Origin: Escherichia coli
GTDB lineage: Bacteria > Pseudomonadota > Gammaproteobacteria > Enterobacterales > Enterobacteriaceae
Assembly (NCBI RefSeq): GCF_044647545.1
Contig: NZ_CP172818.1
DNA length: 64,000 nucleotides
Direction: 5' to 3' (one strand)
A program made the position numbers and the translations under genes. The notes beneath the pieces were generated by a model. The model was not told the origin of the DNA, ran no database searches, and saw only the letters and a list, made by a program, of their open reading frames with translations. Below are positions 1 through 64,000 of the stretch, one piece after another (within the stretch, counting starts at the first letter, position 1; every line of letters begins with the position of its first letter).

Positions 1-428
1 TCGACCGTTATGTTACCTACGCGGATTTCTGGATTCAGGATCAGGAGTATCGTGATCCGGATACCGGGCAGTTGTTTGACCGCGAGTCTCTTAACGCCGA
101 GCTGGAGAAAATCGAGAAACCGGCGGGGATCAGTAATCCAAAAGATTTCCGCAACGAGATTGTTAACTTCGTACTGCGCGCCAGAGCGAATAACAGCGGA
201 CGCAATCCGAACTGGACCAGCTATGAAAAACTGCGCACGGTTATTGAGAAGAAAATGTTCTCCAATACCGAGGAGCTGTTGCCGGTTATTTCGTTTAACG
301 CCAAAACGTCAACCGACGAGCAGAAGAAACATGACGACTTTGTCGACCGTATGATGGAAAAAGGCTACACCCGTAAACAGGTGCGTTTACTGTGCGAATG
401 GTATTTGCGCGTACGTAAATCGTCTTAA
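1..428 (+). CDS. yeaG: PrkA-family serine protein kinase YeaG, C-terminal fragment (5' end outside window)
   Basis: Frame is open from the window edge and ends ...EWYLRVRKSS at stop 426-428; ORF track 72..428 is its internal-Met tail; yeaH follows as in K-12. Confidence 0.85.
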   Translation, partial: DRYVTYADFWIQDQEYRDPDTGQLFDRESLNAELEKIEKPAGISNPKDFRNEIVNFVLRARANNSGRNPNWTSYEKLRTVIEKKMFSNTEELLPVISFNAKTSTDEQKKHDDFVDRMMEKGYTRKQVRLLCEWYLRVRKSS

Positions 429-528
429 CAACCCTGGCCCGGTACACTTGCTACCGGGCCTACAACGACAGCGAACCGTGGGCCAGAGAAGCGGCAACAC
501 AGGCGTAGCATACCGTTGGCAAATGTAG

Positions 529-1824
<1,296 letters not shown>

Positions 1825-1970
1825 AACTGTCAGCCGGGTCATTATCGCCTGGCTGATTTTTAGCTCACTGTAAATTATCTCATTTATTACATACATTAGC
1901 TTACAATCGCTTTAAATATGACAGCATAACCTTTACACAATTTAGTTCCAGAAAACAATCATTCGGAAAA

Positions 1971-3446
1971 ATGATTCGGTCAACACGTATTTCCCTGGGG
2001 TTATTCTTTAATTATTTTTTATCGTCAACGAAAATTGATCCTGGTCAAAACTATATATCTCTGCCATCAATAAAATCCAGCACTCACATTGCTCTCCTTT
2101 TTATGGCTTCTATGGGTACACAAAAATTAAAAGCTCAAGGCTTTTTTATTTTCAGCTTATTGCTGACGTTAATTTTATTTTGCATTACTACCTTATATAA
2201 CGAAAACACAAATGTAAAACTCATCCCACAGATGAATTACCTGATGGTTGTTGTGGCTTTGTTTTTCCTTAACGCCGTCATTTTTCTTTTCATGTTAATG
2301 AAGTATTTCACTAACAAACAAATTTTACCAACACTCATTTTAAGTCTTGCATTTTTAAGTGGCCTTATCTATTTAGTTGAAACCATTGTAATTATCCATA
2401 AACCAATCAACGGCAGTACACTGATCCAGACAAAGTCGAATGATGTTTCTATTTTCTATATTTTCCGCCAACTCAGTTTCATTTGTTTAACCTCGCTGGC
2501 GCTCTTTTGTTATGGGAAAGACAACATCCTTGACAACAATAAGAAAAAAACTGGCATTCTGTTGCTGGCGCTGATTCCTTTTTTAGTTTTTCCCCTTCTG
2601 GCACACAATCTGAGTAGTTATAACGCTGACTATTCTTTGTATGTCGTCGATTACTGTCCGGACAACCATACTGCGACCTGGGGAATCAACTATACAAAAA
2701 TATTGGTTTGTTTGTGGGCATTTTTACTGTTCTTTATTATCATGCGTACACGATTAGCCAGCGAACTATGGCCGTTAATAGCATTATTATGTCTGGCATC
2801 GCTATGCTGCAACTTACTTCTACTGACTCTGGATGAGTATAATTACACCGTCTGGTATATCAGTCGCGGGATTGAAGTTTCCAGTAAACTGTTTGTTGTG
2901 TCTTTTCTGATTTATAACATTTTTCAGGAACTGCAACTCTCCAGCAAACTGGCAGTTCATGATGTACTGACCAATATTTATAATCGGCGCTACTTTTTCA
3001 ACAGCGTAGAGTCATTATTGTCGCGACCTGTTGTTAAGGACTTTTGTGTCATGCTGGTTGATATTAATCAGTTCAAACGCATCAATGCCCAATGGGGACA
3101 TCGTGTGGGTGATAAAGTGCTGGTATCAATTGTCGATATTATCCAGCAAAGCATCCGCCCCGATGATATTTTAGCGCGACTGGAGGGTGAGGTGTTTGGC
3201 TTGCTATTTACCGAACTCAATAGTGCCCAGGCAAAAATCATTGCGGAACGTATGCGTAAAAATGTCGAACTCCTGACCGGCTTTAGTAACAGATATGATG
3301 TTCCTGAACAAATGACCATCAGTATTGGCACGGTTTTTTCAACGGGTGACACGCATAATATCTCGCTTGTCATGACGGAAGCAGATAAAGCCTTACGCGA
3401 AGCGAAAAGCGAGGGGGGCAACAAAGTGATTATTCATCATATTTAA
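1971..3446 (+). CDS. dgcI: Membrane GGDEF-domain protein with degenerate active site (EGEVF)
   Basis: 491-aa ORF with multi-TM N-terminus and C-terminal GGDEF fold; motif reads RLEGEVFGL instead of GGDEF; gene is strongly AT-rich. Confidence 0.85.
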   Translation: MIRSTRISLGLFFNYFLSSTKIDPGQNYISLPSIKSSTHIALLFMASMGTQKLKAQGFFIFSLLLTLILFCITTLYNENTNVKLIPQMNYLMVVVALFFLNAVIFLFMLMKYFTNKQILPTLILSLAFLSGLIYLVETIVIIHKPINGSTLIQTKSNDVSIFYIFRQLSFICLTSLALFCYGKDNILDNNKKKTGILLLALIPFLVFPLLAHNLSSYNADYSLYVVDYCPDNHTATWGINYTKILVCLWAFLLFFIIMRTRLASELWPLIALLCLASLCCNLLLLTLDEYNYTVWYISRGIEVSSKLFVVSFLIYNIFQELQLSSKLAVHDVLTNIYNRRYFFNSVESLLSRPVVKDFCVMLVDINQFKRINAQWGHRVGDKVLVSIVDIIQQSIRPDDILARLEGEVFGLLFTELNSAQAKIIAERMRKNVELLTGFSNRYDVPEQMTISIGTVFSTGDTHNISLVMTEADKALREAKSEGGNKVIIHHI

Positions 3447-3626
3447 GTGCAAAAATATTCAGAGCCATGCTTTTTGCGTGGCTTTTGCATACAATTTATT
3501 ACTATTACCCCTAAATTTCCCCTCCCCAGCGGCGCAGAGATGAGTATAATTAGCGCCCCTGTGCCAGGCCGCAATCGAACTTTATCTGGTTTTCTCGTTT
3601 CACTAACCGAAGGAGTGCCATTTATC

Positions 3627-5117
3627 ATGAAATTGCACCATAGAATGCTCCGGCATTTTATCGCCGCAAGTGTCATTGTGCTGACATCTTCCTTCCTTAT
3701 TTTTGAACTTGTCGCCAGTGACAGAGCAATGAGTGCCTATCTGCGCTATATCGTGCAGAGAGCAGACTCCTCCTTTCTTTATGATAAGTATCAGAATCAG
3801 AGTATTGCCGCGCATGTGATGCGCGCGCTCGCTGCTGAGCAGTCGGAAGTGTCGCCAGAACAGCGGCGCGCCATCTGCGAGGCTTTTGAGTCTGCCAATA
3901 ATACCCATGGCTTAAACCTGACTGCCCATAAATACCCTGGCTTACGCGGCACACTACAAACCGCATCCACTGACTGCGACACAATTGTGGAAGCTGCTGC
4001 ACTATTACCCGCTTTTGATCAGGCAGTGGAAGGCAACCGCCACCAGGATGATTACGGTTCAGGTCTTGGGATGGCCGAAGAGAAATTTCACTATTATCTC
4101 GATCTCAATGACCGCTATGTCTATTTTTATGAGCCGGTTAATGTTGAGTACTTTGCGATGAATAACTGGTCCTTCCTGCAGTCAGGAAGTATTGGCATCG
4201 ATCGCAAAGATATTGAAAAGGTATTTACCGGGCGTACCGTATTATCGAGCATTTACCAGGATCAGCGTACTAAACAGAACGTGATGAGTTTGCTGACGCC
4301 GGTATATGTCGCAGGGCAGCTAAAAGGGATTGTGCTGCTGGATATTAACAAAAACAATCTGCGGAATATCTTTTACACTCATGACCGCCCTCTCCTCTGG
4401 CGTTTTCTCAATGTCACGCTAACTGATACAGATTCGGGGCGCGACATTATCATCAACCAGAGCGAAGATAATCTGTTCCAGTATGTCAGTTACGTCCATG
4501 ACTTACCGGGCGGCATTCGTGTCTCGTTATCCATTGATATTCTTTACTTTATCACGTCTTCGTGGAAAAGCGTTCTGTTCTGGATTTTGACGGCGTTAAT
4601 TTTGCTGAATATGGTGCGGATGCACTTCCGTTTATACCAAAATGTGTCGCGAGAAAATATTAGTGATGCGATGACTGGACTCTATAATCGCAAAATTTTA
4701 ACCCCTGAACTGGAGCAGCGGTTGCAGAAGCTGGTGCAATCCGGTTCTTCGGTGATGTTTATTGCAATTGACATGGACAAGTTAAAGCAAATAAATGACA
4801 CCCTTGGTCATCAGGAGGGGGATTTAGCGATTACGTTATTAGCGCAGGCGATTAAACAGTCGATTCGTAAAAGTGATTATGCCATCCGACTCGGTGGCGA
4901 TGAATTCTGCATCATTCTTGTCGATTCGACACCGCAAATTGCAGCACAACTGCCTGAACGTATCGAAAAACGTCTGCAACATATCGCGCCGCAGAAAGAG
5001 ATCGGCTTCTCTTCCGGTATTTACGCGATGAAAGAAAACGATACGTTACATGATGCGTATAAAGCTTCCGATGAGCGTTTATATGTCAATAAGCAGAACA
5101 AAAACAGCCGTTCATGA
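3627..5117 (+). CDS. dgcJ: Membrane diguanylate cyclase (intact GGDEF)
   Basis: ATG at 3627 preceded by AGGAG gives 496 aa; motif RLGGDEFCI present; ORF track start 3447 is an upstream in-frame extension. Confidence 0.85.
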   Translation: MKLHHRMLRHFIAASVIVLTSSFLIFELVASDRAMSAYLRYIVQRADSSFLYDKYQNQSIAAHVMRALAAEQSEVSPEQRRAICEAFESANNTHGLNLTAHKYPGLRGTLQTASTDCDTIVEAAALLPAFDQAVEGNRHQDDYGSGLGMAEEKFHYYLDLNDRYVYFYEPVNVEYFAMNNWSFLQSGSIGIDRKDIEKVFTGRTVLSSIYQDQRTKQNVMSLLTPVYVAGQLKGIVLLDINKNNLRNIFYTHDRPLLWRFLNVTLTDTDSGRDIIINQSEDNLFQYVSYVHDLPGGIRVSLSIDILYFITSSWKSVLFWILTALILLNMVRMHFRLYQNVSRENISDAMTGLYNRKILTPELEQRLQKLVQSGSSVMFIAIDMDKLKQINDTLGHQEGDLAITLLAQAIKQSIRKSDYAIRLGGDEFCIILVDSTPQIAAQLPERIEKRLQHIAPQKEIGFSSGIYAMKENDTLHDAYKASDERLYVNKQNKNSRS

Positions 5118-5159
5118 TAACCTTCTGTAGTTGTTTGCTTGTAATCTCAGGAGCATGAA

Positions 5160-5663
5160 ATGACTGAAATGGCTAAAGGAAGCGTGACGCATCAGCGGTT
5201 AATCGCTTTATTATCGCAAGAAGGTGCTAACTTCCGCGTCGTTACCCATGAAGCGGTAGGTAAATGTGAAGCGGTGTCAGAAATTCGTGGCACCGCTTTA
5301 GGCCAGGGGGCTAAGGCACTGGTATGTAAAGTCAAAGGCAATGGCGTAAATCAACATGTTCTGGCGATCCTCGCGGCCGATCAACAGGCCGATCTGAGCC
5401 AACTTGCCAGCCATATAGGCGGATTACGCGCTTCGTTGGCCAGCCCGGCGGAAGTCGATGAACTCACAGGCTGTGTCTTCGGCGCGATCCCCCCTTTCAG
5501 CTTCCATCCAAAACTCAAACTGGTTGCCGACCCCCTACTCTTCGAACGATTTGATGAAATCGCCTTCAATGCAGGCATGCTGGATAAATCCGTTATTTTG
5601 AAAACCGCGGATTATTTGCGCATTGCGCAACCAGAACTGGTCAATTTCCGCCGCACTGCGTAA
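5160..5663 (+). CDS. yeaK: YbaK/ProX-family aminoacyl-tRNA deacylase YeaK
   Basis: 167-aa ORF with GGAG upstream; conserved position after dgcJ. Confidence 0.85.
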   Translation: MTEMAKGSVTHQRLIALLSQEGANFRVVTHEAVGKCEAVSEIRGTALGQGAKALVCKVKGNGVNQHVLAILAADQQADLSQLASHIGGLRASLASPAEVDELTGCVFGAIPPFSFHPKLKLVADPLLFERFDEIAFNAGMLDKSVILKTADYLRIAQPELVNFRRTA

Positions 5664-5768
5664 CTAGCCTGTCCGTTCGATAAGAAGAACGGACAAAACC
5701 AGCACAACAGCAATGGCAAAAAACGATGACGTGATAATCAGTGTCTCGACGAACATTTGATCGTTCAT
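5664..5768 (-). CDS. yoaI: Small membrane protein YoaI (34 aa)
   Basis: Minus-strand ORF read by hand: [34 protein letters not shown]; below the ORF-track size cut-off. Confidence 0.6.
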
Positions 5769-5937
5769 AGTATGCCCCCGGGAGATAGCTGTTTTCACGT
5801 TATTGTTAACGTGCACAAATGGCAGTTTGATGACAGTTCGCCTGATTTTTTATGCAAAAAACGTAAAGATTTTCTACTTCCTTCCTGCAGCAAGCGTAAA
5901 GTAAGCAGGCTTATTATTCTTTGGCAAGGAAACCACG

Positions 5938-6384
5938 ATGTTTGATGTCACTTTGCTGATCCTGCTCGGGTTAGCTGCGCTGGGCTTTATCAGTCATAAC
6001 ACCACTGTCGCCGTTTCAATTCTGGTGTTAATCATTGTCCGCGTCACACCGTTAAGCACCTTTTTCCCGTGGATTGAAAAACAGGGGCTAAGTATCGGGA
6101 TAATCATTCTGACGATTGGTGTTATGGCTCCCATCGCCAGCGGGACGCTACCGCCCTCAACCCTGATTCACTCGTTTCTGAACTGGAAATCGCTGGTGGC
6201 AATTGCAGTCGGCGTTATTGTCTCCTGGCTGGGAGGGCGCGGCGTGACGTTAATGGGCAGCCAGCCGCAACTGGTCGCCGGGTTGCTGGTGGGCACTGTT
6301 TTAGGCGTGGCGCTGTTTCGCGGCGTACCGGTTGGCCCGCTTATTGCCGCGGGTCTGGTTTCGCTGATTGTGGGGAAACAGTAG
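5938..6384 (+). CDS. yeaL: UPF0756 inner-membrane protein YeaL
   Basis: 148-aa hydrophobic ORF; 3' end overlaps the convergent nimR. Confidence 0.85.
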
Positions 6385-7162
6385 TTAATCCCGCAATATA
6401 TCGGCCTGGCGTTTGCCCCAGGCCTTTCTTAAACATAGTAATAAAGGCCGTTGTTGAATCATACCCCAGCGTATGAGCAACTTTCTGTACAGTATCGCCT
6501 TTCACTAATCCCTGAAGCGCCATAATCAGCTGTAACTGCTGACGCCACTGGCGAAAACTCAACCCCGTCTCTTTCACTATCAGCCGGGCAAGATTGCGTT
6601 CACTCATCGCAAAAAAGCGAGCCCATTGCCCCAATGACCCCCACTCGACGGGCTCTTTCGCCATCATCTCCACCATCGCGCGGATTTTAGGATGAGAAGA
6701 AACGGGTAGGTGCAGCTGTTGTTGTGGCTGCTGAGGGAGTTCATCAAACAGGACCTGAATTAATCTGCGGGTCATCGGCTCAGCACGCTGAGTCGTCGTC
6801 CTGTTTGCCAGGGTTAAAATTAATTCCCGGCATAAGGGCGATATTTTCAATGTGCAACAGGTTGTCGGCATTGTCACTGCGCTGGGTTCGATAAACAGAA
6901 AACAGAGTTCGGCGTTAGCTGTCACTTGATTGCTATGTTCCACCCCTCCCGGTATCCAAACCGCATATTGCGGCGGCACCATCCACAAAGCATTTTCCAC
7001 CGTACAGGTAATTGCACCATGTAGCGCCAGTATCAGCTGTCCTTTGCGGTGCTGATGTACAGGACTGGTTAACTCATCCGTTCCGGCGTGAATACAAAAT
7101 GCGACCGCGGCTTCATGGTGTCGGTCGGGTTCATAGCCATTGAGATTCAACCTGTGCATCAT
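6341..7162 (-). CDS. nimR: AraC-family transcriptional regulator NimR (YeaM)
   Basis: 273-aa ORF with cupin-like N-terminus and AraC-type HTH C-terminus; divergent from the MFS gene nimT. Confidence 0.85.
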
Positions 7163-7258
7163 TTTGTCCGAATTTAGCGATAATTTGTCATTTTAGCTTG
7201 ATTCAACATAACACTAAAAACGGTAAGGTACAGCCTCGTTTGTAACAATGAGAAGCAT

Positions 7259-8440
7259 ATGACCTGTTCAACTTCATTAAGCGGCAAAAACAGGATTGTC
7301 CTTATCGCTGGTATTCTGATGATTGCCACAACATTACGCGTCACCTTTACCGGCGCAGCACCGTTACTGGATACGATTCGTTCCGCTTACTCGCTGACGA
7401 CGGCGCAAACCGGCTTATTGACCACCCTGCCATTATTAGCCTTTGCGCTAATCTCACCGCTGGCCGCCCCGGTGGCGCGACGTTTTGGTATGGAACGTAG
7501 CCTGTTTGCCGCGTTACTTTTGATCTGTGCAGGTATCGCAATTCGCTCTCTCCCTTCGCCTTACTTATTATTTGGCGGTACAGCGGTCATTGGCGGTGGG
7601 ATTGCATTAGGCAATGTCTTACTGCCAGGATTAATTAAACGCGATTTCCCTCATTCCGTCGCCAGACTTACCGGCGCATATTCCCTGACAATGGGAGCTG
7701 CGGCGGCACTGGGATCGGCTATGGTAGTGCCGCTGGCTTTGAACGGTTTTGGCTGGCGAGGCGCGTTGCTCATGCTGATGTGTTTTCCTCTGCTGGCTCT
7801 TTTTTTATGGCTGCCACAGTGGCGAAGCCAACAACATGCAAATTTGAGTACTTCACGCGCCTTACATACTCGGGGTATCTGGCGTTCGCCGCTTGCCTGG
7901 CAGGTAACATTGTTTCTTGGGATCAACTCACTGGTCTATTACGTGATTATTGGCTGGCTTCCGGCGATCCTCATCAGTCACGGCTATAGCGAAGCACAGG
8001 CGGGTTCACTGCATGGTTTGCTGCAACTAGCCACAGCAGCTCCCGGTTTGCTGATCCCACTTTTCTTACACCATGTGAAAGATCAGCGTGGTATTGCAGC
8101 GTTCGTTGCCTTGATGTGCGCAGTGGGCGCGGTTGGGCTCTGCTTTATGCCAGCGCACGCGATCACCTGGACTCTGCTTTTCGGCTTTGGTTCCGGCGCA
8201 ACAATGATACTGGGGTTGACGTTCATTGGTCTGCGGGCAAGTTCTGCGCATCAGGCGGCGGCACTCTCGGGGATGGCACAATCCGTCGGGTATTTGCTGG
8301 CAGCCTGTGGGCCGCCGCTGATGGGTAAAATACACGATGCTAACGGTGACTGGTCCGTACCACTGATGGGTGTTGCAATACTTTCACTACTGATGGCGAT
8401 TTTCGGACTTTGCGCCGGGAGAGACAAAGAAATTCGCTAA
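7259..8440 (+). CDS. nimT: MFS transporter NimT (YeaN)
   Basis: 393-aa, roughly 12-TM hydrophobic ORF; divergent from nimR. Confidence 0.85.
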   Translation: MTCSTSLSGKNRIVLIAGILMIATTLRVTFTGAAPLLDTIRSAYSLTTAQTGLLTTLPLLAFALISPLAAPVARRFGMERSLFAALLLICAGIAIRSLPSPYLLFGGTAVIGGGIALGNVLLPGLIKRDFPHSVARLTGAYSLTMGAAAALGSAMVVPLALNGFGWRGALLMLMCFPLLALFLWLPQWRSQQHANLSTSRALHTRGIWRSPLAWQVTLFLGINSLVYYVIIGWLPAILISHGYSEAQAGSLHGLLQLATAAPGLLIPLFLHHVKDQRGIAAFVALMCAVGAVGLCFMPAHAITWTLLFGFGSGATMILGLTFIGLRASSAHQAAALSGMAQSVGYLLAACGPPLMGKIHDANGDWSVPLMGVAILSLLMAIFGLCAGRDKEIR

Positions 8441-8494
8441 TATCCGGTGCTATAGTGACGTGACAAATCATGCGTGAAAGGGAGAACAAACACG

Positions 8495-8842
8495 ATGAAT
8501 ATTCAGTGCAAACGCGTTTATGATCCGGCTGAACAGAGCGATGGTTATCGCGTACTGGTCGACCGCCTCTGGCCGCGCGGTATCAAAAAAACCGATTTAG
8601 CCCTTGATGAGTGGGATAAAGAAATCACGCCGTCAACGGAACTGCGCAAAGCCTTTCACGGCGAAGTCGTCGATTTTGCAACCTTTCGCGAGCAATATCT
8701 TGCAGAACTGGCGCAACACGAGCAAGAAGGAAAGCGGCTGGCGAACATCGCCAAAAAACAGCCGCTGACCCTGCTCTACTCAGCAAAAAACACCACGCAG
8801 AACCATGCGCTGGTGCTGGCAGACTGGCTACGTAGCTTGTGA
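8495..8842 (+). CDS. yeaO: DUF488 protein YeaO
   Basis: ATG at 8495 after GGGAGA SD gives 115 aa; ORF track start 8474 is an upstream extension. Confidence 0.8.
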   Translation: MNIQCKRVYDPAEQSDGYRVLVDRLWPRGIKKTDLALDEWDKEITPSTELRKAFHGEVVDFATFREQYLAELAQHEQEGKRLANIAKKQPLTLLYSAKNTTQNHALVLADWLRSL

Positions 8843-8863
8843 TTTTAGTACGCCATCCGGCGG

Positions 8864-9118
8864 TTATTTTTCACCAGCCGGATGGTCCCGTCGCCACAAT
8901 GCCCATTCATCAATCGTTTCACCGCCCGGTAATTTGCAATTGTTGCTGACCCCTTGCGCTGTCTGCACTGGAATGAGCGTCCCGCCCTTCTGCTGGCAAT
9001 AGACCGACGCCGGATTTGCCATACCAATCTGTGGCGGTTTAGGTGCTTCTGGCTGAGAAGGGGTTGAACAACCAGCCAGGACCAGCAAGCAAGGCAGAAC
9101 AAAACTGATAATTTTCAT
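8864..9118 (-). CDS. yoaF: DUF333 lipoprotein YoaF
   Basis: 84-aa ORF with lipoprotein signal (LVLAGCSTP lipobox). Confidence 0.8.
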   Translation of the reverse strand: MKIISFVLPCLLVLAGCSTPSQPEAPKPPQIGMANPASVYCQQKGGTLIPVQTAQGVSNNCKLPGGETIDEWALWRRDHPAGEK

Positions 9119-9300
9119 TTATTGATCTCACATATTTATCCAGACTTAGAGTATCGCGGTATCGTTTTGTTTTGCAGCACTATTTTTATTACATTCACTC
9201 AAAACATATTACGCCTTGTTTCATCTTTGTTGATGATGTTTTATCATGCCTGCAAAGATTAAATAATCAGCATTTACCCGCCGTATCCTGGAGTTGTTTC

Positions 9301-10326
9301 GTGTCAGATCAGATTATCGCCCGCGTCTCGCAATCCCTTGCCAAAGAACAGTCACTGGAAAGTCTGGTTCGACAGCTTCTGGAGATGCTGGAAATGGTCA
9401 CTGATATGGAATCAACCTACCTGACCAAAGTGGATGTCGAAGCGCGCCTGCAGCATATAATGTTTGCCCGTAACAGCCAGAAAATGCACATCCCGGAGAA
9501 TTTTACCGTCTCGTGGGATTACTCGTTATGCAAACGCGCCATTGATGAAAACTGCTTTTTCAGCGATGAAGTCCCCGACCGTTGGGGCGACTGTATTGCG
9601 GCACGCAATCTTGGCATCACCACATTTCTGAGCACGCCAATTCACTTACCGGATGGATCATTCTATGGCACGCTTTGCGCCGCCAGCAGTGAGAAGCGCC
9701 AGTGGAGTGAACGCGCGGAACAGGTTTTGCAGTTATTCGCCGGACTGATTGCACAATATATTCAAAAAGAGGCGCTGGTAGAACAGCTGCGCGAAGCCAA
9801 TGCCGCACTGATAGCGCAATCGTATACCGACTCGTTAACCGGGCTACCGAATCGGCGGGCGATTTTTGAAAATCTGACGACGCTGTTTTCTCTCGCCCGG
9901 CATCTTAACCATAAGATAATGATCGCGTTTATCGACCTGGATAACTTCAAATTAATCAACGATCGTTTTGGTCATAATAGTGGCGATCTGTTTCTCATTC
10001 AGGTTGGCGAGCGCCTTAATACGCTCCAGCAAAATGGCGAAGTTATTGGTCGTCTCGGCGGTGATGAGTTTTTGGTTGTTTCACTGAACAACGAGAATAC
10101 GGATATTTCGTCGCTGCGAGAACGTATTCAACAGCAAATACGTGGAGAATATCACTTAGGTGATGTTGATTTGTATTATCCCGGTGCCAGTCTTGGCATA
10201 GTAGAAGTCGATCCTGAAACGACCGATGCAGACAGTGCCCTGCATGCTGCCGATATCGCGATGTATCAGGAGAAAAAACACAAACAGAAAACACCTTTTG
10301 TCGCGCATCCAGCGCTACATTCCTGA
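9301..10326 (+). CDS. dgcP: GAF-GGDEF diguanylate cyclase
   Basis: GTG at 9301 after GGAG gives 341 aa; intact GRLGGDEFLVV motif. Confidence 0.85.
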   Translation: MSDQIIARVSQSLAKEQSLESLVRQLLEMLEMVTDMESTYLTKVDVEARLQHIMFARNSQKMHIPENFTVSWDYSLCKRAIDENCFFSDEVPDRWGDCIAARNLGITTFLSTPIHLPDGSFYGTLCAASSEKRQWSERAEQVLQLFAGLIAQYIQKEALVEQLREANAALIAQSYTDSLTGLPNRRAIFENLTTLFSLARHLNHKIMIAFIDLDNFKLINDRFGHNSGDLFLIQVGERLNTLQQNGEVIGRLGGDEFLVVSLNNENTDISSLRERIQQQIRGEYHLGDVDLYYPGASLGIVEVDPETTDADSALHAADIAMYQEKKHKQKTPFVAHPALHS

Positions 10327-10358
10327 GGCGTATTCACATCCTTTTGATTGGTGATAAC

Positions 10359-10457
10359 ATGCGAATCGGTATTATTTTTCCGGTTGTAATCTTTATTACA
10401 GCGGTCGTATTTTTAGCATGGTTTTTTATTGGCGGCTATGCTGCCCCGGGAGCATAA
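10359..10457 (+). CDS. yoaK: Small membrane protein YoaK (32 aa)
   Basis: Hand-translated: MRIGIIFPVVIFITAVVFLAWFFIGGYAAPGA; below ORF-track cut-off. Confidence 0.55.
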   Translation: MRIGIIFPVVIFITAVVFLAWFFIGGYAAPGA

Positions 10458-10459
10458 AG

Positions 10460-10534
10460 ATGAAAAAAACAACGATTATTATGATGGGTGTGGCGATTAT
10501 TGTCGTACTCGGCACTGAGCTGGGATGGTGGTAA
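10460..10534 (+). CDS. yoaJ: Small membrane protein YoaJ (24 aa)
   Basis: Hand-translated: MKKTTIIMMGVAIIVVLGTELGWW; starts 2 nt after the yoaK stop. Confidence 0.55.
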   Translation: MKKTTIIMMGVAIIVVLGTELGWW

Positions 10535-10592
10535 CGTCACATCTAGAAAATAGCAAAGGCTGCCTGTGTGCAGCCTTTGTGCAATTTACGCG

Positions 10593-10841
10593 TTAACTTT
10601 TAATCTTTCTGTAGATAAACAGCACGACAATCGCGCCAATAACGGCAACCACGAAGCTGCCAAAATTGAAGCCATCGACTTTACCAAAGCCAAACAGCGT
10701 GCTGATCCATCCGCCGACTACGGCACCGACTATCCCCAGCAGGATAGTCATAAAGAATCCACCACCATCTTTACCTGGCATGATCCACTTCGCCAGAATA
10801 CCGGCAATAAGCCCAAAAATAATCCATGACAGAATGCCCAT
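10593..10841 (-). CDS. yeaQ: GlsB/YeaQ/YmgE-family small membrane protein
   Basis: 82-aa Gly-rich hydrophobic ORF. Confidence 0.85.
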   Translation of the reverse strand: MGILSWIIFGLIAGILAKWIMPGKDGGGFFMTILLGIVGAVVGGWISTLFGFGKVDGFNFGSFVVAVIGAIVVLFIYRKIKS

Positions 10842-10988
10842 TGTTTCCTCACTTATCTGTTTTGCATTAGCGGGTTAGTCGCTGATAAAAAGCATAGCAC
10901 AACATCGGGAGGGCAAGATTTGTGACGAGCATCACGGAGGAATTTTTTGCGATGGCGCAGAAATTGCGCCATCAACGATCAGTGATAA

Positions 10989-11171
10989 TTACCAACCACA
11001 AACATCATGTTCGTTTTCCGTGTCATAAGAACGCACGGTATTCACCAGATCTTTTATCACTTCAGCCGCCACTTCTGGTACCAGCAAAGTCATCGGCGTC
11101 TCTGTTTCATAATCGACAGAAACGCCATTGCTGTTATTGGTGACGGTCACGGTATACGTTGCTTTGCCCAT
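10989..11171 (-). CDS. yoaG: DUF1869 protein YoaG
   Basis: 60-aa ORF immediately downstream of yeaR on the same strand. Confidence 0.8.
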   Translation of the reverse strand: MGKATYTVTVTNNSNGVSVDYETETPMTLLVPEVAAEVIKDLVNTVRSYDTENEHDVCGW

Positions 11172-11174
11172 GAT

Positions 11175-11534
11175 TCATTTCCCGTTATGAATGACTTTCC
11201 GTTGTTGCGCGCCTTCCATCAGGACTTCAGGAGCAACGAAGAAGTCAATGTTGAAATAAGTGTCGTCAGTCATGGCTTCAATGTTGTGCCACTTTTCTGG
11301 AGGGAACACCGCAAACTGCCCCGCTTCGATAAGGATCACTTGATCAGGCTCTGCACTGTGTTCATCAGCGTAGCCGAGATATTTGACCGCCCCATGCATA
11401 ACGGAAAGGCGTGGGTAAACCCCCGGGCGCGTTCCTTTATCAAGATGACGTTCGAATATTCCGGCAGGCGCAGTTTGTTTATTCCAGAAAGGCGTTGAGC
11501 GCGTATGAATATAATTCTGTGGGATTTGCAGCAT
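11175..11534 (-). CDS. yeaR: DUF1971 protein YeaR
   Basis: 119-aa ORF; first gene of the yeaR-yoaG pair. Confidence 0.8.
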   Translation of the reverse strand: MLQIPQNYIHTRSTPFWNKQTAPAGIFERHLDKGTRPGVYPRLSVMHGAVKYLGYADEHSAEPDQVILIEAGQFAVFPPEKWHNIEAMTDDTYFNIDFFVAPEVLMEGAQQRKVIHNGK

Positions 11535-11706
11535 CCTTTTCCCTCCTTCGGTGAATGCGCTGAAAACGGTTTATTCCAGCCGTTTCAGGGTACGCCTGAT
11601 AATTTGCATTTTAAATACCATTTATTGGTTACTTTTTAGCACCGTATCAGAGAAGAATCAGGGAGGATTACAGATGGGAAGCCCGCGACAACGCGGGCTG
11701 AAAGCA

Positions 11707-12414
<708 letters not shown>

Positions 12415-12471
12415 TTAGAAAGGAGAAAATCAGGTTTTAACCCGATATCAACGCGATAATTGAATCATTAA

Positions 12472-13395
12472 TCAGGCATGCTCCAGTGAAAAATTCGGGT
12501 AGTGCTCGGCAAAATACTGGCGTAAAAATTCTACCGTTATCCGCACTTTCGCTGACGTCGCCAGCCTTGAAACATAAACGGCCCAGACGTTCGCTGGCTG
12601 GTAATATTCCGGTAGCACTTGCACTAAATGACCACTGGCAATGTTTTCGCTAACATCCCACCAGGAGCGCAGAGCAATCCCCTGCCCATCGAGACACCAC
12701 TGATGGACAATTTCTCCATGATTAGACGACAGTGGGCCGGTAACTTTAATCGCATGGTGGCCTTCTTTATTGCGTAATTGCCAGACACCAAAAGGATGAT
12801 CGCGCTCTTTAATGACCAGGCACGGCAATGCAGAAAGATCGGTTAAATGTTTCGGCGCGCCATGTTGCGCAATAAATTCCGGTGACGCGCAGAGAATGCG
12901 ATAATTGGTCGCCAGTTTGCGGGCGATTAAATTAGGGGCGATATCATCGCCAATGCGAATATCGAGATCGACACCTTCATTGACCAAATCGACCAACCGG
13001 TCTTCCACATCAAAACGTAATTCCAGTTGCGGATACGCCTTCGCCAGCGCTGATAACGCCGGAGCCACCACCTGTCGTCCAAAACCAAAGCTGCTGATAA
13101 TACGCAGCATCCCCTGTGGCACCTGACGCACGTCAGAAAGTTCGTCCATCATCTGACCGACATCCTGCAAAATCCGCTGCGCCCATTCATAAATCCGCTC
13201 TCCTTCTTCGGTAATGGTGACGCGGCGGGTGGTGCGGTGTAACAACACCACGTTTAGCGTTTGCTCCAGCAAGGCGATGCGCTTGCTGACGAACGCCGGA
13301 GAAACGCCCAATTCTTCTGCCACGGCGGCAAAACCAGCCCGGCGAGCCACCAGCATAAAGACGCGCAAATCGTTCAGCAGCGGTAAATTATTCAT
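12472..13395 (-). CDS. dmlR: LysR-family transcriptional regulator DmlR
   Basis: 307 aa from internal Met (MNNLPLLNDLRVF...); N-terminal HTH; divergent from dmlA. Confidence 0.85.
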   Translation of the reverse strand: MNNLPLLNDLRVFMLVARRAGFAAVAEELGVSPAFVSKRIALLEQTLNVVLLHRTTRRVTITEEGERIYEWAQRILQDVGQMMDELSDVRQVPQGMLRIISSFGFGRQVVAPALSALAKAYPQLELRFDVEDRLVDLVNEGVDLDIRIGDDIAPNLIARKLATNYRILCASPEFIAQHGAPKHLTDLSALPCLVIKERDHPFGVWQLRNKEGHHAIKVTGPLSSNHGEIVHQWCLDGQGIALRSWWDVSENIASGHLVQVLPEYYQPANVWAVYVSRLATSAKVRITVEFLRQYFAEHYPNFSLEHA

Positions 13396-13497
13396 GATTC
13401 GTGTTTTATGTTTCACCAGTTACAGGGATTAATTCCTTTTCAGTCAATTATAGGATGGTGATGTTGTCAATTTTGATGGTCAGGAAGTGAGAACCCA

Positions 13498-14583
13498 ATG
13501 ATGAAAACGATCCGTATTGCTGCGATCCCGGGAGACGGGATTGGCAAAGAAGTCCTTCCTGAAGGGATTCGCGTGTTAAAGGCTGCCGCTGAGCGCTGGG
13601 GCTTCGCCTTGAGTTTTGAGCAAATGGAGTGGGCGAGCTGCGAGTATTACAGCCATCACGGTAAAATGATGCCGGACGACTGGCATGAGCAACTTAGCCG
13701 TTTCGACGCCATCTATTTTGGTGCCGTCGGCTGGCCGGATACCGTTCCGGACCATATTTCGTTGTGGGGTTCGCTGCTGAAATTTCGTCGTGAGTTCGAC
13801 CAGTACGTCAACCTGCGCCCGGTTCGTCTCTTTCCTGGCGTTCCCTGCCCGCTGGCGGGAAAACAGCCTGGCGACATCGATTTTTACGTGGTCAGGGAAA
13901 ACACCGAAGGCGAATATTCCTCGCTCGGCGGTAGAGTGAATGAAGGTACAGAGCATGAAGTCGTCATTCAGGAATCGGTATTTACGCGTCGTGGTGTCGA
14001 TCGCATTTTGCGTTATGCCTTTGAACTTGCACAAAGCCGCCCACGTAAGACGCTAACTTCTGCCACTAAATCGAACGGTTTAGCCATCAGCATGCCGTAC
14101 TGGGATGAGCGAGTGGAAGCAATGGCCGAGAATTACCCGGAGATCTGCTGGGACAAGCAGCATATTGATATTCTCTGCGCGCGTTTTGTGATGCAGCCGG
14201 AACGCTTCGATGTGGTGGTGGCGTCCAATTTGTTTGGCGATATCCTTTCCGATCTTGGCCCGGCCTGCACCGGTACCATTGGCATTGCCCCATCCGCCAA
14301 CCTGAATCCGGAACGCACTTTCCCGTCGCTCTTCGAGCCTGTCCACGGTTCCGCGCCGGATATCTACGGGAAAAATATTGCTAACCCTATCGCCACAATT
14401 TGGGCCGGTGCAATGATGCTCGATTTTCTCGGCAATGGCGATGAGCGTTTCCAACAAGCGCATAACGGTATTCTGGCCGCGATTGAAGAAGTGATTACTC
14501 ACGGGCCGAAAACACCTGATATGAAAGGCAATGCCACCACGCCACAGGTTGCCGACGCGATTTGCAAAATTATTTTGCGTTAA
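13498..14583 (+). CDS. dmlA: D-malate/3-isopropylmalate-type decarboxylating dehydrogenase
   Basis: 361-aa ORF with isocitrate/isopropylmalate dehydrogenase-family hallmarks. Confidence 0.9.
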   Translation: MMKTIRIAAIPGDGIGKEVLPEGIRVLKAAAERWGFALSFEQMEWASCEYYSHHGKMMPDDWHEQLSRFDAIYFGAVGWPDTVPDHISLWGSLLKFRREFDQYVNLRPVRLFPGVPCPLAGKQPGDIDFYVVRENTEGEYSSLGGRVNEGTEHEVVIQESVFTRRGVDRILRYAFELAQSRPRKTLTSATKSNGLAISMPYWDERVEAMAENYPEICWDKQHIDILCARFVMQPERFDVVVASNLFGDILSDLGPACTGTIGIAPSANLNPERTFPSLFEPVHGSAPDIYGKNIANPIATIWAGAMMLDFLGNGDERFQQAHNGILAAIEEVITHGPKTPDMKGNATTPQVADAICKIILR

Positions 14584-14601
14584 GGTCAAACCAGTTTATT
14601 T

Positions 14602-14630
14602 GAACCGCGTCACTGACGCGGTTTTTTTAT
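14602..14630 (+). terminator. Rho-independent terminator after dmlA
   Basis: Hairpin ACCGCGTCACTGACGCGGT followed by a T7 run. Confidence 0.6.
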
Positions 14631-14826
14631 TCGTTCTTTTCAGTAAATAACCTGCGTCATTTCACCTTTTATTGTTTCCGTTTCGTGTTTTATGGCTTTC
14701 CGTATTCTTAATTGTTTAATTTATGTAACATGCAAATAATCAATTTGTTAAACACAACATACAACTCATTACCCTGCAAATAATTACAACTGGCAAAAGC
14801 CAGAGACGGGTTTTTATGCCCAGGAG

Positions 14827-16386
14827 ATGACTCATATAGCAATGTTAAAAAAAAAGATGGCTAAAAATTTTTTTTTTAACTTTTCCCCAAAAAAACCCAA
14901 AAATTTTGTTACGCGTACGTTAGGTTCCGCCGTACAGGTATTGGTTTTGCTGGCAATGGGACTGGTGATTTATTTAGCCACCAGTAAATACGGCAATATT
15001 CGTCTTGGCGAAGGAAAACCGGAATACAGCACGCTCTCCTGGCTGTTTATGTTTATTTGTGCCGGTTTAGGTTCTTCTACGCTTTATTGGGGGGTTGCTG
15101 AATGGGCCTATTATTATCAAACCCCTGGATTAAATATCGCACCGCGTTCACAACAGGCACTCGAATTTAGCGTCCCTTACTCCTTCTTCCACTGGGGCAT
15201 CAGCGCCTGGGCAACTTATACGCTGGCCTCATTAATCATGGCTTATCACTTTCATGTGCGGAAAAATAAGGGGCTGAGCCTTTCCGGCATTATTGCTGCT
15301 ATTACCGGCGTTCGCCCGCAAGGCCCATGGGGAAAACTGGTCGATTTGATGTTCCTGATCGCCACTGTCGGCGCACTGACCATTTCCCTTGTTGTCACCG
15401 CAGCAACCTTTACCCGTGGGCTTTCCGCGCTGACCGGTTTACCCGATAATTTCACCGTGCAGGCATTTGTGATCCTGCTTTCCGGCGGCATTTTTTGCCT
15501 AAGCTCGTGGATTGGTATCAACAACGGTTTGCAACGTCTGAGCAAAATGGTTGGCTGGGGCGCGTTCCTGCTGCCATTACTGGTGCTCATTGTCGGCCCA
15601 ACCGAATTTATTACCAACAGCATCATCAATGCCATCGGCCTGACCACGCAAAACTTCCTGCAAATGAGCTTATTCACCGATCCGCTTGGCGATGGTTCAT
15701 TTACCCGCAACTGGACCGTTTTCTACTGGCTGTGGTGGATCTCATACACCCCTGGCGTAGCAATGTTTGTCACCCGCGTTTCCCGCGGTCGTAAGATTAA
15801 AGAAGTTATCTGGGGACTGATCCTCGGCAGCACCGTCGGTTGCTGGTTCTTCTTCGGCGTAATGGAAAGCTATGCCATTCACCAGTTTATCAATGGCGTA
15901 ATCAACGTCCCACAGGTGCTGGAAACACTGGGCGGCGAGACAGCTGTGCAGCAAGTTCTGATGTCGTTGCCAGCCGGTAAATTGTTCCTCGCCGCATACC
16001 TGGGCGTGATGATTATTTTCCTTGCCTCGCATATGGATGCAGTGGCCTACACCATGGCGGCAACCAGTACGCGTAATCTCCAGGAAGGTGACGATCCTGA
16101 CCGTGGGCTGCGTCTTTTCTGGTGCGTGGTAATTACCTTGATCCCGCTTTCAATTCTTTTCACTGGCGCGTCGCTGGAAACGATGAAAACCACCGTCGTA
16201 CTCACAGCCCTTCCGTTCCTCGTCATTTTACTGGTGAAAGTCGGCGGATTTATTCGCTGGCTGAAACAGGATTACGCCGACATTCCGGCTCATCAAGTTG
16301 AACATTATCTCCCGCAGACACCGGTTGAAGCCCTGGAAAAAACACCAGTGCTCCCTGCGGGAACCGTATTCAAAGGCGACAACTGA
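14827..16386 (+). CDS. yeaV: BCCT-family transporter YeaV (start uncertain; TTG at 14941 would give the 481 aa remembered for K-12)
   Basis: Long multi-TM ORF; first 38 codons cover homopolymer tracts and look like leader rather than coding sequence. Confidence 0.8.
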
Positions 16387-16417
16387 GCGCCATCATCCTA
16401 ACGATAAAGGTATCCCT

Positions 16418-17542
16418 ATGAGCAATCTGAGCCCTGACTTTATACTACCCGAAAATTTTTGCGCTAACCCGCAGGAGGCGTGGACCATTCCTGCCCGTTT
16501 TTATACCGATCAGAACGCCTTTGAACACGAAAAAGAGAACGTCTTCGCCAAAAGCTGGATTTGCGTCGCTCATAGCAGCGAACTGGCGAATGCCAATGAT
16601 TATGTGACGCGTGAGATCATTGGCGAAAGCATCGTGCTGGTACGCGGTCGTGATAAGGTTTTGCGCGCGTTCTATAACGTGTGTCCGCACCGTGGTCATC
16701 AGTTGTTGAGCGGTGAAGGAAAAGCGAAAAATGTGATTACCTGCCCGTATCACGCCTGGGCATTCAAACTCGATGGCAACCTGGCCCATGCACGTAACTG
16801 CGAAAACGTCGCCAATTTCGATAGCGACAAAGCGCAACTGGTTCCGGTGCGTCTGGAAGAATATGCCGGATTCGTCTTCATCAACATGGACCCTAACGCC
16901 ACCAGCGTAGAAGATCAGTTACCCGGTCTGGGCGCGAAAGTGCTGGAAGCCTGCCCGGAAGTCCACGATCTGAAACTGGCGGCCCGCTTTACCACCCGCA
17001 CGCCTGCCAACTGGAAGAACATTGTCGATAACTATCTCGAGTGCTATCACTGTGGTCCGGCGCATCCAGGTTTCTCCGACTCCGTACAGGTTGATCGTTA
17101 CTGGCACACCATGCACGGTAACTGGACGCTGCAGTACGGTTTCGCCAAACCGTCCGAACAGTCTTTCAAATTCGAAGAGGGCACGGATGCGGCATTCCAC
17201 GGTTTCTGGCTGTGGCCGTGCACGATGCTGAACGTTACCCCAATCAAAGGGATGATGACGGTCATTTATGAATTCCCGGTGGATTCTGAAACTACCCTGC
17301 AAAACTACGATATTTACTTCACCAATGAAGAGTTAACCGACGAGCAAAAATCGCTGATTGAGTGGTATCGCGATGTGTTCCGTCCGGAAGATTTACGTCT
17401 GGTTGAAAGCGTACAGAAAGGGCTGAAATCGCGTGGCTATCGTGGTCAGGGGCGCATCATGGCCGACAGTAGCGGTAGCGGAATTTCCGAACATGGTATC
17501 GCCCATTTCCATAATCTGCTGGCGCAGGTGTTTAAGGACTAA
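16418..17542 (+). CDS. yeaW: Rieske-type carnitine monooxygenase oxygenase subunit (CntA-like)
   Basis: ATG at 16418 gives 374 aa; Rieske motif CPHRGH...CPYHAW present. Confidence 0.9.
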   Translation: MSNLSPDFILPENFCANPQEAWTIPARFYTDQNAFEHEKENVFAKSWICVAHSSELANANDYVTREIIGESIVLVRGRDKVLRAFYNVCPHRGHQLLSGEGKAKNVITCPYHAWAFKLDGNLAHARNCENVANFDSDKAQLVPVRLEEYAGFVFINMDPNATSVEDQLPGLGAKVLEACPEVHDLKLAARFTTRTPANWKNIVDNYLECYHCGPAHPGFSDSVQVDRYWHTMHGNWTLQYGFAKPSEQSFKFEEGTDAAFHGFWLWPCTMLNVTPIKGMMTVIYEFPVDSETTLQNYDIYFTNEELTDEQKSLIEWYRDVFRPEDLRLVESVQKGLKSRGYRGQGRIMADSSGSGISEHGIAHFHNLLAQVFKD

Positions 17543-17597
17543 TGACATCAGCGGCGGTATTTTCCGCCGCTGGGCTGATTTTTGATGGAGTACAGCA

Positions 17598-18563
17598 ATG
17601 TCAGACTATCAAATGTTTGAAGTACATGTGAACCAAATTGAACCGCTTACCGAACAGGTGAAACGCTTCACGCTGGTGGCAACCGATGGCAAACCATTAC
17701 CTACGTTTACCGGAGGAAGTCACGTCATTGTGCAGATGAGCGATGGTGATAACGAGTACAGCAATGCGTATTCACTACTGAGTTCGCCGCATGACACCTC
17801 TTGTTATCAGATTGCCGTTCGGCTGGAAGAACACTCGCGCGGCGGTTCCCGCTTTTTACATCAGCAGGTAAAAGTGGGCGATCGGTTAACGATTTCAACG
17901 CCTAATAACCTGTTTGCGCTAATTCCCTCGGCCAGAAAGCATCTGTTTATCGCGGGCGGTATTGGTATCACCCCTTTCCTGTCGCACCTGGCAGAGTTGC
18001 AATACAGCGACGTCGACTGGCAGTTACATTACTGCTCACGAAATCCAGAAAGTTGCGCATTTCGTGATGAGCTAGTCCAGCATCCGCAGGCTGAGAAAGT
18101 TCATTTTCATCACTCATCAACCGGAACACGACTGGAATTAGCGCGATTATTGGCGGATATCGAACCTGGCACACATGTTTATACCTGTGGCCCCGAGGCG
18201 CTAAATGAGGAGGTAAGAAGTGAAGCTGCGCGTCTGGACATCGCCGCCGATACGATGCACTTTGAACAATTTGCGATTGAAGACAAAACCGGCGATGCAT
18301 TTACCCTGGTGCTTGCCCGTTCCGGAAAAGAGTTTGTGGTGCCGGAAGAGATGACTATTTTGCAGGTTATTGAAAATAATAAAGCAGCGAAAGTGGAATG
18401 TTTATGTCGTGAAGGGGTATGCGGAACCTGCGAGACGGCAATACTGGAAGGTGAAGCTGACCATCGGGATCAGTATTTTAGCGATGAAGAGCGTGCCAGC
18501 CAGCAAAGTATGTTGATCTGTTGTTCGCGCGCGAAGGGTAAACGCCTGGTGTTGGATTTGTAG
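17598..18563 (+). CDS. yeaX: Carnitine monooxygenase reductase subunit (CntB-like; FNR-like plus 2Fe-2S ferredoxin)
   Basis: 321-aa ORF with C-terminal plant-type ferredoxin Cys cluster (CRxGxCGTC). Confidence 0.9.
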   Translation: MSDYQMFEVHVNQIEPLTEQVKRFTLVATDGKPLPTFTGGSHVIVQMSDGDNEYSNAYSLLSSPHDTSCYQIAVRLEEHSRGGSRFLHQQVKVGDRLTISTPNNLFALIPSARKHLFIAGGIGITPFLSHLAELQYSDVDWQLHYCSRNPESCAFRDELVQHPQAEKVHFHHSSTGTRLELARLLADIEPGTHVYTCGPEALNEEVRSEAARLDIAADTMHFEQFAIEDKTGDAFTLVLARSGKEFVVPEEMTILQVIENNKAAKVECLCREGVCGTCETAILEGEADHRDQYFSDEERASQQSMLICCSRAKGKRLVLDL

Positions 18564-18566
18564 TTT

Positions 18567-18610
18567 GCCGAAGCCGGATGTGGCGCTGAGCGCACCCAGT
18601 CCGGCTTCGG
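18567..18610. terminator. Extended palindrome between convergent yeaX and rnd (bidirectional terminator or REP-like)
   Basis: 11-bp perfect inverted repeat CCGAAGCCGGA/TCCGGCTTCGG around a second near-palindrome GCGCTGAGCGC. Confidence 0.4.
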
Positions 18611-18616
18611 AAGATT

Positions 18617-19744
18617 TTACTGCGGATATTCCTGCAATAAATTGTGTAATGCTTCCGCCATCAGCTCACCACGCCAGCCGGAAATCAGCTCCGGCAAATT
18701 GTTCTGCGGTTTCAGTTTCCAGTGCCAGTTCAGCAGTTGGTTGATTTGCCGACGCGATGCCAGCAATTCGGCGCTGATCTTGTGCGTTTCGCTCACGTCA
18801 GTAATCAGCGACTTAATCGCTTTAAACGCTTTACGATAACCCGGCATGTCCATCAGGTTAAGCATCGGCTGCGGTAAGGCCTCTTCCGGCAATGTCTGCG
18901 CTTTTTCCACCAGCGCCAGCAGCGTTTTACCGTGAAAGCGGATTTCGCTACCGGATAAACCCAGGCTGTCCAGTTCGCCTAAACTTCCCGGCATATAACG
19001 CGCTACAGACCACAAATGCTCTTCACGCACGACAAAGTTCACTGCCAGATCGCGCTCCCGAGCCTTGCGCAGTCGCCAATCGGCTAACAGTTGCAGACAG
19101 GCCAGTTGGCGTGTGCGTAACTGCCAGGCATTGGTGATATCACGCCAGGCATCTTCCGGTGCAACGACTTCCTGACGACGCATTTGCATCAGGCGGCATT
19201 CATCCAGCGCCGCAGGTAGCCAGCCGGAGGCCTCCGTTTCTACCATAAGTTTTGCGGTGATCGGTAACAGATACCAGACATCCGCCGCTGCGTATTCACA
19301 CTGACGTTCGGTCAGCGGTCTGGCCAGCCAGTCGGTGCGCGATTCACTCTTGTCCAGCGTAACGCCGGAATACTCTTCCACCATGGAAGCGAAACCCCAT
19401 GACATCGGGCGTCCGCAGAAGGCAGCAAGGATTTGCGTGTCAATCAAGGGTTGTGGTAATTCGCCAAAGACATTGAGGAACACTTCCAGATCTTCACTGC
19501 CTGCATGGAGAAATTTTGTGATGGACGGATCGCGCAGGATCGCTTTCAGTGGTGACCAGTCGGAGATCCCGAGAGGATCAATTAGCGCCAGATGCTCACC
19601 ATCAAAAAGTTGAATTAGACCCAGTTGCGGGTAATAGGTGCGCGTACGAACAAATTCAGTATCCAGGGCTATCGCCGGAAAGGCACGGACGGCTTCACAC
19701 AAAGAAGCCAGCGCATCGTCCGTGGTAATCATTTGGTAATTCAA
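18617..19744 (-). CDS. rnd: Ribonuclease D
   Basis: 375-aa ORF with DEDDy 3'-5' exonuclease domain and HRDC region. Confidence 0.9.
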   Translation of the reverse strand: MNYQMITTDDALASLCEAVRAFPAIALDTEFVRTRTYYPQLGLIQLFDGEHLALIDPLGISDWSPLKAILRDPSITKFLHAGSEDLEVFLNVFGELPQPLIDTQILAAFCGRPMSWGFASMVEEYSGVTLDKSESRTDWLARPLTERQCEYAAADVWYLLPITAKLMVETEASGWLPAALDECRLMQMRRQEVVAPEDAWRDITNAWQLRTRQLACLQLLADWRLRKARERDLAVNFVVREEHLWSVARYMPGSLGELDSLGLSGSEIRFHGKTLLALVEKAQTLPEEALPQPMLNLMDMPGYRKAFKAIKSLITDVSETHKISAELLASRRQINQLLNWHWKLKPQNNLPELISGWRGELMAEALHNLLQEYPQ

Positions 19745-19766
19745 ATTGTATTCTCTTTAGTGGGCG

Positions 19767-19795
19767 TCAAAAAAAACGCCGGATTAACCGGCGTC
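19767..19795 (-). terminator. Rho-independent terminator after fadD
   Basis: Minus strand reads ACGCCGGTTAATCCGGCGT followed by T8. Confidence 0.6.
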
Positions 19796-19813
19796 TGACG
19801 ACTGACTTAACGC

Positions 19814-21499
19814 TCAGGCTTTATTGTCCACTTTGCCGCGCGCTTCGTCACGTAATTCTCGTCGCAAAATTTTTCCGACGTTAGATTTCGGTAACTCATC
19901 ACGAAACTCCACCAGCTTCGGTACTTTGTAGCCCGTGAGCTGACGGCGGCAAAAGGTCACCAGTGACTCTTCGGTAAGCGATGGATCTTTTTTCACTACG
20001 AAGATTTTCACCGCTTCACCACTGGAGCCGGAAGGTACGCCAACAGCCGCGACTTCCTGTACGCCAGGATGCTGCATGACGACATCTTCAATCTCGTTGG
20101 GATAGACGTTAAAACCGGAAACCAGAATCATGTCTTTTTTACGATCGACAATGCGCAGGAATCCTTCTTCATCCATCACCGCGATGTCGCCGGTGTGTAA
20201 CCAGCCATTTTTGATGATTTCATCGGTAGCATCCGGACGCTGCCAGTAACCCAGCATCACCTGCGGTCCTTTGACACAAAGCTCACCTGGTTGACCCGGT
20301 GGTACTTCGTTGTCGTCGTCATCCACCAGTTTGGCTTCCGTCGACGGCACCGGCAAACCGATGCTACCACTATGATAATCAATATCATACGGGTTAACGC
20401 TGACCAGCGGCGCACACTCGGTCAGGCCATAACCTTCCAGCAGATACTGTCCAGTCAGTTTCACCCAACGTTCTGCCACCACTTGCTGAACAGGCATCCC
20501 TCCGCCTGCGGAAAGATGCAGACTGGAGAAATCCAGCTGCTGGAACTCTTTATTGTTCAGCAACGCATTGAACAAGGTGTTAACGCCAGTGATAGCGGTA
20601 AACGGATATTTCGCTAACTCTTTTACCAACCCTGGAATATCGCGCGGGTTAGTGATAAGCAGGTTCTGCCCACCCAGTTCGATAAACAGCAGGCAGTTAA
20701 TGGTCAGGGCAAAAATGTGATACAGCGGCAGCGCCGTCACCACCAGCTCTTTGCCCGGATGCAACAGCGGACCATAGGTCGCGTTAACCTGTTCCAGGTT
20801 CGCCAGCATATTGCGGTGAGTCAGCATCGCGCCTTTCGCCACACCAGTGGTACCGCCGGTGTATTGCAGGAAAGCTAAATCTTCCGGCACCAGTTCGGGT
20901 TTGACGTACTGCATCCGGTAGCCGCTGTGCAGGGCGCTACGAAATGAAATGGCATCTGGCAGATGGTATTTCGGCACCAGACGCTTGATGTATTTAACAA
21001 CGAAATTGACTACCGTGCCTTTTGCCGTAGATAGCTGATCGCCCATACGGGTCAGAATTACGTGCTGAACGGCGGTTTTATCAACCACTTTTTCCAGAGT
21101 GTGGGCAAAGTTAGACACGATAACAATCGCCGATGCGCCGCTATCGTTAAGCTGATGCTCAAGTTCACGCGGGGTATACAACGGGTTAACGTTTACGACA
21201 ATCATCCCGGCACGCAAAATGCCAAACAGCGCCACCGGATATTGCAATAAATTAGGCATCATCAACGCAACGCGATCGCCTTTCTTCAGTCCCAACCCTT
21301 GTTGCAAATAAGCGGCAAACGCGCGACTGCGTTCTTCCAGTTTGCGGAAGGTCATCACCTCCCCCATATTCACAAACGCGGGTTGATCGGCGTAGCGCGC
21401 GACCGACTGCTCAAACATATCTACCAGAGATTGATAACGGTCAGGGTTGATCTCCGTCGGAACGTCCGCGGGATAACGGTTAAGCCAAACCTTCTTCAA
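19814..21499 (-). CDS. fadD: Long-chain fatty acyl-CoA synthetase
   Basis: AMP-binding signature ([15 protein letters not shown]); 561 aa from a non-ATG start (LKKVWLNRY...); ORF track Met at 21565 is upstream of it. Confidence 0.9.
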
Positions 21500-21571
21500 T
21501 TCTTCACCTCTAAAATGCGTGTTCGTCGTCATCGCAACCCCAAATGATATACATGTTGTTAACATAATATT

Positions 21572-21588
21572 AACTCATCATACCAGCT
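21572..21588 (-). promoter_or_regulatory. FadR operator in the fadD promoter
   Basis: Minus strand reads AGCTGGTATGATGAGTT, matching the FadR consensus AnCTGGTCnGAyCnGTT, about 75 bp upstream of the fadD start. Confidence 0.55.
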
Positions 21589-21703
21589 TGATAATTACCC
21601 AACGAAAAGGTTGCGAAGCGCGTCACTATTTATTTTTATCTTTACCGTAAGAATGCAGAAACAGCGGACCAGCCGCTGTTTCTTTTTCTTTAAAAACAAG
21701 CAA

Positions 21704-22285
21704 TTATTCAGTTACAACTGTTTGTACTCTCGCGGGGCCGGGATTATACCAGCCCCATCCGCCGTAGCCATAGGGCCAGCCACGACCGCCATAAAACCAT
21801 GGATCAATCGGCTGAGGCGGCATAATCACCTGCTGGGTTAAATGCCAACGTTTGTAACCTGTTGCCTGCATCACCATAAATTTATAGGGCGTGTTGCCGA
21901 TTTTTCCGTCAACCGTACCGGTGATTGGCCCGACAACTGTCACCAGCTGCCCACGGAAATCGACCGGATCAAGAAAACCATTCACATCGGCATAAATGCG
22001 GCCGCGAGAAGGTTCTCCCAGCGTCGGTCTGGCTCCGCTGTCCAGTGGTACGGTGGCAATTTCCAGGCGGGTTTTCCCTTGCTGGTTTTGTACCGCAACC
22101 ACTTTGCCGCCAAAGCGTGCCTCCTGACCAACGTACAGCTGCGGCGCACTCATCACCCGAACTAAATCTTGTTGCGGCGTGGGACTGCTGCCTTTAATGG
22201 CGTCCGGCACAGTAACACAACCGCTGAGCATTAGCGCAAACGTACCTGCCAGTATGCCTTTGATAACATTCTTTTGAACCGCCAT
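21704..22285 (-). CDS. yeaY: Slp-family outer-membrane lipoprotein YeaY
   Basis: 193-aa ORF with lipoprotein signal (LMLSGCVT). Confidence 0.85.
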
Positions 22286-22323
22286 GATGCGACTCCTTTT
22301 TTCTCAGGGCATACTCTTAAGAT

Positions 22324-23019
22324 TCATTCTTTGCCCGGAAGTTTCTTCCATGCGACGTTGTTACGTAAATAAACCGGTTCGGCATGTTCCACCGCCACCG
22401 TTTTACCCTCGGCAAACATCTGGCAGGCAATCGGCAGCATATCTTCTGCAGCGGGCAGTAACACTTCGCCATCGCACAGGGCCAAACCGCTCTCTTTACC
22501 GAGATCCGGCCAGGCTTGCCAGCCCGTCCCTACCGTCACCCATTCGCCGGAAAGCTGTTGCATCCGTTCATGAACGAGTTCAGGTTTGAGTACGGCTTCG
22601 GTTTCTTCACCGTGCCAGATACCGTTTTCATCACGCTGATATTCGGCCCAGTAAACTTCGCCCATTCGCGCGTCAATGGCTGCCAGCACGCGTGTTGCGC
22701 CGTTTTTGCGCCACGCCCCTTGCGCCATCGTCATTAGCGTGGAGACGCCAATCATCGGTAATTCCGCGCCAAGCGCCAGCCCTTGCGCGATGCCAATACC
22801 AATGCGCACGCCAGTAAAGCTACCGGGGCCGCGCCCGTAAGCCAGAGCATTTATGTCCGTCAGGGAAGTTCCACTGGTGGTCAGGATATCCTGCACCATC
22901 GGTAAGATTCGTTGAGTATGTTCACGAGGGCAAAGCTCAAAATGAGCGTTGACAGTACCGTCGTTCCACAGGGCGACAGAGCAGGCCTCTGTCGCGGTAT
23001 CGATAGCCAGAATTCGCAT
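22324..23019 (-). CDS. tsaB: tRNA t6A37 biosynthesis protein TsaB (YeaZ)
   Basis: 231-aa ORF beginning [17 protein letters not shown], typical of inactive Kae1/YgjD paralogues. Confidence 0.9.
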
Positions 23020-23076
23020 GGGTCTTCGTGCTTAGATCAATAAAAAGGCGCGCATCATACCATACTCCATCACAAA

Positions 23077-24987
23077 TTACCTGGAGGATGGTATCGCAAG
23101 GAAACGAACCGCACGGGCAATGTCACGGGTGCGCGGCGCTGGCGGCAGACTGGCGAGAAACGTCGCGCCGTAAGGGCGCATCACCAGCCGATTGTCGCAA
23201 ATCACTAACACGCCGCGATCGTCGGCGTCGCGAATCAATCGCCCTACCCCCTGCTTGAGAGTAATGACCGCATCCGGCAGTTGTACTTCATCGAACGGAT
23301 CACCACCGCGCAAACGGCAATCTTCCATGCGTGCTTTTAATAGTGGATCATCCGGCGAGGTAAACGGCAATTTGTCGATAATCACCAATGACAATGTATC
23401 GCCACGCACGTCCACCCCTTCCCAGAAACTGCTGGTTGCCACAAGAAGCGCGTTACCGGCGCTGACAAATTGCTGCAACAGTTGCCCTTTGCTGGTTTCC
23501 CCCTGCAACAAAACGGGAAGCGTCATGGTAGCGCGGAACTGCTCGGCCAGATCGCGCATCATGGCGTGCGAGGTACAAAGCATAAAACAACGACCGTTGT
23601 TAGCTTCGATGATCGGTCGCAGCATTGCCGCCAGTTGCCGTGCGGAACCCGGTTGATTGGTTTGCGGCAGGTTGCGCGGCACACAGAGTAACGCCTGGCG
23701 GCTGTAATCAAAGGGGCTGGGTAACAGCAACGACTCTGCCTGTTCAATGCCAAGCCGCGAGGTGAAATGATGCAGATCGTCGTTCACCGACAGCGTTGCT
23801 GAGGTAAAGATCCAGCTACCGGGTTTTTGCGCCATTAACTCTTTGAATTTATCCGCCACGCTGAGCGGCGTGAGTGCCAGAGTAAAATGGCGCGAAGTGC
23901 ATTCGTACCAGTAGCTGTAGCCCGGCTGATTGATCTCTTTTAGCCGTTTCAGCCGCGTACGATACAACGTGGCGCGCTCAAATGCCGCATCCAGCAAGGC
24001 GGAACGCCCCAGCGACAGTTTCGCCACGTCATAACAAAGTTCCAGGGTGTCATCGAGCAGTAAAAACGCCCGTTGAATTTGCGGATTAGCTAACAGTTCG
24101 CGCAGGTTGCCACGATAACCAGGCTCACCGAGTTGCAGGCGAAAATCCTGCGCGCTCTGGGCAAGGCGGTCGGCGCACTTTTGTAACTGCTGAGTATCTT
24201 TTAATTCGGTGCGATAGGCGATGGTGATGTCTTTTGCCAGGTCGAGCAGTTGTCGACTGGAGAGTGACTGACCAAAATACTGGCTGGCAATGTCGGGCAG
24301 TTGGTGGGCTTCGTCGAAGATCATGACGTCCGCTTCCGGGATCAGTTCGCCAAAACCGCTCTCTTTCACCACCATATCCGCCAGAAACAGATGATGATTC
24401 ACCACCACCACATCGGCGTCCATCGCTTTTTTGCGTGCTTTGACCACAAAGCAATCTTTATACATCGGGCAGTCGCTGCCAAGGCAGTTATCGTTGGTGC
24501 TGGTGACCAGCGGCCACGCCTGTGAATCTTCCGCCACGCTGACGCAGGTGCTGATATCACCATCGACTGTTTGATTAGACCAGGAGCGCAGCAGGATCAC
24601 ATCGCTTAAGATTTGTACCGGCAGATCGCCCCCCGCCAGCGCCTGCTGTTCGAGACGTTCGAGGCAGAGGTAGTTTGAGCGCCCTTTCAGCAACGCCACG
24701 TTGCCCGTGTATTTCAATGCCTTTGAGACCGTTGGCAAATCGCGGCTGTAGAGCTGATCCTGCAACGCTTTTGAACCGGTCGAGATAATGACTTTCTTTT
24801 TCGCCCGCAGCGCAGGAGCCAGGTAAGCGTAGGTTTTGCCCGTACCGGTTCCTGCTTCCACCACCAGCGGCTGGCCTTTTTCTATCGCCTGGGTGACGGC
24901 TACCGCCATCTGTCGCTGTGGTTCTCGCGGCTTAAAGCCTGGTATCGCTTTCGCCAGCTGACCATCTGGTGCAAAATCGTCCGTCAC
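23077..24987 (-). CDS. yoaA: DinG-family ATP-dependent helicase YoaA
   Basis: 636-aa ORF with Walker A (AGTGTGKT), DEAH box and Fe-S Cys cluster. Confidence 0.9.
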   Translation of the reverse strand: MTDDFAPDGQLAKAIPGFKPREPQRQMAVAVTQAIEKGQPLVVEAGTGTGKTYAYLAPALRAKKKVIISTGSKALQDQLYSRDLPTVSKALKYTGNVALLKGRSNYLCLERLEQQALAGGDLPVQILSDVILLRSWSNQTVDGDISTCVSVAEDSQAWPLVTSTNDNCLGSDCPMYKDCFVVKARKKAMDADVVVVNHHLFLADMVVKESGFGELIPEADVMIFDEAHQLPDIASQYFGQSLSSRQLLDLAKDITIAYRTELKDTQQLQKCADRLAQSAQDFRLQLGEPGYRGNLRELLANPQIQRAFLLLDDTLELCYDVAKLSLGRSALLDAAFERATLYRTRLKRLKEINQPGYSYWYECTSRHFTLALTPLSVADKFKELMAQKPGSWIFTSATLSVNDDLHHFTSRLGIEQAESLLLPSPFDYSRQALLCVPRNLPQTNQPGSARQLAAMLRPIIEANNGRCFMLCTSHAMMRDLAEQFRATMTLPVLLQGETSKGQLLQQFVSAGNALLVATSSFWEGVDVRGDTLSLVIIDKLPFTSPDDPLLKARMEDCRLRGGDPFDEVQLPDAVITLKQGVGRLIRDADDRGVLVICDNRLVMRPYGATFLASLPPAPRTRDIARAVRFLAIPSSR

Positions 24988-25118
24988 ACTACCCCCTGTT
25001 GATTTGAACAGGGATTATGTCAGGATGAGGGCGCTTTCGCCAGTTGAAGTGGTGACGGCGACCTCACATTGTGGCAGTCTTTGCAGCACGAAAATGGAAG
25101 TATAATGAGGACAAAATG

Positions 25119-25463
25119 ATGACTATCGTTCGTATCGATGCTGAAGCCCGCTGGTCTGATGTGGTGATCCACAACAACACGCTCTACTACACTGGTGTAC
25201 CGGAAAACCTCGACGCCGATGCTTTCGAGCAAACTGCCAACACGCTGGCGCAAATTGACGCCGTGCTGGAAAAACAGGGCAGCAATAAATCGAGCATTCT
25301 GGATGCCACCATTTTCCTGGCCGATAAAAACGACTTCGCGGCGATGAATAAAGCCTGGGATGCCTGGGTTGTCGCGGGTCATGCGCCGGTGCGCTGCACG
25401 GTACAAGCGGGTTTAATGAACCCGAAGTATAAAGTTGAAATTAAGATTGTGGCTGCAGTGTAA
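25119..25463 (+). CDS. yoaB: RidA/YjgF-family protein YoaB
   Basis: 114 aa from internal Met (MTIVRIDAEARW...); ORF track start 25071 is an upstream extension. Confidence 0.85.
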   Translation: MTIVRIDAEARWSDVVIHNNTLYYTGVPENLDADAFEQTANTLAQIDAVLEKQGSNKSSILDATIFLADKNDFAAMNKAWDAWVVAGHAPVRCTVQAGLMNPKYKVEIKIVAAV

Positions 25464-25824
25464 GCTTTATCGAAGCATAATAAGTCAGACGATAATTTAT
25501 CGATAATACTGGTCGGTTTTGCATAAATCGACCAGAGATTAAGTTATTACTGTTGATGCTCCTGCTAATTCATTATTTATTTTTATAATTTCAATTTCAT
25601 CTATAAAACTAGCTATATAAATAAACATAACCATGCCGTTGTGTTCGCCTTCTGATTAGCAACTCTGGTTTTCTTTCTTGGCTGAACAATCTGGTTATAG
25701 CGTGAGAACTGACCGTTAATTTTCTCCCTCTTACTGGATAACACACCATGAGCTGCTACCTTTAAAACACCTGAATGTCAACAGGTTAACTCGTGCCATA
25801 TCGTTATAATCCCTTTGATATTAG

Positions 25825-26184
25825 ATGCAAATTAAGGTCATATATAGCCTTATCGATAACATGGTTAATTTTAAGGATAAGAATATGCCTGCTGTAATAG
25901 ATAAAGCCCTGGATTTCATTGGTGCCATGGATGTATCAGCACCAACACCAAGTTCGATGAATGAAAGCACGGCGAAGGGAATCTTTAAATATTTGAAAGA
26001 ACTGGGAGTACCCGCGAGTGCCGCTGATATTACGGCGCGAGCTGACCAGGAAGGCTGGAACCCGGGGTTCACGGAAAAAATGGTTGGATGGGCAAAAAAA
26101 ATGGAGTCTGGTGAACGCATTGTGATTAAAAATCCTGAATACTTTTCAACATATATGCAGGAAGAACTAAAAGCACTGGTCTAA
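25825..26184 (+). CDS. yoaC: DUF1889 protein YoaC (true start may be the internal Met at 25885)
   Basis: 119-aa ORF after a roughly 360-bp AT-rich intergenic region. Confidence 0.75.
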   Translation: MQIKVIYSLIDNMVNFKDKNMPAVIDKALDFIGAMDVSAPTPSSMNESTAKGIFKYLKELGVPASAADITARADQEGWNPGFTEKMVGWAKKMESGERIVIKNPEYFSTYMQEELKALV

Positions 26185-26211
26185 GTTAAATTTACATCAG
26201 CATAAATGGGT

Positions 26212-26251
26212 CAGGACGCTTTTAATCACATATGAAAAGCGTCCTTTTTCT
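26212..26251. terminator. Hairpin terminator between convergent yoaC and yoaH
   Basis: AGGACGCTTT...AAAGCGTCCT stem followed by T5. Confidence 0.5.
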
Positions 26252-26303
26252 CACAATCAAATAACCATCGGCTTCTATAACGAAAGCGATACGGGTTAGT
26301 GTG

Positions 26304-26483
26304 TTACTCGTCTTCATCCTCAAAACGCGCCACGATTCGCTCGCCGGAATGGTTGGCACGCAGCTCTTCTGCCACCAACGCGATTGCCTGGCCGCTGCTC
26401 ATCCCTTGAGCCATCAGTTCCTGGATCCGCTCGACAGCTTTTTGCTGCTGTTCATGGGTGAGTGAAGGTAAACCTGCAAACAT
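26304..26483 (-). CDS. yoaH: UPF0181 protein YoaH (59 aa)
   Basis: Hand-translated minus-strand ORF: [59 protein letters not shown]. Confidence 0.7.
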
Positions 26484-26556
26484 TGTTAACTCCTGCTAAA
26501 TTGTTGGCGCTAATTATTTCATGCTACCCGGCACATAGCCAGTAGAGTCAGGACTG

Positions 26557-27918
26557 ATGAAGACGTTATCTCCCGCTGTGATTACTTTACCCTGGCGTCA
26601 GGACGCCGCTGAATTTTATTTCTCCCGCTTAAGCCACCTGCCGTGGGCGATGCTTTTACACTCCGGCTATGCCGATCATCCGTATAGCCGCTTTGATATT
26701 GTGGTCGCCGAGCCAATTTGCACTTTAACTACTTTCGGTAAAGAAACCGTTATTAGTGAAAGCGATAAACGTACAACGACCACTGATGACCCGCTACAGG
26801 TGCTCCAGCAGGTGCTGGATCGCGCAGACATTCGCCCAGCGCATAACGAAGATTTGCCATTTCAGGGCGGCGCGCTGGGGTTGTTTGGCTACGATCTGGG
26901 CCGCCGTTTTGAGTCACTGCCAGAAATTGCGCAGCAAGATATCGTTCTGCCGGATATGGCAGTGGGTATCTACGACTGGGCGCTGGTTGTCGACCACCAG
27001 CGTCAAACAGTTTCTTTGCTGAGTCATAATGATGTCAATGCCCGTCGGGCATGGCTGGAAAGCCAGCAATTCTCCCCACAGGAAGATTTCACGCTCACTT
27101 CCGACTGGCAATCCAATATGACCCGCGAGCAGTACGGCGAAAAATTTCGCCAGGTACAGGAATATCTGCACAGCGGTGATTGCTATCAGGTGAATCTCGC
27201 CCAGCGTTTTCATGCGACCTATTCTGGCGATGAATGGCAGGCATTCCTTCAGCTTAATCAGGCCAACCGCGCGCCATTTAGCGCTTTTTTACGTCTTGAA
27301 CAGGGCGCGATTTTAAGCCTTTCGCCAGAGCGGTTTATCCTTTGTGATAATAGTGAAATCCAGACCCGCCCGATTAAAGGCACGCTACCACGCCTGCCCG
27401 ATCCTCAGGAAGATAGCAAACAAGCAGAAAAACTGGCGAACTCAGCGAAAGATCGCGCTGAAAATCTGATGATTGTTGATTTAATGCGTAATGATATCGG
27501 TCGCGTTGCCGTAGCCGGTTCGGTAAAAGTACCAGAGCTGTTCGTGGTGGAACCCTTCCCTGCCGTGCATCATCTGGTCAGCACCATAACGGCGCGGCTA
27601 CCAGAACAGTTACACACCAGCGATCTGCTGCGCGCAGCTTTTCCTGGTGGCTCAATAACCGGGGCTCCGAAAGTACGGGCTATGGAAATTATCGACGAAC
27701 TGGAACCGCACCGACGAAATGCCTGGTGCGGCAGCATTGGCTATTTGAGCTTTTGCGGCAACATGGACACCAGCATTACTATCCGCACGCTGACTGCCAT
27801 TAACGGACAAATTTACTGCTCTGCGGGGGGTGGAATTGTCGCCGATAGCCAGGAAGAAGCGGAATATCAGGAAACTTTTGATAAAGTTAATAAGATATTA
27901 CGCCAACTGGAGAAGTAA
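26557..27918 (+). CDS. pabB: Aminodeoxychorismate synthase component I
   Basis: 453-aa ORF of the chorismate-binding enzyme family. Confidence 0.9.
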   Translation: MKTLSPAVITLPWRQDAAEFYFSRLSHLPWAMLLHSGYADHPYSRFDIVVAEPICTLTTFGKETVISESDKRTTTTDDPLQVLQQVLDRADIRPAHNEDLPFQGGALGLFGYDLGRRFESLPEIAQQDIVLPDMAVGIYDWALVVDHQRQTVSLLSHNDVNARRAWLESQQFSPQEDFTLTSDWQSNMTREQYGEKFRQVQEYLHSGDCYQVNLAQRFHATYSGDEWQAFLQLNQANRAPFSAFLRLEQGAILSLSPERFILCDNSEIQTRPIKGTLPRLPDPQEDSKQAEKLANSAKDRAENLMIVDLMRNDIGRVAVAGSVKVPELFVVEPFPAVHHLVSTITARLPEQLHTSDLLRAAFPGGSITGAPKVRAMEIIDELEPHRRNAWCGSIGYLSFCGNMDTSITIRTLTAINGQIYCSAGGGIVADSQEEAEYQETFDKVNKILRQLEK

Positions 27919-27921
27919 GAC

Positions 27922-28500
27922 GTGGAATACCGTAGCCTGACGCTTGATGATTTTTTATCGCGCTTTCAACTTTTGCGCCCGCAAATTAACCGGGAAACCC
28001 TAAATCATCGTCAGGCTGCCGTGTTAATCCCCATCGTCCGTCGACCGCAACCGGGGTTGTTGCTGACTCAGCGTTCGATTCATCTGCGTAAACACGCCGG
28101 ACAAGTGGCATTCCCTGGAGGTGCAGTCGATGACACGGACACATCCGTTATCGCCGCCGCGCTGCGCGAAGCTGAAGAAGAGGTCGCTATACCGCCTTCT
28201 GCCGTTGAAGTTATTGGCGTGCTGCCGCCCGTCGATAGCGTCACTGGCTATCAGGTAACCCCAGTGGTCGGCATTATCCCGCCCGATCTGCCGTATCGCG
28301 CCAGTGAAGATGAAGTCTCTGCCGTCTTTGAAATGCCGCTCGCCCAGGCATTACATCTGGGTCGTTATCATCCTTTAGATATCTACCGCCGTGGCGATTC
28401 ACATCGGGTATGGCTGTCCTGGTACGAACAGTATTTTGTATGGGGAATGACCGCAGGCATAATTCGTGAACTGGCGCTGCAAATTGGTGTGAAACCCTGA
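27922..28500 (+). CDS. nudL: Nudix hydrolase (CoA pyrophosphatase-type) NudL
   Basis: 192-aa ORF with Nudix box (GGAVDDTD...REAEEEVAI); starts 4 nt after pabB. Confidence 0.9.
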
Positions 28501-28683
28501 CTATACTTATCTTTACATCTACAAAACACTACTTGAGACAATCATCGCAATATTAGTTAAATCGCGGTTTTTGATTAGTTTAATTCATGTGAATAGTTAA
28601 GCCAGTCGCCGCGTTCCCTCTTACACTATGCGCTGTTATTAGTTCGTTACTGGAAGTCCAGTCACCTTGTCAGGAGTATTATC

Positions 28684-30048
28684 GTGATTAGTCTATTCGA
28701 CATGTTTAAGGTGGGGATTGGTCCCTCATCTTCCCATACCGTAGGGCCTATGAAGGCGGGTAAACAGTTCGTCGATGATCTGGTCGAAAAAGGCTTACTG
28801 GATAGCGTTACTCGCGTTGCCGTGGACGTTTATGGTTCACTGTCGCTGACGGGTAAAGGCCACCACACCGATATCGCCATTATTATGGGTCTTGCAGGTA
28901 ACGAACCTGCCACCGTGGATATCGACAGTATTCCCGGTTTTATTCGCGACGTAGAAGAGCGCGAACGTCTGCTGCTGGCACAGGGACGGCATGAAGTGGA
29001 TTTCCCGCGCGACAACGGGATGCGTTTTCATAACGGTAACCTGCCGCTGCATGAAAACGGTATGCAAATCCACGCCTATAATGGCGATGAAGTCGTCTAC
29101 AGCAAAACTTATTATTCCATCGGCGGCGGTTTTATCGTCGATGAAGAACACTTTGGTCAGGATGCCGCCAACGAAGTGAGCGTGCCGTATCCGTTCAAAT
29201 CTGCCACCGAACTGCTCGCGTACTGTAATGAAACCGGCTATTCGCTTTCTGGTCTCGCTATGCAGAACGAACTGGCGCTGCACAGCAAGAAAGAGATCGA
29301 CGAGTATTTCGCGCATGTCTGGCAAACCATGCAGGCATGTATCGATCGCGGGATGAATACCGAAGGCGTACTGCCAGGCCCGCTGCGCGTGCCGCGTCGT
29401 GCGTCTGCCCTGCGCCGGATGCTGGTTTCCAGCGATAAACTGTCTAACGATCCGATGAATGTCATTGACTGGGTAAACATGTTTGCGCTGGCAGTTAACG
29501 AAGAGAACGCCGCCGGTGGTCGTGTGGTAACTGCGCCAACCAACGGTGCTTGTGGCATTGTTCCGGCAGTGCTGGCTTATTATGACCACTTTATTGAATC
29601 GGTTAGCCCGGACATCTATACCCGTTACTTTATGGCAGCGGGCGCGATTGGTGCACTGTATAAAATGAACGCCTCTATTTCCGGTGCGGAAGTCGGTTGC
29701 CAGGGCGAAGTGGGTGTTGCCTGTTCAATGGCTGCTGCGGGCCTTGCCGAGCTGTTGGGCGGTAGCCCGGAACAGGTTTGTGTGGCAGCGGAAATTGGCA
29801 TGGAGCACAACCTCGGTCTGACCTGTGACCCTGTTGCAGGGCAAGTTCAGGTGCCGTGCATTGAACGTAACGCCATTGCGTCAGTCAAGGCGATTAACGC
29901 CGCGCGGATGGCCCTGCGTCGCACCAGTGCACCGCGCGTCTCGCTGGATAAGGTCATCGAAACGATGTACGAAACCGGTAAAGACATGAACGCCAAGTAC
30001 CGCGAAACGTCTCGTGGTGGTCTGGCAATTAAAGTCCAGTGTGACTAA
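28684..30048 (+). CDS. sdaA: L-serine dehydratase 1 (Fe-S)
   Basis: 454-aa ORF beginning [23 protein letters not shown]. Confidence 0.95.
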
Positions 30049-30161
30049 TACTTTATCCTCGCCCATCTGCAACCCCGCTTTCTCGTCTGCTGTAATATTC
30101 CCCACTACACTTCCACTGTTGCGTCAGGCGTTTGTCGCCATACGCTTACAGGGTGGCCCGC

Positions 30162-31760
30162 ATGCAAAAAGCACAACGGATCATTAAAACCTATCGCCGT
30201 AATCGAATGATTGTTTGTACGATTTGCGCACTCGTTACGCTCGCTTCGACCCTGAGCGTGCGATTTATTTCACAGCGTAACTTAAATCAACAACGGGTAG
30301 TACAATTCGCCAATCACGCTGTAGAGGAATTAGATAAAGTACTGCTTCCCCTACAGGCAGGTAGCGAAGTCTTGCTTCCGCTGATTGGTCTGCCCTGCTC
30401 TGTCGCCCATTTGCCATTACGTAAACAGGCGGCAAAACTCCAAACTGTGCGATCCATTGGCCTGGTGCAAGACGGCACACTTTATTGCTCCAGCATTTTT
30501 GGTTATCGCAATGTGCCCGTCGTGGACATTCTGGCTGAACTTCCTGCACCGCAACCACTTTTACGCCTGACGATCGACCGTGCCCTGATTAAAGGCAGTC
30601 CGGTTTTGATTCAGTGGACGCCAGCAGCGGGCAGTAGCAAAGCTGGGGTCATGGAGATGATTAACATCGACTTACTGGCGGCAATGCTGCTTGAGCCACA
30701 ACTGCCGCAAATCAGTAGCGCCAGCCTGACGGTGGACAATCGGCATTTGCTCTATGGTAATGGGCTGGTAGATTCCCTTCCGCAACCTGAAAACAATGAA
30801 AACTACCAGGTTTCTTCGCAACGCTTTCCTTTTACCATTAACGTTAATGGTCCGGGGGCTACGGCGCTGGCATGGCACTATCTTCCAACACAATTACCGC
30901 TGGCGGTGCTGCTAAGTTTACTGGTGGGCTACATCGCCTGGCTGGCGACCGCTTACCGGATGAGCTTTTCCCGCGAAATCAATCTGGGCCTGGCGCAACA
31001 TGAGTTCGAATTGTTCTGTCAGCCTTTGCTTAATGCGCGCAGCCAGCAATGTATTGGTGTAGAGATTTTGCTTCGCTGGAACAATCCGCGTCAGGGCTGG
31101 ATTTCACCGGATGTGTTTATTCCTATCGCGGAAGAACATCATTTAATTGTGCCACTGACCCGCTATGTGATGGCAGAAACCATCCGTCAGCGGCATGTTT
31201 TCCCAATGAGTAGTCAGTTTCATGTTGGCATTAACGTCGCACCCAGCCATTTTCGCCGTGGTGTGCTGATAAAAGATCTCAATCAGTACTGGTTTAGCGC
31301 TCACCCGATTCAGCAACTGATCCTCGAAATCACCGAACGCGATGCCTTACTGGATGTTGATTATCGGATTGCCCGCGAGCTGCATCGTAAAAACGTCAAA
31401 CTGGCGATTGATGACTTCGGCACCGGCAACAGTTCGTTTTCCTGGCTTGAAACATTACGTCCTGACGTGCTGAAAATTGATAAGTCATTTACCGCAGCTA
31501 TAGGTTCTGACGCGGTTAACTCGACGGTGACCGATATCATCATCGCTCTGGGGCAAAGACTGAATATTGAACTGGTGGCGGAGGGTGTGGAAACACAAGA
31601 ACAGGCGAAGTATTTGCGCCGTCATGGGGTGCATATTTTGCAAGGGTATTTGTACGCACAGCCGATGCCGCTACGTGATTTTCCCAAATGGCTGGCGGGC
31701 AGCCAACCGCCGCCCGCCCGGCATAATGGACATATCACGCCCGTTATGCCGTTACGTTAA
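30162..31760 (+). CDS. pdeD: CSS-motif EAL-domain c-di-GMP phosphodiesterase
   Basis: 532 aa from internal Met; periplasmic loop carries Cys and a CSS motif (TLYCSSIFGY); C-terminal EAL-type domain. Confidence 0.85.
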   Translation: MQKAQRIIKTYRRNRMIVCTICALVTLASTLSVRFISQRNLNQQRVVQFANHAVEELDKVLLPLQAGSEVLLPLIGLPCSVAHLPLRKQAAKLQTVRSIGLVQDGTLYCSSIFGYRNVPVVDILAELPAPQPLLRLTIDRALIKGSPVLIQWTPAAGSSKAGVMEMINIDLLAAMLLEPQLPQISSASLTVDNRHLLYGNGLVDSLPQPENNENYQVSSQRFPFTINVNGPGATALAWHYLPTQLPLAVLLSLLVGYIAWLATAYRMSFSREINLGLAQHEFELFCQPLLNARSQQCIGVEILLRWNNPRQGWISPDVFIPIAEEHHLIVPLTRYVMAETIRQRHVFPMSSQFHVGINVAPSHFRRGVLIKDLNQYWFSAHPIQQLILEITERDALLDVDYRIARELHRKNVKLAIDDFGTGNSSFSWLETLRPDVLKIDKSFTAAIGSDAVNSTVTDIIIALGQRLNIELVAEGVETQEQAKYLRRHGVHILQGYLYAQPMPLRDFPKWLAGSQPPPARHNGHITPVMPLR

Positions 31761-31763
31761 CAC

Positions 31764-33320
31764 TTACTCATCTTCATCGTGCGCCGGTTGCTCTTTAACA
31801 ATGCGAACCAGATCAACACGATAATCATTGGCTTCAATGATGGTGATATGCAGTGGCCCTACATCAATCACATCGCCCACACGGGGAATGTGACCATTTG
31901 CCGAGATCACGAGGCCCGCGACCGTCGCGATATCATCGTCATCGGCAAGGTGCTCAACATCAAGCGCCTGCTGCAAGGCATGCAAATCTGTACCGCCTTT
32001 TACCAGCCAGCCGTCACCGTCGGTAATGATTTCCGGCGTTTCGTCAGCGTCCGGGAATTCACCCGCAATGGCTTCCAGCACATCCAGCGGCGTGACCAAG
32101 CCTTGTACCACACCAAACTCGTTGGTCACGATAACAAAGCTCCCGCGAGCACGACGCAGCACGCCCAGCAGGTTGATCGGATCGAGGGTTTCCGGGACGA
32201 TAATCGCCGGAGACGCCGAAGCAATCGCCGCCACATCAACGCCCTCTTCCAGCGCCACCAGCAGTTCTTTAGCACGTACGATACCAATGATTTCATCCAG
32301 TTCACCGCGACATACCGGGAACAGACTGTGCGGTGAAGAGAGCAGTTGCTCGCGGATTTCATCGACCCCGAGATTAGCGTCAACCCAGCTTATTTCACCG
32401 CGCGGCGTCATGATCCCGCGCAGAGAACGCGACGCCAGCGTCAATACGCCGTTAATCATGTAACGTTCTTCTTCGGCAAATGCACCTTCCGGGATCGGCA
32501 TCGGCATCGGGTTATCGGCATCGTGCTGGACATTGGCCTGACGTTTCCCGCCCATCAAACGCAGGATGGCATCGGCAGTACGCGCTCGCAGCGGCAAAGT
32601 CGACTGGTGACGAATAAAGTTGCGACGCGCAATCTGGTTAAACACTTCGATGATGATCGAGAAGCCAATAGCGGCATACAGGTAACCTTTCGGAATGTGG
32701 AAACCGAAACCTTCTGCCACCAGACTCAGACCAATCATTAACAGGAAGCTCAGACAGAGCACCACCACCGTGGGGTGCTGGTTAACGAATCGCGTCAGCG
32801 GTTTCGATGCCAGCAGCATAACCGCCATCGCAATCACTACCGCCGCCATCATCACCGGCAGATGGTTAACCATCCCTACTGCAGTAATTACCGCATCCAA
32901 TGAGAAGACGGCGTCAAGGATGACAATCTGTGTGACGACCACCCAGAAACTGGCGTAGCCTTTACCGTGGCCGGAATCATGATCGCGGTTTTCCAGCCGT
33001 TCATGCAGTTCGGTTGTTGCTTTGAACAGCAAGAATATCCCCCCGAACAACATAATCAGGTCGCGTCCGGAGAAGGAGAAATCCATGACGGTAAATAGCG
33101 GTTTGGTCAGCGTGACCATCCATGAAATCAGCGACAGCAGCCCCAGACGCATAATCAGCGCCAATGATAATCCCAGCAAACGCGCTTTATCGCGTTGTTT
33201 TGGCGGCAGTTTGTCAGCAAGAATGGCGATGAAGACCAGGTTATCGATACCCAGCACAATTTCCAGAACAACAAGCGTGAGTAGCCCCGCCCAAATTGAG
33301 GGGTCCATTAAGAATTCCAT
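31764..33320 (-). CDS. yoaE: TerC-family membrane protein with CBS and CorC/HlyC domains, YoaE
   Basis: 518-aa ORF with TerC-like TM N-terminus and CBS pair. Confidence 0.85.
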
Positions 33321-33782
33321 GACAAGCTCCTGCTTAAGGAATAGCTATTCGACGCCAGAAATAATGCAGGCGTAACGACAAAATGCAAACGAAAGGTGCG
33401 GCATAGAGTGCCAGAAAGGCAGGCGTTAAAAGGCCTGATGCTGAAATGACGTCGGTGACGATCCATACTGCGGGCTACTGCCCTATACTCCATGGTTGTT
33501 AAACGGGAGTTAAACATATCAGAGACACATCTGATTTGGCAAAGATTTACCTTCCTTTGCAAACGAATGTGACAAGGATATTTTACCTTTCGAAATTTCT
33601 GCTAATCGAAAGTTAAATTACGGATCTTCATCACATAAAATAATTTTTTCGATATCTAAAATAAATCGCGAAACGCAGGGGTTTTTGGTTGTAGCCCTTA
33701 TCTGAATCGATTCGATTGTGGACGACGATTCAAAAATACATCTGGCACGTTGAGGTGTTAACGATAATAAAGGAGGTAGCAA

Positions 33783-34754
33783 GTGACCATTGCTATTGTT
33801 ATAGGCACACATGGTTGGGCTGCAGAGCAGTTGCTTAAAACGGCAGAAATGCTGTTAGGCGAGCAGGAAAACGTCGGCTGGATCGATTTCGTTCCAGGTG
33901 AAAATGCCGAAACGCTGATTGAAAAGTACAACGCTCAGTTGGCAAAACTCGACACCACTAAAGGCGTGCTGTTTCTCGTTGATACATGGGGAGGCAGCCC
34001 GTTCAATGCTGCCAGCCGCATTGTCGTCGACAAAGAGCATTATGAAGTCATTGCAGGCGTTAACATTCCAATGCTCGTGGAAACGTTAATGGCCCGTGAT
34101 GATGACCCAAGCTTTGATGAACTGGTTGCGCTGGCAGTAGAAACAGGCCGTGAAGGCGTGAAAGCGCTGAAAGCCAAACCGGTTGAAAAAGCCGCGCCAG
34201 CACCCGCTGCCGCAGCACCAAAAGCGGCTCCAACTCCGGCAAAACCAATGGGACCAAACGACTACATGGTTATTGGCCTTGCGCGTATCGACGACCGTCT
34301 GATTCACGGTCAGGTCGCCACCCGCTGGACCAAAGAAACCAATGTCTCCCGTATTATTGTTGTTAGTGATGAAGTGGCTGCGGATACCGTTCGTAAGACA
34401 CTGCTCACCCAGGTTGCACCTCCGGGCGTAACAGCACACGTAGTTGATGTTGCCAAAATGATTCGCGTCTACAACAACCCGAAATATGCTGGCGAACGCG
34501 TAATGCTGTTATTTACCAACCCAACAGATGTAGAGCGTCTCGTTGAAGGCGGCGTGAAAATCACCTCTGTTAACGTCGGTGGTATGGCATTCCGTCAGGG
34601 TAAAACCCAGGTGAATAACGCGGTTTCGGTTGATGAAAAAGATATCGAGGCGTTCAAGAAACTGAATGCGCGCGGTATTGAGCTGGAAGTCCGTAAGGTT
34701 TCCACCGATCCGAAACTGAAAATGATGGATCTGATCAGCAAAATCGATAAGTAA
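33783..34754 (+). CDS. manX: Mannose PTS EIIAB component
   Basis: 323-aa ORF with IIA and IIB domains joined by an Ala/Pro-rich linker. Confidence 0.95.
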   Translation: MTIAIVIGTHGWAAEQLLKTAEMLLGEQENVGWIDFVPGENAETLIEKYNAQLAKLDTTKGVLFLVDTWGGSPFNAASRIVVDKEHYEVIAGVNIPMLVETLMARDDDPSFDELVALAVETGREGVKALKAKPVEKAAPAPAAAAPKAAPTPAKPMGPNDYMVIGLARIDDRLIHGQVATRWTKETNVSRIIVVSDEVAADTVRKTLLTQVAPPGVTAHVVDVAKMIRVYNNPKYAGERVMLLFTNPTDVERLVEGGVKITSVNVGGMAFRQGKTQVNNAVSVDEKDIEAFKKLNARGIELEVRKVSTDPKLKMMDLISKIDK

Positions 34755-34816
34755 CGTATTGTGTTGATTATCACTCAGTTTTCACACTTAAGTCTTACGT
34801 AAACAGGAGAAGTACA

Positions 34817-35617
34817 ATGGAGATTACCACTCTTCAAATTGTGCTGGTATTTATCGTAGCCTGTATCGCAGGTATGGGATCAATCCTCGATGAATTTCAG
34901 TTTCACCGTCCGCTAATCGCGTGTACCCTGGTGGGTATCGTTCTTGGCGATATGAAAACCGGTATTATTATCGGTGGTACGCTGGAAATGATCGCGCTGG
35001 GCTGGATGAACATCGGTGCTGCAGTTGCGCCTGACGCCGCTCTGGCTTCCATCATTTCTACTATTCTGGTTATCGCAGGTCATCAGAGCATTGGTGCAGG
35101 TATCGCACTGGCAATCCCTCTGGCCGCTGCGGGCCAGGTACTGACCATCATCGTTCGTACTATCACCGTTGCTTTCCAGCACGCTGCGGATAAGGCTGCT
35201 GATAACGGCAACCTGACAGCGATTTCCTGGATCCACGTTTCTTCTCTGTTCCTGCAAGCAATGCGTGTGGCTATTCCGGCCGTCATCGTTGCGCTGTCTG
35301 TTGGTACCAGCGAAGTCCAGAACATGCTGAATGCGATTCCGGAAGTGGTGACCAATGGTCTGAATATCGCAGGTGGCATGATCGTAGTGGTTGGTTATGC
35401 GATGGTTATCAACATGATGCGTGCTGGCTACCTGATGCCGTTCTTCTACCTCGGCTTCGTAACCGCAGCATTCACCAACTTTAACCTGGTTGCTCTGGGT
35501 GTGATTGGTACTGTTATGGCAGTGCTCTACATCCAACTTAGCCCGAAATACAACCGCGTAGCCGGTGCGCCTGCTCAGGCAGCTGGTAACAACGATCTCG
35601 ATAACGAACTGGACTAA
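34817..35617 (+). CDS. manY: Mannose PTS EIIC component
   Basis: 266-aa hydrophobic ORF. Confidence 0.95.
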   Translation: MEITTLQIVLVFIVACIAGMGSILDEFQFHRPLIACTLVGIVLGDMKTGIIIGGTLEMIALGWMNIGAAVAPDAALASIISTILVIAGHQSIGAGIALAIPLAAAGQVLTIIVRTITVAFQHAADKAADNGNLTAISWIHVSSLFLQAMRVAIPAVIVALSVGTSEVQNMLNAIPEVVTNGLNIAGGMIVVVGYAMVINMMRAGYLMPFFYLGFVTAAFTNFNLVALGVIGTVMAVLYIQLSPKYNRVAGAPAQAAGNNDLDNELD

Positions 35618-35620
35618 CAG

Positions 35621-36481
35621 GTGAGCGAAATGGTTGATACAACTCAAACTACCACCGAGAAAAAACTCACTCAAAGTGATATTCGTGGCGTCTTCCTGCG
35701 TTCTAACCTCTTCCAGGGTTCATGGAACTTCGAACGTATGCAGGCACTGGGTTTCTGCTTCTCTATGGTACCGGCAATTCGTCGACTCTACCCTGAGAAC
35801 AACGAAGCTCGTAAACAAGCTATTCGCCGTCACCTGGAGTTCTTTAACACCCAGCCGTTCGTGGCTGCGCCGATTCTCGGCGTAACCCTGGCGCTGGAAG
35901 AACAGCGTGCTAATGGCGCAGAGATCGATGACGGTGCTATCAACGGTATCAAAGTCGGTTTGATGGGGCCGCTGGCTGGTGTAGGCGACCCGATCTTCTG
36001 GGGAACCGTACGTCCGGTATTTGCAGCGCTGGGTGCCGGTATCGCAATGAGCGGCAGCCTGTTAGGTCCGCTGCTGTTCTTCATCTTGTTTAACCTGGTG
36101 CGTCTGGCAACCCGTTACTACGGCGTAGCGTATGGTTACTCCAAAGGTATCGATATCGTTAAAGATATGGGTGGTGGTTTCCTGCAAAAACTGACGGAAG
36201 GGGCGTCTATCCTCGGCCTGTTTGTCATGGGGGCATTAGTTAACAAGTGGACGCATGTCAACATCCCGCTGGTTGTCTCTCGCATTACTGACCAGACGGG
36301 CAAAGAACACGTTACCACTGTCCAGACTATTCTGGACCAGTTAATGCCAGGCCTGGTACCACTGCTGCTGACCTTTGCTTGTATGTGGCTACTGCGCAAA
36401 AAAGTTAACCCGCTGTGGATCATCGTTGGCTTCTTCGTCATCGGTATCGCTGGTTACGCTTGCGGCCTGCTGGGACTGTAA
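35621..36481 (+). CDS. manZ: Mannose PTS EIID component
   Basis: 286-aa ORF (283 aa if the start is the Met at 35630). Confidence 0.9.
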   Translation: MSEMVDTTQTTTEKKLTQSDIRGVFLRSNLFQGSWNFERMQALGFCFSMVPAIRRLYPENNEARKQAIRRHLEFFNTQPFVAAPILGVTLALEEQRANGAEIDDGAINGIKVGLMGPLAGVGDPIFWGTVRPVFAALGAGIAMSGSLLGPLLFFILFNLVRLATRYYGVAYGYSKGIDIVKDMGGGFLQKLTEGASILGLFVMGALVNKWTHVNIPLVVSRITDQTGKEHVTTVQTILDQLMPGLVPLLLTFACMWLLRKKVNPLWIIVGFFVIGIAGYACGLLGL

Positions 36482-36496
36482 GACTGATGTACACTA

Positions 36497-36523
36497 CCGG
36501 GGCCTTTTGGCCCCGTTTTTTTA
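36497..36523 (+). terminator. Rho-independent terminator after manXYZ
   Basis: CGGGGCCTTTTGGCCCCG hairpin followed by T8. Confidence 0.6.
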
Positions 36524-36535
36524 TCTGGAGGATTA

Positions 36536-36994
36536 ATGACAATCACGGACCTGGTACTGATTCTTTTCATCGCCGCACTCCTGGCCTTCGCGATCTACGA
36601 TCAGTTCATCATGCCCCGCCGTAACGGCCCCACTCTGCTGGCAATTCCTTTGCTCCGGCGTGGTCGCATCGATAGCGTTATCTTCGTCGGATTGATTGTC
36701 ATTCTTATCTATAACAACGTCACGAATCATGGCGCGCTAATAACAACATGGTTATTAAGTGCACTGGCTCTGATGGGTTTTTATATATTCTGGATCCGCG
36801 TTCCGAAGATCATCTTTAAACAAAAAGGTTTTTTCTTCGCCAATGTCTGGATTGAATATAGCCGAATCAAAGCGATGAACTTGTCGGAAGATGGCGTGTT
36901 GGTGATGCAATTAGAACAGCGTCGGCTGTTAATCCGCGTTCGAAATATCGACGATCTGGAAAAAATTTATAAGCTTCTCGTTTCAACTCAATAG
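36536..36994 (+). CDS. yobD: UPF0266 membrane protein YobD
   Basis: 152-aa ORF with TM helices. Confidence 0.85.
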
Positions 36995-37194
36995 GTTATG
37001 AATTTAGCCAAAGCTATGTTTAGTGTATTTTTAATAATCAGACATAGCTTAGGCTATATTACCTCTTCCCTTATTTGTTATTTATTTTAACGTTTCATTG
37101 ATATATAAATCTAAATGAAAATCGTTATCAATAAAGCAATGAAATAATATATTCCAACAGTTGTTTTATATTCTCAAAATATGTTAAGGTTGCG

Positions 37195-37330
37195 CCCTCA
37201 TTTGGGGAGTAGCCGATTTCCAGATTCCGGAAATGTACGTGTCAACATACTCGTTGCAAAACGTGGCACGTACGGACTGAACACTTTCAGTCAGGCGAGA
37301 CCATATGCACATCAATCGCTATGCCTGCAT
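37195..37330 (+). promoter_or_regulatory. yybP-ykoY-type Mn(2+) riboswitch in the mntP leader (approximate bounds)
   Basis: Long structured leader with conserved-looking blocks TTGGGGAGTAGCCG (37201-37214) and CAGGCGAGACC (37291-37301) about 120-220 nt upstream of the mntP ATG. Confidence 0.5.
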
Positions 37331-37423
37331 GAACGCGAAAACCCATCGCGGCTTGTTGTTCATGTATGCATGTTTGCTGGGGGCGATGATGTGTTTTATG
37401 GATACCCCGGTCAGGACGTTGTC

Positions 37424-37990
37424 ATGAATATCACTGCTACTGTTCTTCTTGCGTTTGGTATGTCGATGGATGCATTTGCTGCATCAATCGGTAAAGGTGC
37501 CACCCTCCATAAACCGAAATTTTCTGAAGCGTTGCGAACCGGCCTTATTTTTGGTGCCGTCGAAACCCTGACGCCGCTGATCGGCTGGGGAATGGGCATG
37601 TTAGCCAGCCGGTTTGTCCTTGAATGGAACCACTGGATTGCGTTTGTGCTGCTGATATTTCTCGGCGGGCGAATGATTATTGAGGGTTTTCGTGGCGCAG
37701 ATGATGAAGATGAAGAACCGCGCCGTCGACACGGTTTTTGGTTACTGGTAACCACTGCGATTGCCACCAGCCTGGATGCCATGGCTGTGGGTGTTGGTCT
37801 TGCTTTCCTTCAGGTCAACATTATCGCGACCGCATTGGCCATTGGTTGTGCAACCTTGATTATGTCGACATTAGGGATGATGGTAGGTCGCTTTATCGGC
37901 TCAATTATTGGGAAAAAAGCGGAAATTCTCGGCGGGCTGGTGCTGATCGGCATCGGCGTCCAGATCCTCTGGACGCACTTCCACGGTTAA
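37424..37990 (+). CDS. mntP: Mn(2+) efflux pump MntP
   Basis: ATG at 37424 gives 188 aa ([18 protein letters not shown]...); ORF track start 37181 is an in-frame extension through the leader. Confidence 0.9.
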
Positions 37991-38796
37991 TAAGAACGCT
38001 GCCAGAGGTGAATATTAAAGTCCGTCTGGCAGTCGAACACTTCTTTTGCTGCCAGTGTTTGCCAGACTTCTGGCTTCGCACGCCAGGCAAACGGCGTCAT
38101 CTGCAATAATGCGACGGCTTCGTCACCGCGAAGACGCATCGGATAACACAACTCATCACTCTGCTGTAATGTAAAACCTTCCAGTTGTTCTGCATGTGGT
38201 GCATGAAGATGTACTTCATTGTAAATCAGCCCCTTCAGCTCCATCAAATGTCGCGGTCCCGGCGTGGCAGTAATGACCCAACCGCCAGGCTTCACTACGC
38301 GCGCTAATTCTTCTGCTTTACACGGCGCGTAAATACGTATTATGGCGTCCATACTGGTATCGGAAAACGGCAAACGGTGGCTGGAAGCAACACAAAAAGT
38401 GACCTGCGGATAGCGTTTCGCCGCCGCTTTTATCGCTACCTTCGAGACATCCAGACCAAACGTGGTGATTTCGGGCAGCGCATCGGCAAATGCGTGTGTG
38501 TAATACCCTTCACCACAGCCAATATCCAGCACCGCCGTGGCCTTTTCATCAAGCCGTTCCCGCAGTTGGGCGACAATTGCATCACGCAGCGGCTGATAAT
38601 GTCCGGCATCTAAGAATGCGCGGCGTGCTTGCATCATTTCCGCGCTGTCGCCCGGATCACGAGACCGTTTATGCTGAACGGGCAGCAGATTGACATACCC
38701 TTCTTTCGCCATATCAAACTGATGTCGCAGGGGACAGATATAGCTGTTTTTTTCACGCGAAAGAGGCTGATGGCAAAGTGGACAGGAAAACGACAT
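37987..38796 (-). CDS. rlmA: 23S rRNA m1G745 methyltransferase
   Basis: 269-aa ORF with N-terminal Zn-binding Cys cluster and SAM-methyltransferase motif ([11 protein letters not shown]). Confidence 0.9.
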
Positions 38797-38889
38797 GACA
38801 ACTCCGGCAGGATACTAAAGGCCGCAAGTGTAACGCGAATCACGCGGCGGGCAAATATCCGAACGCCTGGAGCGAAGATAAAGCAAAGT

Positions 38890-38916
38890 AAAAAGCCTCG
38901 CATTCGGCGAGGCTTT
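38890..38916 (-). terminator. Rho-independent terminator after cspC
   Basis: Minus strand reads GCCTCGCCGAATGCGAGGC followed by a T run. Confidence 0.6.
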
Positions 38917-38961
38917 ATAGCGAGATTGAAGCGTATTCACACTTCAGATCAGTGGATTCGA

Positions 38962-39171
38962 TCAGATAGCTGTTACGTTAACAGCTGCCGGACCTTTCTG
39001 GCCGTCCTGAATTTCGAACTCAACGTTCTGACCTTCAGCCAGAGTTTTGAAGCCATTACCCTGGATAGCGGAGAAGTGTACGAACACGTCTTTGCTGCCA
39101 TCAGCCGGAGTAATGAAGCCAAAACCTTTAGACTCGTTGAACCACTTAACCTGACCTTTAATCTTTGCCAT
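38962..39171 (-). CDS. cspC: Cold-shock-domain protein CspC
   Basis: 69-aa [23 protein letters not shown]... with RNP1/RNP2 motifs. Confidence 0.95.
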
Positions 39172-39183
39172 TTGAAAAATTCC

Positions 39184-39327
39184 TTAGATTGTTTTCTTCG
39201 CCCGCAGGCATAACATAGATAAAACTGACACATTACTGCATGAGGCACCAATATAAGGCTCGGCAGAGAAGCGGTATTCAACGTCAACGTGTTTACTCAG
39301 GACTTCTTTACTGAAAATGCCACACAT
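39184..39327 (-). CDS. yobF: Small protein YobF (47 aa), co-oriented just upstream of cspC
   Basis: Hand-translated: [47 protein letters not shown]. Confidence 0.65.
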
Positions 39328-39996
39328 AAACAGAACTGTACCTCGTTTAACCCGAAATCTGTTATCACATACAACGTTAATTATGGCAAGCCATTTTTAA
39401 ACATGTCTCGATCAGACGCACAAATCTCGATACGTCTTCCACTTTTTTTGCACACTTATGCAACGGAATACGCGCCGATATATCATTGTGCTTAACCTTG
39501 CCAGTTCAGGCAGATACTTAAACTGACGTATTTTCTAACATAGTTCAATAAGTTCAGTTGTTCCAGGCCAGTGGGAGAAGTTATTACATAGTGCGTGCAA
39601 TATCACATTTTCTGCTATGCAATGAATAAAAAGTTATATCACTTTTTCTCATAAAACAGTCAGTTAACGGCCACCAATTACCCCAAAGAGAAGTCAATCC
39701 CCAATGGTATTGTAAATTTAAAATAAGAAAAATTGATGAATGCGCAAAAAAATCAAGAGAGAAACGTTTCGCTAATAAATAATACCATGCTTAATCACAA
39801 ATCCGATGTAAACATCCTAATAAATTAATGGGCTAAATATCTTTTTCTGATATCCCGTTACGCAAATAAATAATATGATAATTATTTGAAGTCAGACCAG
39901 AGTTTTAATTTGAAGCAGTTGCACCATGACAGTGCGTATAATCAGGATGAATTGAGTAACCCTTCAACGACGGGGTTACTCAAGATTGAGGAAGGA

Positions 39997-40284
39997 TTAT
40001 CGTTCGGCGACCAGACGAATAATATCTTCGTCTTCAACCGATTTTTGACTCTCAACGGTCTTTTTATCTGCTTTCTCAGGTTCGTTTGCTTCGCACAAAC
40101 GACGTAACAGAGCATTTTGACGTTTTTGCTGATCCAGCAACGCCTCAAGCAGTTCAATCTGTTCGTTAGTCCGTGAACTGGCACGATTGATAAAAAACCA
40201 CAAGATAAGCCCGATAAAAAGAACCACCACCGATACAACCAAAGACGCAATGTTCATCACGCCTGAATTTACAACTTCGTTCAT
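39997..40284 (-). CDS. yebO: Small membrane protein YebO
   Basis: 95-aa ORF with N-terminal TM helix and charged coiled-coil-like tail. Confidence 0.8.
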   Translation of the reverse strand: MNEVVNSGVMNIASLVVSVVVLFIGLILWFFINRASSRTNEQIELLEALLDQQKRQNALLRRLCEANEPEKADKKTVESQKSVEDEDIIRLVAER

Positions 40285-40358
40285 TTCACCACCTCTGAGT
40301 AGAGGCGCTATTCTACCACTGCTGGAGAGGAAGAAAATCTAGTGCTGAAAAAATGATA

Positions 40359-40502
40359 TCACCACGGGATAAACTGGTTAATGGCACAAATTCCGCTGAA
40401 AAATTGTACATCCTGATCGCACATCATGTTGAATACCTGCGCCCAAAGCAGCAAGCAAGCCAACACCACGACAACCAGAACGACCCATCGAAACTTTTTC
40501 AC
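40359..40502 (-). CDS. mgrB: PhoQ-inhibiting small membrane protein MgrB (47 aa)
   Basis: Hand-translated from a GTG start with GGAG SD: [47 protein letters not shown]; below ORF-track cut-off. Confidence 0.8.
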
Positions 40503-40660
40503 TCCAATCTCCGTTTCACCTACCTTATGTCATTAAACTAGCATGCGTTAGTTAAACAGCGCCTAACTATGTCGATATTCGTGCTTTTTCAGAATGAGTC
40601 GCTTGCTTCAGCGCATATTGCCGCTACGATTAAGCGAACATAAAAAGAGAAGAGGTTGTA

Positions 40661-40900
40661 ATGCGATTCATCATTCGCACAGTTATGCTGATAGCACTGG
40701 TATGGATAGGATTATTACTCAGCGGATATGGCGTTTTGATTGGAAGCAAAGAGAATGCCGCGGGATTAGGTTTGCAATGTACCTATCTGACCGCCAGAGG
40801 CACCAGCACGGTACAATACCTGCACACTAAAAGTGGTTTTCTGGGGATAACAGATTGCCCGTTGTTACGTAAAAGCAATATTGTGGTCGATAATGGTTAA
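40661..40900 (+). CDS. yobH: Small membrane protein YobH
   Basis: 79-aa ORF with signal/TM segment. Confidence 0.8.
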   Translation: MRFIIRTVMLIALVWIGLLLSGYGVLIGSKENAAGLGLQCTYLTARGTSTVQYLHTKSGFLGITDCPLLRKSNIVVDNG

Positions 40901-41043
40901 GGGTAATAAATAACCAGATTCTCACTCATGAGTAAAATATTCTTATCGCAAGTGCGTTTAATATAACGCCACCTTCAACTTTATTTTTCTCATGCTAAAT
41001 AAAGAACCTGTCTGTTTGATATTCAGACAGGTTCTTACTCTCA

Positions 41044-41835
41044 TCAGAACGGATAGTCGTGATAACCCATTTGGGCAGAAATTTTGCGCGCCGCGGTATG
41101 CAACATTGCAACATATTCCTGTAAACGCTCTTCAGAGAAACGTAACGTCGGGAAGGAGATGCTCAAACCGGCAATGACCACGCCAAAGCGATCAAATACC
41201 GGAACCGCAATGCATCGCAGCCCTTCTTCCTGCTCTTCATTATCTTCGCCATACCCCTGCTCGCGCACCTGGTCCAGAACGGGTAATAACGCTTCTGTAC
41301 TGGTGATGGTCCGCTCGGTACTGCGTTTATACTCCACGCCCTCAAGAATTTGCTTCACCTCATCGCGATCGCGCCATGCCAGCAGTACCTTACCAATCGC
41401 GGTGCTGTACAGCGGATTACGACGCCCAATCCGTGAATACATGCGCAAATTGTACATTGAGTCAATTTTGTGGATGTAAACAATACTGTCTTCGTCCAGT
41501 GCGCCGAGGTGGATAGTTTCTTTGGTCAGGCGGGAGATCTCACGCATCTGGATATCTGCGCTACGAATTAAATCGACGTTTTGCAACGCGCGAGCGCCCA
41601 GTTCAAACAATTTCAGGGTCAGCGAATATTTCTCCGACTCCCCTTCCTGCGCCACATAACCTAAGGTTTTCATGGTCTGTAAAAAGCGATAAACGGTGCT
41701 TTTTGACATCATGACGCGCTGCGACAACTCGGTTATCCCTATTTCGCGCTCTTCACCCAGCGCCTGCAAAATGCCAAAAACTTTTAGCACGGAAGATACA
41801 GAATCAGGCTGTTTATCCAGATCTGCGTTAGCCAT
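41044..41835 (-). CDS. kdgR: IclR-family repressor KdgR
   Basis: 263-aa ORF with N-terminal HTH and IclR effector domain. Confidence 0.9.
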   Translation of the reverse strand: MANADLDKQPDSVSSVLKVFGILQALGEEREIGITELSQRVMMSKSTVYRFLQTMKTLGYVAQEGESEKYSLTLKLFELGARALQNVDLIRSADIQMREISRLTKETIHLGALDEDSIVYIHKIDSMYNLRMYSRIGRRNPLYSTAIGKVLLAWRDRDEVKQILEGVEYKRSTERTITSTEALLPVLDQVREQGYGEDNEEQEEGLRCIAVPVFDRFGVVIAGLSISFPTLRFSEERLQEYVAMLHTAARKISAQMGYHDYPF

Positions 41836-42011
41836 TTATCACCTCATTGCGAGTGTTTTATAAAAATCAGAACTGTTTTTTATTATAATTTCGCACCTGG
41901 GTGGTCGCAATCCATCTTTTGCCGGTTAGTTACAATTCTGCGACATCCACCGTGAATATCAGTGCTAGAATCATACCCCTGTTGATTATTCACCAAAGAT
42001 ATAAAATTCCT

Positions 42012-43385
42012 ATGCCAAAAGTTCAGGCCGACGGCCTGCCATTGCCCCAGCGATACGGTGCGATATTAACCATTGTGATTGGTATTTCGATGGCTGTCCT
42101 TGACGGCGCAATCGCCAACGTCGCCCTGCCAACAATCGCCACGGACCTTCATGCCACGCCAGCCAGTTCCATCTGGGTAGTGAACGCCTATCAAATCGCC
42201 ATTGTCATCTCCCTGCTCTCGTTTTCGTTTCTGGGCGATATGTTTGGCTATCGACGTATTTATAAATGCGGTCTGGTCGTTTTTCTGTTGTCTTCACTGT
42301 TCTGCGCCCTTTCTGATTCGCTGCAAATGCTCACCCTTGCGCGTGTCATACAAGGTTTCGGCGGTGCAGCGTTGATGAGCGTTAATACCGCACTTATCCG
42401 CCTGATCTATCCACAACGTTTTCTGGGTAGAGGGATGGGCATAAACTCGTTTATTGTTGCCGTCTCTTCTGCTGCCGGGCCGACAATTGCTGCAGCAATC
42501 CTCTCCATCGCATCCTGGAAATGGTTATTTTTAATCAACGTACCGTTGGGTATTATCGCCCTGCTTCTGGCGATGCGTTTTCTACCACCCAATGGTTCTC
42601 GCGCCAGTAAACCCCGTTTCGACCTGCCCAGCGCCGTGATGAACGCGTTAACCTTCGGCCTGCTTATTACTGCATTGAGTGGTTTCGCTCAGGGGCAATC
42701 GCTGACATTGATTGGTGCGGAACTGGTGGTAATGGTTGTCGTTGGTATTTTCTTTATTCGCCGCCAGCTTTCTCTTCCCGTACCGCTGCTACCGGTGGAT
42801 TTACTGCGTATCCCGCTGTTTTCACTTTCTATTTGCACATCTGTTTGCTCTTTCTGCGCACAAATGCTGGCAATGGTTTCCCTTCCCTTTTACCTGCAAA
42901 CCGTGCTCGGGCGTAGTGAAGTCGAAACAGGTTTACTTCTGACACCGTGGCCGTTAGCAACAATGGTGATGGCTCCGCTGGCAGGCTATTTGATTGAACG
43001 CGTACATGCAGGATTGCTGGGTGCTTTAGGGTTATTCATCATGGCTGCGGGGCTTTTTTCCCTGGTTCTGCTGCCAGCGTCACCTGCGGATATCAATATT
43101 ATCTGGCCGATGATCTTATGTGGCGCTGGATTTGGCTTATTCCAGTCACCCAATAACCACACCATTATAACCTCCGCTCCGCGCGAACGTAGCGGTGGGG
43201 CCAGTGGCATGTTAGGGACGGCTCGTCTATTGGGTCAGAGTAGCGGCGCGGCACTGGTGGCGCTAATGCTAAATCAGTTTGGTGATAATGGTACGCACGT
43301 CTCGCTGATGGCTGCGGCTATTCTGGCAGTGATTGCTGCCTGTGTCAGTGGTTTACGTATCACTCAGCCACGATCCATGGCATAA
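42012..43385 (+). CDS. yebQ: MFS (DHA2-type) transporter YebQ
   Basis: 457 aa from the Met at 42012 (MPKVQADGL...); 14-TM-like hydrophobic profile. Confidence 0.85.
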   Translation: MPKVQADGLPLPQRYGAILTIVIGISMAVLDGAIANVALPTIATDLHATPASSIWVVNAYQIAIVISLLSFSFLGDMFGYRRIYKCGLVVFLLSSLFCALSDSLQMLTLARVIQGFGGAALMSVNTALIRLIYPQRFLGRGMGINSFIVAVSSAAGPTIAAAILSIASWKWLFLINVPLGIIALLLAMRFLPPNGSRASKPRFDLPSAVMNALTFGLLITALSGFAQGQSLTLIGAELVVMVVVGIFFIRRQLSLPVPLLPVDLLRIPLFSLSICTSVCSFCAQMLAMVSLPFYLQTVLGRSEVETGLLLTPWPLATMVMAPLAGYLIERVHAGLLGALGLFIMAAGLFSLVLLPASPADINIIWPMILCGAGFGLFQSPNNHTIITSAPRERSGGASGMLGTARLLGQSSGAALVALMLNQFGDNGTHVSLMAAAILAVIAACVSGLRITQPRSMA

Positions 43386-43415
43386 AAAAAGCGCGTCGAT
43401 CAGGACGCGCTTTTT
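43384..43415. terminator. Bidirectional Rho-independent terminator between convergent yebQ and htpX
   Basis: A7-GCGCGTC...GACGCGC-T5 hairpin. Confidence 0.6.
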
Positions 43416-43430
43416 AGTATTTACTTCATA

Positions 43431-44312
43431 TTACTTCAGGTATTCACCCGTACGCAGAGCTTCAATACGTTTATCCAGCGGCGGGTGAGTCATGAACAAC
43501 TCACTGAGCGATTTCGACTTACCGTTAATACAGAAAGCCATCATGCTGGTTGCTTCTTGCGGTTCATAGCTGGTTTTCAGGCGCTGCAGCGCGGCAATCA
43601 TTTTCTCGCGACCAACCAGTTTTGCCGAACCGGCATCAGCATGGAATTCACGATGACGCGAGAACCACATGGTGATAATGCTCGCCAGAATACCAAACAC
43701 CAGTTCCAGAACCGTTGCAACCGCAAAGTAGATCAGCGGGTTGCCGTTGCTCTCTTCACCTTCATCACGATTTCCGCCCATAAAACCCGCGGCAAGCTGC
43801 GCCAGAATACGGGAAATAAAGATAACGAAGGTGTTCACCACGCCCTGAATCAGCGTCATGGTGACCATATCACCATTGGCGATGTGGCTGATTTCGTGAG
43901 CAATTACCGCCTCGGCTTCATCCGGACTCATGTTCTGCAGCAAACCGGTGCTGACAGCAACCAGAGAGGCATCACGGCGCGCACCGGTTGCAAAAGCGTT
44001 GATGTCCGGCGCATGGTAGATAGCCACTTGCGGCATAGCGATCCCCGCCTGACGAGCCTGGGTTGCTACTGTATTGACCAGCCAACGTTCCCTTTCGTTA
44101 CGCGGTTGCTCGATCACTTCCCCGCCAACAGATCGTAATGCCATCCATTTGGACATCAGAAGCGAAACGAAGGAACCACCAAAACCGAACAGCAAGGCCA
44201 TGATCATCAGCCCCTGAACGCTGCTCGACTGTATCCCTGTCAGGCTCAGTACCAGCCCGAAAACGACCATTACGGCCAGGTTCGTTAGCAGGAAGAGCGC
44301 GATTCGCATCAT
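43431..44312 (-). CDS. htpX: Membrane zinc metalloprotease HtpX
   Basis: 293-aa ORF with HEISH zinc motif ([14 protein letters not shown]). Confidence 0.95.
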
Positions 44313-44464
44313 AATTTTCTTTTTACCTCAGTTTAACAAAACGCAATATGCGATACCCACATCGTATGGGTTACGCGACTATTTTCAAGTCTGGATAGTG
44401 CGTAAGTCACCAGAAAGACACAACTTTACATTTTGTAGCATCTGATTTACGGCATCTTGCCGCT

Positions 44465-44500
44465 GTTAAAAAATCAGGCACAATTTCTTGTGCCTGATTG
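44465..44500 (-). terminator. Rho-independent terminator after prc
   Basis: Minus strand reads ATCAGGCACAAGAAATTGTGCCTGAT followed by T6. Confidence 0.55.
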
Positions 44501-44503
44501 ATA

Positions 44504-46552
44504 TTACTTGACGGGAGCGGGTTGTTCCGCGGGTCTGGCTTTTTCAAGCTTCGCCAGATTGAGTGCGATATTCACCGTCTCATCCAGATAAGGATCTGGC
44601 TCCTGGTAATCTTTCGGTAGATCATCCAGTTTCTTCAACTCCGGTTTACCTTCGCGTTTAAAGCGTTCGTTCAAACGCGCCAGACGCGTCGCATCATCTT
44701 CATTATTCTCTTTCTCACGCACAGCGTAATTCAGAGAAACGATATTGCGCTTGTCCTTCATAGCGTTGAAGCGTGCGATATCCTTCATGATGTTCTGGAA
44801 CTCAGGATCTTTCGCGATACGCGCATTATGTTCCTTCAGCAGCTCCGGTTCAAAGGCCGTTAAATCTCCTGATTTCACATAAGTCGCGGCATCAATGCTA
44901 TCCCACGGCAGCGCGTTATCTTCGAATTTCTCACCCGTTTCCGTTTCTTCATTACCCGTCGGCATGATGATGTCTGGCGTTACGCCTTTACGTTGCGTAC
45001 TGCCGCCGTTAACGCGATAGAATTTCTGGATCGTGTACTGCACAGATCCCAGCGCTGGCCATTCAGGACGTAACATCTGATCGTAGATACGGTTCAATGA
45101 ACGGTATTGCTGAACGGTGCCTTTACCAAACGTCGGTTCACCCACAACCAGCGCACGACCGTAATCCTGCATTGCCGCGGCAAAGATTTCTGAAGCCGAA
45201 GCACTGAAACGGTCAACCAGTACCACCAGCGGGCCTTTATAGAAGACCTGTCCGTCGGTATCGCTGTCTTCACGAACTTTACCGTTGTTATCACGGACCT
45301 GAACAATCGGGCCGGATGGAATAAACAGACCGGAGAGCGATACCGCTTCGGTCAGCGCCCCACCACCATTGCTACGCAGGTCGATGATGACGCTGCTGAC
45401 ATTCTGTTTTTCCAGTTTCTGCAGTTGTACTTTGACATCATCTGTCAAACCCACATAGAAGCCAGGAATATCCAGCACGCCGACTTTCTCTTTACCAACG
45501 GTCTTCACCGACATTTTAACCGCGCGGTCTTCGAGACGAATACGTTCACGGGTCAACGTTACAGTACGGGTCTTGGTCCCTTTACCAGCAGGTAAAATTT
45601 CCAGACGAACTTTACTGCCCTTCGGCCCTTTAATTAAGGCAACCACATCATCAAGACGCCAGCCAATCACGTCAACCATCGGCTTGCCTGTTTGACCCAC
45701 ACCGACAATTTTGTCACCAACGCTGATAGCTTTGCTCTTCGCTGCCGGACCTCCTGCCACCATCGAATTGATAACGGTGTAGTCATCATCCATTTGCAGC
45801 ACTGCGCCAATACCTTCCAGCGACAAACTCATTTCAGTGTTGAACTGTTCGGTATTACGCGGGGAAAGATAGTTGGTATGCGGGTCGATTTCACGTGCAA
45901 ACGCCGTCATTGCCAGCGAGAAAACATCTTCGCTGTTGGTTTGCGCCAGACGACGAATGGCAAATTTGTAGCGGCGAGTCAGGGTTTCACGAATTTCTTT
46001 ATCCGTTTTTCCTGCCAGCTTCAAGCTTAACTCGTCGAATTTGACTTTACTGTCCCACAGCGCGTTCAACTCAGCCTCGTTTTTCGGCCAGGGCGCTTTG
46101 CTGCGGTCAAGGTTATAAGTGTCGTTGCCGGTGAAATCCATCGGCTTTTCCAGTACCGACAAAGCGTACTGGTAACGTTCAAAACGACGCTTTTGCGCCA
46201 GATTGTAGAGATCGTAGAAAACGTCGAGTTTGCCTGAACGCAGTTCATCGCCTAACTCGGTTTTCTTTTTCGCGAACTGTTCAACATCGCTTGCCAACAG
46301 CACGTTGTGGCTGTAATCGAGCAGATTCAGGTAGCGGTCAAAGATTTTGGCCGAAAATGCCTGATCGAGGTCGAACTGGCGATAATGAGAACGGGTGAAG
46401 CGCGACGTTACGCGCTCACTTACCGTCGCATGCTGCGTCTCTTCCTTTAATACCGGAATTTGATCAGCACGCGTGATATCTTCTACAGCGAAGGTCTGGC
46501 CTGCTATTGCAAGCAGGCTAGCTAACGCGGTAAGCCTAAAAAACATGTTCAT
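44504..46552 (-). CDS. prc: Tail-specific periplasmic protease Prc
   Basis: 682 aa from the Met at 46552 (MNMFFRLTALASLLAIA...); signal peptide, PDZ and S41 peptidase domains. Confidence 0.9.
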   Translation of the reverse strand: MNMFFRLTALASLLAIAGQTFAVEDITRADQIPVLKEETQHATVSERVTSRFTRSHYRQFDLDQAFSAKIFDRYLNLLDYSHNVLLASDVEQFAKKKTELGDELRSGKLDVFYDLYNLAQKRRFERYQYALSVLEKPMDFTGNDTYNLDRSKAPWPKNEAELNALWDSKVKFDELSLKLAGKTDKEIRETLTRRYKFAIRRLAQTNSEDVFSLAMTAFAREIDPHTNYLSPRNTEQFNTEMSLSLEGIGAVLQMDDDYTVINSMVAGGPAAKSKAISVGDKIVGVGQTGKPMVDVIGWRLDDVVALIKGPKGSKVRLEILPAGKGTKTRTVTLTRERIRLEDRAVKMSVKTVGKEKVGVLDIPGFYVGLTDDVKVQLQKLEKQNVSSVIIDLRSNGGGALTEAVSLSGLFIPSGPIVQVRDNNGKVREDSDTDGQVFYKGPLVVLVDRFSASASEIFAAAMQDYGRALVVGEPTFGKGTVQQYRSLNRIYDQMLRPEWPALGSVQYTIQKFYRVNGGSTQRKGVTPDIIMPTGNEETETGEKFEDNALPWDSIDAATYVKSGDLTAFEPELLKEHNARIAKDPEFQNIMKDIARFNAMKDKRNIVSLNYAVREKENNEDDATRLARLNERFKREGKPELKKLDDLPKDYQEPDPYLDETVNIALNLAKLEKARPAEQPAPVK

Positions 46553-46571
46553 GCCTGGCCCGGCCTCCGTT

Positions 46572-47270
46572 TCAGAACACCAGGTGTTCTGCGCGCACAA
46601 TCAAAGACATACCCGAATTCAGCTGGACGCGGACGCCGTCTTTGGTGATTTCTAATACGGTGGCATCCATCGCGTTTTGACCCGCTTTCACCTTTAGGGC
46701 TTGTCCGACAGTCAGAGCTGAAATGTCAGAAACCGGGGTGTGCTGTTCTTCGCGAGGTGCTTTTACTGTTTTTGGCGCTTTCTCTACCGGCTTTTGCGAA
46801 CGAGGTTTACGTTCAGCGCCTTCTTTGCGGCGTGGCGAGGTCGGACGTGGCTTGCGTTCGCGGCGCGGTGCGTCTTCTTTCTCACCAGCAGCTGCGGCAG
46901 CTTCGCGTTTTTTCGCTTGCTGTTCAGCACGCTGTGCCTGAACACGCGCTTTCGCTTCTTCAAGCTGCTTGCGAGCATGCTCGACATGTTGCTCGTCCAG
47001 CTCACCGCATGGGTTGCCGTCAAGATCGACACGCGTTGCGCCGGGTTTAACACCGTAAAGGTAACGCCAGCTCGAAGTGTAGAGACGTAAAGCGGATCGC
47101 AATTGCGTTTTGCTCAGGTTCATTTCCCCGGCAACACGATCGACCAAATCCTGAAAAATACCGATTTTCAGCGGACGCGCTTCACCTTCCGCACTGAAAC
47201 AGTGGGGAAAACGTTCGGCCAGAAACGCGATTACTTCTTTACTGCTATTCAACTTAGGTTGATTTTCCAT
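46572..47270 (-). CDS. proQ: RNA chaperone ProQ
   Basis: 232-aa ORF with FinO-like N-terminus and Ala/Lys/Arg-rich linker; 19 bp upstream of prc. Confidence 0.9.
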
Positions 47271-47366
47271 GAAATTTCCTGATTACAACGGACGTAGCCA
47301 ACAAGCGCAGGCATGAACAGGCGTCATTATAATGACGCTATCAGTAAATGCTACGTTATCCGTTGA

Positions 47367-47864
47367 TTATCCTGCGACGCTCGCAAAGAATTTTTTGTAA
47401 TCCGTCGTTGCAAGCACCTTTTCAAGCTGTGCCACAAGCTGACGTAAGCCTTGCTCGTCCTCGTCTGTAAAGCGACCGAAGACGGTACTGTCGATGTCGA
47501 GAACACCAATAATCTGATTTTTCACCACCAGTGGCAGAACAATTTCAGAATTACTCGCCGCATCACAGGCAATATGCCCGTCAAACGCGTGAACATCCTC
47601 GATACGCTGCACTTGATTGCGGGCAACCGCAGTGCCGCATACGCCGCGCCCAACGGGTATCCGGACACAGGCAATTTTGCCCTGAAATGGTCCGAGCACC
47701 AGTGTATCGTCGTCAAGCAAATAAAAACCTGCCCAGTTTACGTCAGTGAGACGCTCATATAACAACGCACTGGTGTTCGCAAGCGTTGCCAGAAAACTGG
47801 TTTCTCCCGCCATCAGCGCGTTAAAGTCGCGATTTAAATCCGCGTAAAATTCTGCTTTGTTCAT
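47367..47864 (-). CDS. msrC: GAF-domain free methionine-(R)-sulfoxide reductase MsrC (YebR)
   Basis: 165 aa from the Met at 47864 (MNKAEFYADL...). Confidence 0.85.
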   Translation of the reverse strand: MNKAEFYADLNRDFNALMAGETSFLATLANTSALLYERLTDVNWAGFYLLDDDTLVLGPFQGKIACVRIPVGRGVCGTAVARNQVQRIEDVHAFDGHIACDAASNSEIVLPLVVKNQIIGVLDIDSTVFGRFTDEDEQGLRQLVAQLEKVLATTDYKKFFASVAG

Positions 47865-47993
47865 TATATAATCACTTGGTTGTCTTACCTGGAACTGCCA
47901 GCCTATTAAAATAAGCATTAAATGCGTTAATGCTCAAGATCATTCCCATCATGGGTTAAGATTAATGTTAATTCTTATTACATTTGGCACGTC

Positions 47994-49277
47994 ATGGCTC
48001 TTAACACACCACAAATTACGCCGACAAAAAAGATAACAGTGAGGGCTATCGGTGAGGAACTGCCGCATGGTGATTACCAACGTTGCCCGCAATGTGACAT
48101 GCTGTTTAGCCTGCCCGAGATAAATTCTCATCAAAGTGCCTATTGTCCGCGCTGTCAGGCAAAAATTCGTGACGGGCGCGACTGGTCGCTAACGCGCCTG
48201 GCGGCAATGGCGTTCGCTATGCTGTTGTTGATGCCGTTTGCCTGGGGCGAACCGCTGTTGCATATCTGGCTGTTAGGCATTCGTATTGACGCCAACGTTA
48301 TGCAAGGCATCTGGCAAATGACCAAACAGGGCGATGCGATAACGGGGTCGATGGTCTTTTTTTGCGTTATTGGTGCCCCCCTCATTCTGGTGACCTCCAT
48401 AGCTTATTTATGGTTTGGTAACCGACTGGGAATGAATTTACGTCCGGTACTACTGATGCTTGAACGACTTAAAGAGTGGGTAATGCTGGATATCTACCTG
48501 GTCGGCATTGGCGTTGCTTCTATAAAGGTACAGGATTATGCCCATATCCAGGCGGGTGTCGGCTTGTTCTCTTTTGTGGCGTTGGTGATTTTAACGACGG
48601 TGACGTTGTCACATCTTAATGTCGAAGAACTGTGGGAGCGATTTTATCCGCAGCGCCCCGCTACGCGAAGGGACGAGAAACTCCGTGTCTGTCTTGGGTG
48701 TCATTTTACCGGCTATCCTGATCAGCGTGGTCGCTGCCCGCGTTGCCATATCCCGCTACGCCTGCGTCGCCGTCATAGTCTGCAAAAATGCTGGGCGGCG
48801 CTGTTAGCGTCAATCGTTTTGTTGTTACCTGCCAACCTGTTGCCTATCTCTATCATTTATCTGAATGGTGGTCGGCAGGAAGATACGATTCTTTCCGGAA
48901 TTATGTCGCTGGCAAGTAGCAACATTGCGGTTGCGGGAATCGTGTTTATCGCCAGTATTCTGGTACCGTTTACTAAAGTGATCGTCATGTTCACTTTACT
49001 GTTGAGTATTCATTTTAAATGCCAGCAAGGTTTACGCACACGCATTCTGTTACTGCGGATGGTGACCTGGATTGGTCGCTGGTCGATGCTCGACCTGTTT
49101 GTCATATCTTTAACCATGTCGCTGATTAATCGCGATCAGATCCTCGCTTTTACTATGGGACCGGCTGCGTTTTATTTCGGCGCAGCGGTAATTTTGACTA
49201 TTCTTGCTGTGGAATGGCTGGACAGCCGCTTACTTTGGGATGCACATGAGTCAGGAAACGCCCGCTTCGACGACTGA
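47994..49277 (+). CDS. letA: PqiA-family inner-membrane protein LetA (YebS)
   Basis: 427-aa ORF with two zinc-ribbon-like CxxC pairs and TM segments. Confidence 0.85.
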
Positions 49278-51879
49278 AGCGCAGATTAAAAATAAACGCC
49301 GTATCTCACCTTTCTGGCTGCTGCCGTTCATCGCGCTAATGATTGCCGGTTGGCTGATTTGGGACAGTTATCAGGACCGGGGTAATACCGTCACCATCGA
49401 CTTTATGTCGGCGGATGGTATTGTCCCGGGCCGCACCCCTGTTCGTTATCAGGGCGTTGAAGTCGGAACTGTGCAGGATATCAGCCTCAGCGACGATCTT
49501 CGTAAGATTGAAGTCAAGGTCAGCATCAAGTCTGATATGAAAGATGCGCTGCGCGAAGAGACACAGTTCTGGCTGGTGACGCCAAAGGCCTCGCTGGCAG
49601 GTGTCTCCGGGCTGGACGCCCTCGTCGGTGGTAATTATATCGGCATGATGCCGGGTAAAGGTAAAGAGCAGGATCACTTTGTCGCACTCGACACCCAACC
49701 GAAATATCGGCTGGACAATGGCGATCTGATGATCCACCTGCAAGCCCCCGATCTCGGTTCACTGAGCAGTGGTTCATTGGTCTATTTCCGCAAGATCCCG
49801 GTGGGTAAAGTCTACGACTATGCCATCAATCCCAACAAGCAAGGCGTGGTGATTGATGTCCTGATCGAGCGGCGTTTTACCGATCTGGTGAAAAAAGGTA
49901 GCCGTTTCTGGAACGTTTCCGGCGTTGATGCCAACGTCAGTATCAGTGGCGCGAAGGTGAAACTGGAAAGTCTGGCGGCACTGGTTAACGGTGCGATTGC
50001 CTTCGATTCACCTGAAGAGTCGAAACCTGCCGAGGCGGAAGATACCTTTGGTCTGTATGAAGACCTGGCCCATAGCCAACGTGGCGTAATAATAAAACTG
50101 GAACTGCCAGGCGGTGCCGGATTAACCGCCGACTCGACGCCGTTAATGTATCAGGGGCTGGAAGTCGGACAGCTAACTAAACTGGATTTAAATCCTGGTG
50201 GTAAAGTCACTGGGGAAATGACCGTTGATCCCAGCGTCGTTACCCTGCTTCGTGAAAATACCCGCATCGAATTACGCAACCCGAAATTATCCCTTAGCGA
50301 TGCCAATCTCAGCGCCCTGCTGACTGGCAAAACCTTCGAGTTGGTGCCCGGCGATGGCGAGCCACGCAAAGAGTTCGTTGTTGTGCCAGGCGAAAAAGCA
50401 CTGCTGCATGAACCTGATGTTCTGACACTGACCCTGACAGCACCGGAAAGTTACGGTATTGATGCTGGTCAGCCGCTCATTCTTCACGGCGTGCAGGTAG
50501 GCCAGGTTATTGATCGTAAACTCACCAGCAAAGGCGTCACCTTTACCGTCGCCATCGAGCCTCAGCATCGAGAACTGGTAAAAGGCGATAGCAAATTTGT
50601 CGTCAACAGCCGTGTCGACGTGAAGGTGGGGCTGGATGGCGTTGAGTTTCTCGGAGCCAGCGCCTCAGAATGGATTAATGGCGGGATACGTATTCTGCCG
50701 GGCGATAAAGGCGAGATGAAAGCCAGCTATCCACTGTATGCCAATCTGGAAAAAGCGCTGGAGAACAGCCTTAGCGATTTACCCACCACAACCGTGAGTT
50801 TGAGTGCAGAGACGCTGCCGGATGTGCAGGCAGGATCGGTAGTGCTGTACCGTAAATTTGAAGTTGGTGAAGTTATTACCGTGCGTCCGCGAGCTAACGC
50901 GTTTGATATCGATCTGCATATTAAGCCGGAGTATCGCAACCTTCTGACCAGCAATAGCGTGTTCTGGGCAGAAGGCGGGGCGAAAGTTCAGCTGAATGGT
51001 AGTGGCCTGACCGTACAGGCATCCCCGCTCTCCAGAGCATTAAAGGGAGCCATTAGCTTCGATAACCTCAGCGGTGCCAGCGCCAGTCAGCGTAAAGGCG
51101 ACAAACGTATTCTGTATGCTTCCGAAACAGCGGCCCGTGCGGTTGGCGGGCAGATTACGCTTCACGCTTTCGATGCCGGAAAACTGGCGGTCGGGATGCC
51201 AATTCGCTATCTCGGTATTGATATCGGGCAAATCCAGACGCTGGATCTGATTACCGCGCGCAATGAAGTGCAGGCAAAAGCGGTGCTCTATCCGGAGTAT
51301 GTCCAGACCTTCGCCCGCGGCGGTACGCGCTTCTCGGTGGTCACACCGCAAATTTCAGCCGCGGGCGTTGAGCATCTTGATACCATCCTCCAGCCGTATA
51401 TCAACGTCGAACCAGGTCGGGGTAATCCTCACCGCGACTTTGAGTTGCAAGAAGCCACCATTACTGATTCGCGTTACCTGGATGGCTTAAGCATTATTGT
51501 TGAAGCGCCTGAAGCCGGTTCGTTAGGTATTGGTACGCCTGTGCTGTTCCGTGGTCTGGAAGTCGGTACGGTTACCGGAATGACGCTGGGGACATTGTCT
51601 GATCGCGTGATGATTGCGATGCGCATCAGTAAACGCTATCAACACCTGGTGCGCAACAATTCCGTCTTCTGGTTGGCATCAGGTTACAGTCTGGACTTTG
51701 GTCTGACGGGCGGCGTAGTGAAAACCGGCACCTTTAACCAATTTATCCGTGGCGGCATCGCCTTCGCCACGCCTCCGGGTACGCCACTGGCACCGAAAGC
51801 CCAGGAAGGCAAGCACTTCCTGTTGCAGGAAAGTGAACCGAAAGAGTGGCGTGAATGGGGAACAGCGCTTCCCAAATAA
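49246..51879 (+). CDS. letB: Multi-MCE-domain periplasm-spanning lipid transport protein LetB (YebT)
   Basis: 877 aa from the Met at 49246; N-terminal TM helix followed by repeated MCE-like modules; overlaps letA by 32 bp. Confidence 0.85.
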
Positions 51880-51952
51880 TGCCCACTGCTCCGGCGTGCC
51901 TGCGCCGGAGCGTTTATGCTAAACTGCGCGCCTGTTTTTTTGCCAGTGGTAC

Positions 51953-53398
51953 ATGCTCGTGGCCCAACACACCGTTTATTTCCCGGACGCCTTTCTGACA
52001 CAAATGCGCGAAGCAATGCCTTCGACGCTCTCATTTGATGATTTTCTTGCCGCCTGTCAGCGCCCGTTGCGCCGCAGTATTCGCGTTAATACGCTGAAAA
52101 TCTCCGTTGCTGATTTCCTGCAATTAACCGCCCCTTATGGCTGGACGCTTACGCCAATTCCGTGGTGTGAAGAAGGTTTCTGGATTGAACGCGACAATGA
52201 AGATGCATTGCCGTTGGGTAGTACCGCCGAGCATTTAAGTGGCCTGTTTTATATTCAGGAAGCCAGTTCAATGTTGCCCGTCGCCGCCTTGTTTGCTGAC
52301 GGTAATGCACCACAGCGGGTGATGGATGTCGCTGCCGCGCCCGGCTCCAAAACGACGCAAATTGCCGCGCGGATGAATAACGAAGGGGCGATCCTTGCCA
52401 ATGAGTTTTCCGCCAGTCGGGTAAAAGTGTTACATGCCAATATCAGCCGCTGTGGCATCAGTAATGTTGCGCTCACACATTTTGATGGCCGCGTGTTTGG
52501 TGCGGCATTGCCAGAAATGTTCGATGCCATTTTGCTGGACGCTCCCTGCTCCGGCGAAGGCGTGGTGCGTAAAGATCCCGATGCGCTAAAAAACTGGTCA
52601 CCAGAAAGCAATCAGGAAATCGCAGCGACCCAACGGGAACTGATCGACAGCGCCTTTCATGCATTACGCCCTGGCGGTACGCTGGTTTACTCGACCTGTA
52701 CCTTAAACAGGGAAGAAAACGAAGCCGTTTGCCTGTGGCTGAAAGAGACTTACCCCGACGCAGTAGAGTTTTTACCGCTTGGCGATCTCTTCCCTGGTGC
52801 AAATAAGGCGCTGACCGAAGAAGGCTTTTTGCATGTTTTCCCACAAATTTACGACTGCGAAGGCTTCTTCGTTGCTCGTCTGCGTAAAACTCAGGCGATC
52901 CCCGTCTTACCCGCCCCAAAATACAAAGTGGGCAATTTCCCGTTTAGCCCGGTGAAAGATCGCGAAGCCAGTCAAATTCGTCAGGCGGCTGCAAGTGTTG
53001 GCTTAAACTGGGATGGAAACCTGCGACTCTGGCAACGCGACAAAGAACTGTGGTTGTTCCCGGTAGGCATTGAAGCCCTGATCGGTAAAGTCCGATTTTC
53101 TCGGTTGGGGATTAAACTTGCCGAAACGCATAACAAAGGTTATCGCTGGCAGCATGAAGCGGTTATTGCCCTTGCCTCCCCCGACAATGTGAACGCTTTT
53201 GAACTGACACCGCAGGAAGCGGAAGAGTGGTATCGCGGGCGCGATGTTTACCCGCAAGCCGCGCCAGTAGCGGATGATGTATTGGTTACTTTCCAGCATC
53301 AGCCGATTGGTTTAGCCAAACGAATTGGTTCGCGACTGAAAAACAGCTACCCGCGTGAACTGGTGCGAGACGGGAAACTTTTTACCGGTAACGCCTGA
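51953..53398 (+). CDS. rsmF: 16S rRNA m5C1407 methyltransferase RsmF
   Basis: About 480-aa ORF with NOL1/NOP2/Sun-type SAM motifs ([16 protein letters not shown]). Confidence 0.9.
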
Positions 53399-53515
53399 CA
53401 GCGCACAAAAAAAGCGCACTTTTTGACTGGCACATTCGGCTGCCTCAACTAGGCTGAAAAATGGTGCGATCGGACTGGTCGTACCACAATCGGCAGCTAA
53501 ATGGAGAGCACGAAG

Positions 53516-53752
53516 ATGAAAACCAGTGTGCGCATAGGCGCTTTTGAAATCGACGACGGCGAATTACACGGCGAATCGCCGGGTGATCGAACGTTAACCA
53601 TTCCTTGTAAATCAGACCCCGATTTATGTATGCAACTGGATGCCTGGGATGCTGAAACCAGTATCCCTGCCCTGCTAAATGGCGAACACTCTGTCCTTTA
53701 CCGTACCCGTTACGATCAACAATCTGATGCCTGGATTATGCGTCTTGCCTGA
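53516..53752 (+). CDS. yebV: Small protein YebV
   Basis: 78 aa from the Met at 53516 (MKTSVRIGAF...). Confidence 0.75.
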   Translation: MKTSVRIGAFEIDDGELHGESPGDRTLTIPCKSDPDLCMQLDAWDAETSIPALLNGEHSVLYRTRYDQQSDAWIMRLA

Positions 53753-53856
53753 TCCAAAAAGAACCCGTCGGCATGGCGGGTTATTTGTCCTGGTTATTCC
53801 CCCGTTGTAAAATCTCACCTAAACTTAACGGTACGGCACCACACTTCGGGGATGAA

Positions 53857-54048
53857 ATGTTCGCGCTGGTACTTTTTGTTTGCTACCTGGATGGCGGTTG
53901 TGAAGATATTGTTGTGGATGTCTACAACACGGAACAGCAGTGTCTTTATTCTATGAGCGATCAACGGATCCGCCATGGCGGTTGTTTTCCGATTGAGGAT
54001 TTTATAGATGGTTTCTGGCGACCTGCACAGGAATACGGTGATTTTTAA
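53857..54048 (+). CDS. yebW: Small protein YebW
   Basis: 63 aa from the internal Met (MFALVLFVCYLDGG...). Confidence 0.7.
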   Translation: MFALVLFVCYLDGGCEDIVVDVYNTEQQCLYSMSDQRIRHGGCFPIEDFIDGFWRPAQEYGDF

Positions 54049-54705
54049 TTATTGCAATTGCACAACAGTCAGTTCGCCCCCAAAGACAGCACCGGTATCA
54101 ATATAATGCAGGTTGCCAATATCCACGCGATGGCGCAACGGTGTATGACCAAACCAGAAATGATCAGCACCTGTAATTCCCTGCCCTTTTTGGCGTTCAC
54201 CTAATCGCGAGCGGCTCCACAAGACCTGATGCAAATCAACGTCCTTTTGCCATTCATAAACATCATCCGGATAATCGGCATGGGCAATAACATGTTTGCC
54301 GGTGCGACTGTGTACTTCAAGAATAAAGGGCAAATACTGACATTTTTCCAGCGCCGTTTTCGCTTGTTTCTGTTGATAATCTGCCAGCGCAATAAACCAG
54401 TCGCCGCCATTCATCAACCATAAAGACATCTGCCGGGATGCCAGCGCATCCATCGCCATCTGTTCATGATTGCCTCTTACCGCACGAACCCAATGTTGTT
54501 CCAGTAACTGCAGGCAACGTAAACTTTGCGGCCCACGATCGATAACGTCTCCCACTGAGATAAGTAAATCTCGCCACGGATCAAAACGACAATGCCATAA
54601 TTTGCGGCGCAACTGCTCAAGACAACCGTGTATATCGCCTGAAAGCCAGATATGTCGCCATTGATGACCCGCAATTCTCTGATAAACGGGCGCAGGCTGT
54701 TTCAT
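54049..54705 (-). CDS. pphA: Ser/Thr protein phosphatase 1 (PPP family) PphA/PrpA
   Basis: About 218-aa ORF with metallophosphatase motifs (GDIHG, GDVIDRG, GNHE). Confidence 0.85.
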   Translation of the reverse strand: MKQPAPVYQRIAGHQWRHIWLSGDIHGCLEQLRRKLWHCRFDPWRDLLISVGDVIDRGPQSLRCLQLLEQHWVRAVRGNHEQMAMDALASRQMSLWLMNGGDWFIALADYQQKQAKTALEKCQYLPFILEVHSRTGKHVIAHADYPDDVYEWQKDVDLHQVLWSRSRLGERQKGQGITGADHFWFGHTPLRHRVDIGNLHYIDTGAVFGGELTVVQLQ

Positions 54706-54799
54706 CAATATTTTCCTCCCGCGCTAAAGATCACATAATCTTAACAAGAATGTTAAAAAACGCTGGACTCAGACAGTAGAGTGTGTGTTATGGTTGACT

Positions 54800-55072
54800 A
54801 TAAAGTCAGCGAAGGGAATGCTTCTGGCTTTTAACAGATAAAAAGAGACCGAACACGATTCCTGTATTCGGTCCAGGGAAATGGCTCTTGGGAGAGAGCC
54901 GTGCGCTAAAAGTTGGCATTAATGCAGGCTTAGTTGCCTTGCCCTTTAAGAATAGATGACGACGCCAGGTTTTCCAGTTTGCGTGCAAAATGGTCAATAA
55001 AAAGCGCGGTGGTCATCAGCTTAAATGTTAAAAACCGCCCGTTCTGGTGAAAGAACTGAGGCGGTTTTTTTA
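54800..55072 (+). ncRNA. ryeA: sRNA RyeA (SraC), antisense to SdsR (5' end not determined)
   Basis: Plus-strand terminator at about 55032-55072 (CCGCC...GGCGG then T7) downstream of the SdsR locus, consistent with the known cis-antisense arrangement. Confidence 0.35.
54840..54942 (-). ncRNA. sdsR: sRNA SdsR (RyeB)
   Basis: Minus strand reads GCAAGGCAACTAAGCCTGCATTAATGCCAACTTTTAGCGCACGGCTCTCTCCCAAGAGCCATTTCCCTGGACCGAATACAGGAATCGTGTTCGGTCTCTTTTT, matching the remembered SdsR sequence including terminator hairpin and U-tail; boundaries within a few nt. Confidence 0.65.
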
Positions 55073-55100
55073 TTGGAAATCAAAAGGCTATTTTAGGTAA

Positions 55101-55442
55101 TTAACAGAGTTTTTCAGCTCGTTCTATAAACGGTGCCAGACTCATTTTTTCGCCGGGATTGTTAGGATCATCAATCTGAATCACCGAAATGGGTTGGGCT
55201 TTAGTCTTCCCACTGGCAACTTCCTTTTGTGCGATATCGTTTAAAGGATACTGCACGAGGGTACTTGGGTTAATGACATACAAAGCATTACCTGGTCGGC
55301 AAGTCAGCATCACCTCTTCGCGATTAAACGCCCATTTGTCTTTACCCACTTCAAAACGGCTGACGGTAATCACCTGCGGTGCAGCCAGCGCCGCTGCAGA
55401 ACTGGTGAGTAACAGAAACGCCAGAATACTTTTTTTCATCAT
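55101..55442 (-). CDS. yebY: DUF2511 periplasmic protein YebY
   Basis: 113-aa ORF with signal peptide; last gene of yobA-yebZ-yebY. Confidence 0.85.
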
Positions 55443-55454
55443 TTTCGTAATCCA

Positions 55455-56327
55455 TCAAAAAGGTTCGAGAGTCGCAAGCAGGCTGATGATCACCAGCACT
55501 ACCGCACCTATCGCCCATTCGAGTTTAGTCATCCACACAAACCAGGGTGCCGCACGATCTTCATCCTGCCTCATGCGCGGTACAAGAACATAACGATTAG
55601 CCAGCGCGATGACCACCATAATCATCACCAGGATGGCTTTGAGCAATAAGAGTTGGCCCCAGTAAGTCGTAAGCGTGGGGGGAAATCCGGTAATCAACAA
55701 TGCATTAAGCACGCCGCTTGCCAGTACGCCGATCACCGCAAAATGCCCGCACCAGGAAAAACGCATCAGCGCCTGAATAGCCTGGTATCGCCAACGGCCT
55801 TTGATGAGTTGCATACACCAGAGCACCGGCAGTAATCCCCCAAACCACGCCGCCGCACAAATCAGGTGAATCGCGTGATTAGTCTGATGGATTTTCGCCG
55901 TTACCCCTTCATTCAGCGTCGCATGCCCGACTCCCGCCAGCAGAAAAAATTGCGCGGTAGTGAGCATAAACAGCAAAAGTGGCATATTCCGCGGTTGCAT
56001 AAGGGCGACGATCAACGTTACGAGGGCGAGAACAATTTGCCATAACCAGACGCCACCAAACTGCGTTTGCAAAACAGCCTGCCAAATGTTTGGCGAAAAT
56101 ACATCTGACCATCCCGTTCCCATCAACCCGCCCTGAACGGCGAGCATTGCAGTGGCACTGATCAAACTCCAGACGGCAGCGTGCTGTTGTAAACGCAGAA
56201 AACGCTTCGTCAGCAAGCGACGAATCGTTAAGGGGGCCAGCCAGGCACCGTACATTGCGAAGCCAAAAACCAGCATCAGCGAGGTGAAATGGATAAATCG
56301 CAGCGCGATCCAGGTAAACGCCAGCAT
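55455..56327 (-). CDS. yebZ: CopD-family inner-membrane protein YebZ
   Basis: 290-aa, roughly 8-TM ORF. Confidence 0.85.
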   Translation of the reverse strand: MLAFTWIALRFIHFTSLMLVFGFAMYGAWLAPLTIRRLLTKRFLRLQQHAAVWSLISATAMLAVQGGLMGTGWSDVFSPNIWQAVLQTQFGGVWLWQIVLALVTLIVALMQPRNMPLLLFMLTTAQFFLLAGVGHATLNEGVTAKIHQTNHAIHLICAAAWFGGLLPVLWCMQLIKGRWRYQAIQALMRFSWCGHFAVIGVLASGVLNALLITGFPPTLTTYWGQLLLLKAILVMIMVVIALANRYVLVPRMRQDEDRAAPWFVWMTKLEWAIGAVVLVIISLLATLEPF

Positions 56328-56330
56328 GAT

Positions 56331-56705
56331 TTATTTCACGCTAAAGGTGTAGTGTCCTTTCGTTTTATGCCCGTCCACCGAAACAACATGCCAGTTAACG
56401 GTGTAGGTTCCGGGTTTCAGCGAATCGGCCAGTGGAACAATCAGTTGCTTTTGGTCCTGCTCATTCCGCTTCGCCGGTAATGTTTTAATATTTTCGTTTT
56501 TTGGCCCCGTGATTTTTGCACCACTGAATCCTGTTTCAACGCCTTCCGAGAAGTTTAAAGTGATTGCCTGCGGAGCTGCTGTCACTTGTGCATTTGCTGC
56601 AGGATACTGATGCATTAAATGCGCATGTGCCCAGACGGAAGGTGTCACCAACGAAGTGGTCAGGATTGCCAGCGCGTAGCGAAGGGAGCGTGCAGTTGAA
56701 GCCAT
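56331..56705 (-). CDS. yobA: CopC-family periplasmic copper-binding protein YobA
   Basis: 124-aa ORF; signal peptide ending ...VWA followed by HAHL (N-terminal His of mature protein) and a DGHK motif. Confidence 0.85.
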   Translation of the reverse strand: MASTARSLRYALAILTTSLVTPSVWAHAHLMHQYPAANAQVTAAPQAITLNFSEGVETGFSGAKITGPKNENIKTLPAKRNEQDQKQLIVPLADSLKPGTYTVNWHVVSVDGHKTKGHYTFSVK

Positions 56706-56843
56706 ATTATCTATTCCTTTTTGTAATAACTTTTTTACAGAGCATAACCTTGTCTAATGTCTGAGTCGAGGATCATCAATTCCGGCTTGCCATCCAGGCT
56801 CACTCTTAGTAACTTTTGCCCGCGAATGATGAGGAGATTAAGA

Positions 56844-57074
56844 ATGCTGAAGAATCTGGCTAAACTGGATCAAACAGAAATGGATAAAGTGAATGTCGAT
56901 TTGGCGGCGGCAGGGGTTGCATTTAAAGAACGCTACAATATGCCGGTGATCGCTGAAGCGGTTGAACGTGAACAGCCTGAACATTTGCGCAGCTGGTTTC
57001 GCGAGCGGCTTATCGCCCACCGTTTGGCTTCAGTCAATCTGTCACGTTTACCTTACGAGCCCAAACTTAAATAA
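56844..57074 (+). CDS. holE: DNA polymerase III theta subunit
   Basis: 76 aa from the Met at 56844 ([24 protein letters not shown]...) after GAGGAG SD. Confidence 0.9.
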
Positions 57075-57175
57075 AACTTATACATAGTTACACTTTCTTA
57101 CATAACGCCTGCTAAATTATGAGTATTTTCTAAACCGCACCCATAATTTGCAGTCATTTTGAAAAGGAAGTCATT

Positions 57176-57832
57176 ATGTCGTTCTGGAAAGTTGCAGCAG
57201 CGCAATATGAGCCTCGTAAAACCTCACTCACCGAACAGGTAGCTCATCATCTGGAGTTTGTGAGGGCCGCCGCCAGGCAACAATGTCAGCTGTTAGTTTT
57301 TCCATCGCTTTCTTTACTGGGGTGTGATTATTCGCGACGTGCCCTTCCTGCCCCACCCGATCTCTCGCTATTAGACCCGCTGTGTTAAGCTGCAACGACC
57401 TGGCGAATGACTATCATTGCCGGTCTTCCCGTTGAATATAACGATCGCTTTATTCGTGGAATTGCGGTGTTCGCACCGTGGCGAAAAACGCCAGGGATCT
57501 ACCATCAGAGTCATGGTGCATGTCTGGGCCGTCGTTCCAGAACCATCACGGTGGTCGATGAACAACCGGAAGGTATGGATATGGACCCGACCTGTTCACT
57601 GTTTACGACAGGGCAATGTCTGGGAGAACCCGACCTGCTGGCTTCGGCCCGTCGCTTACAATTTTTTTCACATCAGTACTCGATTGCTGTGCTGATGGCA
57701 AATGCCCGTGGTAACAGTGCACTATGGGATGAACATGGTCGTCTCATCGTTCGCGCCGATCGTGGTTCATTATTGTTAGTCGGTCAGCGTTCATCACAGG
57801 GTTGGCAAGGCGATATCATTCCATTACGCTAG
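57176..57832 (+). pseudogene. yobB: C-N hydrolase-family gene yobB interrupted by an in-frame TAA at 57386-57388
   Basis: ORFs 57176..57388 and 57407..57832 share one frame; the span is exactly 219 codons, matching the 218-aa length remembered for K-12 YobB; a single stop (..LLDPLC*AATTWRMTIIAG..) breaks it. Confidence 0.55.
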
Positions 57833-57855
57833 GCTTTTTCGGCCTGGAGCATGCC

Positions 57856-60602
<2,747 letters not shown>

Positions 60603-60783
60603 TTATAAGGGTGGCAAAACTCACCGGGGATGCAAGCGAAACAGGGTAGTCATTGCTTAGATGATGACAGGTAATGGCGCGGATATCGACTGTTATGCAG
60701 ACAGAGAAAATCAGCCTGTTCAAATGGCTGTGCGGTTCTGGATAACCCGAAATAGTCAACTTCAGGCTATCCAGAGAGCGGAA

Positions 60784-61443
60784 TTACTCCGCCAAAGTAC
60801 GTTTTTGCTGTTCGAGATCGCGTTCAATGCCTTCACGAACGTCCTGGGGGATTTTCAGCGCATCACCCAGTGCATTCAGGTAACTGCGTTCCATAAAATG
60901 GTCAATATCAATAGCCGCGCAGCTCAGGAAATAGATTTCCAGCGCCTCTTCTTCATTGCGAACCCCGGTAGCCAGACGTTGTGGATCCAGCGGTTGTTCG
61001 ATTGCCTGCTCAATGAGTACACGCCCCTGCTCTTCCACGCCGGCTTCACGCAATTGCTGGTCGATTGCCGCACGTTCTCTGGCATCAATATGACCATCAC
61101 TTTTAGCGGCAAAGACCAGCGCAAGGATCAAACGTTCCGTACGCTCATCCAGCGGCGTACTTTGCGCGCCAAACTGCGGTTCGTCCTGATGCGCCGCGCG
61201 AATTTTATCTTTGTATTTATTCCACAGCACCGTACCCGCTACCGCTCCGCCGCCAACCAGTAACGCGTTGGTGCCATATTTCGTAAGAAGTTTACGTGCT
61301 GATTTATTTGCGACCAGCAGCCCAGCCAGTCCGCCTAATGCGCCTGGCACTAAAAGTTTGCCCAATCCCTGATCCGCAGACGAGGAGACAGAAGAACTGC
61401 TTTGCCCAAGCAGGGATTGCAGTTGATTTAACCAGTTAGCCAT
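60784..61443 (-). CDS. yebE: DUF533 inner-membrane protein YebE
   Basis: 219-aa ORF. Confidence 0.85.
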
Positions 61444-61657
61444 ATTTGCTCCTCAATAGCCATTTTTAGTGCCTGTAGCATAGCGGATGAGGATGTCAGA
61501 AAATGTATATCGAGACAAAAGATGCGCAAATAAGCGAGTCGGTAGGCCGTTATTCAAAGAAATTCGCGCCAGGTAAGGTGTTTACTGTATATCAGGTGAT
61601 AAGGGTATTTTAGGTGAAAGTAGTTTGACGTTTTGAGTGGCACTGTTTGATGCTGAT

Positions 61658-61746
61658 TGCCCGATGCGACGCTGTTGCGTCTTCTCAGGCCTACGATTGT
61701 GGTGTGTTGTGGGCGGACAAGGCACTCGCGCCGCATCCGCCGACGG
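61658..61746. repeat. Pair of inverted REP elements (BIME-like) in the yebE-yebF intergenic region
   Basis: 61658-61694 reads TGCCCGATGCGACGCTGTTGCGTCTTCTCAGGCCTAC (REP-like); 61711-61746 is a second REP-like copy in inverse orientation. Confidence 0.5.
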
Positions 61747-61768
61747 TCAATCGAATTATCAGAAGCCA

Positions 61769-62173
<405 letters not shown>

Positions 62174-62191
62174 TCAGGAGCGCAAGTTGCT

Positions 62192-62482
62192 TCAGGCCGC
62201 GTGTGAGGCATCTTCCTCTTCGGATTCAGCACCGACGACCTGTGGGGACGGTAATTTGCCGGTTTTCAGAATGGTGCTCAGCACATCTTTTTGTTCTGCC
62301 AGCCATAGCGAAAGGGCTTCACGTTGCTCGTCTTCCATTTGCACTGGAGAATTTGTCAGCCAGGTGTCAAGCAGATCCGCCGTATCAAGCATTTTGTCAT
62401 AAGCATCGGCTTCCTTTTTGCTGGTAAACGACATTTTCTCTTCGCCCTCACGAATGACTACGTATTTAACTTCAACCGCCAT
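62192..62482 (-). CDS. yebG: DNA damage-inducible protein YebG
   Basis: 96-aa ORF with a LexA box directly upstream. Confidence 0.85.
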   Translation of the reverse strand: MAVEVKYVVIREGEEKMSFTSKKEADAYDKMLDTADLLDTWLTNSPVQMEDEQREALSLWLAEQKDVLSTILKTGKLPSPQVVGAESEEEDASHAA

Positions 62483-62500
62483 TTGCAGCCTCTCATAATA

Positions 62501-62519
62501 ACTGTGATTTTATACAGTA
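62501..62519 (-). promoter_or_regulatory. LexA (SOS) box upstream of yebG
   Basis: ACTGTGATTTTATACAGTA fits CTGT-N8-ACAG, 20-40 bp upstream of the yebG start. Confidence 0.6.
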
Positions 62520-62615
62520 TATTTCTTCTAGGTTGGGAAATCAACATCAACAATAAAGACACGCGCAAACGTTTTCGTTTATACTGCGCGCGGAATTAAT
62601 CAGGGGATATTCGTT

Positions 62616-63794
62616 ATGACGTTATTAGGCACTGCGCTGCGTCCGGCAGCAACTCGCGTGATGTTATTAGGCTCCGGTGAACTGGGTAAAGAAGTGGCAA
62701 TCGAGTGTCAGCGTCTCGGCGTAGAGGTGATTGCCGTCGATCGCTATGCCGACGCGCCAGCTATGCATGTCGCGCATCGCTCCCATGTCATTAATATGCT
62801 TGATGGTGATGCATTACGCCGTGTGGTTGAACTGGAAAAACCACATTATATCGTGCCGGAGATCGAAGCTATTGCCACCGATATGCTGATCCAACTTGAA
62901 GAGGAAGGACTGAATGTTGTCCCCTGCGCGCGCGCAACGAAATTAACGATGAATCGCGAGGGTATCCGTCGCCTGGCGGCAGAAGATCTGCAGCTGCCCA
63001 CTTCCACTTATCGTTTTGCCGATAACGAAAACCTTTTCCGCGAGGCGGTTGCTGACATCGGCTATCCCTGCATTGTTAAACCGGTGATGAGTTCCTCCGG
63101 CAAGGGGCAGACGTTTATTCGTTCTGCAGAGCAACTTGCTCATGCATGGGAGTACGCTCAGCAAGGCGGTCGCGCCGGAGCGGGCCGCGTAATTGTTGAA
63201 GGCGTCGTTAAGTTTGATTTCGAAATTACCCTGCTAACCGTCAGCGCGGTGGATGGCGTCCATTTCTGTGCACCGGTAGGTCATCGCCAGGAAGATGGCG
63301 ACTATCGTGAATCCTGGCAACCACAACAAATGAGCCCGCTTGCCCTTGAACGTGCGCAGGAGATTGCCCGTAAAGTGGTGCTGGCACTGGGCGGTTATGG
63401 TCTGTTTGGTGTCGAGCTGTTTGTCTGTGGTGATGAGGTGATTTTCAGTGAGGTCTCCCCTCGCCCACATGATACCGGGATGGTGACGTTAATTTCTCAG
63501 GATCTCTCGGAGTTTGCCCTGCATGTGCGAGCCTTTCTCGGACTTCCGGTTGGCGGGATCCGTCAGTATGGTCCTGCAGCTTCTGCCGTTATTCTGCCAC
63601 AACTGACCAGTCAGAATGTCACGTTTGATAATGTGCAGAATGCCGTAGGCGCAGATTTACAGATTCGTTTATTTGGTAAGCCGGAAATTGATGGCAGCCG
63701 TCGTCTGGGGGTAGCACTGGCTACTGCAGAGAGTGTTGTTGACGCCATTGAACGCGCGAAGCACGCCGCCGGACAGGTAAAAGTACAGGGTTAA
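62616..63794 (+). CDS. purT: Formate-dependent GAR transformylase (ATP-grasp)
   Basis: 392-aa ORF beginning [27 protein letters not shown]. Confidence 0.95.
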
Positions 63795-63815
63795 ACCCGG
63801 CAAAAAAACGCTACA

Positions 63816-63846
63816 AAAATGCCCGATCCTCGATCGGGCATTTTGA
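63816..63846. terminator. Bidirectional terminator between convergent purT and eda
   Basis: GCCCGATCCTCGATCGGGC hairpin flanked by an A run upstream and TTTT downstream. Confidence 0.55.
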
Positions 63847-63850
63847 CTTT

Positions 63851-64000
63851 TACAGCTTAGCGCCTTCTACAGCTTCACGCGCCAGCTTAGTAATGCGGTC
63901 GTAATCGCCCGCTTCCAGCGCATCTGCCGGAACCAGCCAGGAACCACCGATGCACAGCACGCTTTTCAGCGCCAGGTAGTCACGGTAGTTAGCCGGAGAA
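63851..64000 (-). CDS. eda: KHG/KDPG aldolase Eda, C-terminal fragment (5' end outside window)
   Basis: Minus-strand frame open to the window edge, ending ...[18 protein letters not shown] before stop at 63851-63853. Confidence 0.8.

Follow-up and report, generated by a model that had tools for sequence, protein, structure and literature searches.

The 64,000-nucleotide stretch analyzed here (the window) is a segment of the Escherichia coli chromosome running from yeaG to purT; it is 100% identical to one in which the first of its c-di-GMP genes is annotated as cdgI, and the closest strain is FDAARGOS_497. All four c-di-GMP genes named in the original prediction are present, with ORFs exactly where it placed them, and a hairpin lies upstream of the first (domain architectures are from Pfam):

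1829 to 1857, + strand: terminator-like hairpin followed by a T-run, directly past the yeaH stop codon
1971 to 3446, + strand: cdgI (yeaI) as annotated; 491 aa, MASE4 membrane domain plus degenerate GGDEF domain
3627 to 5117, + strand: dgcJ (yeaJ); 496 aa, GAPES1 periplasmic sensor plus intact GGDEF domain (NCBIfam DgcJ equivalog, 747 bits)
9301 to 10326, + strand: dgcP (yeaP); 341 aa, GAF domain plus intact GGDEF domain with its A-site at 10057 to 10071
30162 to 31760, + strand: pdeD (yoaD); 532 aa, CSS-motif periplasmic domain plus EAL phosphodiesterase domain

The first gene had been called dgcI, which is a misnomer: RefSeq gives cdgI (yeaI) for 1971 to 3446, and DgcI is the name of YliF, whose gene lies elsewhere in the genome (PMC5635695). 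Four GGDEF/EAL genes within 32 kb exceed what chance would give if the 29 such genes of E. coli were placed at random (Poisson P of ~6e-5 per window; ~0.008 windows expected genome-wide). The hairpin, which is kept in all Escherichia upstream alignments, parts the yeaGH transcript from cdgI. E. coli K-12 CdgI/YeaI (b1785) is the same gene without substantive difference: motifs and genomic context are identical, and 8 of 491 residues differ, four of them in the first 19 codons. At an identity of at least 95%, cdgI is found in 5418 of 5426 complete E. coli genomes (99.9%). The sequence itself gave gene identity, domain content, the state of each motif, composition, distribution and selection; the papers cited supplied c-di-GMP binding, the lack of expression, and occupancy by H-NS and FNR.

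The active-site motifs are as originally quoted. Those of DgcJ (RLGGDEFCI; A-site GGDEF at 4893 to 4907, I-site RKSD at 4866 to 4877) and DgcP (RLGGDEFLV) are intact; DgcP has no RxxD I-site, its sequence there being QQNGE. PdeD has the CSS motif, and its EAL motif reads EIL(LR). In CdgI, the corresponding stretch is RLEGEVFGL (aa 403 to 411), within the following arrangement:

2232 to 2927, + strand: MASE4 integral-membrane sensor domain (aa 88 to 319; Pfam PF17158, E = 2.8e-48)
2952 to 3425, + strand: degenerate GGDEF domain (aa 328 to 485; Pfam PF00990, E = 9e-45, full-length match)
3156 to 3167, + strand: I-site RPDD (RxxD; aa 396 to 399), five residues upstream of the A-site
3183 to 3197, + strand: degenerate A-site, reading EGEVF where an intact site has GG(D/E)EF (aa 405 to 409)

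By fold and family CdgI is a GGDEF protein, but it lacks the A-site and the DxD, IND, ALY and GRN motifs of an active cyclase: in EGEVF, the first Gly of GG(D/E)EF and its catalytic Glu are both substituted, and alignment with solved GGEEF cyclases revealed four further changes, namely DID to DIN, IND to INA, ALY to ALR and GRN to GGN. (One solved GGEEF protein, 3ign, has VND at the IND position.) The RxxD motif, by comparison, is invariant in 21 of 21 aligned homologues. Every Escherichia ortholog combines a constant I-site with a decayed, variable A-site (EGEVF, EGEEF, DGEVF, EGDVF, EGNVF or EGKRF) and loss of the conserved Arg and Tyr. The original prediction that the gene with EGEVF is catalytically inactive and its product a receptor or scaffold is thus borne out: loss of catalysis is supported by the substitutions, and because cyclase chemistry appears lost while RxxD is kept, CdgI would act as a c-di-GMP receptor or scaffold rather than as an enzyme. 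Published work agrees: the YeaI/CdgI A-site was described as degenerate and its I-site as intact, and the purified domain binds c-di-GMP (Sarenko 2017 Fig. S4) and contacts other GGDEF domains (Richter 2014, PMC4287979; Sarenko 2017, PMC5635695). CdgI overexpression is toxic, its GGDEF contacts are heteromeric, and no expression was detectable in standard culture (PMC5635695).

Could CdgI still be a working diguanylate cyclase, perhaps weak or conditional, whose phenotypes arise through c-di-GMP synthesis? Some reports point that way. In no-salt LB, the biofilm defect of a CFT073 yeaI deletion was rescued by the heterologous cyclase WspR, and the same study counts YeaI among proteins with "verified" diguanylate cyclase activity (Spurbeck 2012, PMC3484386); YeaI is also said to raise c-di-GMP in BW25113, in the passage of the RstA paper that cites Sanchez-Torres 2011 (PMC6824119). 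Moreover, some guanine- and metal-binding residues are left: the first Asp of DIN, the Lys and Asn of FKRIN, and the GD motif. Nevertheless, we consider this improbable. The first Gly of the A-site, its catalytic Glu, the Arg of GRN and the Tyr of ALY are all gone, and A-site residues 3 and 4 vary freely among Escherichia (E/D/N/K and V/E/R, respectively) within an otherwise conserved domain, which is not expected of a catalytically used site. In addition, WspR failed to complement the yeaI deletion in glycerol medium (PMC3484386), and Sarenko 2017 (PMC5635695), which classed CdgI as degenerate, demonstrated binding, not synthesis.

Loss of the A-site has not relaxed selection on the rest of the protein. 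Both domains of cdgI show dN/dS of 0.06 to 0.12 (0.07 to 0.12 for the GGDEF domain across Escherichia species), with dS of up to ~1 and similar to that of flanking yeaH and dgcJ; the GGDEF domain is therefore under purifying selection. Such values, together with a full-length copy (identity of at least 95%) in 5408 of 5426 complete genomes and the motility and biofilm phenotypes reported for cdgI deletion or insertion, make it very improbable that cdgI is a decaying pseudogene retained only by chance, even though its expression is undetectable in standard culture (PMC5635695), protein databases contain truncated CdgI variants (P0013, P0018 and P0024), and Shigella flexneri 2457T has lost cdgI by deletion (PMC11327459).

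A scan of 80 loci found cdgI patchily distributed at the yeaH-dgcJ junction: it is present in Escherichia loci and a few from Citrobacter, and absent from the rest, including 11 other Citrobacter-type loci and all other Enterobacteriaceae loci and genera sampled; in several loci lacking cdgI, unrelated ORFs occupy the gap. The MASE4-GGEEF proteins from Citrobacter sp. Awk 4 (P0023) and NCU1 (P0025), and a metagenomic relative (P0020), are 58 to 62% identical to CdgI along their full length. Unlike CdgI, they keep GGEEF, ALY and GRN, and since these motifs are intact the proteins are presumably active cyclases. In the two cases for which context was retrieved (P0023 and P0020), the gene has the same yeaH-X-dgcJ-yeaK position as cdgI, a similarly low GC content of 0.37 to 0.38 and, upstream of it, the same FNR box and −10 element as cdgI (described below).

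Base composition sets cdgI apart, as the original prediction proposed. Among the 50 genes in the window that encode 100 aa or more, its GC content of 0.387 is the lowest (mean, 0.510 ± 0.031; z = −4.0); it falls to 0.324 in 2001 to 2500, and 1751 to 2600 is the longest run below 36% GC within the 64-kb window. Within its coding sequence, AT content peaks in the MASE4 part (GC 0.371). The deficit extends to synonymous sites, as expected of an H-NS-silenced, horizontally acquired gene: GC3 is 0.427 versus 0.532 expected from its amino acids with the window's synonymous usage (z = −5, the most extreme gene). The deviation is confirmed for GC and GC3 but not for CAI, which at 0.240 is low (4th lowest of 50) and no outlier. 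Likewise, the protein is rich in N, F, I, L and Y, but K, listed initially with the first four, is only slightly enriched.

Is this the mark of older horizontal acquisition? It is unlikely, though deserving some weight, that cdgI is instead old and vertically inherited, with a low GC content that stems from weak expression and from encoding a hydrophobic membrane protein, and with absences due to repeated loss. For this reading, and counting against a foreign origin, the amino acid sequence alone predicts a GC content of 0.429 and so accounts for about two thirds of the deficit, CAI is unremarkable, and dS versus other Escherichia matches that of the flanking genes; the conserved position in one Citrobacter lineage, with divergence like that of dgcJ (dN 0.31 versus 0.26), is compatible with vertical descent and repeated loss. 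Against it stand the GC3 deviation, the junction devoid of cdgI in the other Citrobacter-type loci and all other genera sampled, and close family members on mobile elements: one DgcX-like copy sits at the end of a prophage (GC 0.29) and another copy is plasmid-borne, the two falling within a GC range of 0.29 to 0.30. Moreover, two published methods predict yeaI to be foreign (PMC3661553 Table 1). Patchy distribution at a variable junction, very AT-rich mobile paralogs and published prediction together support horizontal acquisition.

The predicted link to H-NS is also consistent with published ChIP data, which place H-NS across the whole of cdgI: yeaI was bound in all ChIP studies (PMC3661553 Table 1, column H = "A"), and an H-NS region spans 1867616 to 1870436 (Myers 2013 Table S3). 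yeaI is absent from the genes unmasked in an hns/stpA mutant (Myers 2013 Table S11).

The 5′ end of cdgI appears to be misannotated, and the segment in question carries features of a promoter:

1971 to 2111, + strand: first 47 annotated codons, probably noncoding and serving as promoter and 5′ leader
2035 to 2048, + strand: FNR-type box TTGATCCTGGTCAA, a 9/10 match to TTGAT-N4-ATCAA
2071 to 2076, + strand: −10-like hexamer TAAAAT in an invariant alignment block (TAGAAT in E. albertii and Citrobacter)
2112 to 3446, + strand: conserved core ORF of 444 aa, beginning at ATG 2112 (Met48)

In the first 44 codons (1971 to 2102), pN/pS is 0.84 to 1.12, compared with 0.06 to 0.12 in the core; the first 47 codons differ between the window and K-12 by four nonsynonymous and zero synonymous changes. 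In E. albertii, SCPM and E69, a stop codon or indels interrupt the frame in this segment, and the annotated start ATG is TTG in E. whittamii. ATG 2112 is the only in-frame start codon common to all Escherichia and Citrobacter orthologs. Because the first 44 to 47 codons evolve like noncoding DNA and hold the FNR box and −10 element, ATG 2112 is probably the true start.

The FNR box is invariant in seven Escherichia lineages and matches the consensus perfectly (10/10) in Citrobacter-type orthologs, where the spacers differ. The window contains six FNR-type matches versus 3.1 expected, a count that alone is not significant. The identical sequence is given as an FNR-bound site "within yeaI" (Myers 2013 Tables S5/S6), and ChIP detected FNR at yeaI in vivo (Tables S5 to S7). 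From the center of the box to the −10 hexamer is 29.5 nt, which fits class II geometry (box near −41.5) and would put the transcription start at about 2083; a published anaerobic σ70 ChIP-seq peak at 1868507 would map to about 2069 of the window. In glucose minimal medium, Myers 2013 found no oxygen- or FNR-dependent change in yeaI expression (Table S9).

We tentatively propose, at slightly under even odds for the proposal as a whole, that the start of cdgI is annotated ~141 nt too far upstream; that the first 47 codons are instead promoter and leader, containing a class II FNR promoter that Citrobacter and Escherichia have both conserved; and that the 444-aa product is an anaerobiosis-linked c-di-GMP receptor, which arose from an active cyclase by a single conversion at the root of the genus Escherichia and is made only when FNR activates cdgI while repression by H-NS and CsrA is lifted (for example, via AppY).

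Our main reading, to which we assign a probability of about 0.82, is that cdgI belongs to the core genes of Escherichia and encodes an inner-membrane MASE4-GGDEF receptor or scaffold that has no cyclase chemistry and keeps RxxD; the gene derives from that of an inserted active cyclase and is AT-rich and covered by H-NS. An active MASE4-GGEEF cyclase gene would have inserted between yeaH and dgcJ, with the active form surviving at that position in a few Citrobacter. Loss of the catalytic site would then date to the root of the genus Escherichia, a direction of change that we infer, as we do the loss itself and the horizontal origin; afterward, A-site residues may have drifted while purifying selection held the remaining protein, leaving CdgI as a c-di-GMP-binding receptor or scaffold. 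Like its prophage and plasmid relatives, cdgI is AT-rich; published ChIP data place it within an extended H-NS region, and standard culture yields hardly any expression.

The original reading of the gene with EGEVF is correct but already in print: cdgI/yeaI is catalogued as encoding the sole stand-alone degenerate GGDEF protein of E. coli, and the finding is ordinary because a noncatalytic c-di-GMP binder in H-NS-bound, probably foreign DNA has been published. What our analysis adds is a single locus at which enzyme and receptor occur naturally as a pair, with GGEEF in Citrobacter and EGxxF in Escherichia, which could be used for testing what CdgI has lost and what it retains; evidence for a probably wrong reference start, which touches constructs, tagged alleles and topology models that use the 491-aa form; and anaerobiosis via FNR as a hint to the "still-unknown conditions" of CdgI production.

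Related systems include the active E. coli MASE4-GGDEF cyclases DgcT (YcdT) and DgcX. CdgI, DgcT and DgcX were named as having a common N-terminal domain by Richter 2014, where DgcX hitch-hiking is also described (PMC4287979). All three have the same two-domain architecture and an RxxD I-site, and a DgcX-like protein (P0034) is ~40% identical to CdgI; DgcT and DgcX differ in having intact GGEEF, ALY and GRN where CdgI has EGEVF, ALR and GGN. Degenerate-GGDEF receptors such as Caulobacter PopA bind c-di-GMP through the I-site, and the logic is common to CdgI: a dead GGDEF domain in which RxxD is kept for c-di-GMP sensing. The two are not orthologous, and their inputs differ, a receiver domain in PopA-type receptors versus a MASE4 membrane domain in CdgI.

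Each of the four c-di-GMP genes is an open reading frame (ORF) lying exactly where the original prediction placed it, and the GGDEF-domain motifs that it quoted are all exact (RLEGEVFGL in CdgI, RLGGDEFCI in DgcJ, and RLGGDEFLV in DgcP). Pfam gives the following domains:

1971-3446, plus strand: cdgI (formerly yeaI), 491 aa as annotated, MASE4 and GGDEF
3627-5117: dgcJ, GAPES1 and GGDEF
9301-10326: dgcP, GAF and GGDEF
30162-31760: pdeD, CSS-motif and EAL

The sole factual slip was the name dgcI for the first gene; DgcI is YliF, encoded at another place in the genome (PMC5635695). Four GGDEF/EAL genes in 32 kb exceed a random scatter of the 29 in E. coli (Poisson P, ∼6e-5 per window), and the cluster is a fixed, well-known feature of the E. 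coli map. Positions 1500-5300 are 100% identical to E. coli FDAARGOS_497 and have matches in 5,424 of 5,426 complete E. coli genomes; the FDAARGOS_497 RefSeq annotation shows the order yeaG, yeaH, cdgI, dgcJ, yeaK ... dgcP ... pdeD. The observation is confirmed and its interpretation supported, and both repeat existing knowledge of cdgI/yeaI.

Elsewhere, at 14836-14904, low-complexity runs of A, T, and C take the place of the yeaV (BCCT transporter) 5′ end seen in the otherwise near-identical FDAARGOS_497 record; the replacement stretch is 58 nt shorter and the ATG is gone, which appears to reflect either an artefact of assembly or sequencing or a genuine break in yeaV. A 17-nt deletion (CGGATGGGCGAATTTAT) relative to the reference record lies at 30073, between sdaA and pdeD. 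In yobB (57176-57832), one of two substitutions relative to the reference (57382 and 57388) introduces a stop in frame at codon 70, which interrupts the gene in the window. Rfam at the gathering threshold yielded no match within 1-12 kb; the Mn2+ (yybP-ykoY) riboswitch upstream of mntP (37196-37292) is missed at this default threshold because its 41.9 bits fall just under the gathering score of 45. Ordinary known RNAs were also present:

19770-19855: sroD
38887-39347: cspA-type thermoregulator leader at cspE
54836-54980: SraC/RyeA and SdsR/RyeB, an overlapping pair

We compared CdgI by alignment with solved domains of the GGEEF type (3ign and 6zxm) and with 20 homologues. Its A-site, the catalytic motif, is EGEVF versus GG[D/E]EF in cyclases, and four more conserved cyclase positions are altered (DID to DIN, IND to INA, ALY to ALR, and GRN to GGN); the RPDD (RxxD) inhibitory site, five residues upstream of the A-site, is intact. 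The A-site of Escherichia-type orthologs is EGEVF, EGEEF, DGEVF, EGDVF, EGNVF, or EGKRF, and none of them retains the GRN Arg or the ALY Tyr; RxxD shows no variation among those aligned. The dN/dS of cdgI is 0.06 to 0.12 in both domains (dS up to ∼1), indicating purifying selection, compared to ∼0.012 for the flanking gene yeaH and ∼0.03 for dgcJ.

Judged by sequence, this appears to be the pattern of a domain without catalysis that is yet still in use. The predicted loss of activity is well supported by EGEVF, the four further lost positions, and the drifting A-site of the orthologs, all of which suggest that CdgI is probably inactive. Its proposed role as a receptor agrees with the retained RxxD, the purifying selection, and published work: the purified GGDEF domain bound c-di-GMP and made contact with several further GGDEF domains, and CdgI is toxic on overproduction and undetectable in standard culture (PMC5635695). 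A lost A-site under purifying selection counts against a pseudogene as well as against an active enzyme; we rejected the pseudogene reading on dN/dS and on the prevalence of cdgI in E. coli genomes. That YeaI is an active cyclase, as dissenting statements in the literature have it, we consider highly improbable; the claim reportedly stems from Sanchez-Torres 2011, on which Spurbeck 2012 and the RstA paper both draw. Spurbeck 2012 (PMC3484386) placed YeaI among verified cyclases and found that WspR rescued a yeaI deletion in one medium but not in another, and the RstA paper (PMC6824119) restates that YeaI raises c-di-GMP. A literature text search for EGEVF returned unrelated papers only. As for the two intact cyclases, the I-site of DgcJ is RKSD (4866-4877) and DgcP lacks RxxD, with QQNGE at that position (10027-10041), so product inhibition should differ between them.

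The first 44 annotated codons of cdgI appear to behave as noncoding DNA: pN/pS is 0.84 to 1.12, versus 0.06 to 0.12 in the core, and the window differs from K-12 there by four nonsynonymous and no synonymous changes. A stop or indels interrupt the N-terminal frame in E. albertii, SCPM, and E69, and the annotated ATG is TTG in E. whittamii. Phylogenetic footprinting of nine cdgI upstream regions, Citrobacter-type orthologs included, identified only three invariant blocks:

2035-2048: TTGATC....TCAA, FNR box
2071-2076: −10 hexamer TAAAAT, within the block CAT(C/T)AATA(A/G)AAT
2112: ATG

In Escherichia, the FNR box agrees with the consensus at 9 of 10 positions; Citrobacter-type loci have different spacers and agree at all 10. 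The box center is 29.5 nt away from the −10 hexamer, a class II geometry that puts the predicted transcription start near 2083. Taken by itself, the number of FNR-like boxes across the window lacks significance, and the site derives its weight only from conservation and published ChIP data. Among the FNR-bound sites reported by Myers 2013 is this exact sequence, "within yeaI," and its ChIP peak is higher in an hns/stpA mutant. The same study lists an anaerobic σ70 peak that maps to ∼2069 (U00096.2 position minus 1866438, a mapping inferred from the FNR site sequence); an FNR-dependent change in yeaI expression was not seen in glucose minimal medium. The FNR site is thus already published, and the promoter location and a start at Met48 (444-aa protein) seem not to have been drawn from the Myers data. 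Together, cdgI may have a re-annotated start, a conserved FNR promoter, and a single conversion from enzyme to receptor at the base of Escherichia. Two Citrobacter-type loci (L003, 6791-6801; L005, 6786-6796) have a second short palindrome (TTGATAATCAA), located upstream of the FNR box by ∼130 nt; no equivalent was found in Escherichia.

Silencing by H-NS, raised as a possibility in the original prediction, was already answered by published ChIP, which shows occupancy over the whole of cdgI. An extended anaerobic H-NS region (1867616-1870436, ∼1178-3998 in the window; Myers 2013 Table S3) spans the entire gene, and a "promoter island" of 304 bp within yeaI (K-12 position 1868534, ∼2096-2399) is H-NS bound "according to all studies" and tied to foreign DNA by GIST, Nakamura et al., and Lawrence and Ochman (PMC3661553 Table 1). 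The AT-rich yobD-mntP spacer (36801-37300), in which the Mn2+ riboswitch lies, is a further promoter island (PMC3661553). We found no published data for derepression of yeaI in an hns mutant. In a simple σ70 consensus scan, promoter-like sites were not in excess in cdgI (11 in 12 kb versus 16.8 expected), so this crude tool does not reproduce the published island.

Other regulators act on cdgI: CsrA represses it (PMC5635695), RstA binds it (PMC6824119), SrsR activates it (SELEX peak at ∼1928), and AppY induces it 34-fold, with a ChIP-seq summit at K-12 1871229 (∼2815 by coordinate conversion). These inputs fit a tightly silenced, condition-specific gene. A σ70 peak "within yeaI" (1869297) that rises 26-fold anaerobically maps, by coordinate conversion, to ∼2815-2860. 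This peak and the AppY summit are two independent published signals, and an intragenic or antisense promoter may lie here, at the MASE4/GGDEF boundary. The simple scan gave two minus-strand promoter-like sites nearby (2863 to 2836 and 3001 to 2973).

The predicted AT-richness of cdgI is borne out: its GC content of 0.387 is the window minimum, compared to 0.510 ± 0.031 for 50 window genes of ≥100 aa (z = −4.0). GC predicted from the amino acid sequence alone is 0.429; about two-thirds of the deficit arises because Phe, Ile, Leu, Asn, and Tyr are abundant in the protein. GC3 is 0.427 where 0.532 is expected (z = −5), a larger departure than in any other window gene. The 5′ part is the most AT rich, and 1751-2600 is the longest run of <36% GC within the 64 kb. 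Codon adaptation, proposed as a check, does not single out cdgI, since its CAI (0.240, using Sharp-Li weights) is fourth lowest of 50 and within the spread, ∼1 SD under the mean, whereas GC3 does discriminate.

To trace the gene, 80 loci around yeaH were fetched from species-representative genomes, and each was searched for CdgI and DgcJ. All Escherichia representatives (E. coli, sp. E1V33, whittamii, albertii, and SCPM-O-B-8794) have yeaH-cdgI, with dgcJ next wherever the contig reaches far enough. In 11 Citrobacter-type loci, dgcJ follows yeaH across a gap of ∼150 nt or unrelated ORFs, and the MASE4 gene is absent; no MASE4 remnants were detected at E ≤ 1e-5 between yeaH and dgcJ in other Citrobacter. 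Most Enterobacter loci have yeaK directly after yeaH, and none of those in the 80-locus set has a cdgI or dgcJ ortholog. Across Enterobacteriaceae (loci L013-L087), the slot after yeaH holds yeaK, dgcJ alone, cdgI plus dgcJ, or unrelated ORFs (several Citrobacter have one of 256 aa on the minus strand; those in Kluyvera and Klebsiella are different). In Citrobacter sp. Awk 4 and in one metagenomic relative, the exact cdgI position is occupied by a MASE4-GGDEF gene (58 to 62% identity) with an intact GGEEF; a protein of Citrobacter sp. NCU1, compared at the protein level, is equally similar and also has an intact GGEEF. Within Escherichia, the dS of cdgI equals that of its neighbors, so the gene is older than the split of the genus. 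Low GC (0.37 to 0.39) and low GC3 (0.42 to 0.45) are common to all checked orthologs, degenerate or intact.

It may be that cdgI was inherited vertically, with repeated loss elsewhere. Taken together, the patchy junction, the intact Citrobacter orthologs, the shared low GC, and the mobile relatives favor the older horizontal acquisition proposed originally: a mobile AT-rich cyclase gene would have inserted long ago at a variable junction, with catalysis then lost on the Escherichia stem. Among the distant relatives, one that is DgcX-like lies at the end of a lambdoid prophage in E. coli (GC, 0.29) and another family member is on a Citrobacter contig that resembles a plasmid (GC, 0.30); dgcX itself hitchhikes on prophages (Richter 2014, PMC4287979).

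Follow-up and report, generated by a model that had tools for sequence, protein, structure and literature searches.

Five annotated small-protein genes of Escherichia coli and the nucleotide-level conservation of one of them, yobF

The five short open reading frames (ORFs) to which an earlier note had drawn attention in this window – the whole 64,000-nucleotide stretch of DNA analysed here – are already annotated and studied E. coli small-protein genes, and none of them is unrecognised; for that very reason the finding is an ordinary one. Four of them (yoaI, yoaK, yoaJ and mgrB) code in the ordinary way for membrane peptides of the single-pass type. Taken as a whole, the material is very probably best explained by five annotated genes: four that are ordinarily coding, including a yoaK–yoaJ cassette, and a fifth, yobF, that is conserved as a nucleotide sequence.

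Small genes and other short open frames of the window

The window is part of the E. coli chromosome and is collinear with MG1655 at about 1.868–1.932 Mb. The five ORFs translate cleanly and match RefSeq CDSs base for base:

5664..5768, minus strand: yoaI (K-12 locus tag b1788), annotated CDS for a 34-aa single-pass membrane protein
10359..10457, plus strand: yoaK (b4676), membrane protein of 32 aa, beginning 32 nt after the dgcP stop
10460..10534, plus strand: yoaJ (b4675), 24-aa membrane protein with a C-terminal GWW
39184..39327, minus strand: yobF (b1824), annotated CDS, 47-aa ORF in the leader of the yobF–cspC mRNA
40359..40502, minus strand: mgrB (b1826), annotated CDS of 47 aa with a GTG start

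Coordinates, strands and start codons are exactly those given in the earlier note, and its five gene names agree with the RefSeq and K-12 CDSs and with the family models. The same extents are annotated as CDSs in RefSeq records matching at 100% and in K-12 MG1655, curated family models match all five genes above cut-off, and the loci are present in 5411–5425 of 5426 complete E. coli genomes. MgrB, YoaK, YoaJ and YobF are identical to their K-12 counterparts. The description of all five as hydrophobic or regulatory micro-proteins needs one reservation, as the hydrophobicity of YobF (GRAVY 0.33, best 15-aa window 1.47) is not clear.

Although the five proteins of under 60 aa are real, the set is incomplete, having missed three further ORFs, the last of which is discussed below together with the riboswitch preceding it:

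26304..26483, minus strand: yoaH, 59 aa, annotated
33308..33466, minus strand: yoaL, annotated 52-aa leader ORF overlapping the start of yoaE
37196–37292: Mn riboswitch aptamer, upstream of the 40-aa ORF and mntP
37305..37427, plus strand: 40-aa ORF called by PGAP as a 'hypothetical protein', between the aptamer and mntP

Homologues of yoaL carry the Pfam domain PF22867, and its regulatory role has been published (10.1101/511675; PMC12421838). As for the suggestion that other, unrecognised small ORFs might hide in the intergenic regions, a systematic survey found no new conserved one.

The 40-aa ORF might be read as encoding a true leader peptide, so far unrecognised and coupled to mntP: it is among the PGAP calls in E. 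coli genomes, it starts 13 nt past the aptamer match, its stop codon shares an ATGA with the mntP start codon, and Salmonella and Klebsiella have similar sequence over its C-terminal half. In these two genera, however, the ATG is replaced by ATAGGC or ATAGAC, the indels are not multiples of three and, in Salmonella, the stop overlap is lost; nor is the ORF annotated in K-12. With start and frame lost in this way, the similarity reflects nucleotide conservation of the riboswitch expression platform, and the ORF is probably not a conserved gene, the leader-peptide reading being improbable. The mntP riboswitch literature searched yielded no mention of an upstream ORF before mntP.

Coding signatures, and the yoaI and mgrB genes

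Because chance alone produces many short ORFs – 6.5 kb contains 118 of 20 aa or more, and the window 1342 of 10–80 codons, 192 of these mostly intergenic – an open frame is uninformative on its own. This abundance also lends some substance to the view that some or all of the five are chance frames passed on by homology annotation rather than functional genes, as does yobF, whose comparative data give no sign of selection on the peptide sequence and whose ORF has only 24 codons in Klebsiella pneumoniae. What raises the five above chance is their annotation as CDSs, the family models, their near-universal presence in E. coli and, in four of them, frame-specific purifying selection. Between genera, the pN/pS ratios of yoaI, yoaK, yoaJ and mgrB carry a clear protein-coding signature (shifted-frame controls about 0.9–3.5), and this strong selection, seen at high synonymous divergence, refutes the chance-frame reading for these four genes. 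Moreover, all five proteins have been detected experimentally, whether by tagging or through the profiling of translation initiation (PMC11429745, PMC10470546, bioRxiv 10.1101/511675), and complementation by YobF depends on its start codon; for the set as a whole, chance is thus hardly credible.

The 34-aa YoaI scores 79.8 bits against NCBIfam NF041475 (cut-off 45), and its homologues measure 34–35 aa in 24 loci from other taxa, with a pN/pS of 0.305 (shifted frames 1.04 and 2.67). Six nt upstream of the ATG lies a GGGGG, and further upstream a candidate regulatory site:

5819..5836, minus strand: CTGTCATCAAACTGCCAT, a Pho-box-like site with two mismatches to the PhoB box consensus, located 51 nt upstream of the yoaI ATG

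At three mismatches or fewer, the window holds two matches to this consensus, with 0.44 expected. The protein does not differ from the family described under NF041475: it has the same length, the same S26, V27 and E31 that are reported as invariant, and the Pho-box-like site upstream. YoaI is known as a PhoB-induced peptide that activates EnvZ–OmpR, and the site agrees with the PhoB-dependent transcription of yoaI reported in the same work (PMC11429745).

In mgrB, the pN/pS is 0.184, compared with 0.93 and 3.5 in the shifted frames. The GTG start noted earlier is real: it has a GGAG six nt upstream (40509–40512) and is kept in all genera examined, that is, in Escherichia, Salmonella, Klebsiella and one further enterobacterial contig. 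The identification of the gene as encoding the PhoQ regulator is likewise borne out by its match to the PhoP/PhoQ regulator MgrB family (PF13998, 66 bits; NCBIfam NF007635, 89.9 bits, cut-off 40), of which the 47-aa protein, with its N-terminal hydrophobic segment and conserved C-terminal stretch, is a full-length member showing no difference; in the literature, MgrB is induced by PhoP and inhibits the sensor kinase PhoQ by feedback. The yebO–mgrB–yobH neighbourhood is the same in several genera. One further feature lies upstream:

40553..40569, minus strand: PhoP-box-like repeat TAGTTAGGCGCTGTTTA, upstream of mgrB, two mismatches

As a PhoP box this repeat is only suggestive, since matches at the same two-mismatch stringency are common (31 found, 16 expected).

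The yoaK–yoaJ pair

YoaK (NCBIfam NF033821, 69.1 bits, cut-off 32) was found in 80 species loci, with a pN/pS of 0.168 (shifted frames 1.6 and 3.0) and with 19, 11 and 30 variable columns at the first, second and third codon positions. For YoaJ (NF011343, 60.4 bits, cut-off 54) the ratio is 0.288, compared with 1.07 and 1.8, and 62 of 80 Enterobacteriaceae species have the gene at a length of exactly 24 codons. Both are the K-12 proteins in the same dgcP–yoaK–yoaJ/yeaQ context, with no difference in the window. Judged by its distribution, the pair is a conserved two-gene cassette, usually located at the 3′ end of dgcP: it is kept in Salmonella although dgcP is not upstream there, while sixteen species have yoaK without yoaJ, in a different genomic context; solo yoaK occurs in Kosakonia, Phytobacter, Pluralibacter and Superficieibacter. 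Two features flank or join the genes:

10448..10452, plus strand: yoaJ Shine–Dalgarno GGGAG, read directly from the sequence, within the last Pro-Gly-Ala codons of yoaK
10554..10579: GC-rich hairpin in the gap separating yoaJ from convergent yeaQ, likely a two-way terminator for both

The 2-nt gap remarked on earlier is there – yoaK runs to the end of its stop codon at 10457 and yoaJ opens with an ATG at 10460, with GGGAG 7 nt upstream – and the translational coupling proposed from it is strongly backed, though not proven. In all 62 species with yoaJ, the distance from the yoaK stop to the yoaJ start (ATG in 50, GTG in 12) falls between –4 and +3 nt: –4 in 11, –1 in 2, 0 in 27, +2 in 20 and +3 in 2. 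A GGGG or GGAG run occupies the same spot in the yoaK Pro-Gly codons across the genera whose junctions were compared. Spacing and overlap of this kind are typical of coupled gene pairs.

Could each of the two genes instead be translated on its own, from a separate ribosome-binding site, with the tight spacing reflecting only compact operon packing? With a Shine–Dalgarno as recognisable as GGGAG, initiation of yoaJ on its own is conceivable, and the sixteen species with yoaK alone indicate that YoaK does not need YoaJ. Yet the confinement of the junction in 62 of 62 species, 11 of them with an ATGA-type overlap, and the position of the yoaJ Shine–Dalgarno, always within the yoaK coding sequence, argue the other way, and independent translation seems doubtful. 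Under coupling, ribosomes ending yoaK would most likely re-initiate on yoaJ, the last codons of yoaK serving as its ribosome-binding site. In the literature searched, we did not find the 24-codon constancy of yoaJ, the –4 to +3 junction or the solo yoaK genes stated.

Conservation of yobF

The yobF gene lies in a segment with a different pattern of conservation:

38962..39171, minus strand: cspC, downstream gene of the yobF–cspC operon
39223..39398, minus strand: ultra-conserved nucleotide block comprising the promoter, the 5′UTR and yobF codons 1–35

The protein is that of K-12, encoded directly upstream of cspC, and scores 105 bits against Pfam DUF2527 (PF10736, cut-off 25), a model that spans only residues 1–38; what distinguishes yobF is the signature of a conserved nucleotide element. 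Among 14 taxa, 9 of them found via annotated YobF proteins – a sampling biased towards intact ORFs but not towards conserved synonymous sites – simple Nei–Gojobori counts over all pairs, made without a tree, give a pS of 0.113 and a pN of 0.099 (ratio 0.88), and hence no coding signature, whereas the pS in the same or neighbouring genomes is 0.40 for cspC, 0.67 for mgrB and 0.76 for yebO. Variable columns number 14, 12 and 8 by codon position, so that third positions vary least, contributing 8 of the 34 variable columns (binomial p = 0.003, tested against a share of 50%).

The ORF itself varies from 24 to 56 aa among taxa, and the family representatives differ at their C-termini and include compensated internal frameshifts. 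In the K. pneumoniae complex, 9 of 10 distinct loci have a stop at codon 25, and the DNA beyond it is still conserved. Only the first 24–38 codons or so are shared between genera, the C-terminal third of the 47-aa E. coli protein being specific to close relatives. The block, by contrast with the ORF, was aligned in 11 taxa, reaching Serratia, Rouxiella and Brenneria, and is single-copy, with an identity of 99% or more in 5418 of the 5421 E. coli genomes, with the non-coding 5′UTR just upstream of yobF as conserved as yobF itself. With pN close to pS, third positions least variable, length variable and post-stop DNA conserved, these comparisons indicate that what is conserved in yobF is its nucleotide sequence, the 5′ portion of the yobF–cspC mRNA, in a pattern that is not that of a protein.

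The block is no more structured than shuffled sequence (z = +1.56), and the yobF segment alone has no Rfam match, so that no known RNA family or structure explains it. The cspA 5′UTR thermoregulator (RF01766) is comparable as another long and highly conserved leader of a cold-shock-family gene, and when the whole window was scanned with Rfam, RF01766 matched across cspC and yobF. This candidate was rejected: the match comes from the coding part of cspC only, a profile of the yobF leader does not find the cspA 5′UTR, and the leader is not unusually structured. Further parallels are the leader ORFs of the yoaL–yoaE and mgtL–mgtA type: yobF sits in the cspC leader, its stop overlaps the cspC Shine–Dalgarno in E. 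coli (TAAGGA), and the OxyS sRNA acts at its Shine–Dalgarno, pairing nearby, with operon expression reported as lowered (PMC10965054). It differs from them in that the location of its stop with respect to cspC shifts between genera, lying about 40 nt before the gene in Serratia and overlapping it in Cronobacter, and in that the peptide has a reported function in trans.

Published E. coli genetics do argue that the YobF peptide matters, which is a point against reading the segment as an RNA or DNA element. YobF is translated and its phenotype is start-codon-dependent: a ΔyobF strain has a growth defect in low Mg that wild-type yobF corrects, whereas a copy with its ATG changed to TAA does not, and the His-tagged protein associates with membranes (PMC11429745). 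It is accordingly possible, if not the reading we would favour, that the peptide is the selected product, with overlapping signals or sampling accounting for the low synonymous divergence; every taxon seen has the ATG and an open frame over the first 24 codons, and both Pfam and PGAP treat YobF as a family. Against this stand the near-equality of pN and pS (0.10 and 0.11), the unconserved ORF length with its compensated frameshifts, and the conservation of both the sequence beyond the K. pneumoniae stop and the 5′UTR. We would thus see yobF as a translated ORF in the 5′-most 140 nt or so of the yobF–cspC mRNA, a segment that is near-constant across Enterobacterales regardless of codon position, and in which the selected sequence would most likely be chiefly an RNA or DNA element controlling yobF–cspC expression, with the peptide riding along.

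Five short genes and their identities

Five proteins of fewer than 60 residues had been recovered by hand translation in the earlier note, and their coordinates, strands and start codons all proved exact, with no internal stop codon in any of them:

5664–5768, minus strand: yoaI, 34 aa (K-12 locus tag b1788)
10359–10457, plus strand: yoaK, 32 aa (b4676)
10460–10534, plus strand: yoaJ, 24 aa (b4675)
39184–39327, minus strand: yobF, 47 aa (b1824)
40359–40502, minus strand: mgrB, 47 aa, GTG start (b1826)

Coordinates alone do not prove that such frames are genes, because chance alone produces open frames of this length in abundance: within 5000–11500, 118 ORFs reach 20 aa or more, and the whole window holds 1342 ORFs of 10–80 codons, 192 of them mostly intergenic. 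The window is collinear with K-12 MG1655 at about 1,868,400–1,932,400 and, over the stretches tested, 100% identical to several complete genomes, such as FDAARGOS_497; in the matching complete-genome records, all five ORFs are annotated as coding sequences of the same extents. All five also score above the cut-off of a curated family model, an NCBIfam equivalog in the case of YoaI, YoaK, YoaJ and MgrB and a Pfam family in that of MgrB and YobF (DUF2527). Among 5426 complete E. coli genomes, between 5411 and 5425 carry the respective locus. The interpretation offered from the raw sequence was essentially right, its five identities agreeing with RefSeq annotation and with the family models. Everything in it is already known from standard annotation and the small-protein literature; as a discovery it carries little weight, since all five genes are annotated and published. 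Its value lies rather in calibration: working from sequence letters alone, a reader placed five genuine small genes at their exact coordinates, yet overlooked two further annotated ones below 60 aa, yoaL and yoaH.

MgrB scores 66.3 bits against PF13998 (cut-off 27) and 89.9 bits against NF007635 (cut-off 40; residues 1–47), and its hydrophobicity peaks at 3.29 over residues 7–21, as expected of an N-terminal transmembrane segment. In its conserved C-terminal region, the two functionally important cysteines C28 and C39 and the terminal W47 do not vary between Escherichia, Salmonella, Klebsiella and a further enterobacterial contig (L007), and the GTG start, preceded at 6 nt by a GGAG Shine–Dalgarno sequence, is retained in every genus looked at. 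Upstream lies a PhoP-box-like repeat (40553–40569) with two mismatches, a looseness at which the window yields 31 matches against 16 expected. Changes in mgrB are associated with colistin resistance; the MgrB of one Klebsiella locus (L012:8745–8888) differs from the canonical K. pneumoniae protein by D29V. The role of PhoQ feedback inhibitor that had been assigned to mgrB accords with these family matches and with the literature, in which MgrB inhibits the PhoQ kinase (summarised in PMC11429745).

YoaI scores 79.8 bits against NF041475 (cut-off 45), carries S26, V27 and E31 among its 34 residues, and was found in 24 loci from other taxa; within E. coli, its region is at least 99% identical in 731 of 5411 genomes. 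A GGGGG Shine–Dalgarno sequence stands 6 nt ahead of the ATG, and the gene has a Pho-box-like site 51 nt upstream. PhoB controls yoaI transcription, and YoaI activates EnvZ–OmpR through Glu31 – a residue present in the window's YoaI – while initiation profiling and tagged proteins have detected MgrB, YoaI and YobF alike (PMC11429745).

Frame-specific selection and the yoaK–yoaJ cassette

Conservation in related genomes was assessed in two sets of loci. Scanning a genome collection with the YoaK alignment gave 80 species loci across Enterobacteriaceae, and cspC–yobF–mgrB neighbourhoods were collected through exact-sequence look-ups that started from CspC and were then extended to YobF homologues and K. 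pneumoniae MgrB. In the latter set, Salmonella and Klebsiella were assigned by gene content and MgrB sequences, and Serratia, Rouxiella, Brenneria, Atlantibacter, Cronobacter, Apirhabdus, Leclercia and Entomohabitans by protein-source labels. Values of pN/pS are simple Nei–Gojobori counts over all pairs of distinct sequences, with the same sequences read in two shifted frames as controls.

Substitution patterns of four of the small genes (variable columns are given for codon positions 1/2/3)
yoaK: pS 0.68, pN 0.11, pN/pS 0.17; shifted frames 1.6 and 3.0; variable columns 19/11/30
yoaJ: pS 0.63, pN 0.18, pN/pS 0.29; shifted frames 1.07 and 1.8; variable columns 16/10/21
yoaI: pS 0.57, pN 0.18, pN/pS 0.31; shifted frames 1.04 and 2.67; variable columns 27/14/31
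mgrB: pS 0.67, pN 0.12, pN/pS 0.18; shifted frames 0.93 and 3.5; variable columns 15/5/34

By these counts, yoaK, yoaJ, yoaI and mgrB evolve as proteins; yobF shows no such signature and is conserved at the nucleotide level instead.

YoaK (69.1 bits against NF033821, cut-off 32) is a protein of about 32 aa with a single hydrophobic helix, whose motif FP...WF..GGYA.P is invariant or nearly so across its alignment; YoaJ scores 60.4 bits against NF011343 (cut-off 54). Both are established small membrane proteins and substrates of RseP in vitro (PMC10470546), and YoaK-SPA has served as an abundance reference (10.1101/511675). Of the 80 species, 62 have a yoaJ behind yoaK, in each case exactly 24 codons long, with the pattern M/V-[RK]-K-[ST]-T...G-[WC]-W and an ATG (50 species) or GTG (12) start. 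The 2-nt gap from the yoaK stop to the yoaJ ATG, on which the earlier note had based its suggestion of translational coupling, is confirmed by direct reading, and across the 62 species the distance is −4 nt in 11, −1 in 2, 0 in 27, +2 in 20 and +3 in 2. A GGTGA precedes the yoaK start; the Shine–Dalgarno sequence of yoaJ (GGGAG, 7 nt ahead of the start) lies inside yoaK, its G-rich bases being the terminal Pro–Gly–Ala/Gly codons. Stop and start that overlap or lie a few nucleotides apart, with a downstream Shine–Dalgarno sequence inside the upstream gene, all conserved, are the anatomy of a coupled pair; coupling is thus well supported by the junctions, and YoaJ synthesis would depend on yoaK translation.

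The pair directly follows dgcP in 55 of the 62 species and is convergent with yeaQ in 46; Salmonella keeps it with the upstream dgcP absent, and within E. coli it is at least 99% identical in 2095 of 5416 genomes. A solo, diverged yoaK in a different context occurs in 16 species (including Kosakonia, Phytobacter, Pluralibacter and Superficieibacter), and two Citrobacter assemblies have a damaged junction. At three enterobacterial loci without yoaJ (L075, L094 and L095), an ORF of about 180 aa, acetyltransferase-like by eye, lies behind or overlaps the yoaK stop, and the solo YoaK of these taxa may work with another partner. Within yoaJ, the E. coli sequence can fold into a long hairpin (z = −3.4), which was rejected as a conserved element, RNAalifold over 28 taxa returning no conserved pair; the region behaves as coding sequence, because its substitutions sit on third positions. 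As a by-product, the comparison supports yoaK–yoaJ as a fixed, probably coupled cassette, with YoaK alone in some genera.

Other small reading frames and neighbouring features

Beyond these five genes, three ORFs of fewer than 60 aa are annotated in some record; they are listed here with the riboswitch aptamer that adjoins one of them:

26304–26483, minus strand: yoaH, 59 aa
33308–33466, minus strand: yoaL, the known leader ORF of yoaE
37196–37292, plus strand: Mn2+ (yybP-ykoY) riboswitch aptamer upstream of mntP, 41.9 bits
37305–37427, plus strand: hypothetical ORF annotated by PGAP between the aptamer and mntP, 40 aa, its stop overlapping the mntP start (ATGA)

The aptamer is missed by a default Rfam scan because its score falls just short of the gathering score of 45. 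The 40-aa ORF was considered as a new mntP leader peptide and rejected, neither its start codon nor its frame being conserved in Salmonella and Klebsiella; the conserved part of the interval is the riboswitch expression platform.

That more small ORFs might hide in the intergenic regions, as had been proposed, found no support in a screen of the 192 mostly intergenic ORFs (10–80 codons) against non-Escherichia loci, for which cross-genus data covered about 3.4–17.4 kb and 29–49 kb, roughly half of the window. Only in yoaK, yoaJ, yoaI and mgrB does high synonymous divergence go together with a pN/pS that is both low and frame-specific, and no further convincing frame-specific signature emerged from this half. 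The remaining matches are antisense or shifted frames of the same four genes, or conserved leaders (proQ, htpX, mntP, yoaE and manX) with too few substitutions to judge.

Several other features were noted in passing. A direct repeat, TGTTTAACTCCCGTTTA (33500–33516, minus strand), fits the PhoP-box pattern at all but one position. It stands 34 nt ahead of the yoaL ATG, within the leader of yoaL–yoaE (mgpA), a Mg-stress gene, and is conserved in Salmonella, Klebsiella and L007; a literature search turned up no publication that connects PhoP with the operon. A second such repeat, TGTTTAGTGTATTTTTA (37017–37033, plus strand), also with one mismatch, lies between yobD and the mntP riboswitch. The known, overlapping sRNA genes SraC/RyeA and SdsR/RyeB occupy opposite strands at 54836–54980, and sroD (19770–19855, minus strand) is found at the 3′ end of the rnd–fadD spacer. 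At 14835–14905, a homopolymer-rich stretch of about 65 nt (aaaaaaaaagatggctaaaaattttttttttaacttttccccaaaaaaacccaaaaatttt) takes the place of the 5′ end of yeaV, where the otherwise identical FDAARGOS_497 has about 130 nt of normal yeaV coding sequence. No complete E. coli genome among the 5426 contains the stretch in one piece, and its right edge is also that of the K-12 yeaV 5′ deletion; its appearance suggests an artefact of assembly or sequencing, or else local scrambling. Judging from coordinate offsets, the sdaA–pdeD spacer (30048–30162) is 17 nt shorter in the window than in FDAARGOS_497.

Conservation of yobF irrespective of reading frame

YobF scores 105 bits against PF10736 (DUF2527; cut-off 25) over residues 1–38, and its GAGG Shine–Dalgarno sequence stands about 12 nt before the ATG, an unusually long spacing. 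Aligned from the promoter to the start of cspC, the locus contains a near-invariant block (about 39398 to 39223, minus strand), shared from Escherichia to Serratia, Rouxiella and Brenneria, that spans the promoter hexamers, the 5′UTR and codons 1–35; the rest of the ORF and the spacer ahead of cspC are variable. Within codons 2–35, 14 taxa give a pS of 0.113, a pN of 0.099 and a ratio of 0.88, resembling the shifted frames (0.70 and 1.19), and third codon positions are the least variable (14/12/8 variable columns by position). For comparison, pS is 0.40 for cspC (11 taxa) and, across Escherichia, Salmonella, Klebsiella and L007, 0.67 for mgrB and 0.76 for yebO. Within E. coli, 5418 of 5421 genomes match a 161-nt yobF segment with at least 99% identity.

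Protein length is not conserved either, the extremes being 24 and 56 aa. Escherichia, Salmonella, Leclercia and Entomohabitans have 47 residues, whereas Serratia, Rouxiella, Brenneria, Atlantibacter and one Klebsiella have 38 and other taxa 43–56. Several database representatives carry internal frameshifts that are restored further on, and in 9 of 10 distinct loci with the canonical K. pneumoniae MgrB a TAA stands at codon 25, with the bases after it still conserved. Blind to frame and unstable in length, this conservation argues for constraint on the yobF DNA at the nucleotide level; the papers searched contain no statement of it, nor of the fixed 24-codon yoaJ with its −4 to +3 nt junction.

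YobF-6xHis fractionates with membranes, and deleting yobF impairs growth in low Mg, a defect rescued by plasmid-borne yobF and left unrescued by an ATG-to-TAA version (PMC11429745); the E. coli YobF peptide, or at least its translation, therefore has a function. The same complementation is compatible with a role at the RNA level, because an untranslated transcript may be unstable too. Expression of yobF is reported to be under post-transcriptional control (PMC11429745), and OxyS to pair near its Shine–Dalgarno sequence, lowering expression of the operon (PMC10965054). We see about an even chance that selection across Enterobacterales has preserved an ultra-conserved nucleotide element of the yobF–cspC mRNA, made up of the 5′UTR and the first ~100 nt of yobF and acting in cis or in trans, and not the YobF amino acids. 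In that case the 47-aa E. coli protein would have arisen from a translated leader, either as a by-product confined to the lineage or by secondary recruitment. Such an element could serve as a binding platform, whether for CspC/CspE or a different RNA-binding protein or for sRNAs, OxyS being an example.

The whole-window match to the Rfam cspA thermoregulator (RF01766) stems from the cspC coding sequence only, and the segment 39172–39420 gives no match to that model at E ≤ 1. Homology to the cspA 5′UTR was likewise rejected, 188 of 500 shuffles aligning locally as well or better and an nhmmer profile of the yobF leader returning nothing significant against it. A stable fold is disfavoured by an MFE z of +1.56 (if anything less structured than shuffled sequence), and sensitive blastn places the leader once per genome, with no paralogous copy, for example at cspE.

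In ageing colonies, yobF–cspC is a hotspot for mutations (PMC13162491). At a locus from the K. pneumoniae complex (L118:2881–3344), an IS-type transposase ORF begins right behind yobF codon ~38, in the place expected for cspC, recalling the IS insertions in yobF–cspC of ageing E. coli colonies.

The conservation of the block is relevant to those working on small proteins, as yobF is currently studied as a stress-response protein. Because the gene sits in a block conserved irrespective of reading frame, yobF deletions and supposedly 'clean' mutants are likely to disturb a cspC control element as well, and yobF phenotypes should be read in that light.

Follow-up and report, generated by a model that had tools for sequence, protein, structure and literature searches.

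The convergent genes yeaL and nimR of Escherichia coli share 44 bp of coding sequence, and the most plausible view is that this overlap arose neutrally, through drift of a stop codon. We put the probability of that reading, an ordinary tail-to-tail overlap of two real genes that arose by drift of the nimR stop codon and not by selection for overlap, at about 0.75. The overlap is real, ordinary and already annotated and catalogued, and its biological importance is low: it is textbook stop-codon drift in a tightly packed convergent pair. What we add here is the switching of a nimR stop by YeaL residues 144-145, a NimR tail that is unconstrained and mostly disordered, and a probable yeaL terminator inside nimR. 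All coordinates (Table 1) refer to the window, i.e., the whole 64,000-nt stretch of E. coli DNA that was analysed.

Table 1. Features of the yeaL-nimR junction, in window coordinates
Feature	Position	Strand	Description and basis
yeaL CDS	5938..6384	+	148 aa, DUF441/UPF0756 inner-membrane protein; stop TAG at 6382-6384 (ORF list)
nimR (yeaM) CDS	6341..7162	-	273 aa, AraC-family regulator of the divergent nimT; stop TAA at 6343-6341 (ORF list)
yeaL/nimR coding overlap	6341..6384	both	44 bp (direct sequence reading)
nimR stop codon TAA	6341..6343	-	made by yeaL codons L135-I136 (CTT ATT) (direct reading)
nimR codon 265 (CAA, Gln)	6368..6370	-	a stop in most relatives, which gives a 17-bp overlap
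NimR HTH_18 coding region (residues 180-255)	6398..6625	-	Pfam; domain end 14 nt outside the overlap
Candidate yeaL intrinsic terminator	6403..6430	+	hairpin GGCCTGG-N8-CCAGGCC (6403-6424), then TTTCTT (6425-6430) (terminator scan)
RNA past the nimR stop (antisense to yeaL)	6185..6340	-	C-rich, G-poor; no hairpin plus U-tract

Both partners are genuine genes in the frames given in Table 1, on opposite strands with shared 3' ends, and thus form a convergent overlapping pair. Residues 7-145 of the 148 in YeaL match DUF441 (Pfam, E 2.7e-44), while NimR matches HTH_18 (residues 180-255, E 3.4e-19), HTH_AraC, AraC_binding and Cupin_2, and so combines the C-terminal double helix-turn-helix and the N-terminal cupin-like sensor domain of the AraC/XylS family. 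In published work, NimR is a transcription factor of 273 aa that has a single target and binds the nimR/nimT spacer (PMC5934670; PMC4797297). These domain matches and the RefSeq records bear out the sequence-only reading, which had called the pair a membrane protein and an AraC-type regulator; the ORF list and RefSeq likewise confirm the positions it gave for the yeaL stop (6384), the nimR stop (6341) and the 44 bp common to both coding sequences. The segment is E. coli chromosomal DNA, with 100% identity over 1.6 kb to several complete genomes, and RefSeq/PGAP annotates identical yeaL and nimR ends in a 100%-identical genome, in K-12 W3110, in O157:H7 and in strain D1. The locus was detected in 5,406-5,411 of 5,426 complete E. 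coli genomes, and NimR orthologues were recovered in 80 species-level genomes (one genome per species).

The overlap runs from the second base of yeaL codon 135 to the yeaL stop, and on the other strand holds nimR codons 260-273 and the nimR stop; yeaL codon positions 1/2/3 pair with nimR positions 1/3/2. An annotation artefact, in which one gene truly ends earlier and no coding sequence is shared, is refuted by direct reading of the sequence, and its chance of being right is negligible. Strong domain matches fix both frames, and each stop is the first to occur in its frame; a 3' end depends on the stop codon and not on which start codon is chosen; and 44 bp is short for an overlap. On the other side stands the general point that large overlaps are frequently mispredicted (PMC2478687); nothing specific to this pair was found in favour. 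The sequence-only reading had itself named an earlier end of one gene as the observation that would overturn the overlap. There is no earlier in-frame stop in either frame, and hence neither gene ends earlier.

Overlaps of this type are well represented in E. coli: in the reference genome, 663 adjacent gene pairs overlap and 75 of these do so convergently; the convergent type has been ascribed to stop-codon movement (Huvet & Stumpf 2014, PMC4161906). Nor is the length of this one greater than expected by chance. When the YeaL protein was held fixed and its synonymous codons were resampled, the median run of the nimR frame into yeaL was 44 nt, with P(>=44) = 0.63. Neighbouring convergent pairs in the window are as tightly packed as yeaL-nimR: yeaK (5160..5663, +) and yoaI (5664..5768, -) abut with a 0-nt gap, and yeaO (8495..8842, +) and yoaF (8864..9118, -) are spaced 21 nt apart. 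All three pairs are listed in the E. coli excludon table (PMC12288877).

Overlap lengths in relatives were taken from the 80 species-level NimR loci, with each gene translated from its start to its first stop. The commonest length was 17 bp, present in 31 of the 80 loci (Klebsiella, Enterobacter, Raoultella, Lelliottia, Leclercia, Pluralibacter, the divergent 'E. coli' E69 and one Citrobacter youngae). The 44-bp state was found in 12 loci, all Citrobacter; the E. coli of the window, which lies outside the 80, is in the same state. Overlaps of 20, 21, 29, 6 or 4 bp accounted for 7 loci, exact abutment (0 bp) for 2 and gaps of 3-8 nt for 8, while yeaL lay farther from nimR in 4 loci and was absent within 3 kb of nimR in 16. 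Thus, the overlap ranges from -8 to +44 bp among relatives. For Enterobacter, Lelliottia and Leclercia, apparent overlaps of 119-281 bp were rejected as an artefact of tblastn alignments that crossed in-frame stops; the true value there is 17 bp.

In most genera, this variation comes from one side of the junction: the yeaL stop lies at a constant distance from the nimR start (nimR nt 779), and only the nimR stop shifts. In the junction alignment, the antisense nimR stop is spelled by adjacent YeaL codons of the form xTT-Axx, xTC-Axx or xCT-Axx, and the overlap length varies between relatives because YeaL residue pairs create or destroy such stops. At the position of the E. coli nimR stop, Citrobacter has CTC ATT or CTT ATT, which gives TGA or TAA; the CTG ATT of Enterobacter makes no stop there. 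Codon 265 of nimR is set in the same way by YeaL residues 144-145: Ile-Val (ATT GTG), as in the window, makes it Gln, while Phe144-Ile145 (TTT ATC) or Ile-Ile (ATC ATC or ATT ATT) makes it a stop. A conservative Val/Ile change in one protein can alter the length of its neighbour by 9 residues in either direction, and the junction is a worked example of this. Since the 44-bp and 17-bp states both occur within Citrobacter and within Escherichia, the switch has occurred repeatedly. In the 'E. coli' E69 sequence (CP089930.1, 3779-3795), YeaL V145I (ATC ATC) produces TGA at nimR codon 265 and an overlap of 17 bp; E69 is a divergent Escherichia genome whose NimR is 89% (tblastn) or 91% (alignment) identical.

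We propose the following origin for the overlap. In much of the Enterobacteriaceae, no spacer separates the ends of yeaL and nimR, and the yeaL stop falls at nimR codons 260-261, just past the last helix of the NimR DNA-binding domain. The nimR frame then continues antisense to the last YeaL transmembrane helix until it meets an antisense stop that YeaL codons spell by chance. Val at YeaL 145 (ATT GTG) in E. coli abolishes the usual stop at nimR codon 265, and translation of nimR therefore runs for 9 further codons, to the TAA at 6343-6341 that YeaL L135-I136 provides. Given that its length is so variable, the coding overlap itself is arguably not the target of selection.

Selection on the shared sequence was compared in 13 genomes with the 44-bp state. 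Inside the overlap, yeaL codons had pS 0.379 and pN 0, close to the rest of yeaL (pS 0.442, pN 0.010; sliding 14-codon windows 0.17-0.68). For nimR codons 260-273 the values were pS 0 and pN 0.153, as against a nimR pN of 0.040 in the HTH domain and 0.065 in the N-terminal domain. Variable columns fell at nimR codon positions 1/2/3 in 2/9/0 of 14 cases; because of the 1/2/3 to 1/3/2 pairing, each synonymous yeaL change alters a NimR residue. Among these 13 genomes, the purifying selection on both frames expected of dual coding was not found, and the yeaL frame alone was constrained. Judged by these substitutions, the overlap evolves as yeaL coding sequence alone.

The NimR tail is also outside the fold of the protein. 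The alignment of NimR with a PDB homologue stops at residue 255, and invariant columns of the NimR alignment stop at Y255. The AF2 model of NimR (mean pLDDT 85.8) has its last helix at residues 252-261, and residues 263-273, with pLDDT below 50, are predicted to be disordered. The last 14 NimR residues are thus an unselected, mostly disordered tail that is read off the strand opposite yeaL and that evolves only as a shadow of yeaL. Natural variants include R272W in O157:H7 and, just outside the overlap, G258R in K-12. The locus is a worked example of how a correctly annotated coding overlap may still be non-functional on one strand.

It could be argued that the C-terminal extension is functional, e.g., in effector response, oligomerisation or stability, and that the overlap is kept for that reason. 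Essentially every E. coli sampled does have the 273-aa NimR, as do 12 species-level genomes of Citrobacter, and an unconstrained sequence is no proof that a tail has no function. We nevertheless regard this as very improbable, since the tail changes its residues at a higher rate than the NimR domains (pN 0.153 versus 0.040-0.065) and its variation, with none at nimR wobble positions and most at position 2, is the reverse of a coding signature. Relatives also have tails of anything from 0 to 17 residues, with differences inside the genera Citrobacter and Escherichia; the tail is predicted by AF2 to be disordered and, as seen in O157:H7 and K-12, tolerates or lies beside natural substitutions.

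Individual genomes record further events within the 44 bp. At window position 6349, a single G-to-A change in O157:H7 alters both proteins (YeaL A138T and NimR R272W). In E. coli 23CRST051 (NZ_AP045826.1, 1734-2500), an IS1 lies in the overlap with a 9-bp target duplication that corresponds to window 6350-6358, and PGAP calls a YeaL of 166 aa and a NimR of 279 aa, both with IS1-derived C-termini.

Because no intergenic DNA separates the genes, their mRNAs must be complementary at the 3' ends, and the 3'-end signal of each gene must sit inside the other. For yeaL, the candidate is a hairpin that starts 19 nt past the yeaL stop and lies, with its U-tract, inside nimR codons K245-R254. The stem has 7 bp, of which 6 are GC pairs, and the loop has 8 nt; the U-tract is TTTTTT in Citrobacter and Salmonella. 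The element has the sequence features of an intrinsic terminator, i.e., a GC-rich stem-loop followed directly by a U-tract, downstream of a stop codon. Its fold energy is -14.1 kcal/mol, which is no more stable than that of shuffled sequence (z -1.38). The promoter/terminator scan found 2 sites versus 2.8 expected from shuffles; with no enrichment, the scan alone is no evidence for a terminator.

Conservation at synonymous sites is more informative. The stem is encoded by nimR codons G247, L248, P252 and G253. We took all 67 four-fold-degenerate columns with a conserved residue in 20 Escherichia/Citrobacter/Salmonella sequences. Only 3 of the 67 were invariant at the wobble base, all 3 of them in stem codons; the fourth stem codon was invariant in 19 of the 20 sequences, and the two loop codons used all four bases. 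The hypergeometric chance of this placement is ~8e-5, a value calculated post hoc from the wobble counts. In this clade only, then, the stem is conserved beyond what the protein code requires: other genera encode the same residues with varied codons, and their hairpin is imperfect or absent. The codon beside the stem, K246, is AAA (UUU in the opposite sense) in 19 of 20 clade members versus roughly half elsewhere. Among E. coli genomes with a match, 5,234 of 5,309 carry an exact copy of the 56-nt hairpin segment, but only 2,074 of 5,408 an exact copy of the 66-nt overlap segment. RNAalifold found no compensatory changes or covariation in the hairpin among the clade sequences, and the case for the hairpin therefore rests on the invariance of synonymous sites.

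From this pattern, we infer that the hairpin is probably the intrinsic terminator of yeaL and that it is kept by synonymous-site selection within the helix-turn-helix motif of nimR. Transcription of yeaL would then most likely end in nimR codons 245-254, with an antisense RNA overlap of at least ~90 nt. Should the hairpin be confirmed as a terminator, recoding, deleting or synonymously varying nimR would also change termination of yeaL, and the locus would be a worked example of how a terminator-like hairpin can be kept by synonymous-site selection in the most conserved motif of another gene.

The hairpin might instead have been kept for another reason: (i) as an element of the nimR mRNA, (ii) as a palindromic protein-binding site or (iii) through Dcm methylation and very-short-patch (VSP) repair at two CCWGG sites. 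A palindrome forms equally well on both strands, the stem contains CCTGG and CCAGG, its stability is unremarkable and it has invariance only, with no covariation, all of which would fit such a role. A U-tract, however, follows the stem directly only on the yeaL-sense strand; codon K246 of nimR is AAA in 19 of 20 sequences, and the yeaL stop lies 19 nt before the hairpin. In addition, termination of nimR transcripts at the hairpin would truncate the mRNA ahead of its stop codon. The third possibility is largely rejected as the cause of the frozen stem bases: other CCWGG sites in nimR are not conserved, being kept in only 1-6 of the 20 sequences, which makes Dcm/VSP unlikely. Of the four frozen wobble bases, moreover, no more than one would be protected by VSP repair. 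Taken together, a role other than termination of yeaL seems to us rather unlikely.

The hairpin does not have the arrangement of a bidirectional terminator, with a 5' A-tract and a 3' U-tract and a position beyond both stops. It lies within the nimR CDS at codons 247-254, the sequence on its 5' side is CGCAATATATC (E. coli) or CAGATAAC (Citrobacter), and, with a U-tract on one side only, it cannot terminate both genes bidirectionally. Past the nimR stop, the RNA has a C/G ratio of 1.4-1.9 over its first 156 nt, a bias that would fit Rho-dependent termination; the terminator scan returned no minus-strand terminator-like site there, and the RNA has no structure beyond that of shuffles (fold z -0.12). 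Because no hairpin plus U-tract follows the nimR stop, nimR transcripts presumably acquire their 3' ends within yeaL, either through Rho or by read-through. Positions 5600-7400, scanned against Rfam, returned only a JUMPstart match at 6144-6173 (-), antisense within yeaL, which at 21.5 bits is below the gathering score of 35 (E 0.096) and was judged to be due to chance.

The sequence-only reading had also raised transcriptional interference or antisense effects between the two genes, and these are possible. The ExcludonFinder catalogue (2025, PMC12288877) includes yeaL-nimR among the 165 convergent excludons that it found in >=50% of 58 MG1655 RNA-seq samples, with overlapping terminators predicted for 146 of the 165 pairs. 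Transcript overlap at this pair is close to automatic because the coding regions themselves overlap. Expression of yeaL is weak, with 36 and 67 normalised counts in one data set (PMC10294691). In that PhoB study, yoaI was strongly PhoB-dependent and yeaL weakly expressed (PMC10294691); the window also contains, at 5818-5835 (-), the PhoB box TGTCATCAAACTGCCATT that has been reported between yoaI and yeaL. yeaL is also a RIL-seq interactor of the 3'UTR-derived sRNA UhpU, which represses it (PMC12704781), a matter unrelated to the overlap.

A stronger claim would be that the overlap is a selected regulatory module, i.e., an excludon in which polymerase collisions or RNase III cleavage of the duplex make expression of yeaL and of nimR (and, via NimR, of nimT) mutually exclusive. 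Besides its place among the 165 convergent excludons, the pair keeps its end-to-end arrangement in most Enterobacteriaceae genera sampled, excludon pairs in general are more syntenic than other pairs, the conserved hairpin inside nimR makes yeaL mRNA antisense to nimR, and head-on collisions at stem-loops are a documented mode of termination for convergent pairs (bioRxiv 10.1101/2022.10.23.513370). Conserved tight adjacency and this general synteny leave room for a selected regulatory link. The overlap, however, varies in length from -8 to +44 bp, with small gaps in several genera; the catalogue comes without a functional test for each pair, and validation by dsRNA capture (p19) was not feasible for convergent excludons (PMC12288877). 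Expression of yeaL is low, a natural isolate has the overlap split by IS1, and there is no known functional link between yeaL and nimR. We therefore consider selection for such a module unlikely and keep neutral stop-codon drift as the preferred reading. As yeaL expression is low, we infer that any regulatory effect of the overlap is probably small. Rarely firing promoters make polymerase collisions infrequent.

The most far-reaching version joins the hairpin to this regulatory idea. A yeaL terminator built from the most conserved NimR helix-turn-helix codons in Escherichia, Citrobacter and Salmonella, and held there by synonymous-site selection, would make every yeaL transcript an obligate ~90-nt antisense RNA to the nimR 3' end, so that transcription of yeaL would measurably lower NimR and tune the nimT efflux gene. 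If true, the locus would be an excludon in the functional sense, connecting nitroimidazole resistance with a DUF441 membrane protein. We hold this chain of steps to be improbable.

Compared with known systems, the pair most closely fits the convergent overlapping pairs surveyed previously (PMC4161906): two real genes on opposite strands with common 3' ends that result from loss or shift of a stop codon. There is no essential difference from these; the specific YeaL residue pairs and the unconstrained nimR side are added here. NimR in turn resembles other AraC/XylS regulators with short, non-conserved C-terminal tails, in that its fold closes at the GxxP..Y motif of the second helix-turn-helix and the tail past this motif varies in length and sequence; it differs in that the residues of its tail are determined by the strand opposite a neighbouring gene for a membrane protein.

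With excludons (PMC12288877), yeaL-nimR shares a convergent arrangement, overlapping transcripts and a listing by name in the E. coli 'excludome', together with a probable terminator of yeaL inside the nimR transcription unit. Functional excludons are defined by mutually exclusive expression and RNase III processing, whereas yeaL-nimR is so far known by transcript overlap, and its overlap extends beyond UTRs to include coding sequence. Finally, a GC-rich stem-loop and a U-tract at the boundary of the pair are features that the hairpin shares with the intrinsic terminators and collision stem-loops described for convergent genes (Wang, Watters, Ju & Liu 2022, bioRxiv 10.1101/2022.10.23.513370). 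Unlike those stem-loops, the hairpin is embedded in nimR coding sequence, and 60 nt separate it from the nimR stop.

Follow-up and report, generated by a model that had tools for sequence, protein, structure and literature searches.

The canonical NsrR operators of ytfE (AAGATGCATTTAAAATGCATCTT), hmp and hcp are 11-1-11 inverted repeats with an ATTT-N-AAAT centre, and they overlap the core promoter. The same layout, the same centre and an overlap with the core promoter are found upstream of yeaR, where the proximal half-site also carries the TGCA core of the canonical operators. The distal yeaR half-site is degenerate in comparison, with TGGTA instead of TGCAT, because it also serves as a NarL heptamer. 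The yeaR site differs further from the canonical operators in its overlap with the -35 element and with an activator site, and in having no ChIP-seq peak in strain CFT073.

The regulation of yeaR has been described from both sides. The gene is known as NsrR-regulated (PMC5320621, citing Lin et al. 2007), and the locus is under the control of NarL and NsrR (PMC4959519, citing Lin 2007 and Filenko 2007); yeaR is not mentioned in Rodionov 2005. The predicted yeaR NsrR site of CFT073 is listed as AAATGGTATTTAAAATGCAAATT in Table 4 of Mehta et al. 2015 (PMC5320621), and the same 23-mer is present in the DNA studied here. In that study, yeaR was induced 160-fold and yoaG 168-fold in CFT073 under anaerobic nitrate, and the lack of a yeaR peak in NsrR ChIP-seq was viewed by the authors as a probable false negative. 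On the activation side, yeaR is similar to ogt. Both are NarL-dependent and FNR-independent, and in both a NarL 7-2-7 site adjoins the -35 element at -43.5 within a weak core promoter; ogt requires two NarL sites, whereas yeaR has a single one. The Fnr independence of yeaR is described in PMC10853779 and PMC7419079. Of the two promoters, yeaR is the only one described with an overlapping NsrR operator in the literature cited here. The yeaR operator is already known and is not new. It serves as a positive control for the reading of sequence by eye and not as a discovery: the observation of the NsrR element is confirmed, and its interpretation is supported.

The leuE-yeaR interval and its NsrR-type repeat

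The window is the whole stretch of Escherichia coli chromosomal DNA that was analysed, 64,000 nucleotides in length. The interval at 11535-11706 (172 bp) is the exact gap between leuE and yeaR, from the yeaR start codon to the leuE stop codon. In RefSeq, an identical locus is annotated with yoaG, yeaR, leuE and dmlR as the flanking genes, which all lie on the window's minus strand. The ORF list and this annotation show that the interval and the yeaR/leuE gene assignment of the original prediction were correct. The genes and the Shine-Dalgarno sequence are located as follows.

10989-11171, minus strand: yoaG coding sequence, 60 aa, DUF1869, second gene of the operon (ORF list and RefSeq annotation)
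11175-11534, minus strand: yeaR coding sequence, 119 aa, DUF1971, first gene of the operon (ORF list and RefSeq annotation of the identical locus)
11542-11547, minus strand: Shine-Dalgarno sequence AGGAGG, 7 nt 5' of the yeaR ATG at 11534-11532 (read from the sequence)
11707-12345, minus strand: leuE coding sequence (ORF list)

The K-12 yeaR-yoaG locus has the same gene context as the window, in the order leuE-yeaR-yoaG-yeaQ. The interval was matched in 5417 of 5426 complete E. coli genomes, with 100% identity to several of them. The yeaR promoter region is absent from 9 of the 5426 genomes. Its matches in the collection fall at 5421 places, 2 of which are on plasmid-classed records.

A palindromic position weight matrix (PWM) was built from the 16 ChIP-seq-positive 11-1-11 NsrR sites in Table 4 of Mehta et al. 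2015 (PMC5320621), with yeaR excluded from the training set. The motif tested for this class was AAGATGCATTT-N-AAATGCATCTT, and a significant match was found within the interval.

11601-11623, minus strand: very probable NsrR operator, a 23-bp 11-1-11 imperfect inverted repeat that reads AAATGGTATTTAAAATGCAAATT on the yeaR strand (located by the PWM; the same site as in PMC5320621 Table 4)

The yeaR strand of the operator region reads GCTAAAAAGTAACCAATAAATGGTATTTAAAATGCAAATTATCAGGCGTACCCTGAAACGG, and the two halves of the operator are arranged as AAATGGTATTT-A-AAATGCAAATT. The promoter-proximal half-site (11601-11611) agrees with AAGATGCATTT at 9 of 11 positions and the distal half-site (11613-11623) at 7 of 11. 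Within the repeat, 8 of the 11 position pairs are self-complementary. The PWM score at 11601-11623 is 20.8 bits, which ranks first among the 63,978 positions of the window. The exact tail probability was calculated as 4.8e-8 per position, corresponding to 0.003 expected matches per window and 0.2 per 4.6-Mb genome. The operator score was not reached in any of 200 64-kb sequences simulated with a first-order Markov model (mean maximum 13.7, highest 20.16). A second credible NsrR site was not found by the PWM scan of the 64-kb window, the runner-up at 11.07 bits lying below the simulated mean maximum. The yeaR operator outscores 13 of the 16 training sites by their leave-one-out PWM scores, and its score is within the upper range of the ChIP-verified NsrR sites.

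The resemblance to the NsrR inverted-repeat operator, which had been noticed from the letters alone, was thus strongly verified by the PWM scan. The sequence quoted for it was a 26-mer, TTTGCATTTTAAATACCATTTATTGG, placed at about 11593-11618. This 26-mer is present once in the window, on the plus strand and inside 11535-11706, and its actual location is 11603-11628, 10 nt away. It does not correspond to the operator unit: it lacks the first 2 nt of the 23-bp repeat and extends 5 nt further into the NarL site, so that part of the NsrR site is joined in it to half of the NarL 7-2-7 site.

Promoter architecture

The site in the cryo-EM complex of NarL with RNA polymerase is identical to TAACCAATAAATGGTA of the window and is centred at -43.5 (PMC10853779). 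The same source places the yeaR discriminator at -6 to -1 and describes the -35 element as 'intrinsically weak'. When a sigma-70 consensus promoter scan was run with a threshold of 9 of 12, nothing was found in 11400-11800. This is expected because the promoter matches at 7 of 12 positions and is activator-dependent. The promoter was therefore placed from the published numbering, which gives the following elements.

11616-11631, minus strand: NarL (NarP) 7-2-7 activator site TAACCAATAAATGGTA, centred at -43.5 (PMC10853779), with a mean conservation of 0.91
11610-11615, minus strand: weak -35 hexamer TTTAAA, 4 of 6 to TTGACA, inside the NsrR operator (from the NarL centre and the discriminator numbering)
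11587-11592, minus strand: -10 hexamer TACCCT, 3 of 6 to TATAAT, 17 bp 3' of the -35 hexamer (derived in the same way)
11580, minus strand: predicted transcription start +1, a G (calculated from the published positions of the NarL centre, -43.5, and of the discriminator, -6 to -1; PMC10853779)

The NarL site consists of two inverted heptamers with 2-bp spacing; it adjoins the -35 hexamer and agrees with TACYYMT-NN-AKRRGTA at 10 of 14 positions. With the NarL centre at -43.5 (PMC10853779), the centre of the NsrR repeat, 11612, is therefore at -32, and the 23-mer spans -43 to -21 and covers the -35 hexamer. The overlap of this 23-mer with the NarL site is 8 bp long (11616-11623) and falls at the promoter-proximal NarL heptamer. 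Lin, Bledsoe and Stewart 2007 (J Bacteriol 189:7539) reportedly give, in their abstract, mutational evidence for a yeaR NsrR operator centred at -32, in agreement with this placement.

Other pattern searches were performed on the same interval. The sole result of an exact-seed inverted-repeat search was the leuE hairpin described below; the NsrR repeat was not picked up because it is too imperfect, and the PWM was therefore used. Sites for FNR, CRP and IscR were tried at the element and rejected by pattern match. The best FNR match of the interval (TTGAT-N4-ATCAA) is at 11550-11565, with 4 of 10 specified positions mismatched. The best CRP match (TGTGA-N6-TCACA) is also at 11550-11565 and not at 11601-11623, with 3 of 10 positions mismatched. 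The IscR-type pattern was checked similarly.

Conservation across genera and rival readings

A YeaR protein scan with one genome per species found 26 full loci, in Escherichia, Citrobacter, Salmonella enterica subsp. arizonae and diarizonae, a Raoultella-labelled MAG and Silvania. Together with the window, 27 upstream sequences were compared. The best NsrR PWM match within the 226 nt scanned is at the homologous position in all 27, located 73-84 nt 5' of the ATG with scores of 11.3-24.2 bits. The chance expectation is at most 5e-3 per region and mostly below 4e-4.

In the alignment, the block TAACCAATAAATGGTATTTWAAATGYA and the sequence GCGTAMCCT stand out clearly amid unalignable flanks. The mean identity to the window over the 27 sequences is high at the NarL site (0.91), the NsrR site (0.86) and the -10 hexamer (GCGTAMCCT, 0.90). 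It is lower in the upstream spacer (0.37), the leader (0.49) and the 3' end of the leuE coding sequence (0.69). The block of the NarL and NsrR sites, at 0.86-0.91, is flanked by mean identities of 0.27-0.46 on the upstream side and 0.36-0.57 on the downstream side. Across four genera, conservation within the intergenic region peaks at the NsrR-site block.

From these data, 11601-11623 is very probably the NsrR operator within the sigma-70 promoter of yeaR-yoaG. The basis computed here comprises the motif match and its statistics, the promoter position, the identity with K-12 and the cross-genus conservation; the position of the NarL site and the NsrR regulation of yeaR are taken from the literature. 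A different reading of the same block is that it holds nothing beyond the -35 hexamer, the NarL 7-2-7 site and an AT-rich spacer, so that the likeness to NsrR sites is incidental and NsrR acts indirectly, if at all. The NarL site and the -35 hexamer do account for 11610-11631, and part of the conservation of the distal half is owed to the NarL heptamer and the -35 hexamer rather than to NsrR, because this weak half (7 of 11) overlaps both. However, the -35/-10 spacer at 11601-11609 is conserved at 0.81, where specific bases are needed neither by NarL nor by sigma, and the substitutions in this spacer half-site follow the variants tolerated by NsrR (TGCA, TGTA and TATA). The NsrR motif is AT-rich, as are many promoter regions, but the PWM match still has a P of 8.7e-7 per position when the background is set to 70% A+T. 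The yeaR peak missing from the CFT073 ChIP-seq data also fits a promoter without a direct NsrR site, while the same paper states that yeaR is regulated by NsrR (PMC5320621).

The loci with an altered NarL sequence bear on the same question, in that the NsrR palindrome is kept or improved in them. The Silvania locus, with a YeaR protein 72% identical, has a better NsrR palindrome, AAGTCGCATTTTAAATGCATTTT, at 23 bits despite its differing NarL sequence. In three Citrobacter loci (L007, L015 and L024, from C. sedlakii and the C. amalonaticus group), yeaR does not follow leuE and another gene is located upstream. In these, TAACCAAT is changed to TGCCCCTT and the NsrR core is kept. Their NarL sequence, about 85-100 nt 5' of yeaR, is TGCCCCTTTTGGTGTA in place of TAACCAATAAATGGTA; it agrees with the NarL 7-2-7 consensus at 11 of 14 positions and keeps the exact spacing to the NsrR centre. 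The activator site seems to have turned over here without a change of place. With these loci considered, a conserved block made of NarL and promoter elements only is very improbable.

Slightly less probable still is that the AT-rich element is mainly the site of another repressing protein, such as Fis or another nucleoid protein, FNR, CRP or IscR. Squire et al. 2009 (Biochem J 420:249) are said to have found a Fis site overlapping the yeaR NarL site, together with Fis-dependent repression in rich medium. An additional overlapping Fis site is therefore likely real, but Fis binding would add to NsrR and would not replace it. The work of Squire et al. 2009 is cited by PMC7419079. As for FNR, yeaR has been published as Fnr-independent.

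The reading of the element as an NsrR operator is preferred, and the nitrosative-stress control of yeaR-yoaG through NsrR that was originally predicted is supported by the PWM, the placement over the -35 hexamer, the conservation peak and the listing in PMC5320621. The prediction gave the NsrR half of the regulation; the other half, the control by nitrate and nitrite through NarL, was missed.

Proposed regulation, strain variation and hairpins

The mechanism favoured here follows the published model, in which yeaR-yoaG are repressed by NsrR, an NO-sensing iron-sulfur repressor of the Rrf2 family. Without NO, holo-NsrR on the 11-1-11 repeat is predicted to keep sigma region 4 off the -35 hexamer, and it would probably exclude NarL and the alpha-CTD as well. 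NO, for example from nitrite during nitrate respiration, would nitrosylate the cluster and take NsrR off the DNA. Phospho-NarL at -43.5, formed in response to nitrate or nitrite via NarX/NarQ, would then recruit RNA polymerase through the alpha-CTD. Because the two sites share 8 bp, we infer a steric competition of NsrR with NarL or with RNA polymerase and its sigma region 4. Such an element would explain the place of yeaR-yoaG among the genes with the strongest induction by nitrate, nitrite and NO, which extends to urinary-tract infection and to plant surfaces. It would also explain the use of PyeaR as a nitrate/NO biosensor promoter.

In 4787 of 5417 E. coli genomes the 40-mer at 11596-11635, which spans both operators, is unchanged; the adjacent upstream 40-mer at 11636-11675 is identical to the window in only 1132 of 5400. 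The latter stretch, just 5' of the NarL site, is unusually polymorphic: 3271 genomes, including K-12, are 90-95% identical there, and in E. coli E69 (L002) it is almost unalignable. The K-12 promoter is the same as that of the window from 11642 (-62) to the ATG, with no differences in the operators; the 3 differing positions are further 5', at 11643-11671.

One operator variant recurs within the species. It is a T-to-A change at 11608, in the TGCA core of the proximal NsrR half-site (AAAATGCA to AAAAAGCA), seen in E. coli CEC08123 (L030). Its exact 40-mer is found in 295 of the 5417 E. coli genomes, including O157-labelled strains. The change costs 4.5 bits of PWM score (21.0 to 16.5). Other single changes in the operator 40-mer are found in another 335 genomes, among them strain N96 with a G-to-A change at the next base.

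Two hairpins were identified in the interval.

11559-11580, minus strand: 7-bp stem-loop GCUGGAA-UAAACCGU-UUUCAGC, with which the predicted yeaR mRNA begins, dG -8.7 kcal/mol, z = -2.75
11680-11699, minus strand: terminator-like leuE 3' hairpin AGCCCGCG-UUGU-CGCGGGCU, starting 8 nt after the leuE stop codon

When the leaders were folded one by one, hairpins with different stems were found in Citrobacter and Salmonella, starting 0-4 nt from the predicted +1; no such 5' hairpin was found in the Silvania leader. RNAalifold returned no consensus structure for the MAFFT alignment of 23 leaders, because the leader hairpins are out of register in that alignment. The yeaR hairpin may be a 5'-end stabiliser of the mRNA, each z-score being weak on its own.

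Two more speculative extensions of the mechanism can be proposed, which we consider doubtful. Because of the 8 shared bp, the main role of NsrR may be to keep NarL away as an anti-activator, giving a strict AND gate of nitrate/nitrite and NO. The T-to-A variant may loosen the NO control of yeaR to some extent in one lineage of E. coli. In either case, the lineage-variable 5' hairpin might add a control of mRNA stability.

The leuE hairpin is the only exact inverted repeat of the interval. It has a perfect 8-bp GC-rich stem with a dG of -16.4 kcal/mol and z = -4.35. It was not called by the terminator scan because of a weak U-tract, the hairpin being followed by UUCCCAUCUG and not by a U-run. 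Notwithstanding this U-tract, 11680-11699 is probably the leuE terminator, and it would insulate the yeaR promoter from leuE read-through. The stem is kept in Citrobacter and Salmonella with pairing-preserving base changes.

Follow-up and report, generated by a model that had tools for sequence, protein, structure and literature searches.

The 64-kb window, by which we mean the whole stretch of DNA analyzed, is a piece of Escherichia coli chromosome with 99.96% identity to strain FDAARGOS_497. It contains three co-directional open reading frames (ORFs) on the plus strand (14827-16386, 16298-17542, and 17598-18563 in the ORF list), and the RefSeq annotation of the near-identical FDAARGOS_497 DNA names these genes yeaV, yeaW, and yeaX, with dmlR/dmlA and rnd on the flanks (Table 1). 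Between the dmlA terminator and rnd lie yeaV, yeaW, and yeaX only, with gaps of 31 nt between yeaV and yeaW and 55 nt between yeaW and yeaX. Pfam and NCBIfam domain assignments bore out the original prediction of a BCCT transporter, a Rieske oxygenase, and an FNR-like reductase at 14827-18563, and the three-gene arrangement is real and far beyond chance. The prediction of a yeaV-yeaW-yeaX operon held for the positions of the genes and for yeaW and yeaX, which are intact, but not for the yeaV start at 14827. This is merely the first ATG of the open frame and not the native start: the 5' end of yeaV is corrupted in the window, and the operon is therefore not intact.

Table 1. Features of the yeaVWX locus and its dmlR-dmlA flank (window coordinates)
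Feature	Position	Strand	Description
dmlR (yeaT)	12472..13395	-	LysR-type regulator, ortholog of Acinetobacter carR; Pfam HTH_1 and LysR_substrate
13-mer copy 1, TTCGTGTTTTATG	13398..13410	+	dmlR-dmlA intergenic, candidate DmlR box
dmlA (yeaU)	13498..14583	+	D-malate/tartrate dehydrogenase (decarboxylating), ortholog of Acinetobacter MDH; Pfam Iso_dh
Intrinsic terminator after dmlA	14602..14634	+	10-bp stem (GAACCGCG...CGCGGTTT), then T run
13-mer copy 2, TTCGTGTTTTATG	14682..14694	+	Candidate DmlR box, yeaVWX promoter
yeaV 5' replacement	14811..14903	+	Degenerate and homopolymer rich, 93 nt for canonical 151 nt
yeaV ORF as present	14827..16386	+	519 aa, BCCT transporter without TM1
yeaW	16418..17542	+	Rieske-type oxygenase subunit of carnitine monooxygenase, CntA ortholog, intact
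yeaW-yeaX spacer hairpin	17548..17583	+	10-bp stem, 8 G-C pairs, plus GCTGATTTTT
yeaX	17598..18563	+	321 aa, reductase subunit, CntB ortholog
Long REP-like hairpin	18567..18611	.	GCCGAAGCCGGA...TCCGGCTTCGG, between convergent yeaX and rnd, read from sequence

The yeaW ORF opens at 16298, but the gene really begins with the ATG at 16418, and the resulting protein of 374 amino acids combines a Rieske domain with a Ring_hydroxyl_A catalytic domain (Pfam). The motifs CPHRGH and CPYHAW, quoted in the original prediction, are present as C89-P-H91-R-G-H and C109-P-Y-H112-A-W. The CntA/CntB-type reading also stood up: YeaW is 73% identical to the crystal-structure sequence of Acinetobacter baumannii CntA (6y8j; E=1e-196), and the E. 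coli enzyme has itself been assayed (PMC9508527). Using a residue list taken from PMC7948474, we found that all 17 of the cofactor, bridging-Glu, and pocket residues checked are conserved between YeaW and CntA, so that the alignment proposed with the prediction as its check came out in its favor. The Rieske [2Fe-2S] ligands C89, H91, C109, and H112 correspond to CntA C86, H88, C106, and H109; the mononuclear iron triad (2-His-1-Asp) H211, H216, and D325 to CntA H208, H213, and D323; and E208 to CntA E205, whose role as the bridging Glu has been described (PMC7948474). The pi-cation Tyr that forms the group Va signature is Y206 (CntA Y203), and the carnitine pocket is identical throughout (YeaW Y228, F260, N272, Y297, Y317, and F321; CntA Y225, F258, N270, Y295, Y315, and F319). 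Docking-interface residues R83, K104, and K117 are present as well (cf. PMC9508527). There is no beta-subunit gene in the operon, and no additional ORF matched a small subunit, indicating an alpha-only oxygenase. The exact YeaW protein was found on at least 1,000 public contigs, and only one of its 374 residues is different in BL21(DE3).

The notion, found in older automatic annotation, that YeaW/YeaX is a ring-hydroxylating aromatic dioxygenase with a BCCT gene beside it by coincidence is scarcely credible and is refuted by the residue check and published enzymology: Pfam does place the catalytic domain in Ring_hydroxyl_A, the weaker matches are aromatic dioxygenase alpha subunits, and some database names for the exact protein read “phenylpropionate dioxygenase-like,” but these matches cover the Rieske half only, fall far below family cutoffs, and reach E ~1e-33 at best versus 1e-196 for CntA, while a beta-subunit gene is missing, the group Va Tyr and the entire carnitine pocket are conserved, carnitine was assayed with the E. 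coli enzyme (PMC9508527), and a BCCT gene is linked in most of 80 species loci.

YeaX is composed of FAD_binding_6 (residues 10-103), NAD_binding_1 (117-207), and a C-terminal Fer2 domain of the plant-type [2Fe-2S] kind (240-313), in this order (Pfam), with the cluster cysteines C270, C275, C278, and C308 spaced as Cys-x4-Cys-x2-Cys...Cys. It aligned over its full length with phthalate dioxygenase reductase (2pia; E=1.8e-54) and is a class IA, phthalate-dioxygenase-reductase-type partner. FMN and the [2Fe-2S] cluster have been demonstrated biochemically in E. coli YeaX, and the residues to which mutagenesis assigned a docking role, R271, K313, and D320, are all present (PMC9508527). YeaX differs from the BL21(DE3) allele at 13 of 321 residues, and none of the YeaW or YeaX differences from BL21(DE3) affects a cluster ligand or interface residue. 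Among Escherichia, YeaX varies more than YeaW (85-93% versus 98-99% identity); the exact window enzyme proteins are widespread in public sequences.

The biochemically characterized YeaW/YeaX pair of strain KO11FL (Piskol et al. 2022, PMC9508527) is encoded by the same genes at the same chromosomal site, and the docking residues defined by mutagenesis in that study are present in the window alleles. Purified E. coli YeaW/YeaX converted L-carnitine in vitro, with trimethylamine (TMA) quantified by GC-MS, and the reaction established for the proteins of that other strain is L-carnitine + NADH + O2 to TMA + malic semialdehyde (PMC9508527). CntA orthologs, including the one from E. coli, are highly active on both gamma-butyrobetaine and carnitine (PMC9508527, PMC7948474). 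Thus, yeaVWX is the already characterized, TMA-forming carnitine monooxygenase operon of E. coli, and the interpretation was correct but already known.

The prediction had also set the compact operon next to a divergent dmlR-dmlA pair. The adjacency is real, but dmlR and dmlA turned out to be members of the cluster and not mere neighbors. RefSeq annotates DmlR in the identical region with an ATG start at 13395, which the ORF list extends to a GTG at 13416. DmlA scored 562.7 bits against NCBIfam TIGR02089, above the cutoff, and is 70-72% identical to the Acinetobacter cluster gene, whose product, MDH, converts D-malate to pyruvate and CO2 within the carnitine pathway (PMC11353897). In most of 80 species loci, dmlR is divergent and linked to dmlA and a cntA homologue; the order dmlR<, dmlA>, yeaV>, yeaW> was found in 56, and a further 8 have both dmlR and dmlA in a rearranged form with dmlA downstream of yeaX. 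Together with the published membership of carR and mdh in the carnitine cluster (PMC11353897 section 3.13), this gene order identifies dmlR-dmlA as the counterparts of carR and mdh in a cluster whose conservation extends from Acinetobacter to Escherichia.

The strong terminator after dmlA separates this gene from the yeaV transcription unit, and the REP-like hairpin downstream of yeaX probably acts as a bidirectional terminator ending the operon. The two promoter regions share a 13-mer that occurs only twice in the window, versus 0.14 occurrences expected. Copy 1 lies in a GTG-N10-CAC dyad (GTG TTTTATGTTT CAC), and the 13-mer is conserved there in Escherichia, Citrobacter, Yersinia, and Serratia. 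Copy 2 precedes the canonical yeaV start by approximately 150 nt; the corresponding site of Citrobacter, Yersinia, and Serratia forms a full GTG-N11-CAC dyad, whereas E. coli has a degenerate distal half-site (TCC). The box core GTGTTTTAT precedes both dmlA and yeaV in Citrobacter as in E. coli, and copy 2 is kept in the K-12/BL21 deletion allele described below. This shared, conserved box suggests that DmlR may also control yeaVWX.

In A. baumannii, the cluster consists of carR, mdh, bcct (Aci01347), hyd, cntA, msadh, and cntB. It shares with E. coli a LysR gene divergent from a D-malate dehydrogenase gene, followed by the BCCT, Rieske oxygenase, and reductase genes, with identities of 72-74% for the oxygenase, 70-72% for DmlA/MDH, 54% for the transporter, about 50% for the reductase, and 45-49% for the regulator, in agreement with published values (PMC11353897). 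We regard the locus, with a probability of roughly 90%, as the form that the Acinetobacter cnt carnitine cluster takes in enterobacteria. The two differ in several respects. The E. coli cluster lacks hyd and msadh; a strong terminator intervenes between dmlA and yeaV; and the transporter gene in the window, unlike Acinetobacter bcct, is without its start and TM1. No hyd was found in the 31-nt gap between yeaV and yeaW; among the 80 loci, a hyd gene separating the transporter gene from cntA is seen chiefly in those of the Acinetobacter type and also in Vitreoscilla and Aquitalea. Carnitine can serve Acinetobacter as its only carbon source, whereas the E. coli strains that were tested cannot grow on it (PMC11353897).

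In 60 of the 80 loci, yeaW and yeaX are separated by msadh, a gene that is absent from the 55-nt spacer in the window. The Citrobacter-type cluster (dmlR, dmlA, yeaV, yeaW, msadh, yeaX) also adjoins rnd, in the same chromosomal neighborhood as in E. coli, and its proteins are 88-94% identical to those of E. coli, except for YeaX (74-77%). Many Citrobacter species have kept msadh, unlike Escherichia, and the spacer in Escherichia shares homology with the one that follows msadh in these species, including the hairpin, which therefore marks the site of the msadh deletion. Escherichia thus deleted msadh secondarily, with the scar still visible. In msadh-less Citrobacter, the last 13 nt of msadh remain directly after the yeaW stop codon; this junction differs from that in Escherichia, and the losses were therefore independent.

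The yeaV ORF matched Pfam BCCT (E=3e-118) and the NCBIfam YeaV equivalog NF007412 (987.6 bits; cutoff, 647), with model positions 1-42 of 536 unmatched: both matches begin at residue 25/26, equivalent to model position 43 of 536, and canonical E. coli YeaV has 536 aa. The first 25 codons are unrelated sequence without a match because 14811-14903 is a degenerate, shortened form of the canonical 5' end. From VTRTLG (14908) on, the sequence agrees with the FDAARGOS_497 and BL21(DE3) proteins at every one of 492 aa. The replacement is 58 nt shorter than the canonical segment, destroys the native ATGATG start, and removes 43 codons including TM1, while the upstream DNA and the AGGAG site are retained. 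Its longest common subsequence with the canonical segment spans 89 of 93 nt (shuffles, 71 +/- 2), its G+C content is 27% versus 47%, and its homopolymer runs reach 10, 9, and 7. Hydropathy analysis of the N terminus showed one hydrophobic segment in the window protein versus two in the canonical one. Conservation of the lost TM1 (KKD.PLI.ISL..I..IA..LSLFPQ) extends from Escherichia to Acinetobacter, Pseudomonas, and Vitreoscilla, and this helix aligns with TM1 of DddT, a BCCT protein of solved structure; it was not found in the window YeaV ORF, which thus falls short of the twelve helices of a BCCT protein. The tryptophan-rich TM8 motif W-T-V-F-Y-W-x-W-W, which we take to be the BCCT family signature, is present and aligned with that of DddT. 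With its start region garbled, the transporter is probably either nonfunctional or mis-assembled.

The allele is absent from complete genomes (0 of 5,426), so that it must be either an artifact or private to this sequence. An assembly artifact is a more likely source of the lesion than a real mutation. The lesion is nearly a pure subsequence of the canonical segment, which would require about 60 deletions dispersed over 151 nt, with G and C lost and A/T runs of 7 to 10 created, and we know of no mutational process that yields such a pattern. It resembles instead a poor long-read consensus. Moreover, the segment is 95-100% conserved in 2,929 genomes, and the 514-aa product of the lesion allele is known from one NCBI contig and from no read-derived assembly. 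A genuine, private, and recent mutation that inactivates or truncates the importer, as one of several independent routes to disabling yeaV, is unlikely but has points in its favor. The remainder of the window contains no scattered homopolymer errors and differs from the near-clonal reference by only one 17-bp indel and two SNPs, and the assembly is therefore otherwise accurate; a deletion in about 1,435 genomes shares the exact right end of the lesion; and the whole locus is visibly decaying in E. coli. Strain BS-04 carries a different degenerate allele of the same segment (1 of 5,426 genomes), which could speak for recurrent mutation, but in this only similar case yoaG, at a distance of 3.9 kb, also contains an A15 insertion, pointing to an assembly-type artifact.

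Of the 5,426 complete E. coli genomes surveyed, 54% (2,929) have the cluster with an intact yeaV 5' segment (at least 95% identity to the canonical one), 26% (about 1,435) carry the 225-bp K-12/BL21-type yeaV 5' deletion, and 19% (1,049) have lost yeaW-yeaX. The K-12/BL21(DE3) yeaV (481-aa annotation; RefSeq pseudogene “missing N-terminus”) likewise lacks the native start and TM1, and its lesion ends at the same right boundary, directly before TTTTGTTACG at window position 14904. However, it is a clean deletion in which the ribosome-binding site and about 100 nt of promoter-proximal DNA are lost as well, whereas the window allele is a scrambled 93-nt filler; the former is common and the latter unique.

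In the proposed mechanism, YeaX takes up two electrons from NADH on FMN and releases them singly through its C-terminal plant-type [2Fe-2S] cluster, as demonstrated for E. coli YeaX in vitro. Because of the CntA precedent and the complete residue conservation, we infer that these electrons reach the Rieske cluster of trimeric YeaW (C89/H91/C109/H112) and, with Glu208 as the bridge, pass across a subunit interface to the mononuclear iron (H211/H216/D325). Carnitine or gamma-butyrobetaine, held by a pi-cation contact with Tyr206, would be hydroxylated next to the nitrogen. Hydroxylated carnitine would then fall apart into TMA and malic semialdehyde, carnitine turnover having been shown for the E. 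coli enzyme, and the expected product of gamma-butyrobetaine is succinic semialdehyde. YeaV is the presumed cognate BCCT importer; in one untargeted metabolomics study, its overexpression depleted carnitine along with many unrelated metabolites (PMC10971958). DmlA converts D-malate to pyruvate and CO2, and DmlR, as the LysR regulator of the cluster, may act on yeaVWX through the shared box. Judged from its sequence, the window locus should encode a competent TMA-forming enzyme with its normal dedicated importer absent.

Without msadh, malic semialdehyde has no dedicated sink, and since the malic semialdehyde dehydrogenase step is deleted in Escherichia, the pathway is incomplete unless some other aldehyde dehydrogenase, such as GabD, substitutes. 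Carnitine did not support growth of BL21, B, or K12, no activity was detectable in BL21 extract, and public expression data show little cntA transcription in E. coli (PMC11353897 section 3.14). K-12 and BL21(DE3) carry the 225-bp yeaV deletion, so these negative results may not apply to strains with an intact allele. Support for an in vivo function in E. coli is weak, and the role is less certain than “carnitine to TMA” implies.

A somewhat unlikely alternative is that the E. coli operon does not serve carnitine catabolism but acts as an aerobic gamma-butyrobetaine oxygenase or trims the intracellular pool of carnitine or compatible solutes. E. coli has the cai pathway and GabD/Sad. Anaerobic reduction of carnitine by the cai pathway would supply gamma-butyrobetaine, which YeaW/YeaX would cleave upon re-oxygenation to TMA and succinic semialdehyde; the resident GabD/Sad would oxidize the latter, rendering msadh dispensable. 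In line with this alternative, the Escherichia/Citrobacter group has lost msadh by clean deletion on at least two occasions but has kept cntA/cntB, the E. coli CntA ortholog is among those highly active on gamma-butyrobetaine (PMC9508527, PMC7948474), and the authors who observed no growth of E. coli on carnitine propose another role, such as adjusting intracellular carnitine (PMC11353897 sections 3.14 and 4). However, the growth tests behind it used strains with the yeaV 5' deletion, and the dmlA/dmlR linkage, which is sensible only for a route from carnitine to D-malate, is kept in all Escherichia loci examined.

A BCCT transporter, a Rieske oxygenase and its reductase occupy positions 14827-18563, and domain content, functional residues and published enzymology agree that the original prediction read these three genes correctly. 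In the ORF listing for 10-23 kb, the gene order is dgcP, yeaQ, yeaR, leuE, dmlR(-), dmlA(+), yeaV(+), yeaW(+), yeaX(+), rnd(-), fadD(-), yeaY and tsaB. A megablast search with 12400-18700 returned matches in 5,425 of the 5,426 complete E. coli genomes, and the top matches were 99.9% identical and annotated as dmlR, dmlA, yeaV, yeaW ("carnitine monooxygenase, oxygenase subunit") and yeaX ("reductase subunit"). yeaVWX is a textbook-annotated operon whose identification was already known and in itself adds nothing new. Our additions are all minor: a scrambled yeaV start, a scar left by loss of the malic semialdehyde dehydrogenase gene (msadh), a candidate shared promoter box, and the finding that standard lab strains carry a deletion at the yeaV 5' end. 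The comparative results among these are of some practical value.

Features of the carnitine cluster, differences from the near-identical E. coli reference FDAARGOS_497, and the yeaV deletion junction in two comparison locus records (L002, L086)
Feature	Position	Strand	Remarks
13-mer TTCGTGTTTTATG, copy 1	13398-13410		dmlR-dmlA spacer
Strong intrinsic terminator	14602-14634		after dmlA
13-mer TTCGTGTTTTATG, copy 2	14682-14694		upstream of yeaV
Scrambled, homopolymer-rich yeaV 5' segment	14811-14903		93 nt replacing 151 canonical nt; includes AAAAAAAAAGATGGCTAAAAATTTTTTTTTTAACTTTTCCCCAAAAAAACCCAAAAA; change cluster vs FDAARGOS_497
yeaV ORF	14827-16386	+	519 aa; Pfam BCCT E=3e-118
yeaW	start ATG 16418	+	374 aa; Rieske and Ring_hydroxyl_A domains
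yeaX	17598-18563	+	321 aa; FAD_binding_6, NAD_binding_1, C-terminal Fer2
Long REP-like inverted repeat GCCGAAGCCGGA...TCCGGCTTCGG	18567-18611		between convergent yeaX and rnd
17-bp indel vs FDAARGOS_497	30073		17-bp deletion, sdaA-pdeD spacer
Two SNPs vs FDAARGOS_497	57382, 57388		6 nt apart, in yobB
225-bp yeaV deletion junction, K-12 derivative	L002 730-748
225-bp yeaV deletion junction, BL21(DE3)	L086 38870-38888

YeaW matched the sequence of the Acinetobacter baumannii CntA crystal structure (6y8j) with an E value of 1e-196 and 73% identity in a global alignment. All of the functional residues that the CntA structure study (PMC7948474) lists are kept in YeaW when it is aligned to 6y8j: the Rieske ligands (C86, H88, C106 and H109 in CntA; C89, H91, C109 and H112 in YeaW), the iron triad (H208, H213 and D323; H211, H216 and D325), the bridging Glu (E205; E208), the pi-cation Tyr (Y203; Y206), the Cys pair (C206 and C209; C209 and C212), and the entire substrate pocket (Y225, F258, N270, Y295, Y315 and F319; Y228, F260, N272, Y297, Y317 and F321). 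The annotation and the CntA alignment place the start of yeaW at the same ATG; the listed ORF opens at TTG 16298. YeaX matched phthalate dioxygenase reductase (2pia) from end to end (E=1.8e-54), and the docking residues known from mutagenesis of the E. coli proteins (PMC9508527) are present here as R83, K104 and K117 of YeaW and R271, K313 and D320 of YeaX. Identical copies of YeaW and of YeaX are encoded on at least 1,000 public contigs. E. coli YeaW and YeaX have been purified, their cofactors identified, carnitine turnover measured, and trimethylamine (TMA) quantified by gas chromatography-mass spectrometry (PMC9508527). Together with the residue conservation, this enzymology shows that the predicted CntA/CntB-type carnitine monooxygenase is the right reading and established knowledge. 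Residue conservation and match scores ruled out an aromatic ring-hydroxylating dioxygenase. Of the three proteins, YeaX varies by far the most: Escherichia-wide identity is 85-93% for YeaX and 98-99% for YeaW, and between the window and BL21(DE3) YeaX (L086 41572-42537) differs at 13 residues, YeaW at 1 and the 492 aa common to both YeaV proteins at none.

The adjacency of dmlR and dmlA to the operon is likewise real, but calling them its neighbors says too little: gene orders show that dmlR, encoding a LysR-type regulator, and dmlA, encoding D-malate dehydrogenase, belong to the carnitine cluster. A YeaW scan of one genome per species gave 80 loci, whose ORFs we classified against reference proteins. 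The Acinetobacter-type order dmlR-dmlA-yeaV-hyd-yeaW-msadh-yeaX, in which hyd is an acylcarnitine hydrolase gene, was found at 21 loci, and dmlR-dmlA-yeaV-yeaW-msadh-yeaX at 20 (Citrobacter, Pseudomonas and Xenorhabdus). The order seen here, dmlR-dmlA-yeaV-yeaW-yeaX, accounted for 14 loci (Escherichia spp., some Citrobacter, Yersinia similis, Serratia quinivorans and two Xenorhabdus), and variants lacking the transporter, mostly from Paraburkholderia, for another 13. In Acinetobacter, carnitine is broken down to pyruvate by way of malic semialdehyde and D-malate (PMC11353897). Citrobacter braakii ATCC 51113 carries two cluster copies in one genome (L016, L019), one without msadh adjoining rnd and the other with msadh elsewhere, its YeaW being 88% identical to that of E. 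coli.

The terminator after dmlA indicates that yeaVWX is a separate transcription unit, and the REP-like repeat at its far end is probably a bidirectional terminator. The two copies of the 13-mer are its only exact occurrences in 64 kb (chance expectation, 0.14), and Escherichia and Citrobacter share both at the same positions. Its GTGTTTTAT core reaches Yersinia in both spacers; Serratia also has it between dmlR and dmlA, and most Xenorhabdus have it ahead of yeaV. In the yeaV upstream regions of Citrobacter, Yersinia and Serratia, it forms a GTG-N11-CAC dyad. Judged from these alignments, the 13-mer is a candidate DmlR box common to the dmlA and yeaV promoters. An Rfam scan of 12300-18800 (E<=0.1) found no riboswitch or other known RNA upstream of yeaV, and a sigma-70 consensus scan of the dmlA-yeaV spacer, which is uninformative for a LysR-activated promoter, found no convincing promoter.

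The 55-nt spacer between yeaW and yeaX holds a 10-bp GC-rich hairpin (17548-17583), followed by GCTGATTTTT and the GGAG site of yeaX. In an alignment of such spacers (A3; L010, L012, L015, L020 and L080), it aligns with the spacer 3' of msadh in msadh-containing Citrobacter. Since the hairpin is homologous to the post-msadh hairpin of Citrobacter, it is a deletion scar of msadh, a gene whose absence from Escherichia is secondary. In msadh-less Citrobacter, by contrast, the yeaW stop codon is directly followed by the final 13 nt of msadh (CCAGRGGCTGTAA). These differing deletion junctions show independent losses, at least two in the Escherichia/Citrobacter group.

Published enzymology (PMC9508527 for the substrate range) and the residue conservation described here support a mechanism in which YeaX takes electrons from NADH onto FMN and hands them on through its plant-type [2Fe-2S] cluster; in YeaW they enter at the Rieske cluster and reach the mononuclear iron by way of E208, and O2-dependent cleavage converts carnitine or gamma-butyrobetaine to TMA and an aldehyde. 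YeaV may act as the importer; its nearest relative of characterized function is the Acinetobacter transporter (54% identity), and one metabolomics screen recorded carnitine depletion, among many other changes, when yeaV was overexpressed (PMC10971958). DmlR may control yeaVWX, and an aldehyde dehydrogenase encoded elsewhere could channel malic semialdehyde to DmlA. The chief rival on function holds that E. coli YeaW and YeaX serve the turnover of gamma-butyrobetaine or a compatible solute and not carnitine catabolism, and it fits both the repeated loss of msadh and the discussion by the authors of PMC11353897 themselves.

The predicted yeaV at 14827 proved correct as a BCCT gene (987.6 bits against the NCBIfam YeaV equivalog; cutoff, 647) but not in its start: 14827 is not the native start codon, and the gene as written lacks transmembrane helix 1 (TM1), whichever way its 5' end is explained. 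Canonical E. coli YeaV has 536 aa and the N terminus MMSNVKKKDVPLISISLVAILFIAAALSLFPQQSADAANAIYTFVTRTLG. In the window the native ATGATG start is destroyed, and an upstream, out-of-frame ATG at 14827 now opens by chance into the yeaV frame, so that the first 25 ORF residues are unrelated filler and family models match only from residue 25 or 26 on. TM1 is conserved in Escherichia, Citrobacter, Yersinia, Xenorhabdus, Serratia, Acinetobacter, Pseudomonas and Vitreoscilla, and that of canonical YeaV aligns with TM1 of DddT, a solved BCCT protein. From VTRTLG on, the 492 residues of the window protein are identical to those of FDAARGOS_497 and BL21(DE3), and over the full 64 kb the window differs from FDAARGOS_497 at only three places. 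The 93-nt variant is almost a pure subsequence of the canonical segment (longest common subsequence, 89 of 93 nt; shuffles, 71 +/- 2), with G+C reduced from 47% to 27% and homopolymer runs of up to 10, 9 and 7. Searches for near and distant matches found this allele in none of the 5,426 complete E. coli genomes. Only one NCBI contig is recorded for the 514-aa product (start 14842), and the 519-aa and 509-aa products had no exact match in the protein collection.

We consider the 93-nt variant to be a local assembly or consensus artefact, with a probability of roughly 75%. This reading is favored by the approximately 60 deletions scattered through 151 nt of an otherwise near-clonal 64 kb, a pattern that fits no known mutational process. 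A real private lesion, which we regard as rather unlikely, would agree with the absence of homopolymer errors from the rest of the window relative to FDAARGOS_497 and with the right boundary of the variant, which is exactly that of the common, genuine yeaV deletion of the K-12 type. The only comparable allele, found in E. coli BS-04 (NZ_CP172819.1, 1851668-1851832; L087 21724-21801; 1 of 5,426 genomes), is a different homopolymer-rich degenerate yeaV 5' segment with 83.5% identity to the canonical one. BS-04 also has an odd 15-nt poly-A insertion in yoaG (L087 17868), 3.9 kb away, which mildly favors the artefact; its sequence is not generally noisy, yeaV being the sole flagged pseudogene in 45 kb and the remainder clean apart from this insertion.

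The canonical yeaV 5' segment (at least 95% identity) is present in 2,929 of the 5,426 complete E. coli genomes, and only about half (54%) have yeaW-yeaX plus an intact yeaV 5' end; FDAARGOS_497 and SE11 are examples with intact yeaV. K-12 derivatives and BL21(DE3) carry a common, clean 225-bp yeaV deletion (junction, ATGCAAA/TTTTGTTACG) that removes approximately 100 nt of promoter-proximal DNA, the ribosome-binding site and 43 codons; the K-12 form has 481 aa, and RefSeq flags yeaV with this deletion as a pseudogene "missing N-terminus." The K-12-type pattern occurs in approximately 1,435 genomes (about 26%), and 1,049 (about 19%) lack yeaW-yeaX. In FDAARGOS_1251 (L089 1073-1396), all that is left between leuE and rnd is 168 nt of the dmlR 3' end and 156 nt from inside dmlA, showing that the cluster was lost by deletion in that example; in Z1324SEC0014 (L088 3844-5156), an IS1A-bounded deletion extends from dmlR through yeaX. 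Strains BL21, B and K12 did not grow on carnitine, and BL21 extract had no activity (PMC11353897, section 3.14); of the strains in these negative results, we found the yeaV 5' deletion in K-12 derivatives and BL21(DE3). The conclusion that E. coli makes no use of carnitine comes from standard lab strains that are natural yeaV 5' deletion mutants.

It is quite doubtful, in our estimate, that dmlR-dmlA-yeaVWX is a catabolic pathway in stepwise decay with the yeaV 5' end as a recurrent target, although the steps it comprises are seen here: msadh loss, the 225-bp yeaV deletion, yeaW-yeaX loss, and sporadic IS-mediated or scrambled lesions. In a stronger form, the scrambled alleles of the window and BS-04 would both be real, and both, ending at the K-12 deletion base, would point to a site prone to breakage or to local hypermutation. 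Bacteria make TMA, from which the cardiovascular risk marker TMAO arises, by three main routes, one of them carnitine monooxygenase, and E. coli accounts for a large part of the cntA signal in gut metagenomes. Were the decay reading true, cntA gene counts in these metagenomes would overestimate TMA-forming capacity, and the published failures of E. coli to grow on carnitine or to express the enzyme would all come from strains with the yeaV 5' deletion. The share of intact loci, the yeaV deletions of lab strains and the secondary loss of msadh bear on how such counts are read, and the same comparisons bear on the choice of strains for carnitine physiology.

In the E. whittamii representative (L007 ~6998-7017), yeaV is split over two frames near residues 190-214, reflecting either a frameshift or a low-coverage assembly error. 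In BL21(DE3), an IS4-like IS421 element is inserted in yeaR, a few kilobases upstream of the cluster (L086 33967-35675).

Follow-up and report, generated by a model that had tools for sequence, protein, structure and literature searches.

The region upstream of Escherichia coli mntP very probably reads as a yybP-ykoY Mn2+ riboswitch leader rather than as protein

In the 64,000-nucleotide stretch of Escherichia coli DNA analysed here (the window), a long open reading frame (ORF) with an ATG start runs from 37181 to 37990 on the plus strand and encodes 269 amino acids, in which the region upstream of mntP is fused in frame to the 188-aa MntP. The question raised by this locus is whether that upstream region belongs to the protein or to a leader RNA. 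An earlier note, made from the letters of the DNA, had placed the true start of mntP at the ATG at 37424. Comparison with the NCBIfam MntP equivalog showed that the 188 positions of this profile cover, end to end, residues 82-269 of the 269-aa ORF, and the start of mntP in both the PGAP and the K-12 annotation is the ATG equivalent to 37424, which bears out the proposed start. The length of "roughly 230 nt" given for the interval upstream of it has to be corrected, as 37181-37423 comprises 243 nt. The best explanation of the region as a whole, which we hold with high confidence, is that bases 37198 to 37423 form the 226-nt 5' leader of the E. coli mntP mRNA and that this leader is a yybP-ykoY Mn2+ riboswitch (Table 1), an element that sets the amount of the Mn2+ exporter MntP made. 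The riboswitch of the mntP leader is already known; the reading is correct and changes nothing in the current picture.

The region is highly conserved within the species. Sequences at least 95% identical to the leader region were found in 5,418 of 5,426 complete E. coli genomes, several complete chromosomes match the 571 bases around the leader at 100% identity, and the order yobD-mntP-rlmA-cspC was the same at every E. coli match.

Table 1. Features of the mntP leader and coding region (positions in the window)
Feature	Position	Strand	Remarks
Promoter-proximal DNA	37181-37197	+	Upstream of the putative +1; holds the ATG at 37181 that opens the spurious 269-aa ORF
Complete yybP-ykoY Mn2+ aptamer	37199-37307	+	Four-way junction closed by P1.1; RF00080, model R1, covariation, MFE fold
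P1.1, 5' strand (CAUUUGG)	37199-37205	+	Pairs with 37301-37307, one U.U mismatch; read from the sequence
L1, 5' side (GGAGUA)	37206-37211	+	Includes A37208 (A11); invariant block GGGGAGUAGC
P1.2, 5' strand (GCC)	37212-37214	+	Pairs with 37294-37296; 98.4% paired
P2 hairpin (AUUUCC/GGAAAU)	37216-37234	+	80.4% paired, 6 of 6 pairs changed on both sides; outside the selection
P3.1 + L3 + P3.2 hairpin	37235-37273	+	Helices 96.5% and 98.5% paired; 6 and 4 pairs changed on both sides
L3 metal-binding loop (ACAUACU)	37245-37251	+	A37245 is A48; role of L3 from PMC12153347
P4 hairpin	37275-37292	+	67.6% paired; length-variable region, poorly aligned by MAFFT
3' closing strand: P1.2 (GGC), L1 (GAGA), P1.1 (CCAUAUG)	37294-37307	+	Covariation, 3'-block test, model R1
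Platform hairpin	37308-37393	+	Stems 37308-37313/37388-37393 and 37316-37319/37383-37386
"G-box" (CUGGGG) in the platform loop	37377-37382	+	Candidate partner of 37405-37410; tentative
Anti-P1.1 strand (UAUGG)	37397-37401	+	Rivals 37199-37205 for the 3' strand of P1.1; directly 3' of the hairpin
"C-box" (CCCCGG)	37405-37410	+	2 nt upstream of the Shine-Dalgarno
Shine-Dalgarno (AGGA)	37413-37416	+	7 nt before the start codon; read from the sequence
mntP coding sequence, Mn2+ exporter	37424-37990	+	188 aa; Pfam PF02659, 1.7e-55; NCBIfam NF008546 equivalog, 1.4e-124

The results of an Rfam scan of the whole window (64 kb) at the gathering threshold showed no match to RF00080. A sensitive scan of 601 bases matched this family at 37196-37292 with an E value of 6e-10 and 41.9 bits against a gathering score of 45, so that a default cmscan reports nothing here. 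The alignment was full-length in the model, yet it ended at P4 and so left the second conserved block uncovered. The mntP aptamers of K-12 (L002) and Escherichia albertii (L066) also scored below the RF00080 gathering threshold, while near-identical aptamers of Citrobacter scored 49-52 bits, with a maximum of 82.6 bits among more distant ones. Because the sensitive scan gives a match and K-12 fails likewise, we did not count the default-scan negative as a refutation; the miss is a matter of threshold placement, operational rather than biological. The check by cmscan put forward in the earlier note was therefore negative at the gathering threshold and positive in the sensitive scan, and taking the lack of a covariance-model hit as evidence against a riboswitch would misfire, since the validated K-12 mntP riboswitch falls short of the same cut-off. 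With the Mn-riboswitch model of Rfam 15, default annotation pipelines miss E. coli mntP, one of the best-characterised members of the family.

The two conserved-looking blocks singled out earlier, TTGGGGAGTAGCCG (37202-37215) and CAGGCGAGACC (37292-37302), each occur once in the 64-kb window. The motif of the L1 5' strand, GGGGAGUAG, has an exact match at 37204-37212, with a posterior of about 1 against the Rfam consensus; the L3 motif CAACAUAC lies in the P3 leg at 37243-37250; and the 3'-strand motif G(A/G)GACC, which closes L1, P1.2 and P1.1, is present as GAGACC at 37294-37307, where it is complementary to the 5' flank. A search with the pattern of the L1 and L3 motifs alone gave 120 loci from alpha-, beta- and gamma-proteobacteria, Clostridia, cyanobacteria and others. 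At 90 of these 120 loci, L1 and L3 were followed by a (G/A)AGAC block with P1.1/P1.2 complementarity, against one to three by chance (P1.1 register of 7-8 bp, a fixed register of 11 positions being too strict). Both blocks thus held up as conserved, the 3' block being tied to L1 and L3. The aptamer of the window stands in the leader of a metal exporter gene, mntP starting 117 nt after it, and a MntP homologue lies downstream at 36 of the 90 related aptamer loci with an L1 and L3 of the E. coli type. The remaining 54 of the 90 (among L003-L122) precede genes other than MntP homologues.

A hand-drawn four-way junction was projected onto a MAFFT alignment of 86 diverse sequences, in which it was 86.9% paired, compared with 29-42% when the 3' partners were slid by one to three columns. 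Its covariation score was 0.49, against 0.07-0.14 for the slid controls, and none of 500 shuffles scored as high; 29 of the 37 aptamer pairs were changed on both sides. The homologues had been gathered by their L1 and L3 motifs, with P1.1/P1.2 pairing as a filter, so that L1, L3 and P1.1/P1.2 are conserved by construction, and the values for P1.1 (80.7% of cells paired, 5 of 7 pairs changed on both sides) are those of a helix that was part of the filter. P2, P3.1, P3.2 and P4 played no part in the selection of sequences; P2, P3.1 and P3.2 were 80-98% paired with many changes on both sides. The MFE fold reproduced P1.2, P2, P3 and P4 (z = -3.1). A covariance model (R1), built from 63 non-enterobacterial sequences only and with a structure chosen by RNAalifold, gave one strong match in the 64 kb, at 37197-37309, which was full-length and included both blocks; its score of 78.7 bits (E of about 7e-18), to which the loop motifs used for collection add by construction, compares with 9.7 bits for the next-best match in the window. 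Together with the sensitive RF00080 match, model R1 and the covariation support the yybP-ykoY Mn riboswitch that the earlier note had proposed upstream of mntP.

Comparison of the window with K-12 showed that the mntP (formerly yebN) riboswitch of that strain, a member of RF00080, lies at the same locus and that the two leaders are about 99% identical. No difference falls in L1, L3, P1.1, the platform helix, the Shine-Dalgarno or the start codon. The four differences, at 37282, in the C-run at 37342-37344, at 37348 and at 37418, all fall in loops or linkers: two of them, including the indel, lie in an insertion of about 50 nt in the platform, and the others in the P4 loop, where 37282 is the single aptamer base that differs, and in the spacer between the Shine-Dalgarno and the AUG. 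The window has one extra C in the C-run and a G for an A at both 37348 and 37418. Through the extra C, which lies in the platform loop, the upstream ORF comes to be in frame with mntP and a 40-aa ORF annotated by PGAP arises. No functional difference from K-12 is expected. By analogy, the leader of the window should bind Mn2+ directly and be activated by Mn, as has been reported for the K-12 leader.

The riboswitch of E. coli alx (ygjT), which responds to Mn2+ and pH, belongs to the same family and follows the same ON logic through P1.1 as the window. In its published OFF state, the ribosome-binding site (RBS) pairs with the disrupted P1.1/L1 strand, which resembles unconstrained folds of mntP. 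The alx element differs from the window in that it lacks P2 and therefore forms a three-way junction, whereas the window is of the four-way mntP type. The L3 of alx is different, its P4 contains an intrinsic terminator, its platform is made up of several helices, and it responds to alkaline pH (PMC12153347). The Mn2+-bound aptamers of Lactococcus lactis yoaB and of the Xanthomonas oryzae yybP-ykoY element have been crystallised, and both share with the window the four-way junction, the L1/L3 metal core and the A-minor docking (PMC12153347). The helices of the window covary with homologues from the phyla of these two elements. The platform of the window controls translation and Rho attenuation, unlike the L. 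lactis element, in which P1.1 is said to compete with an intrinsic terminator, a result attributed to Price and colleagues in 2015.

Transcription of mntP would start near 37198, judging from published numbering, since this is the only +1 that fits both A11 in L1, the conserved adenosine of a cross-helix A-minor contact, and A48 as the first base of L3 (PMC12153347). With the +1 at 37198, the ATG at 37181 sits in the promoter. The claim that the upstream extension is leader RNA and not protein consequently stands for 37198-37423, while the 5' 17 nt (37181-37197) would be promoter. The untranslated region of K-12 mntP is reportedly 225 nt long, a figure said to go back to Waters in 2011 and Dambach in 2015, and via the K-12 alignment this length maps to base 37198. 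Further upstream of the promoter lies a 19-nt inverted repeat with arms at 37001-37019 and 37042-37060 that are 89% complementary; with palindromes of the AGC..GCTATG type inside, these arms resemble E. coli MntR operators. A Fur-box-like sequence, TGAAAATCGTTATCA, is found at 37116-37130, also upstream of the mntP promoter. Matches to miRNA families at 36990-37072 in the sensitive Rfam scan were rejected as artefacts of the upstream palindromes, unrelated to the leader.

That the two blocks are a chance resemblance in ordinary intergenic DNA would agree with the empty report at the Rfam gathering threshold. We regard this as a negligible possibility in view of the E value of the sensitive scan, the score of the independent model, the covariation, the 90 of 120 loci against the one to three of the control, and the identity of the leader to an experimentally characterised one. 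A reading frame without interruptions does run, in frame with mntP, from the ATG at 37181, and this strain might on that ground be thought to make an N-terminally extended MntP; we find this hardly credible. In K-12 the ATG equivalent to 37181 opens an 81-aa ORF that is out of the mntP frame, and a 1-nt deletion has the same effect in most E. coli, in which the match spans 280 bases and not 281 as in the window. Because K-12 and most E. coli have one base fewer, the in-frame fusion of the window is an accident of the strain. Among 17 enterobacterial leaders, the in-frame upstream extension of mntP has a length anywhere between 0 and 81 aa, whereas ATGAAT/ATGAAC is retained as the start. The equivalog profile leaves the extension out, and neither the 81-aa extension nor the 40-aa ORF matched a Pfam or NCBIfam family. 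The ATG at 37181 is, moreover, upstream of the putative transcription start, and an extended MntP would be translated straight across the covarying RNA structure. As far as sequence comparison goes, the frame and the sequence of the extension are not conserved in the way expected of protein-coding sequence. The ATGs of the interval are a related matter, the earlier note having regarded several in-frame and out-of-frame ATGs as typical of the yybP-ykoY class. There are indeed 11 ATGs in 37181-37423, two in the mntP frame (37181 and 37370) and nine out of frame, compared with about four expected from base composition, but neither their positions nor their frames are conserved in enterobacteria; the many ATGs of the leader are, on this comparison, incidental and do not mark out the riboswitch class.

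Wholly within the leader lies a 40-aa "hypothetical protein" (WP_000547919.1; 37305-37427, plus strand) that PGAP calls in the strains nearest to the window. If this ORF were a leader peptide whose stop overlaps the mntP start, its translation could be coupled to that of mntP and counter Rho. Apart from its annotation in the nearest strains, the ATGA overlap of its stop with the start of mntP is a classical arrangement for coupling, and Rho attenuation inside the leader (PMC11647493) would give an upstream ORF a use. The ORF is unannotated in K-12 and most E. coli, however, where the indel turns it into one of 27 aa with another C-terminus. The out-of-frame upstream ORFs of the 17 enterobacterial leaders vary in start position, length and frame, and the shared TGA follows from Met-Asn being conserved at the start of mntP. 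In addition, the ATG of the 40-aa ORF (37305-37307) lies within the 3' strand of P1.1 and is not preceded by a Shine-Dalgarno, and its product belongs to no matched protein family. A search of the papers available found nothing linking mntP to an upstream ORF or to a pseudoknot. We consider a leader peptide very unlikely: the conserved start, frame and length and the separate ribosome-binding site that one would expect of it do not appear in the sequences compared, and the 40-aa ORF is probably a spurious gene call. For annotation, the 269-aa ORF and the 40-aa "hypothetical protein" are instances of a structured leader misread as protein.

The riboswitch leader continues after the aptamer with an expression platform of 116 nt (37308-37423). 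In an alignment of 18 enterobacterial sequences, the platform helix was 91.9% paired, with compensatory changes at 7 of 10 pairs. The apical insertion of about 50 nt (about 37320-37376) is present in Escherichia and Citrobacter and absent from Enterobacter, Lelliottia, Pseudescherichia, Mixta, Providencia and Arsenophonus; the within-species indel in the C-run lies inside it. The helix between the anti-P1.1 strand and the 3' strand of P1.1 was 94.4% paired but nearly invariant, and hence gave no covariation. This pairing forms in unconstrained MFE folds, and the open fold was more stable than the aptamer-closed fold by 6.7 kcal/mol in E. coli and by up to 12.9 kcal/mol in E. cloacae, so that P1.1 needs the help of the ligand or of kinetics to be kept. 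The Shine-Dalgarno is kept as AGGA, UGGA or GAGG in the enterobacterial alignment. Nearest-neighbour folding of the leaders of nine species with the aptamer forced closed or left free showed no consistent direction in the accessibility of the Shine-Dalgarno and the AUG; the ViennaRNA mode "P1.1_forbidden" was ignored, as it also barred those bases from other pairings. A hairpin resembling an intrinsic terminator, at 37334-37350 with a T-rich tail, was rejected: it falls in the lineage-specific insertion, its stem is weaker in K-12, and such sites are no more numerous than in shuffles.

The K-12 mntP leader is represented by a crystal structure of the apo aptamer, 4Y1M, and co-transcriptional probing has shown that, without Mn, P1.1 and L1 are disrupted once the transcript is about 205 nt long (PMC12153347). 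The invasion of the 3' strand of P1.1 in our unconstrained folds agrees with this published disruption. The response to Mn is lost when T7 RNA polymerase transcribes the leader (PMC12153347), which points to kinetic control. Mn activates a reporter 7.5-fold, and its binding has been measured by ITC (PMC9603457). Rho terminates within the leader and early mntP, and Mn relieves this in part (PMC11647493). Too little MntP makes cells Mn-sensitive, while too much leads to membrane toxicity (PMC11647493).

In the mechanism that best explains these results, Mn2+ bound jointly by L1 and L3 would dock the two helical legs and stabilise P1.1 (37199-37205 with 37301-37307). When Mn2+ is lacking, UAUGG at 37397-37401 would lengthen the platform hairpin by invading P1.1, and the released, G-rich 5' strand would be free to pair with the translation-initiation region; translation would be low, and Rho would terminate the untranslated transcript in the leader and early mntP. 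When Mn2+ is present, P1.1 would hold and mntP would be translated, and translation would partly shield the transcript from Rho. This ON switch would be layered on the promoter control by MntR and Fur under which the literature places mntP transcription. The relay of the state of P1.1 to the Shine-Dalgarno is a step that we only infer, since the accessibility folding was inconsistent and the published probing found no Mn-dependent change at the RBS (PMC12153347).

The same riboswitch may instead act mainly through Rho-dependent attenuation of transcription and not through direct occlusion of the RBS, Mn-dependent folding altering the loading or the pausing of Rho and effects on translation being secondary. 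Bicyclomycin raises reporters 23- to 28-fold compared with 9- to 16-fold for Mn, and in vitro Mn restores run-off despite Rho in a reaction that contains no ribosomes (PMC11647493), both of which favour such an output, as does the lack of a Mn-dependent change at the RBS in the probing and in the folding done here. Translational fusions respond to Mn, however, the field calls the element a translational riboswitch, and the authors of the Rho study explain the relief by transcription and translation being coupled again (PMC11647493). A main output through Rho is thus a serious possibility, although we lean against it. Rho attenuation and translational control are compatible with each other and not mutually exclusive.

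The one possibly new item in the leader, put forward tentatively, is a helix between the G-box in the platform loop and the C-box. Among enterobacteria, 96.3% of this helix was paired, and at two of its pairs both sides had changed. Beta- and gamma-proteobacterial mntP leaders show the pairing again, formed there by unrelated sequences, as GGCCGG/CCGGCC, GGUCGGGCG/CGCCCGACC and GGUUGG/CCAACC (complementarity at loci L039, L013, L042, L099, L088, L059, L049 and L019). The energy of the duplex between the platform and the pre-start region was no better than in shuffles (median z of about -1.2; p <= 0.05 in 3 of 24 leaders), and the case for the helix accordingly lies in its covariation and the consistency of its position. 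These suggest, tentatively, a conserved loop-to-tail, pseudoknot-like helix in the platforms of translational Mn riboswitches.

In E. coli, the C-box follows the anti-P1.1 strand after no more than 3 nt, so that the loop-to-tail pairing would exclude the fully extended platform helix. On geometric grounds, the helix between the G-box and the C-box would mark the Mn-bound state and could form once P1.1 is held closed. As a second switch element, it might then work as a pseudoknot "latch" dependent on Mn, signalling the ON state and holding the C-box apart from the released L1 strand, a speculative proposal that we judge unlikely to hold. If real, such a latch would bear on a question raised in the literature, namely by what route P1.1 influences the ribosome-binding site, and the helix could give experimenters something definite to aim at in studying how aptamer and RBS are linked.

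At the other end of the gene, mntP (plus strand, 37424-37990) and the convergent rlmA (minus strand, 37987-38796) overlap by 4 nt (37987-37990), with the stop codons included, which leaves no room for an intergenic terminator between them. The other Rfam matches above the gathering score in the window were the antisense overlapping pair SraC/RyeA and SdsR/RyeB at 54836-54980 (plus and minus strands), a thermoregulator of the cspA type over the cspC gene and its leader at 38887-39347 (minus strand), and sroD at 19770-19855 (minus strand).
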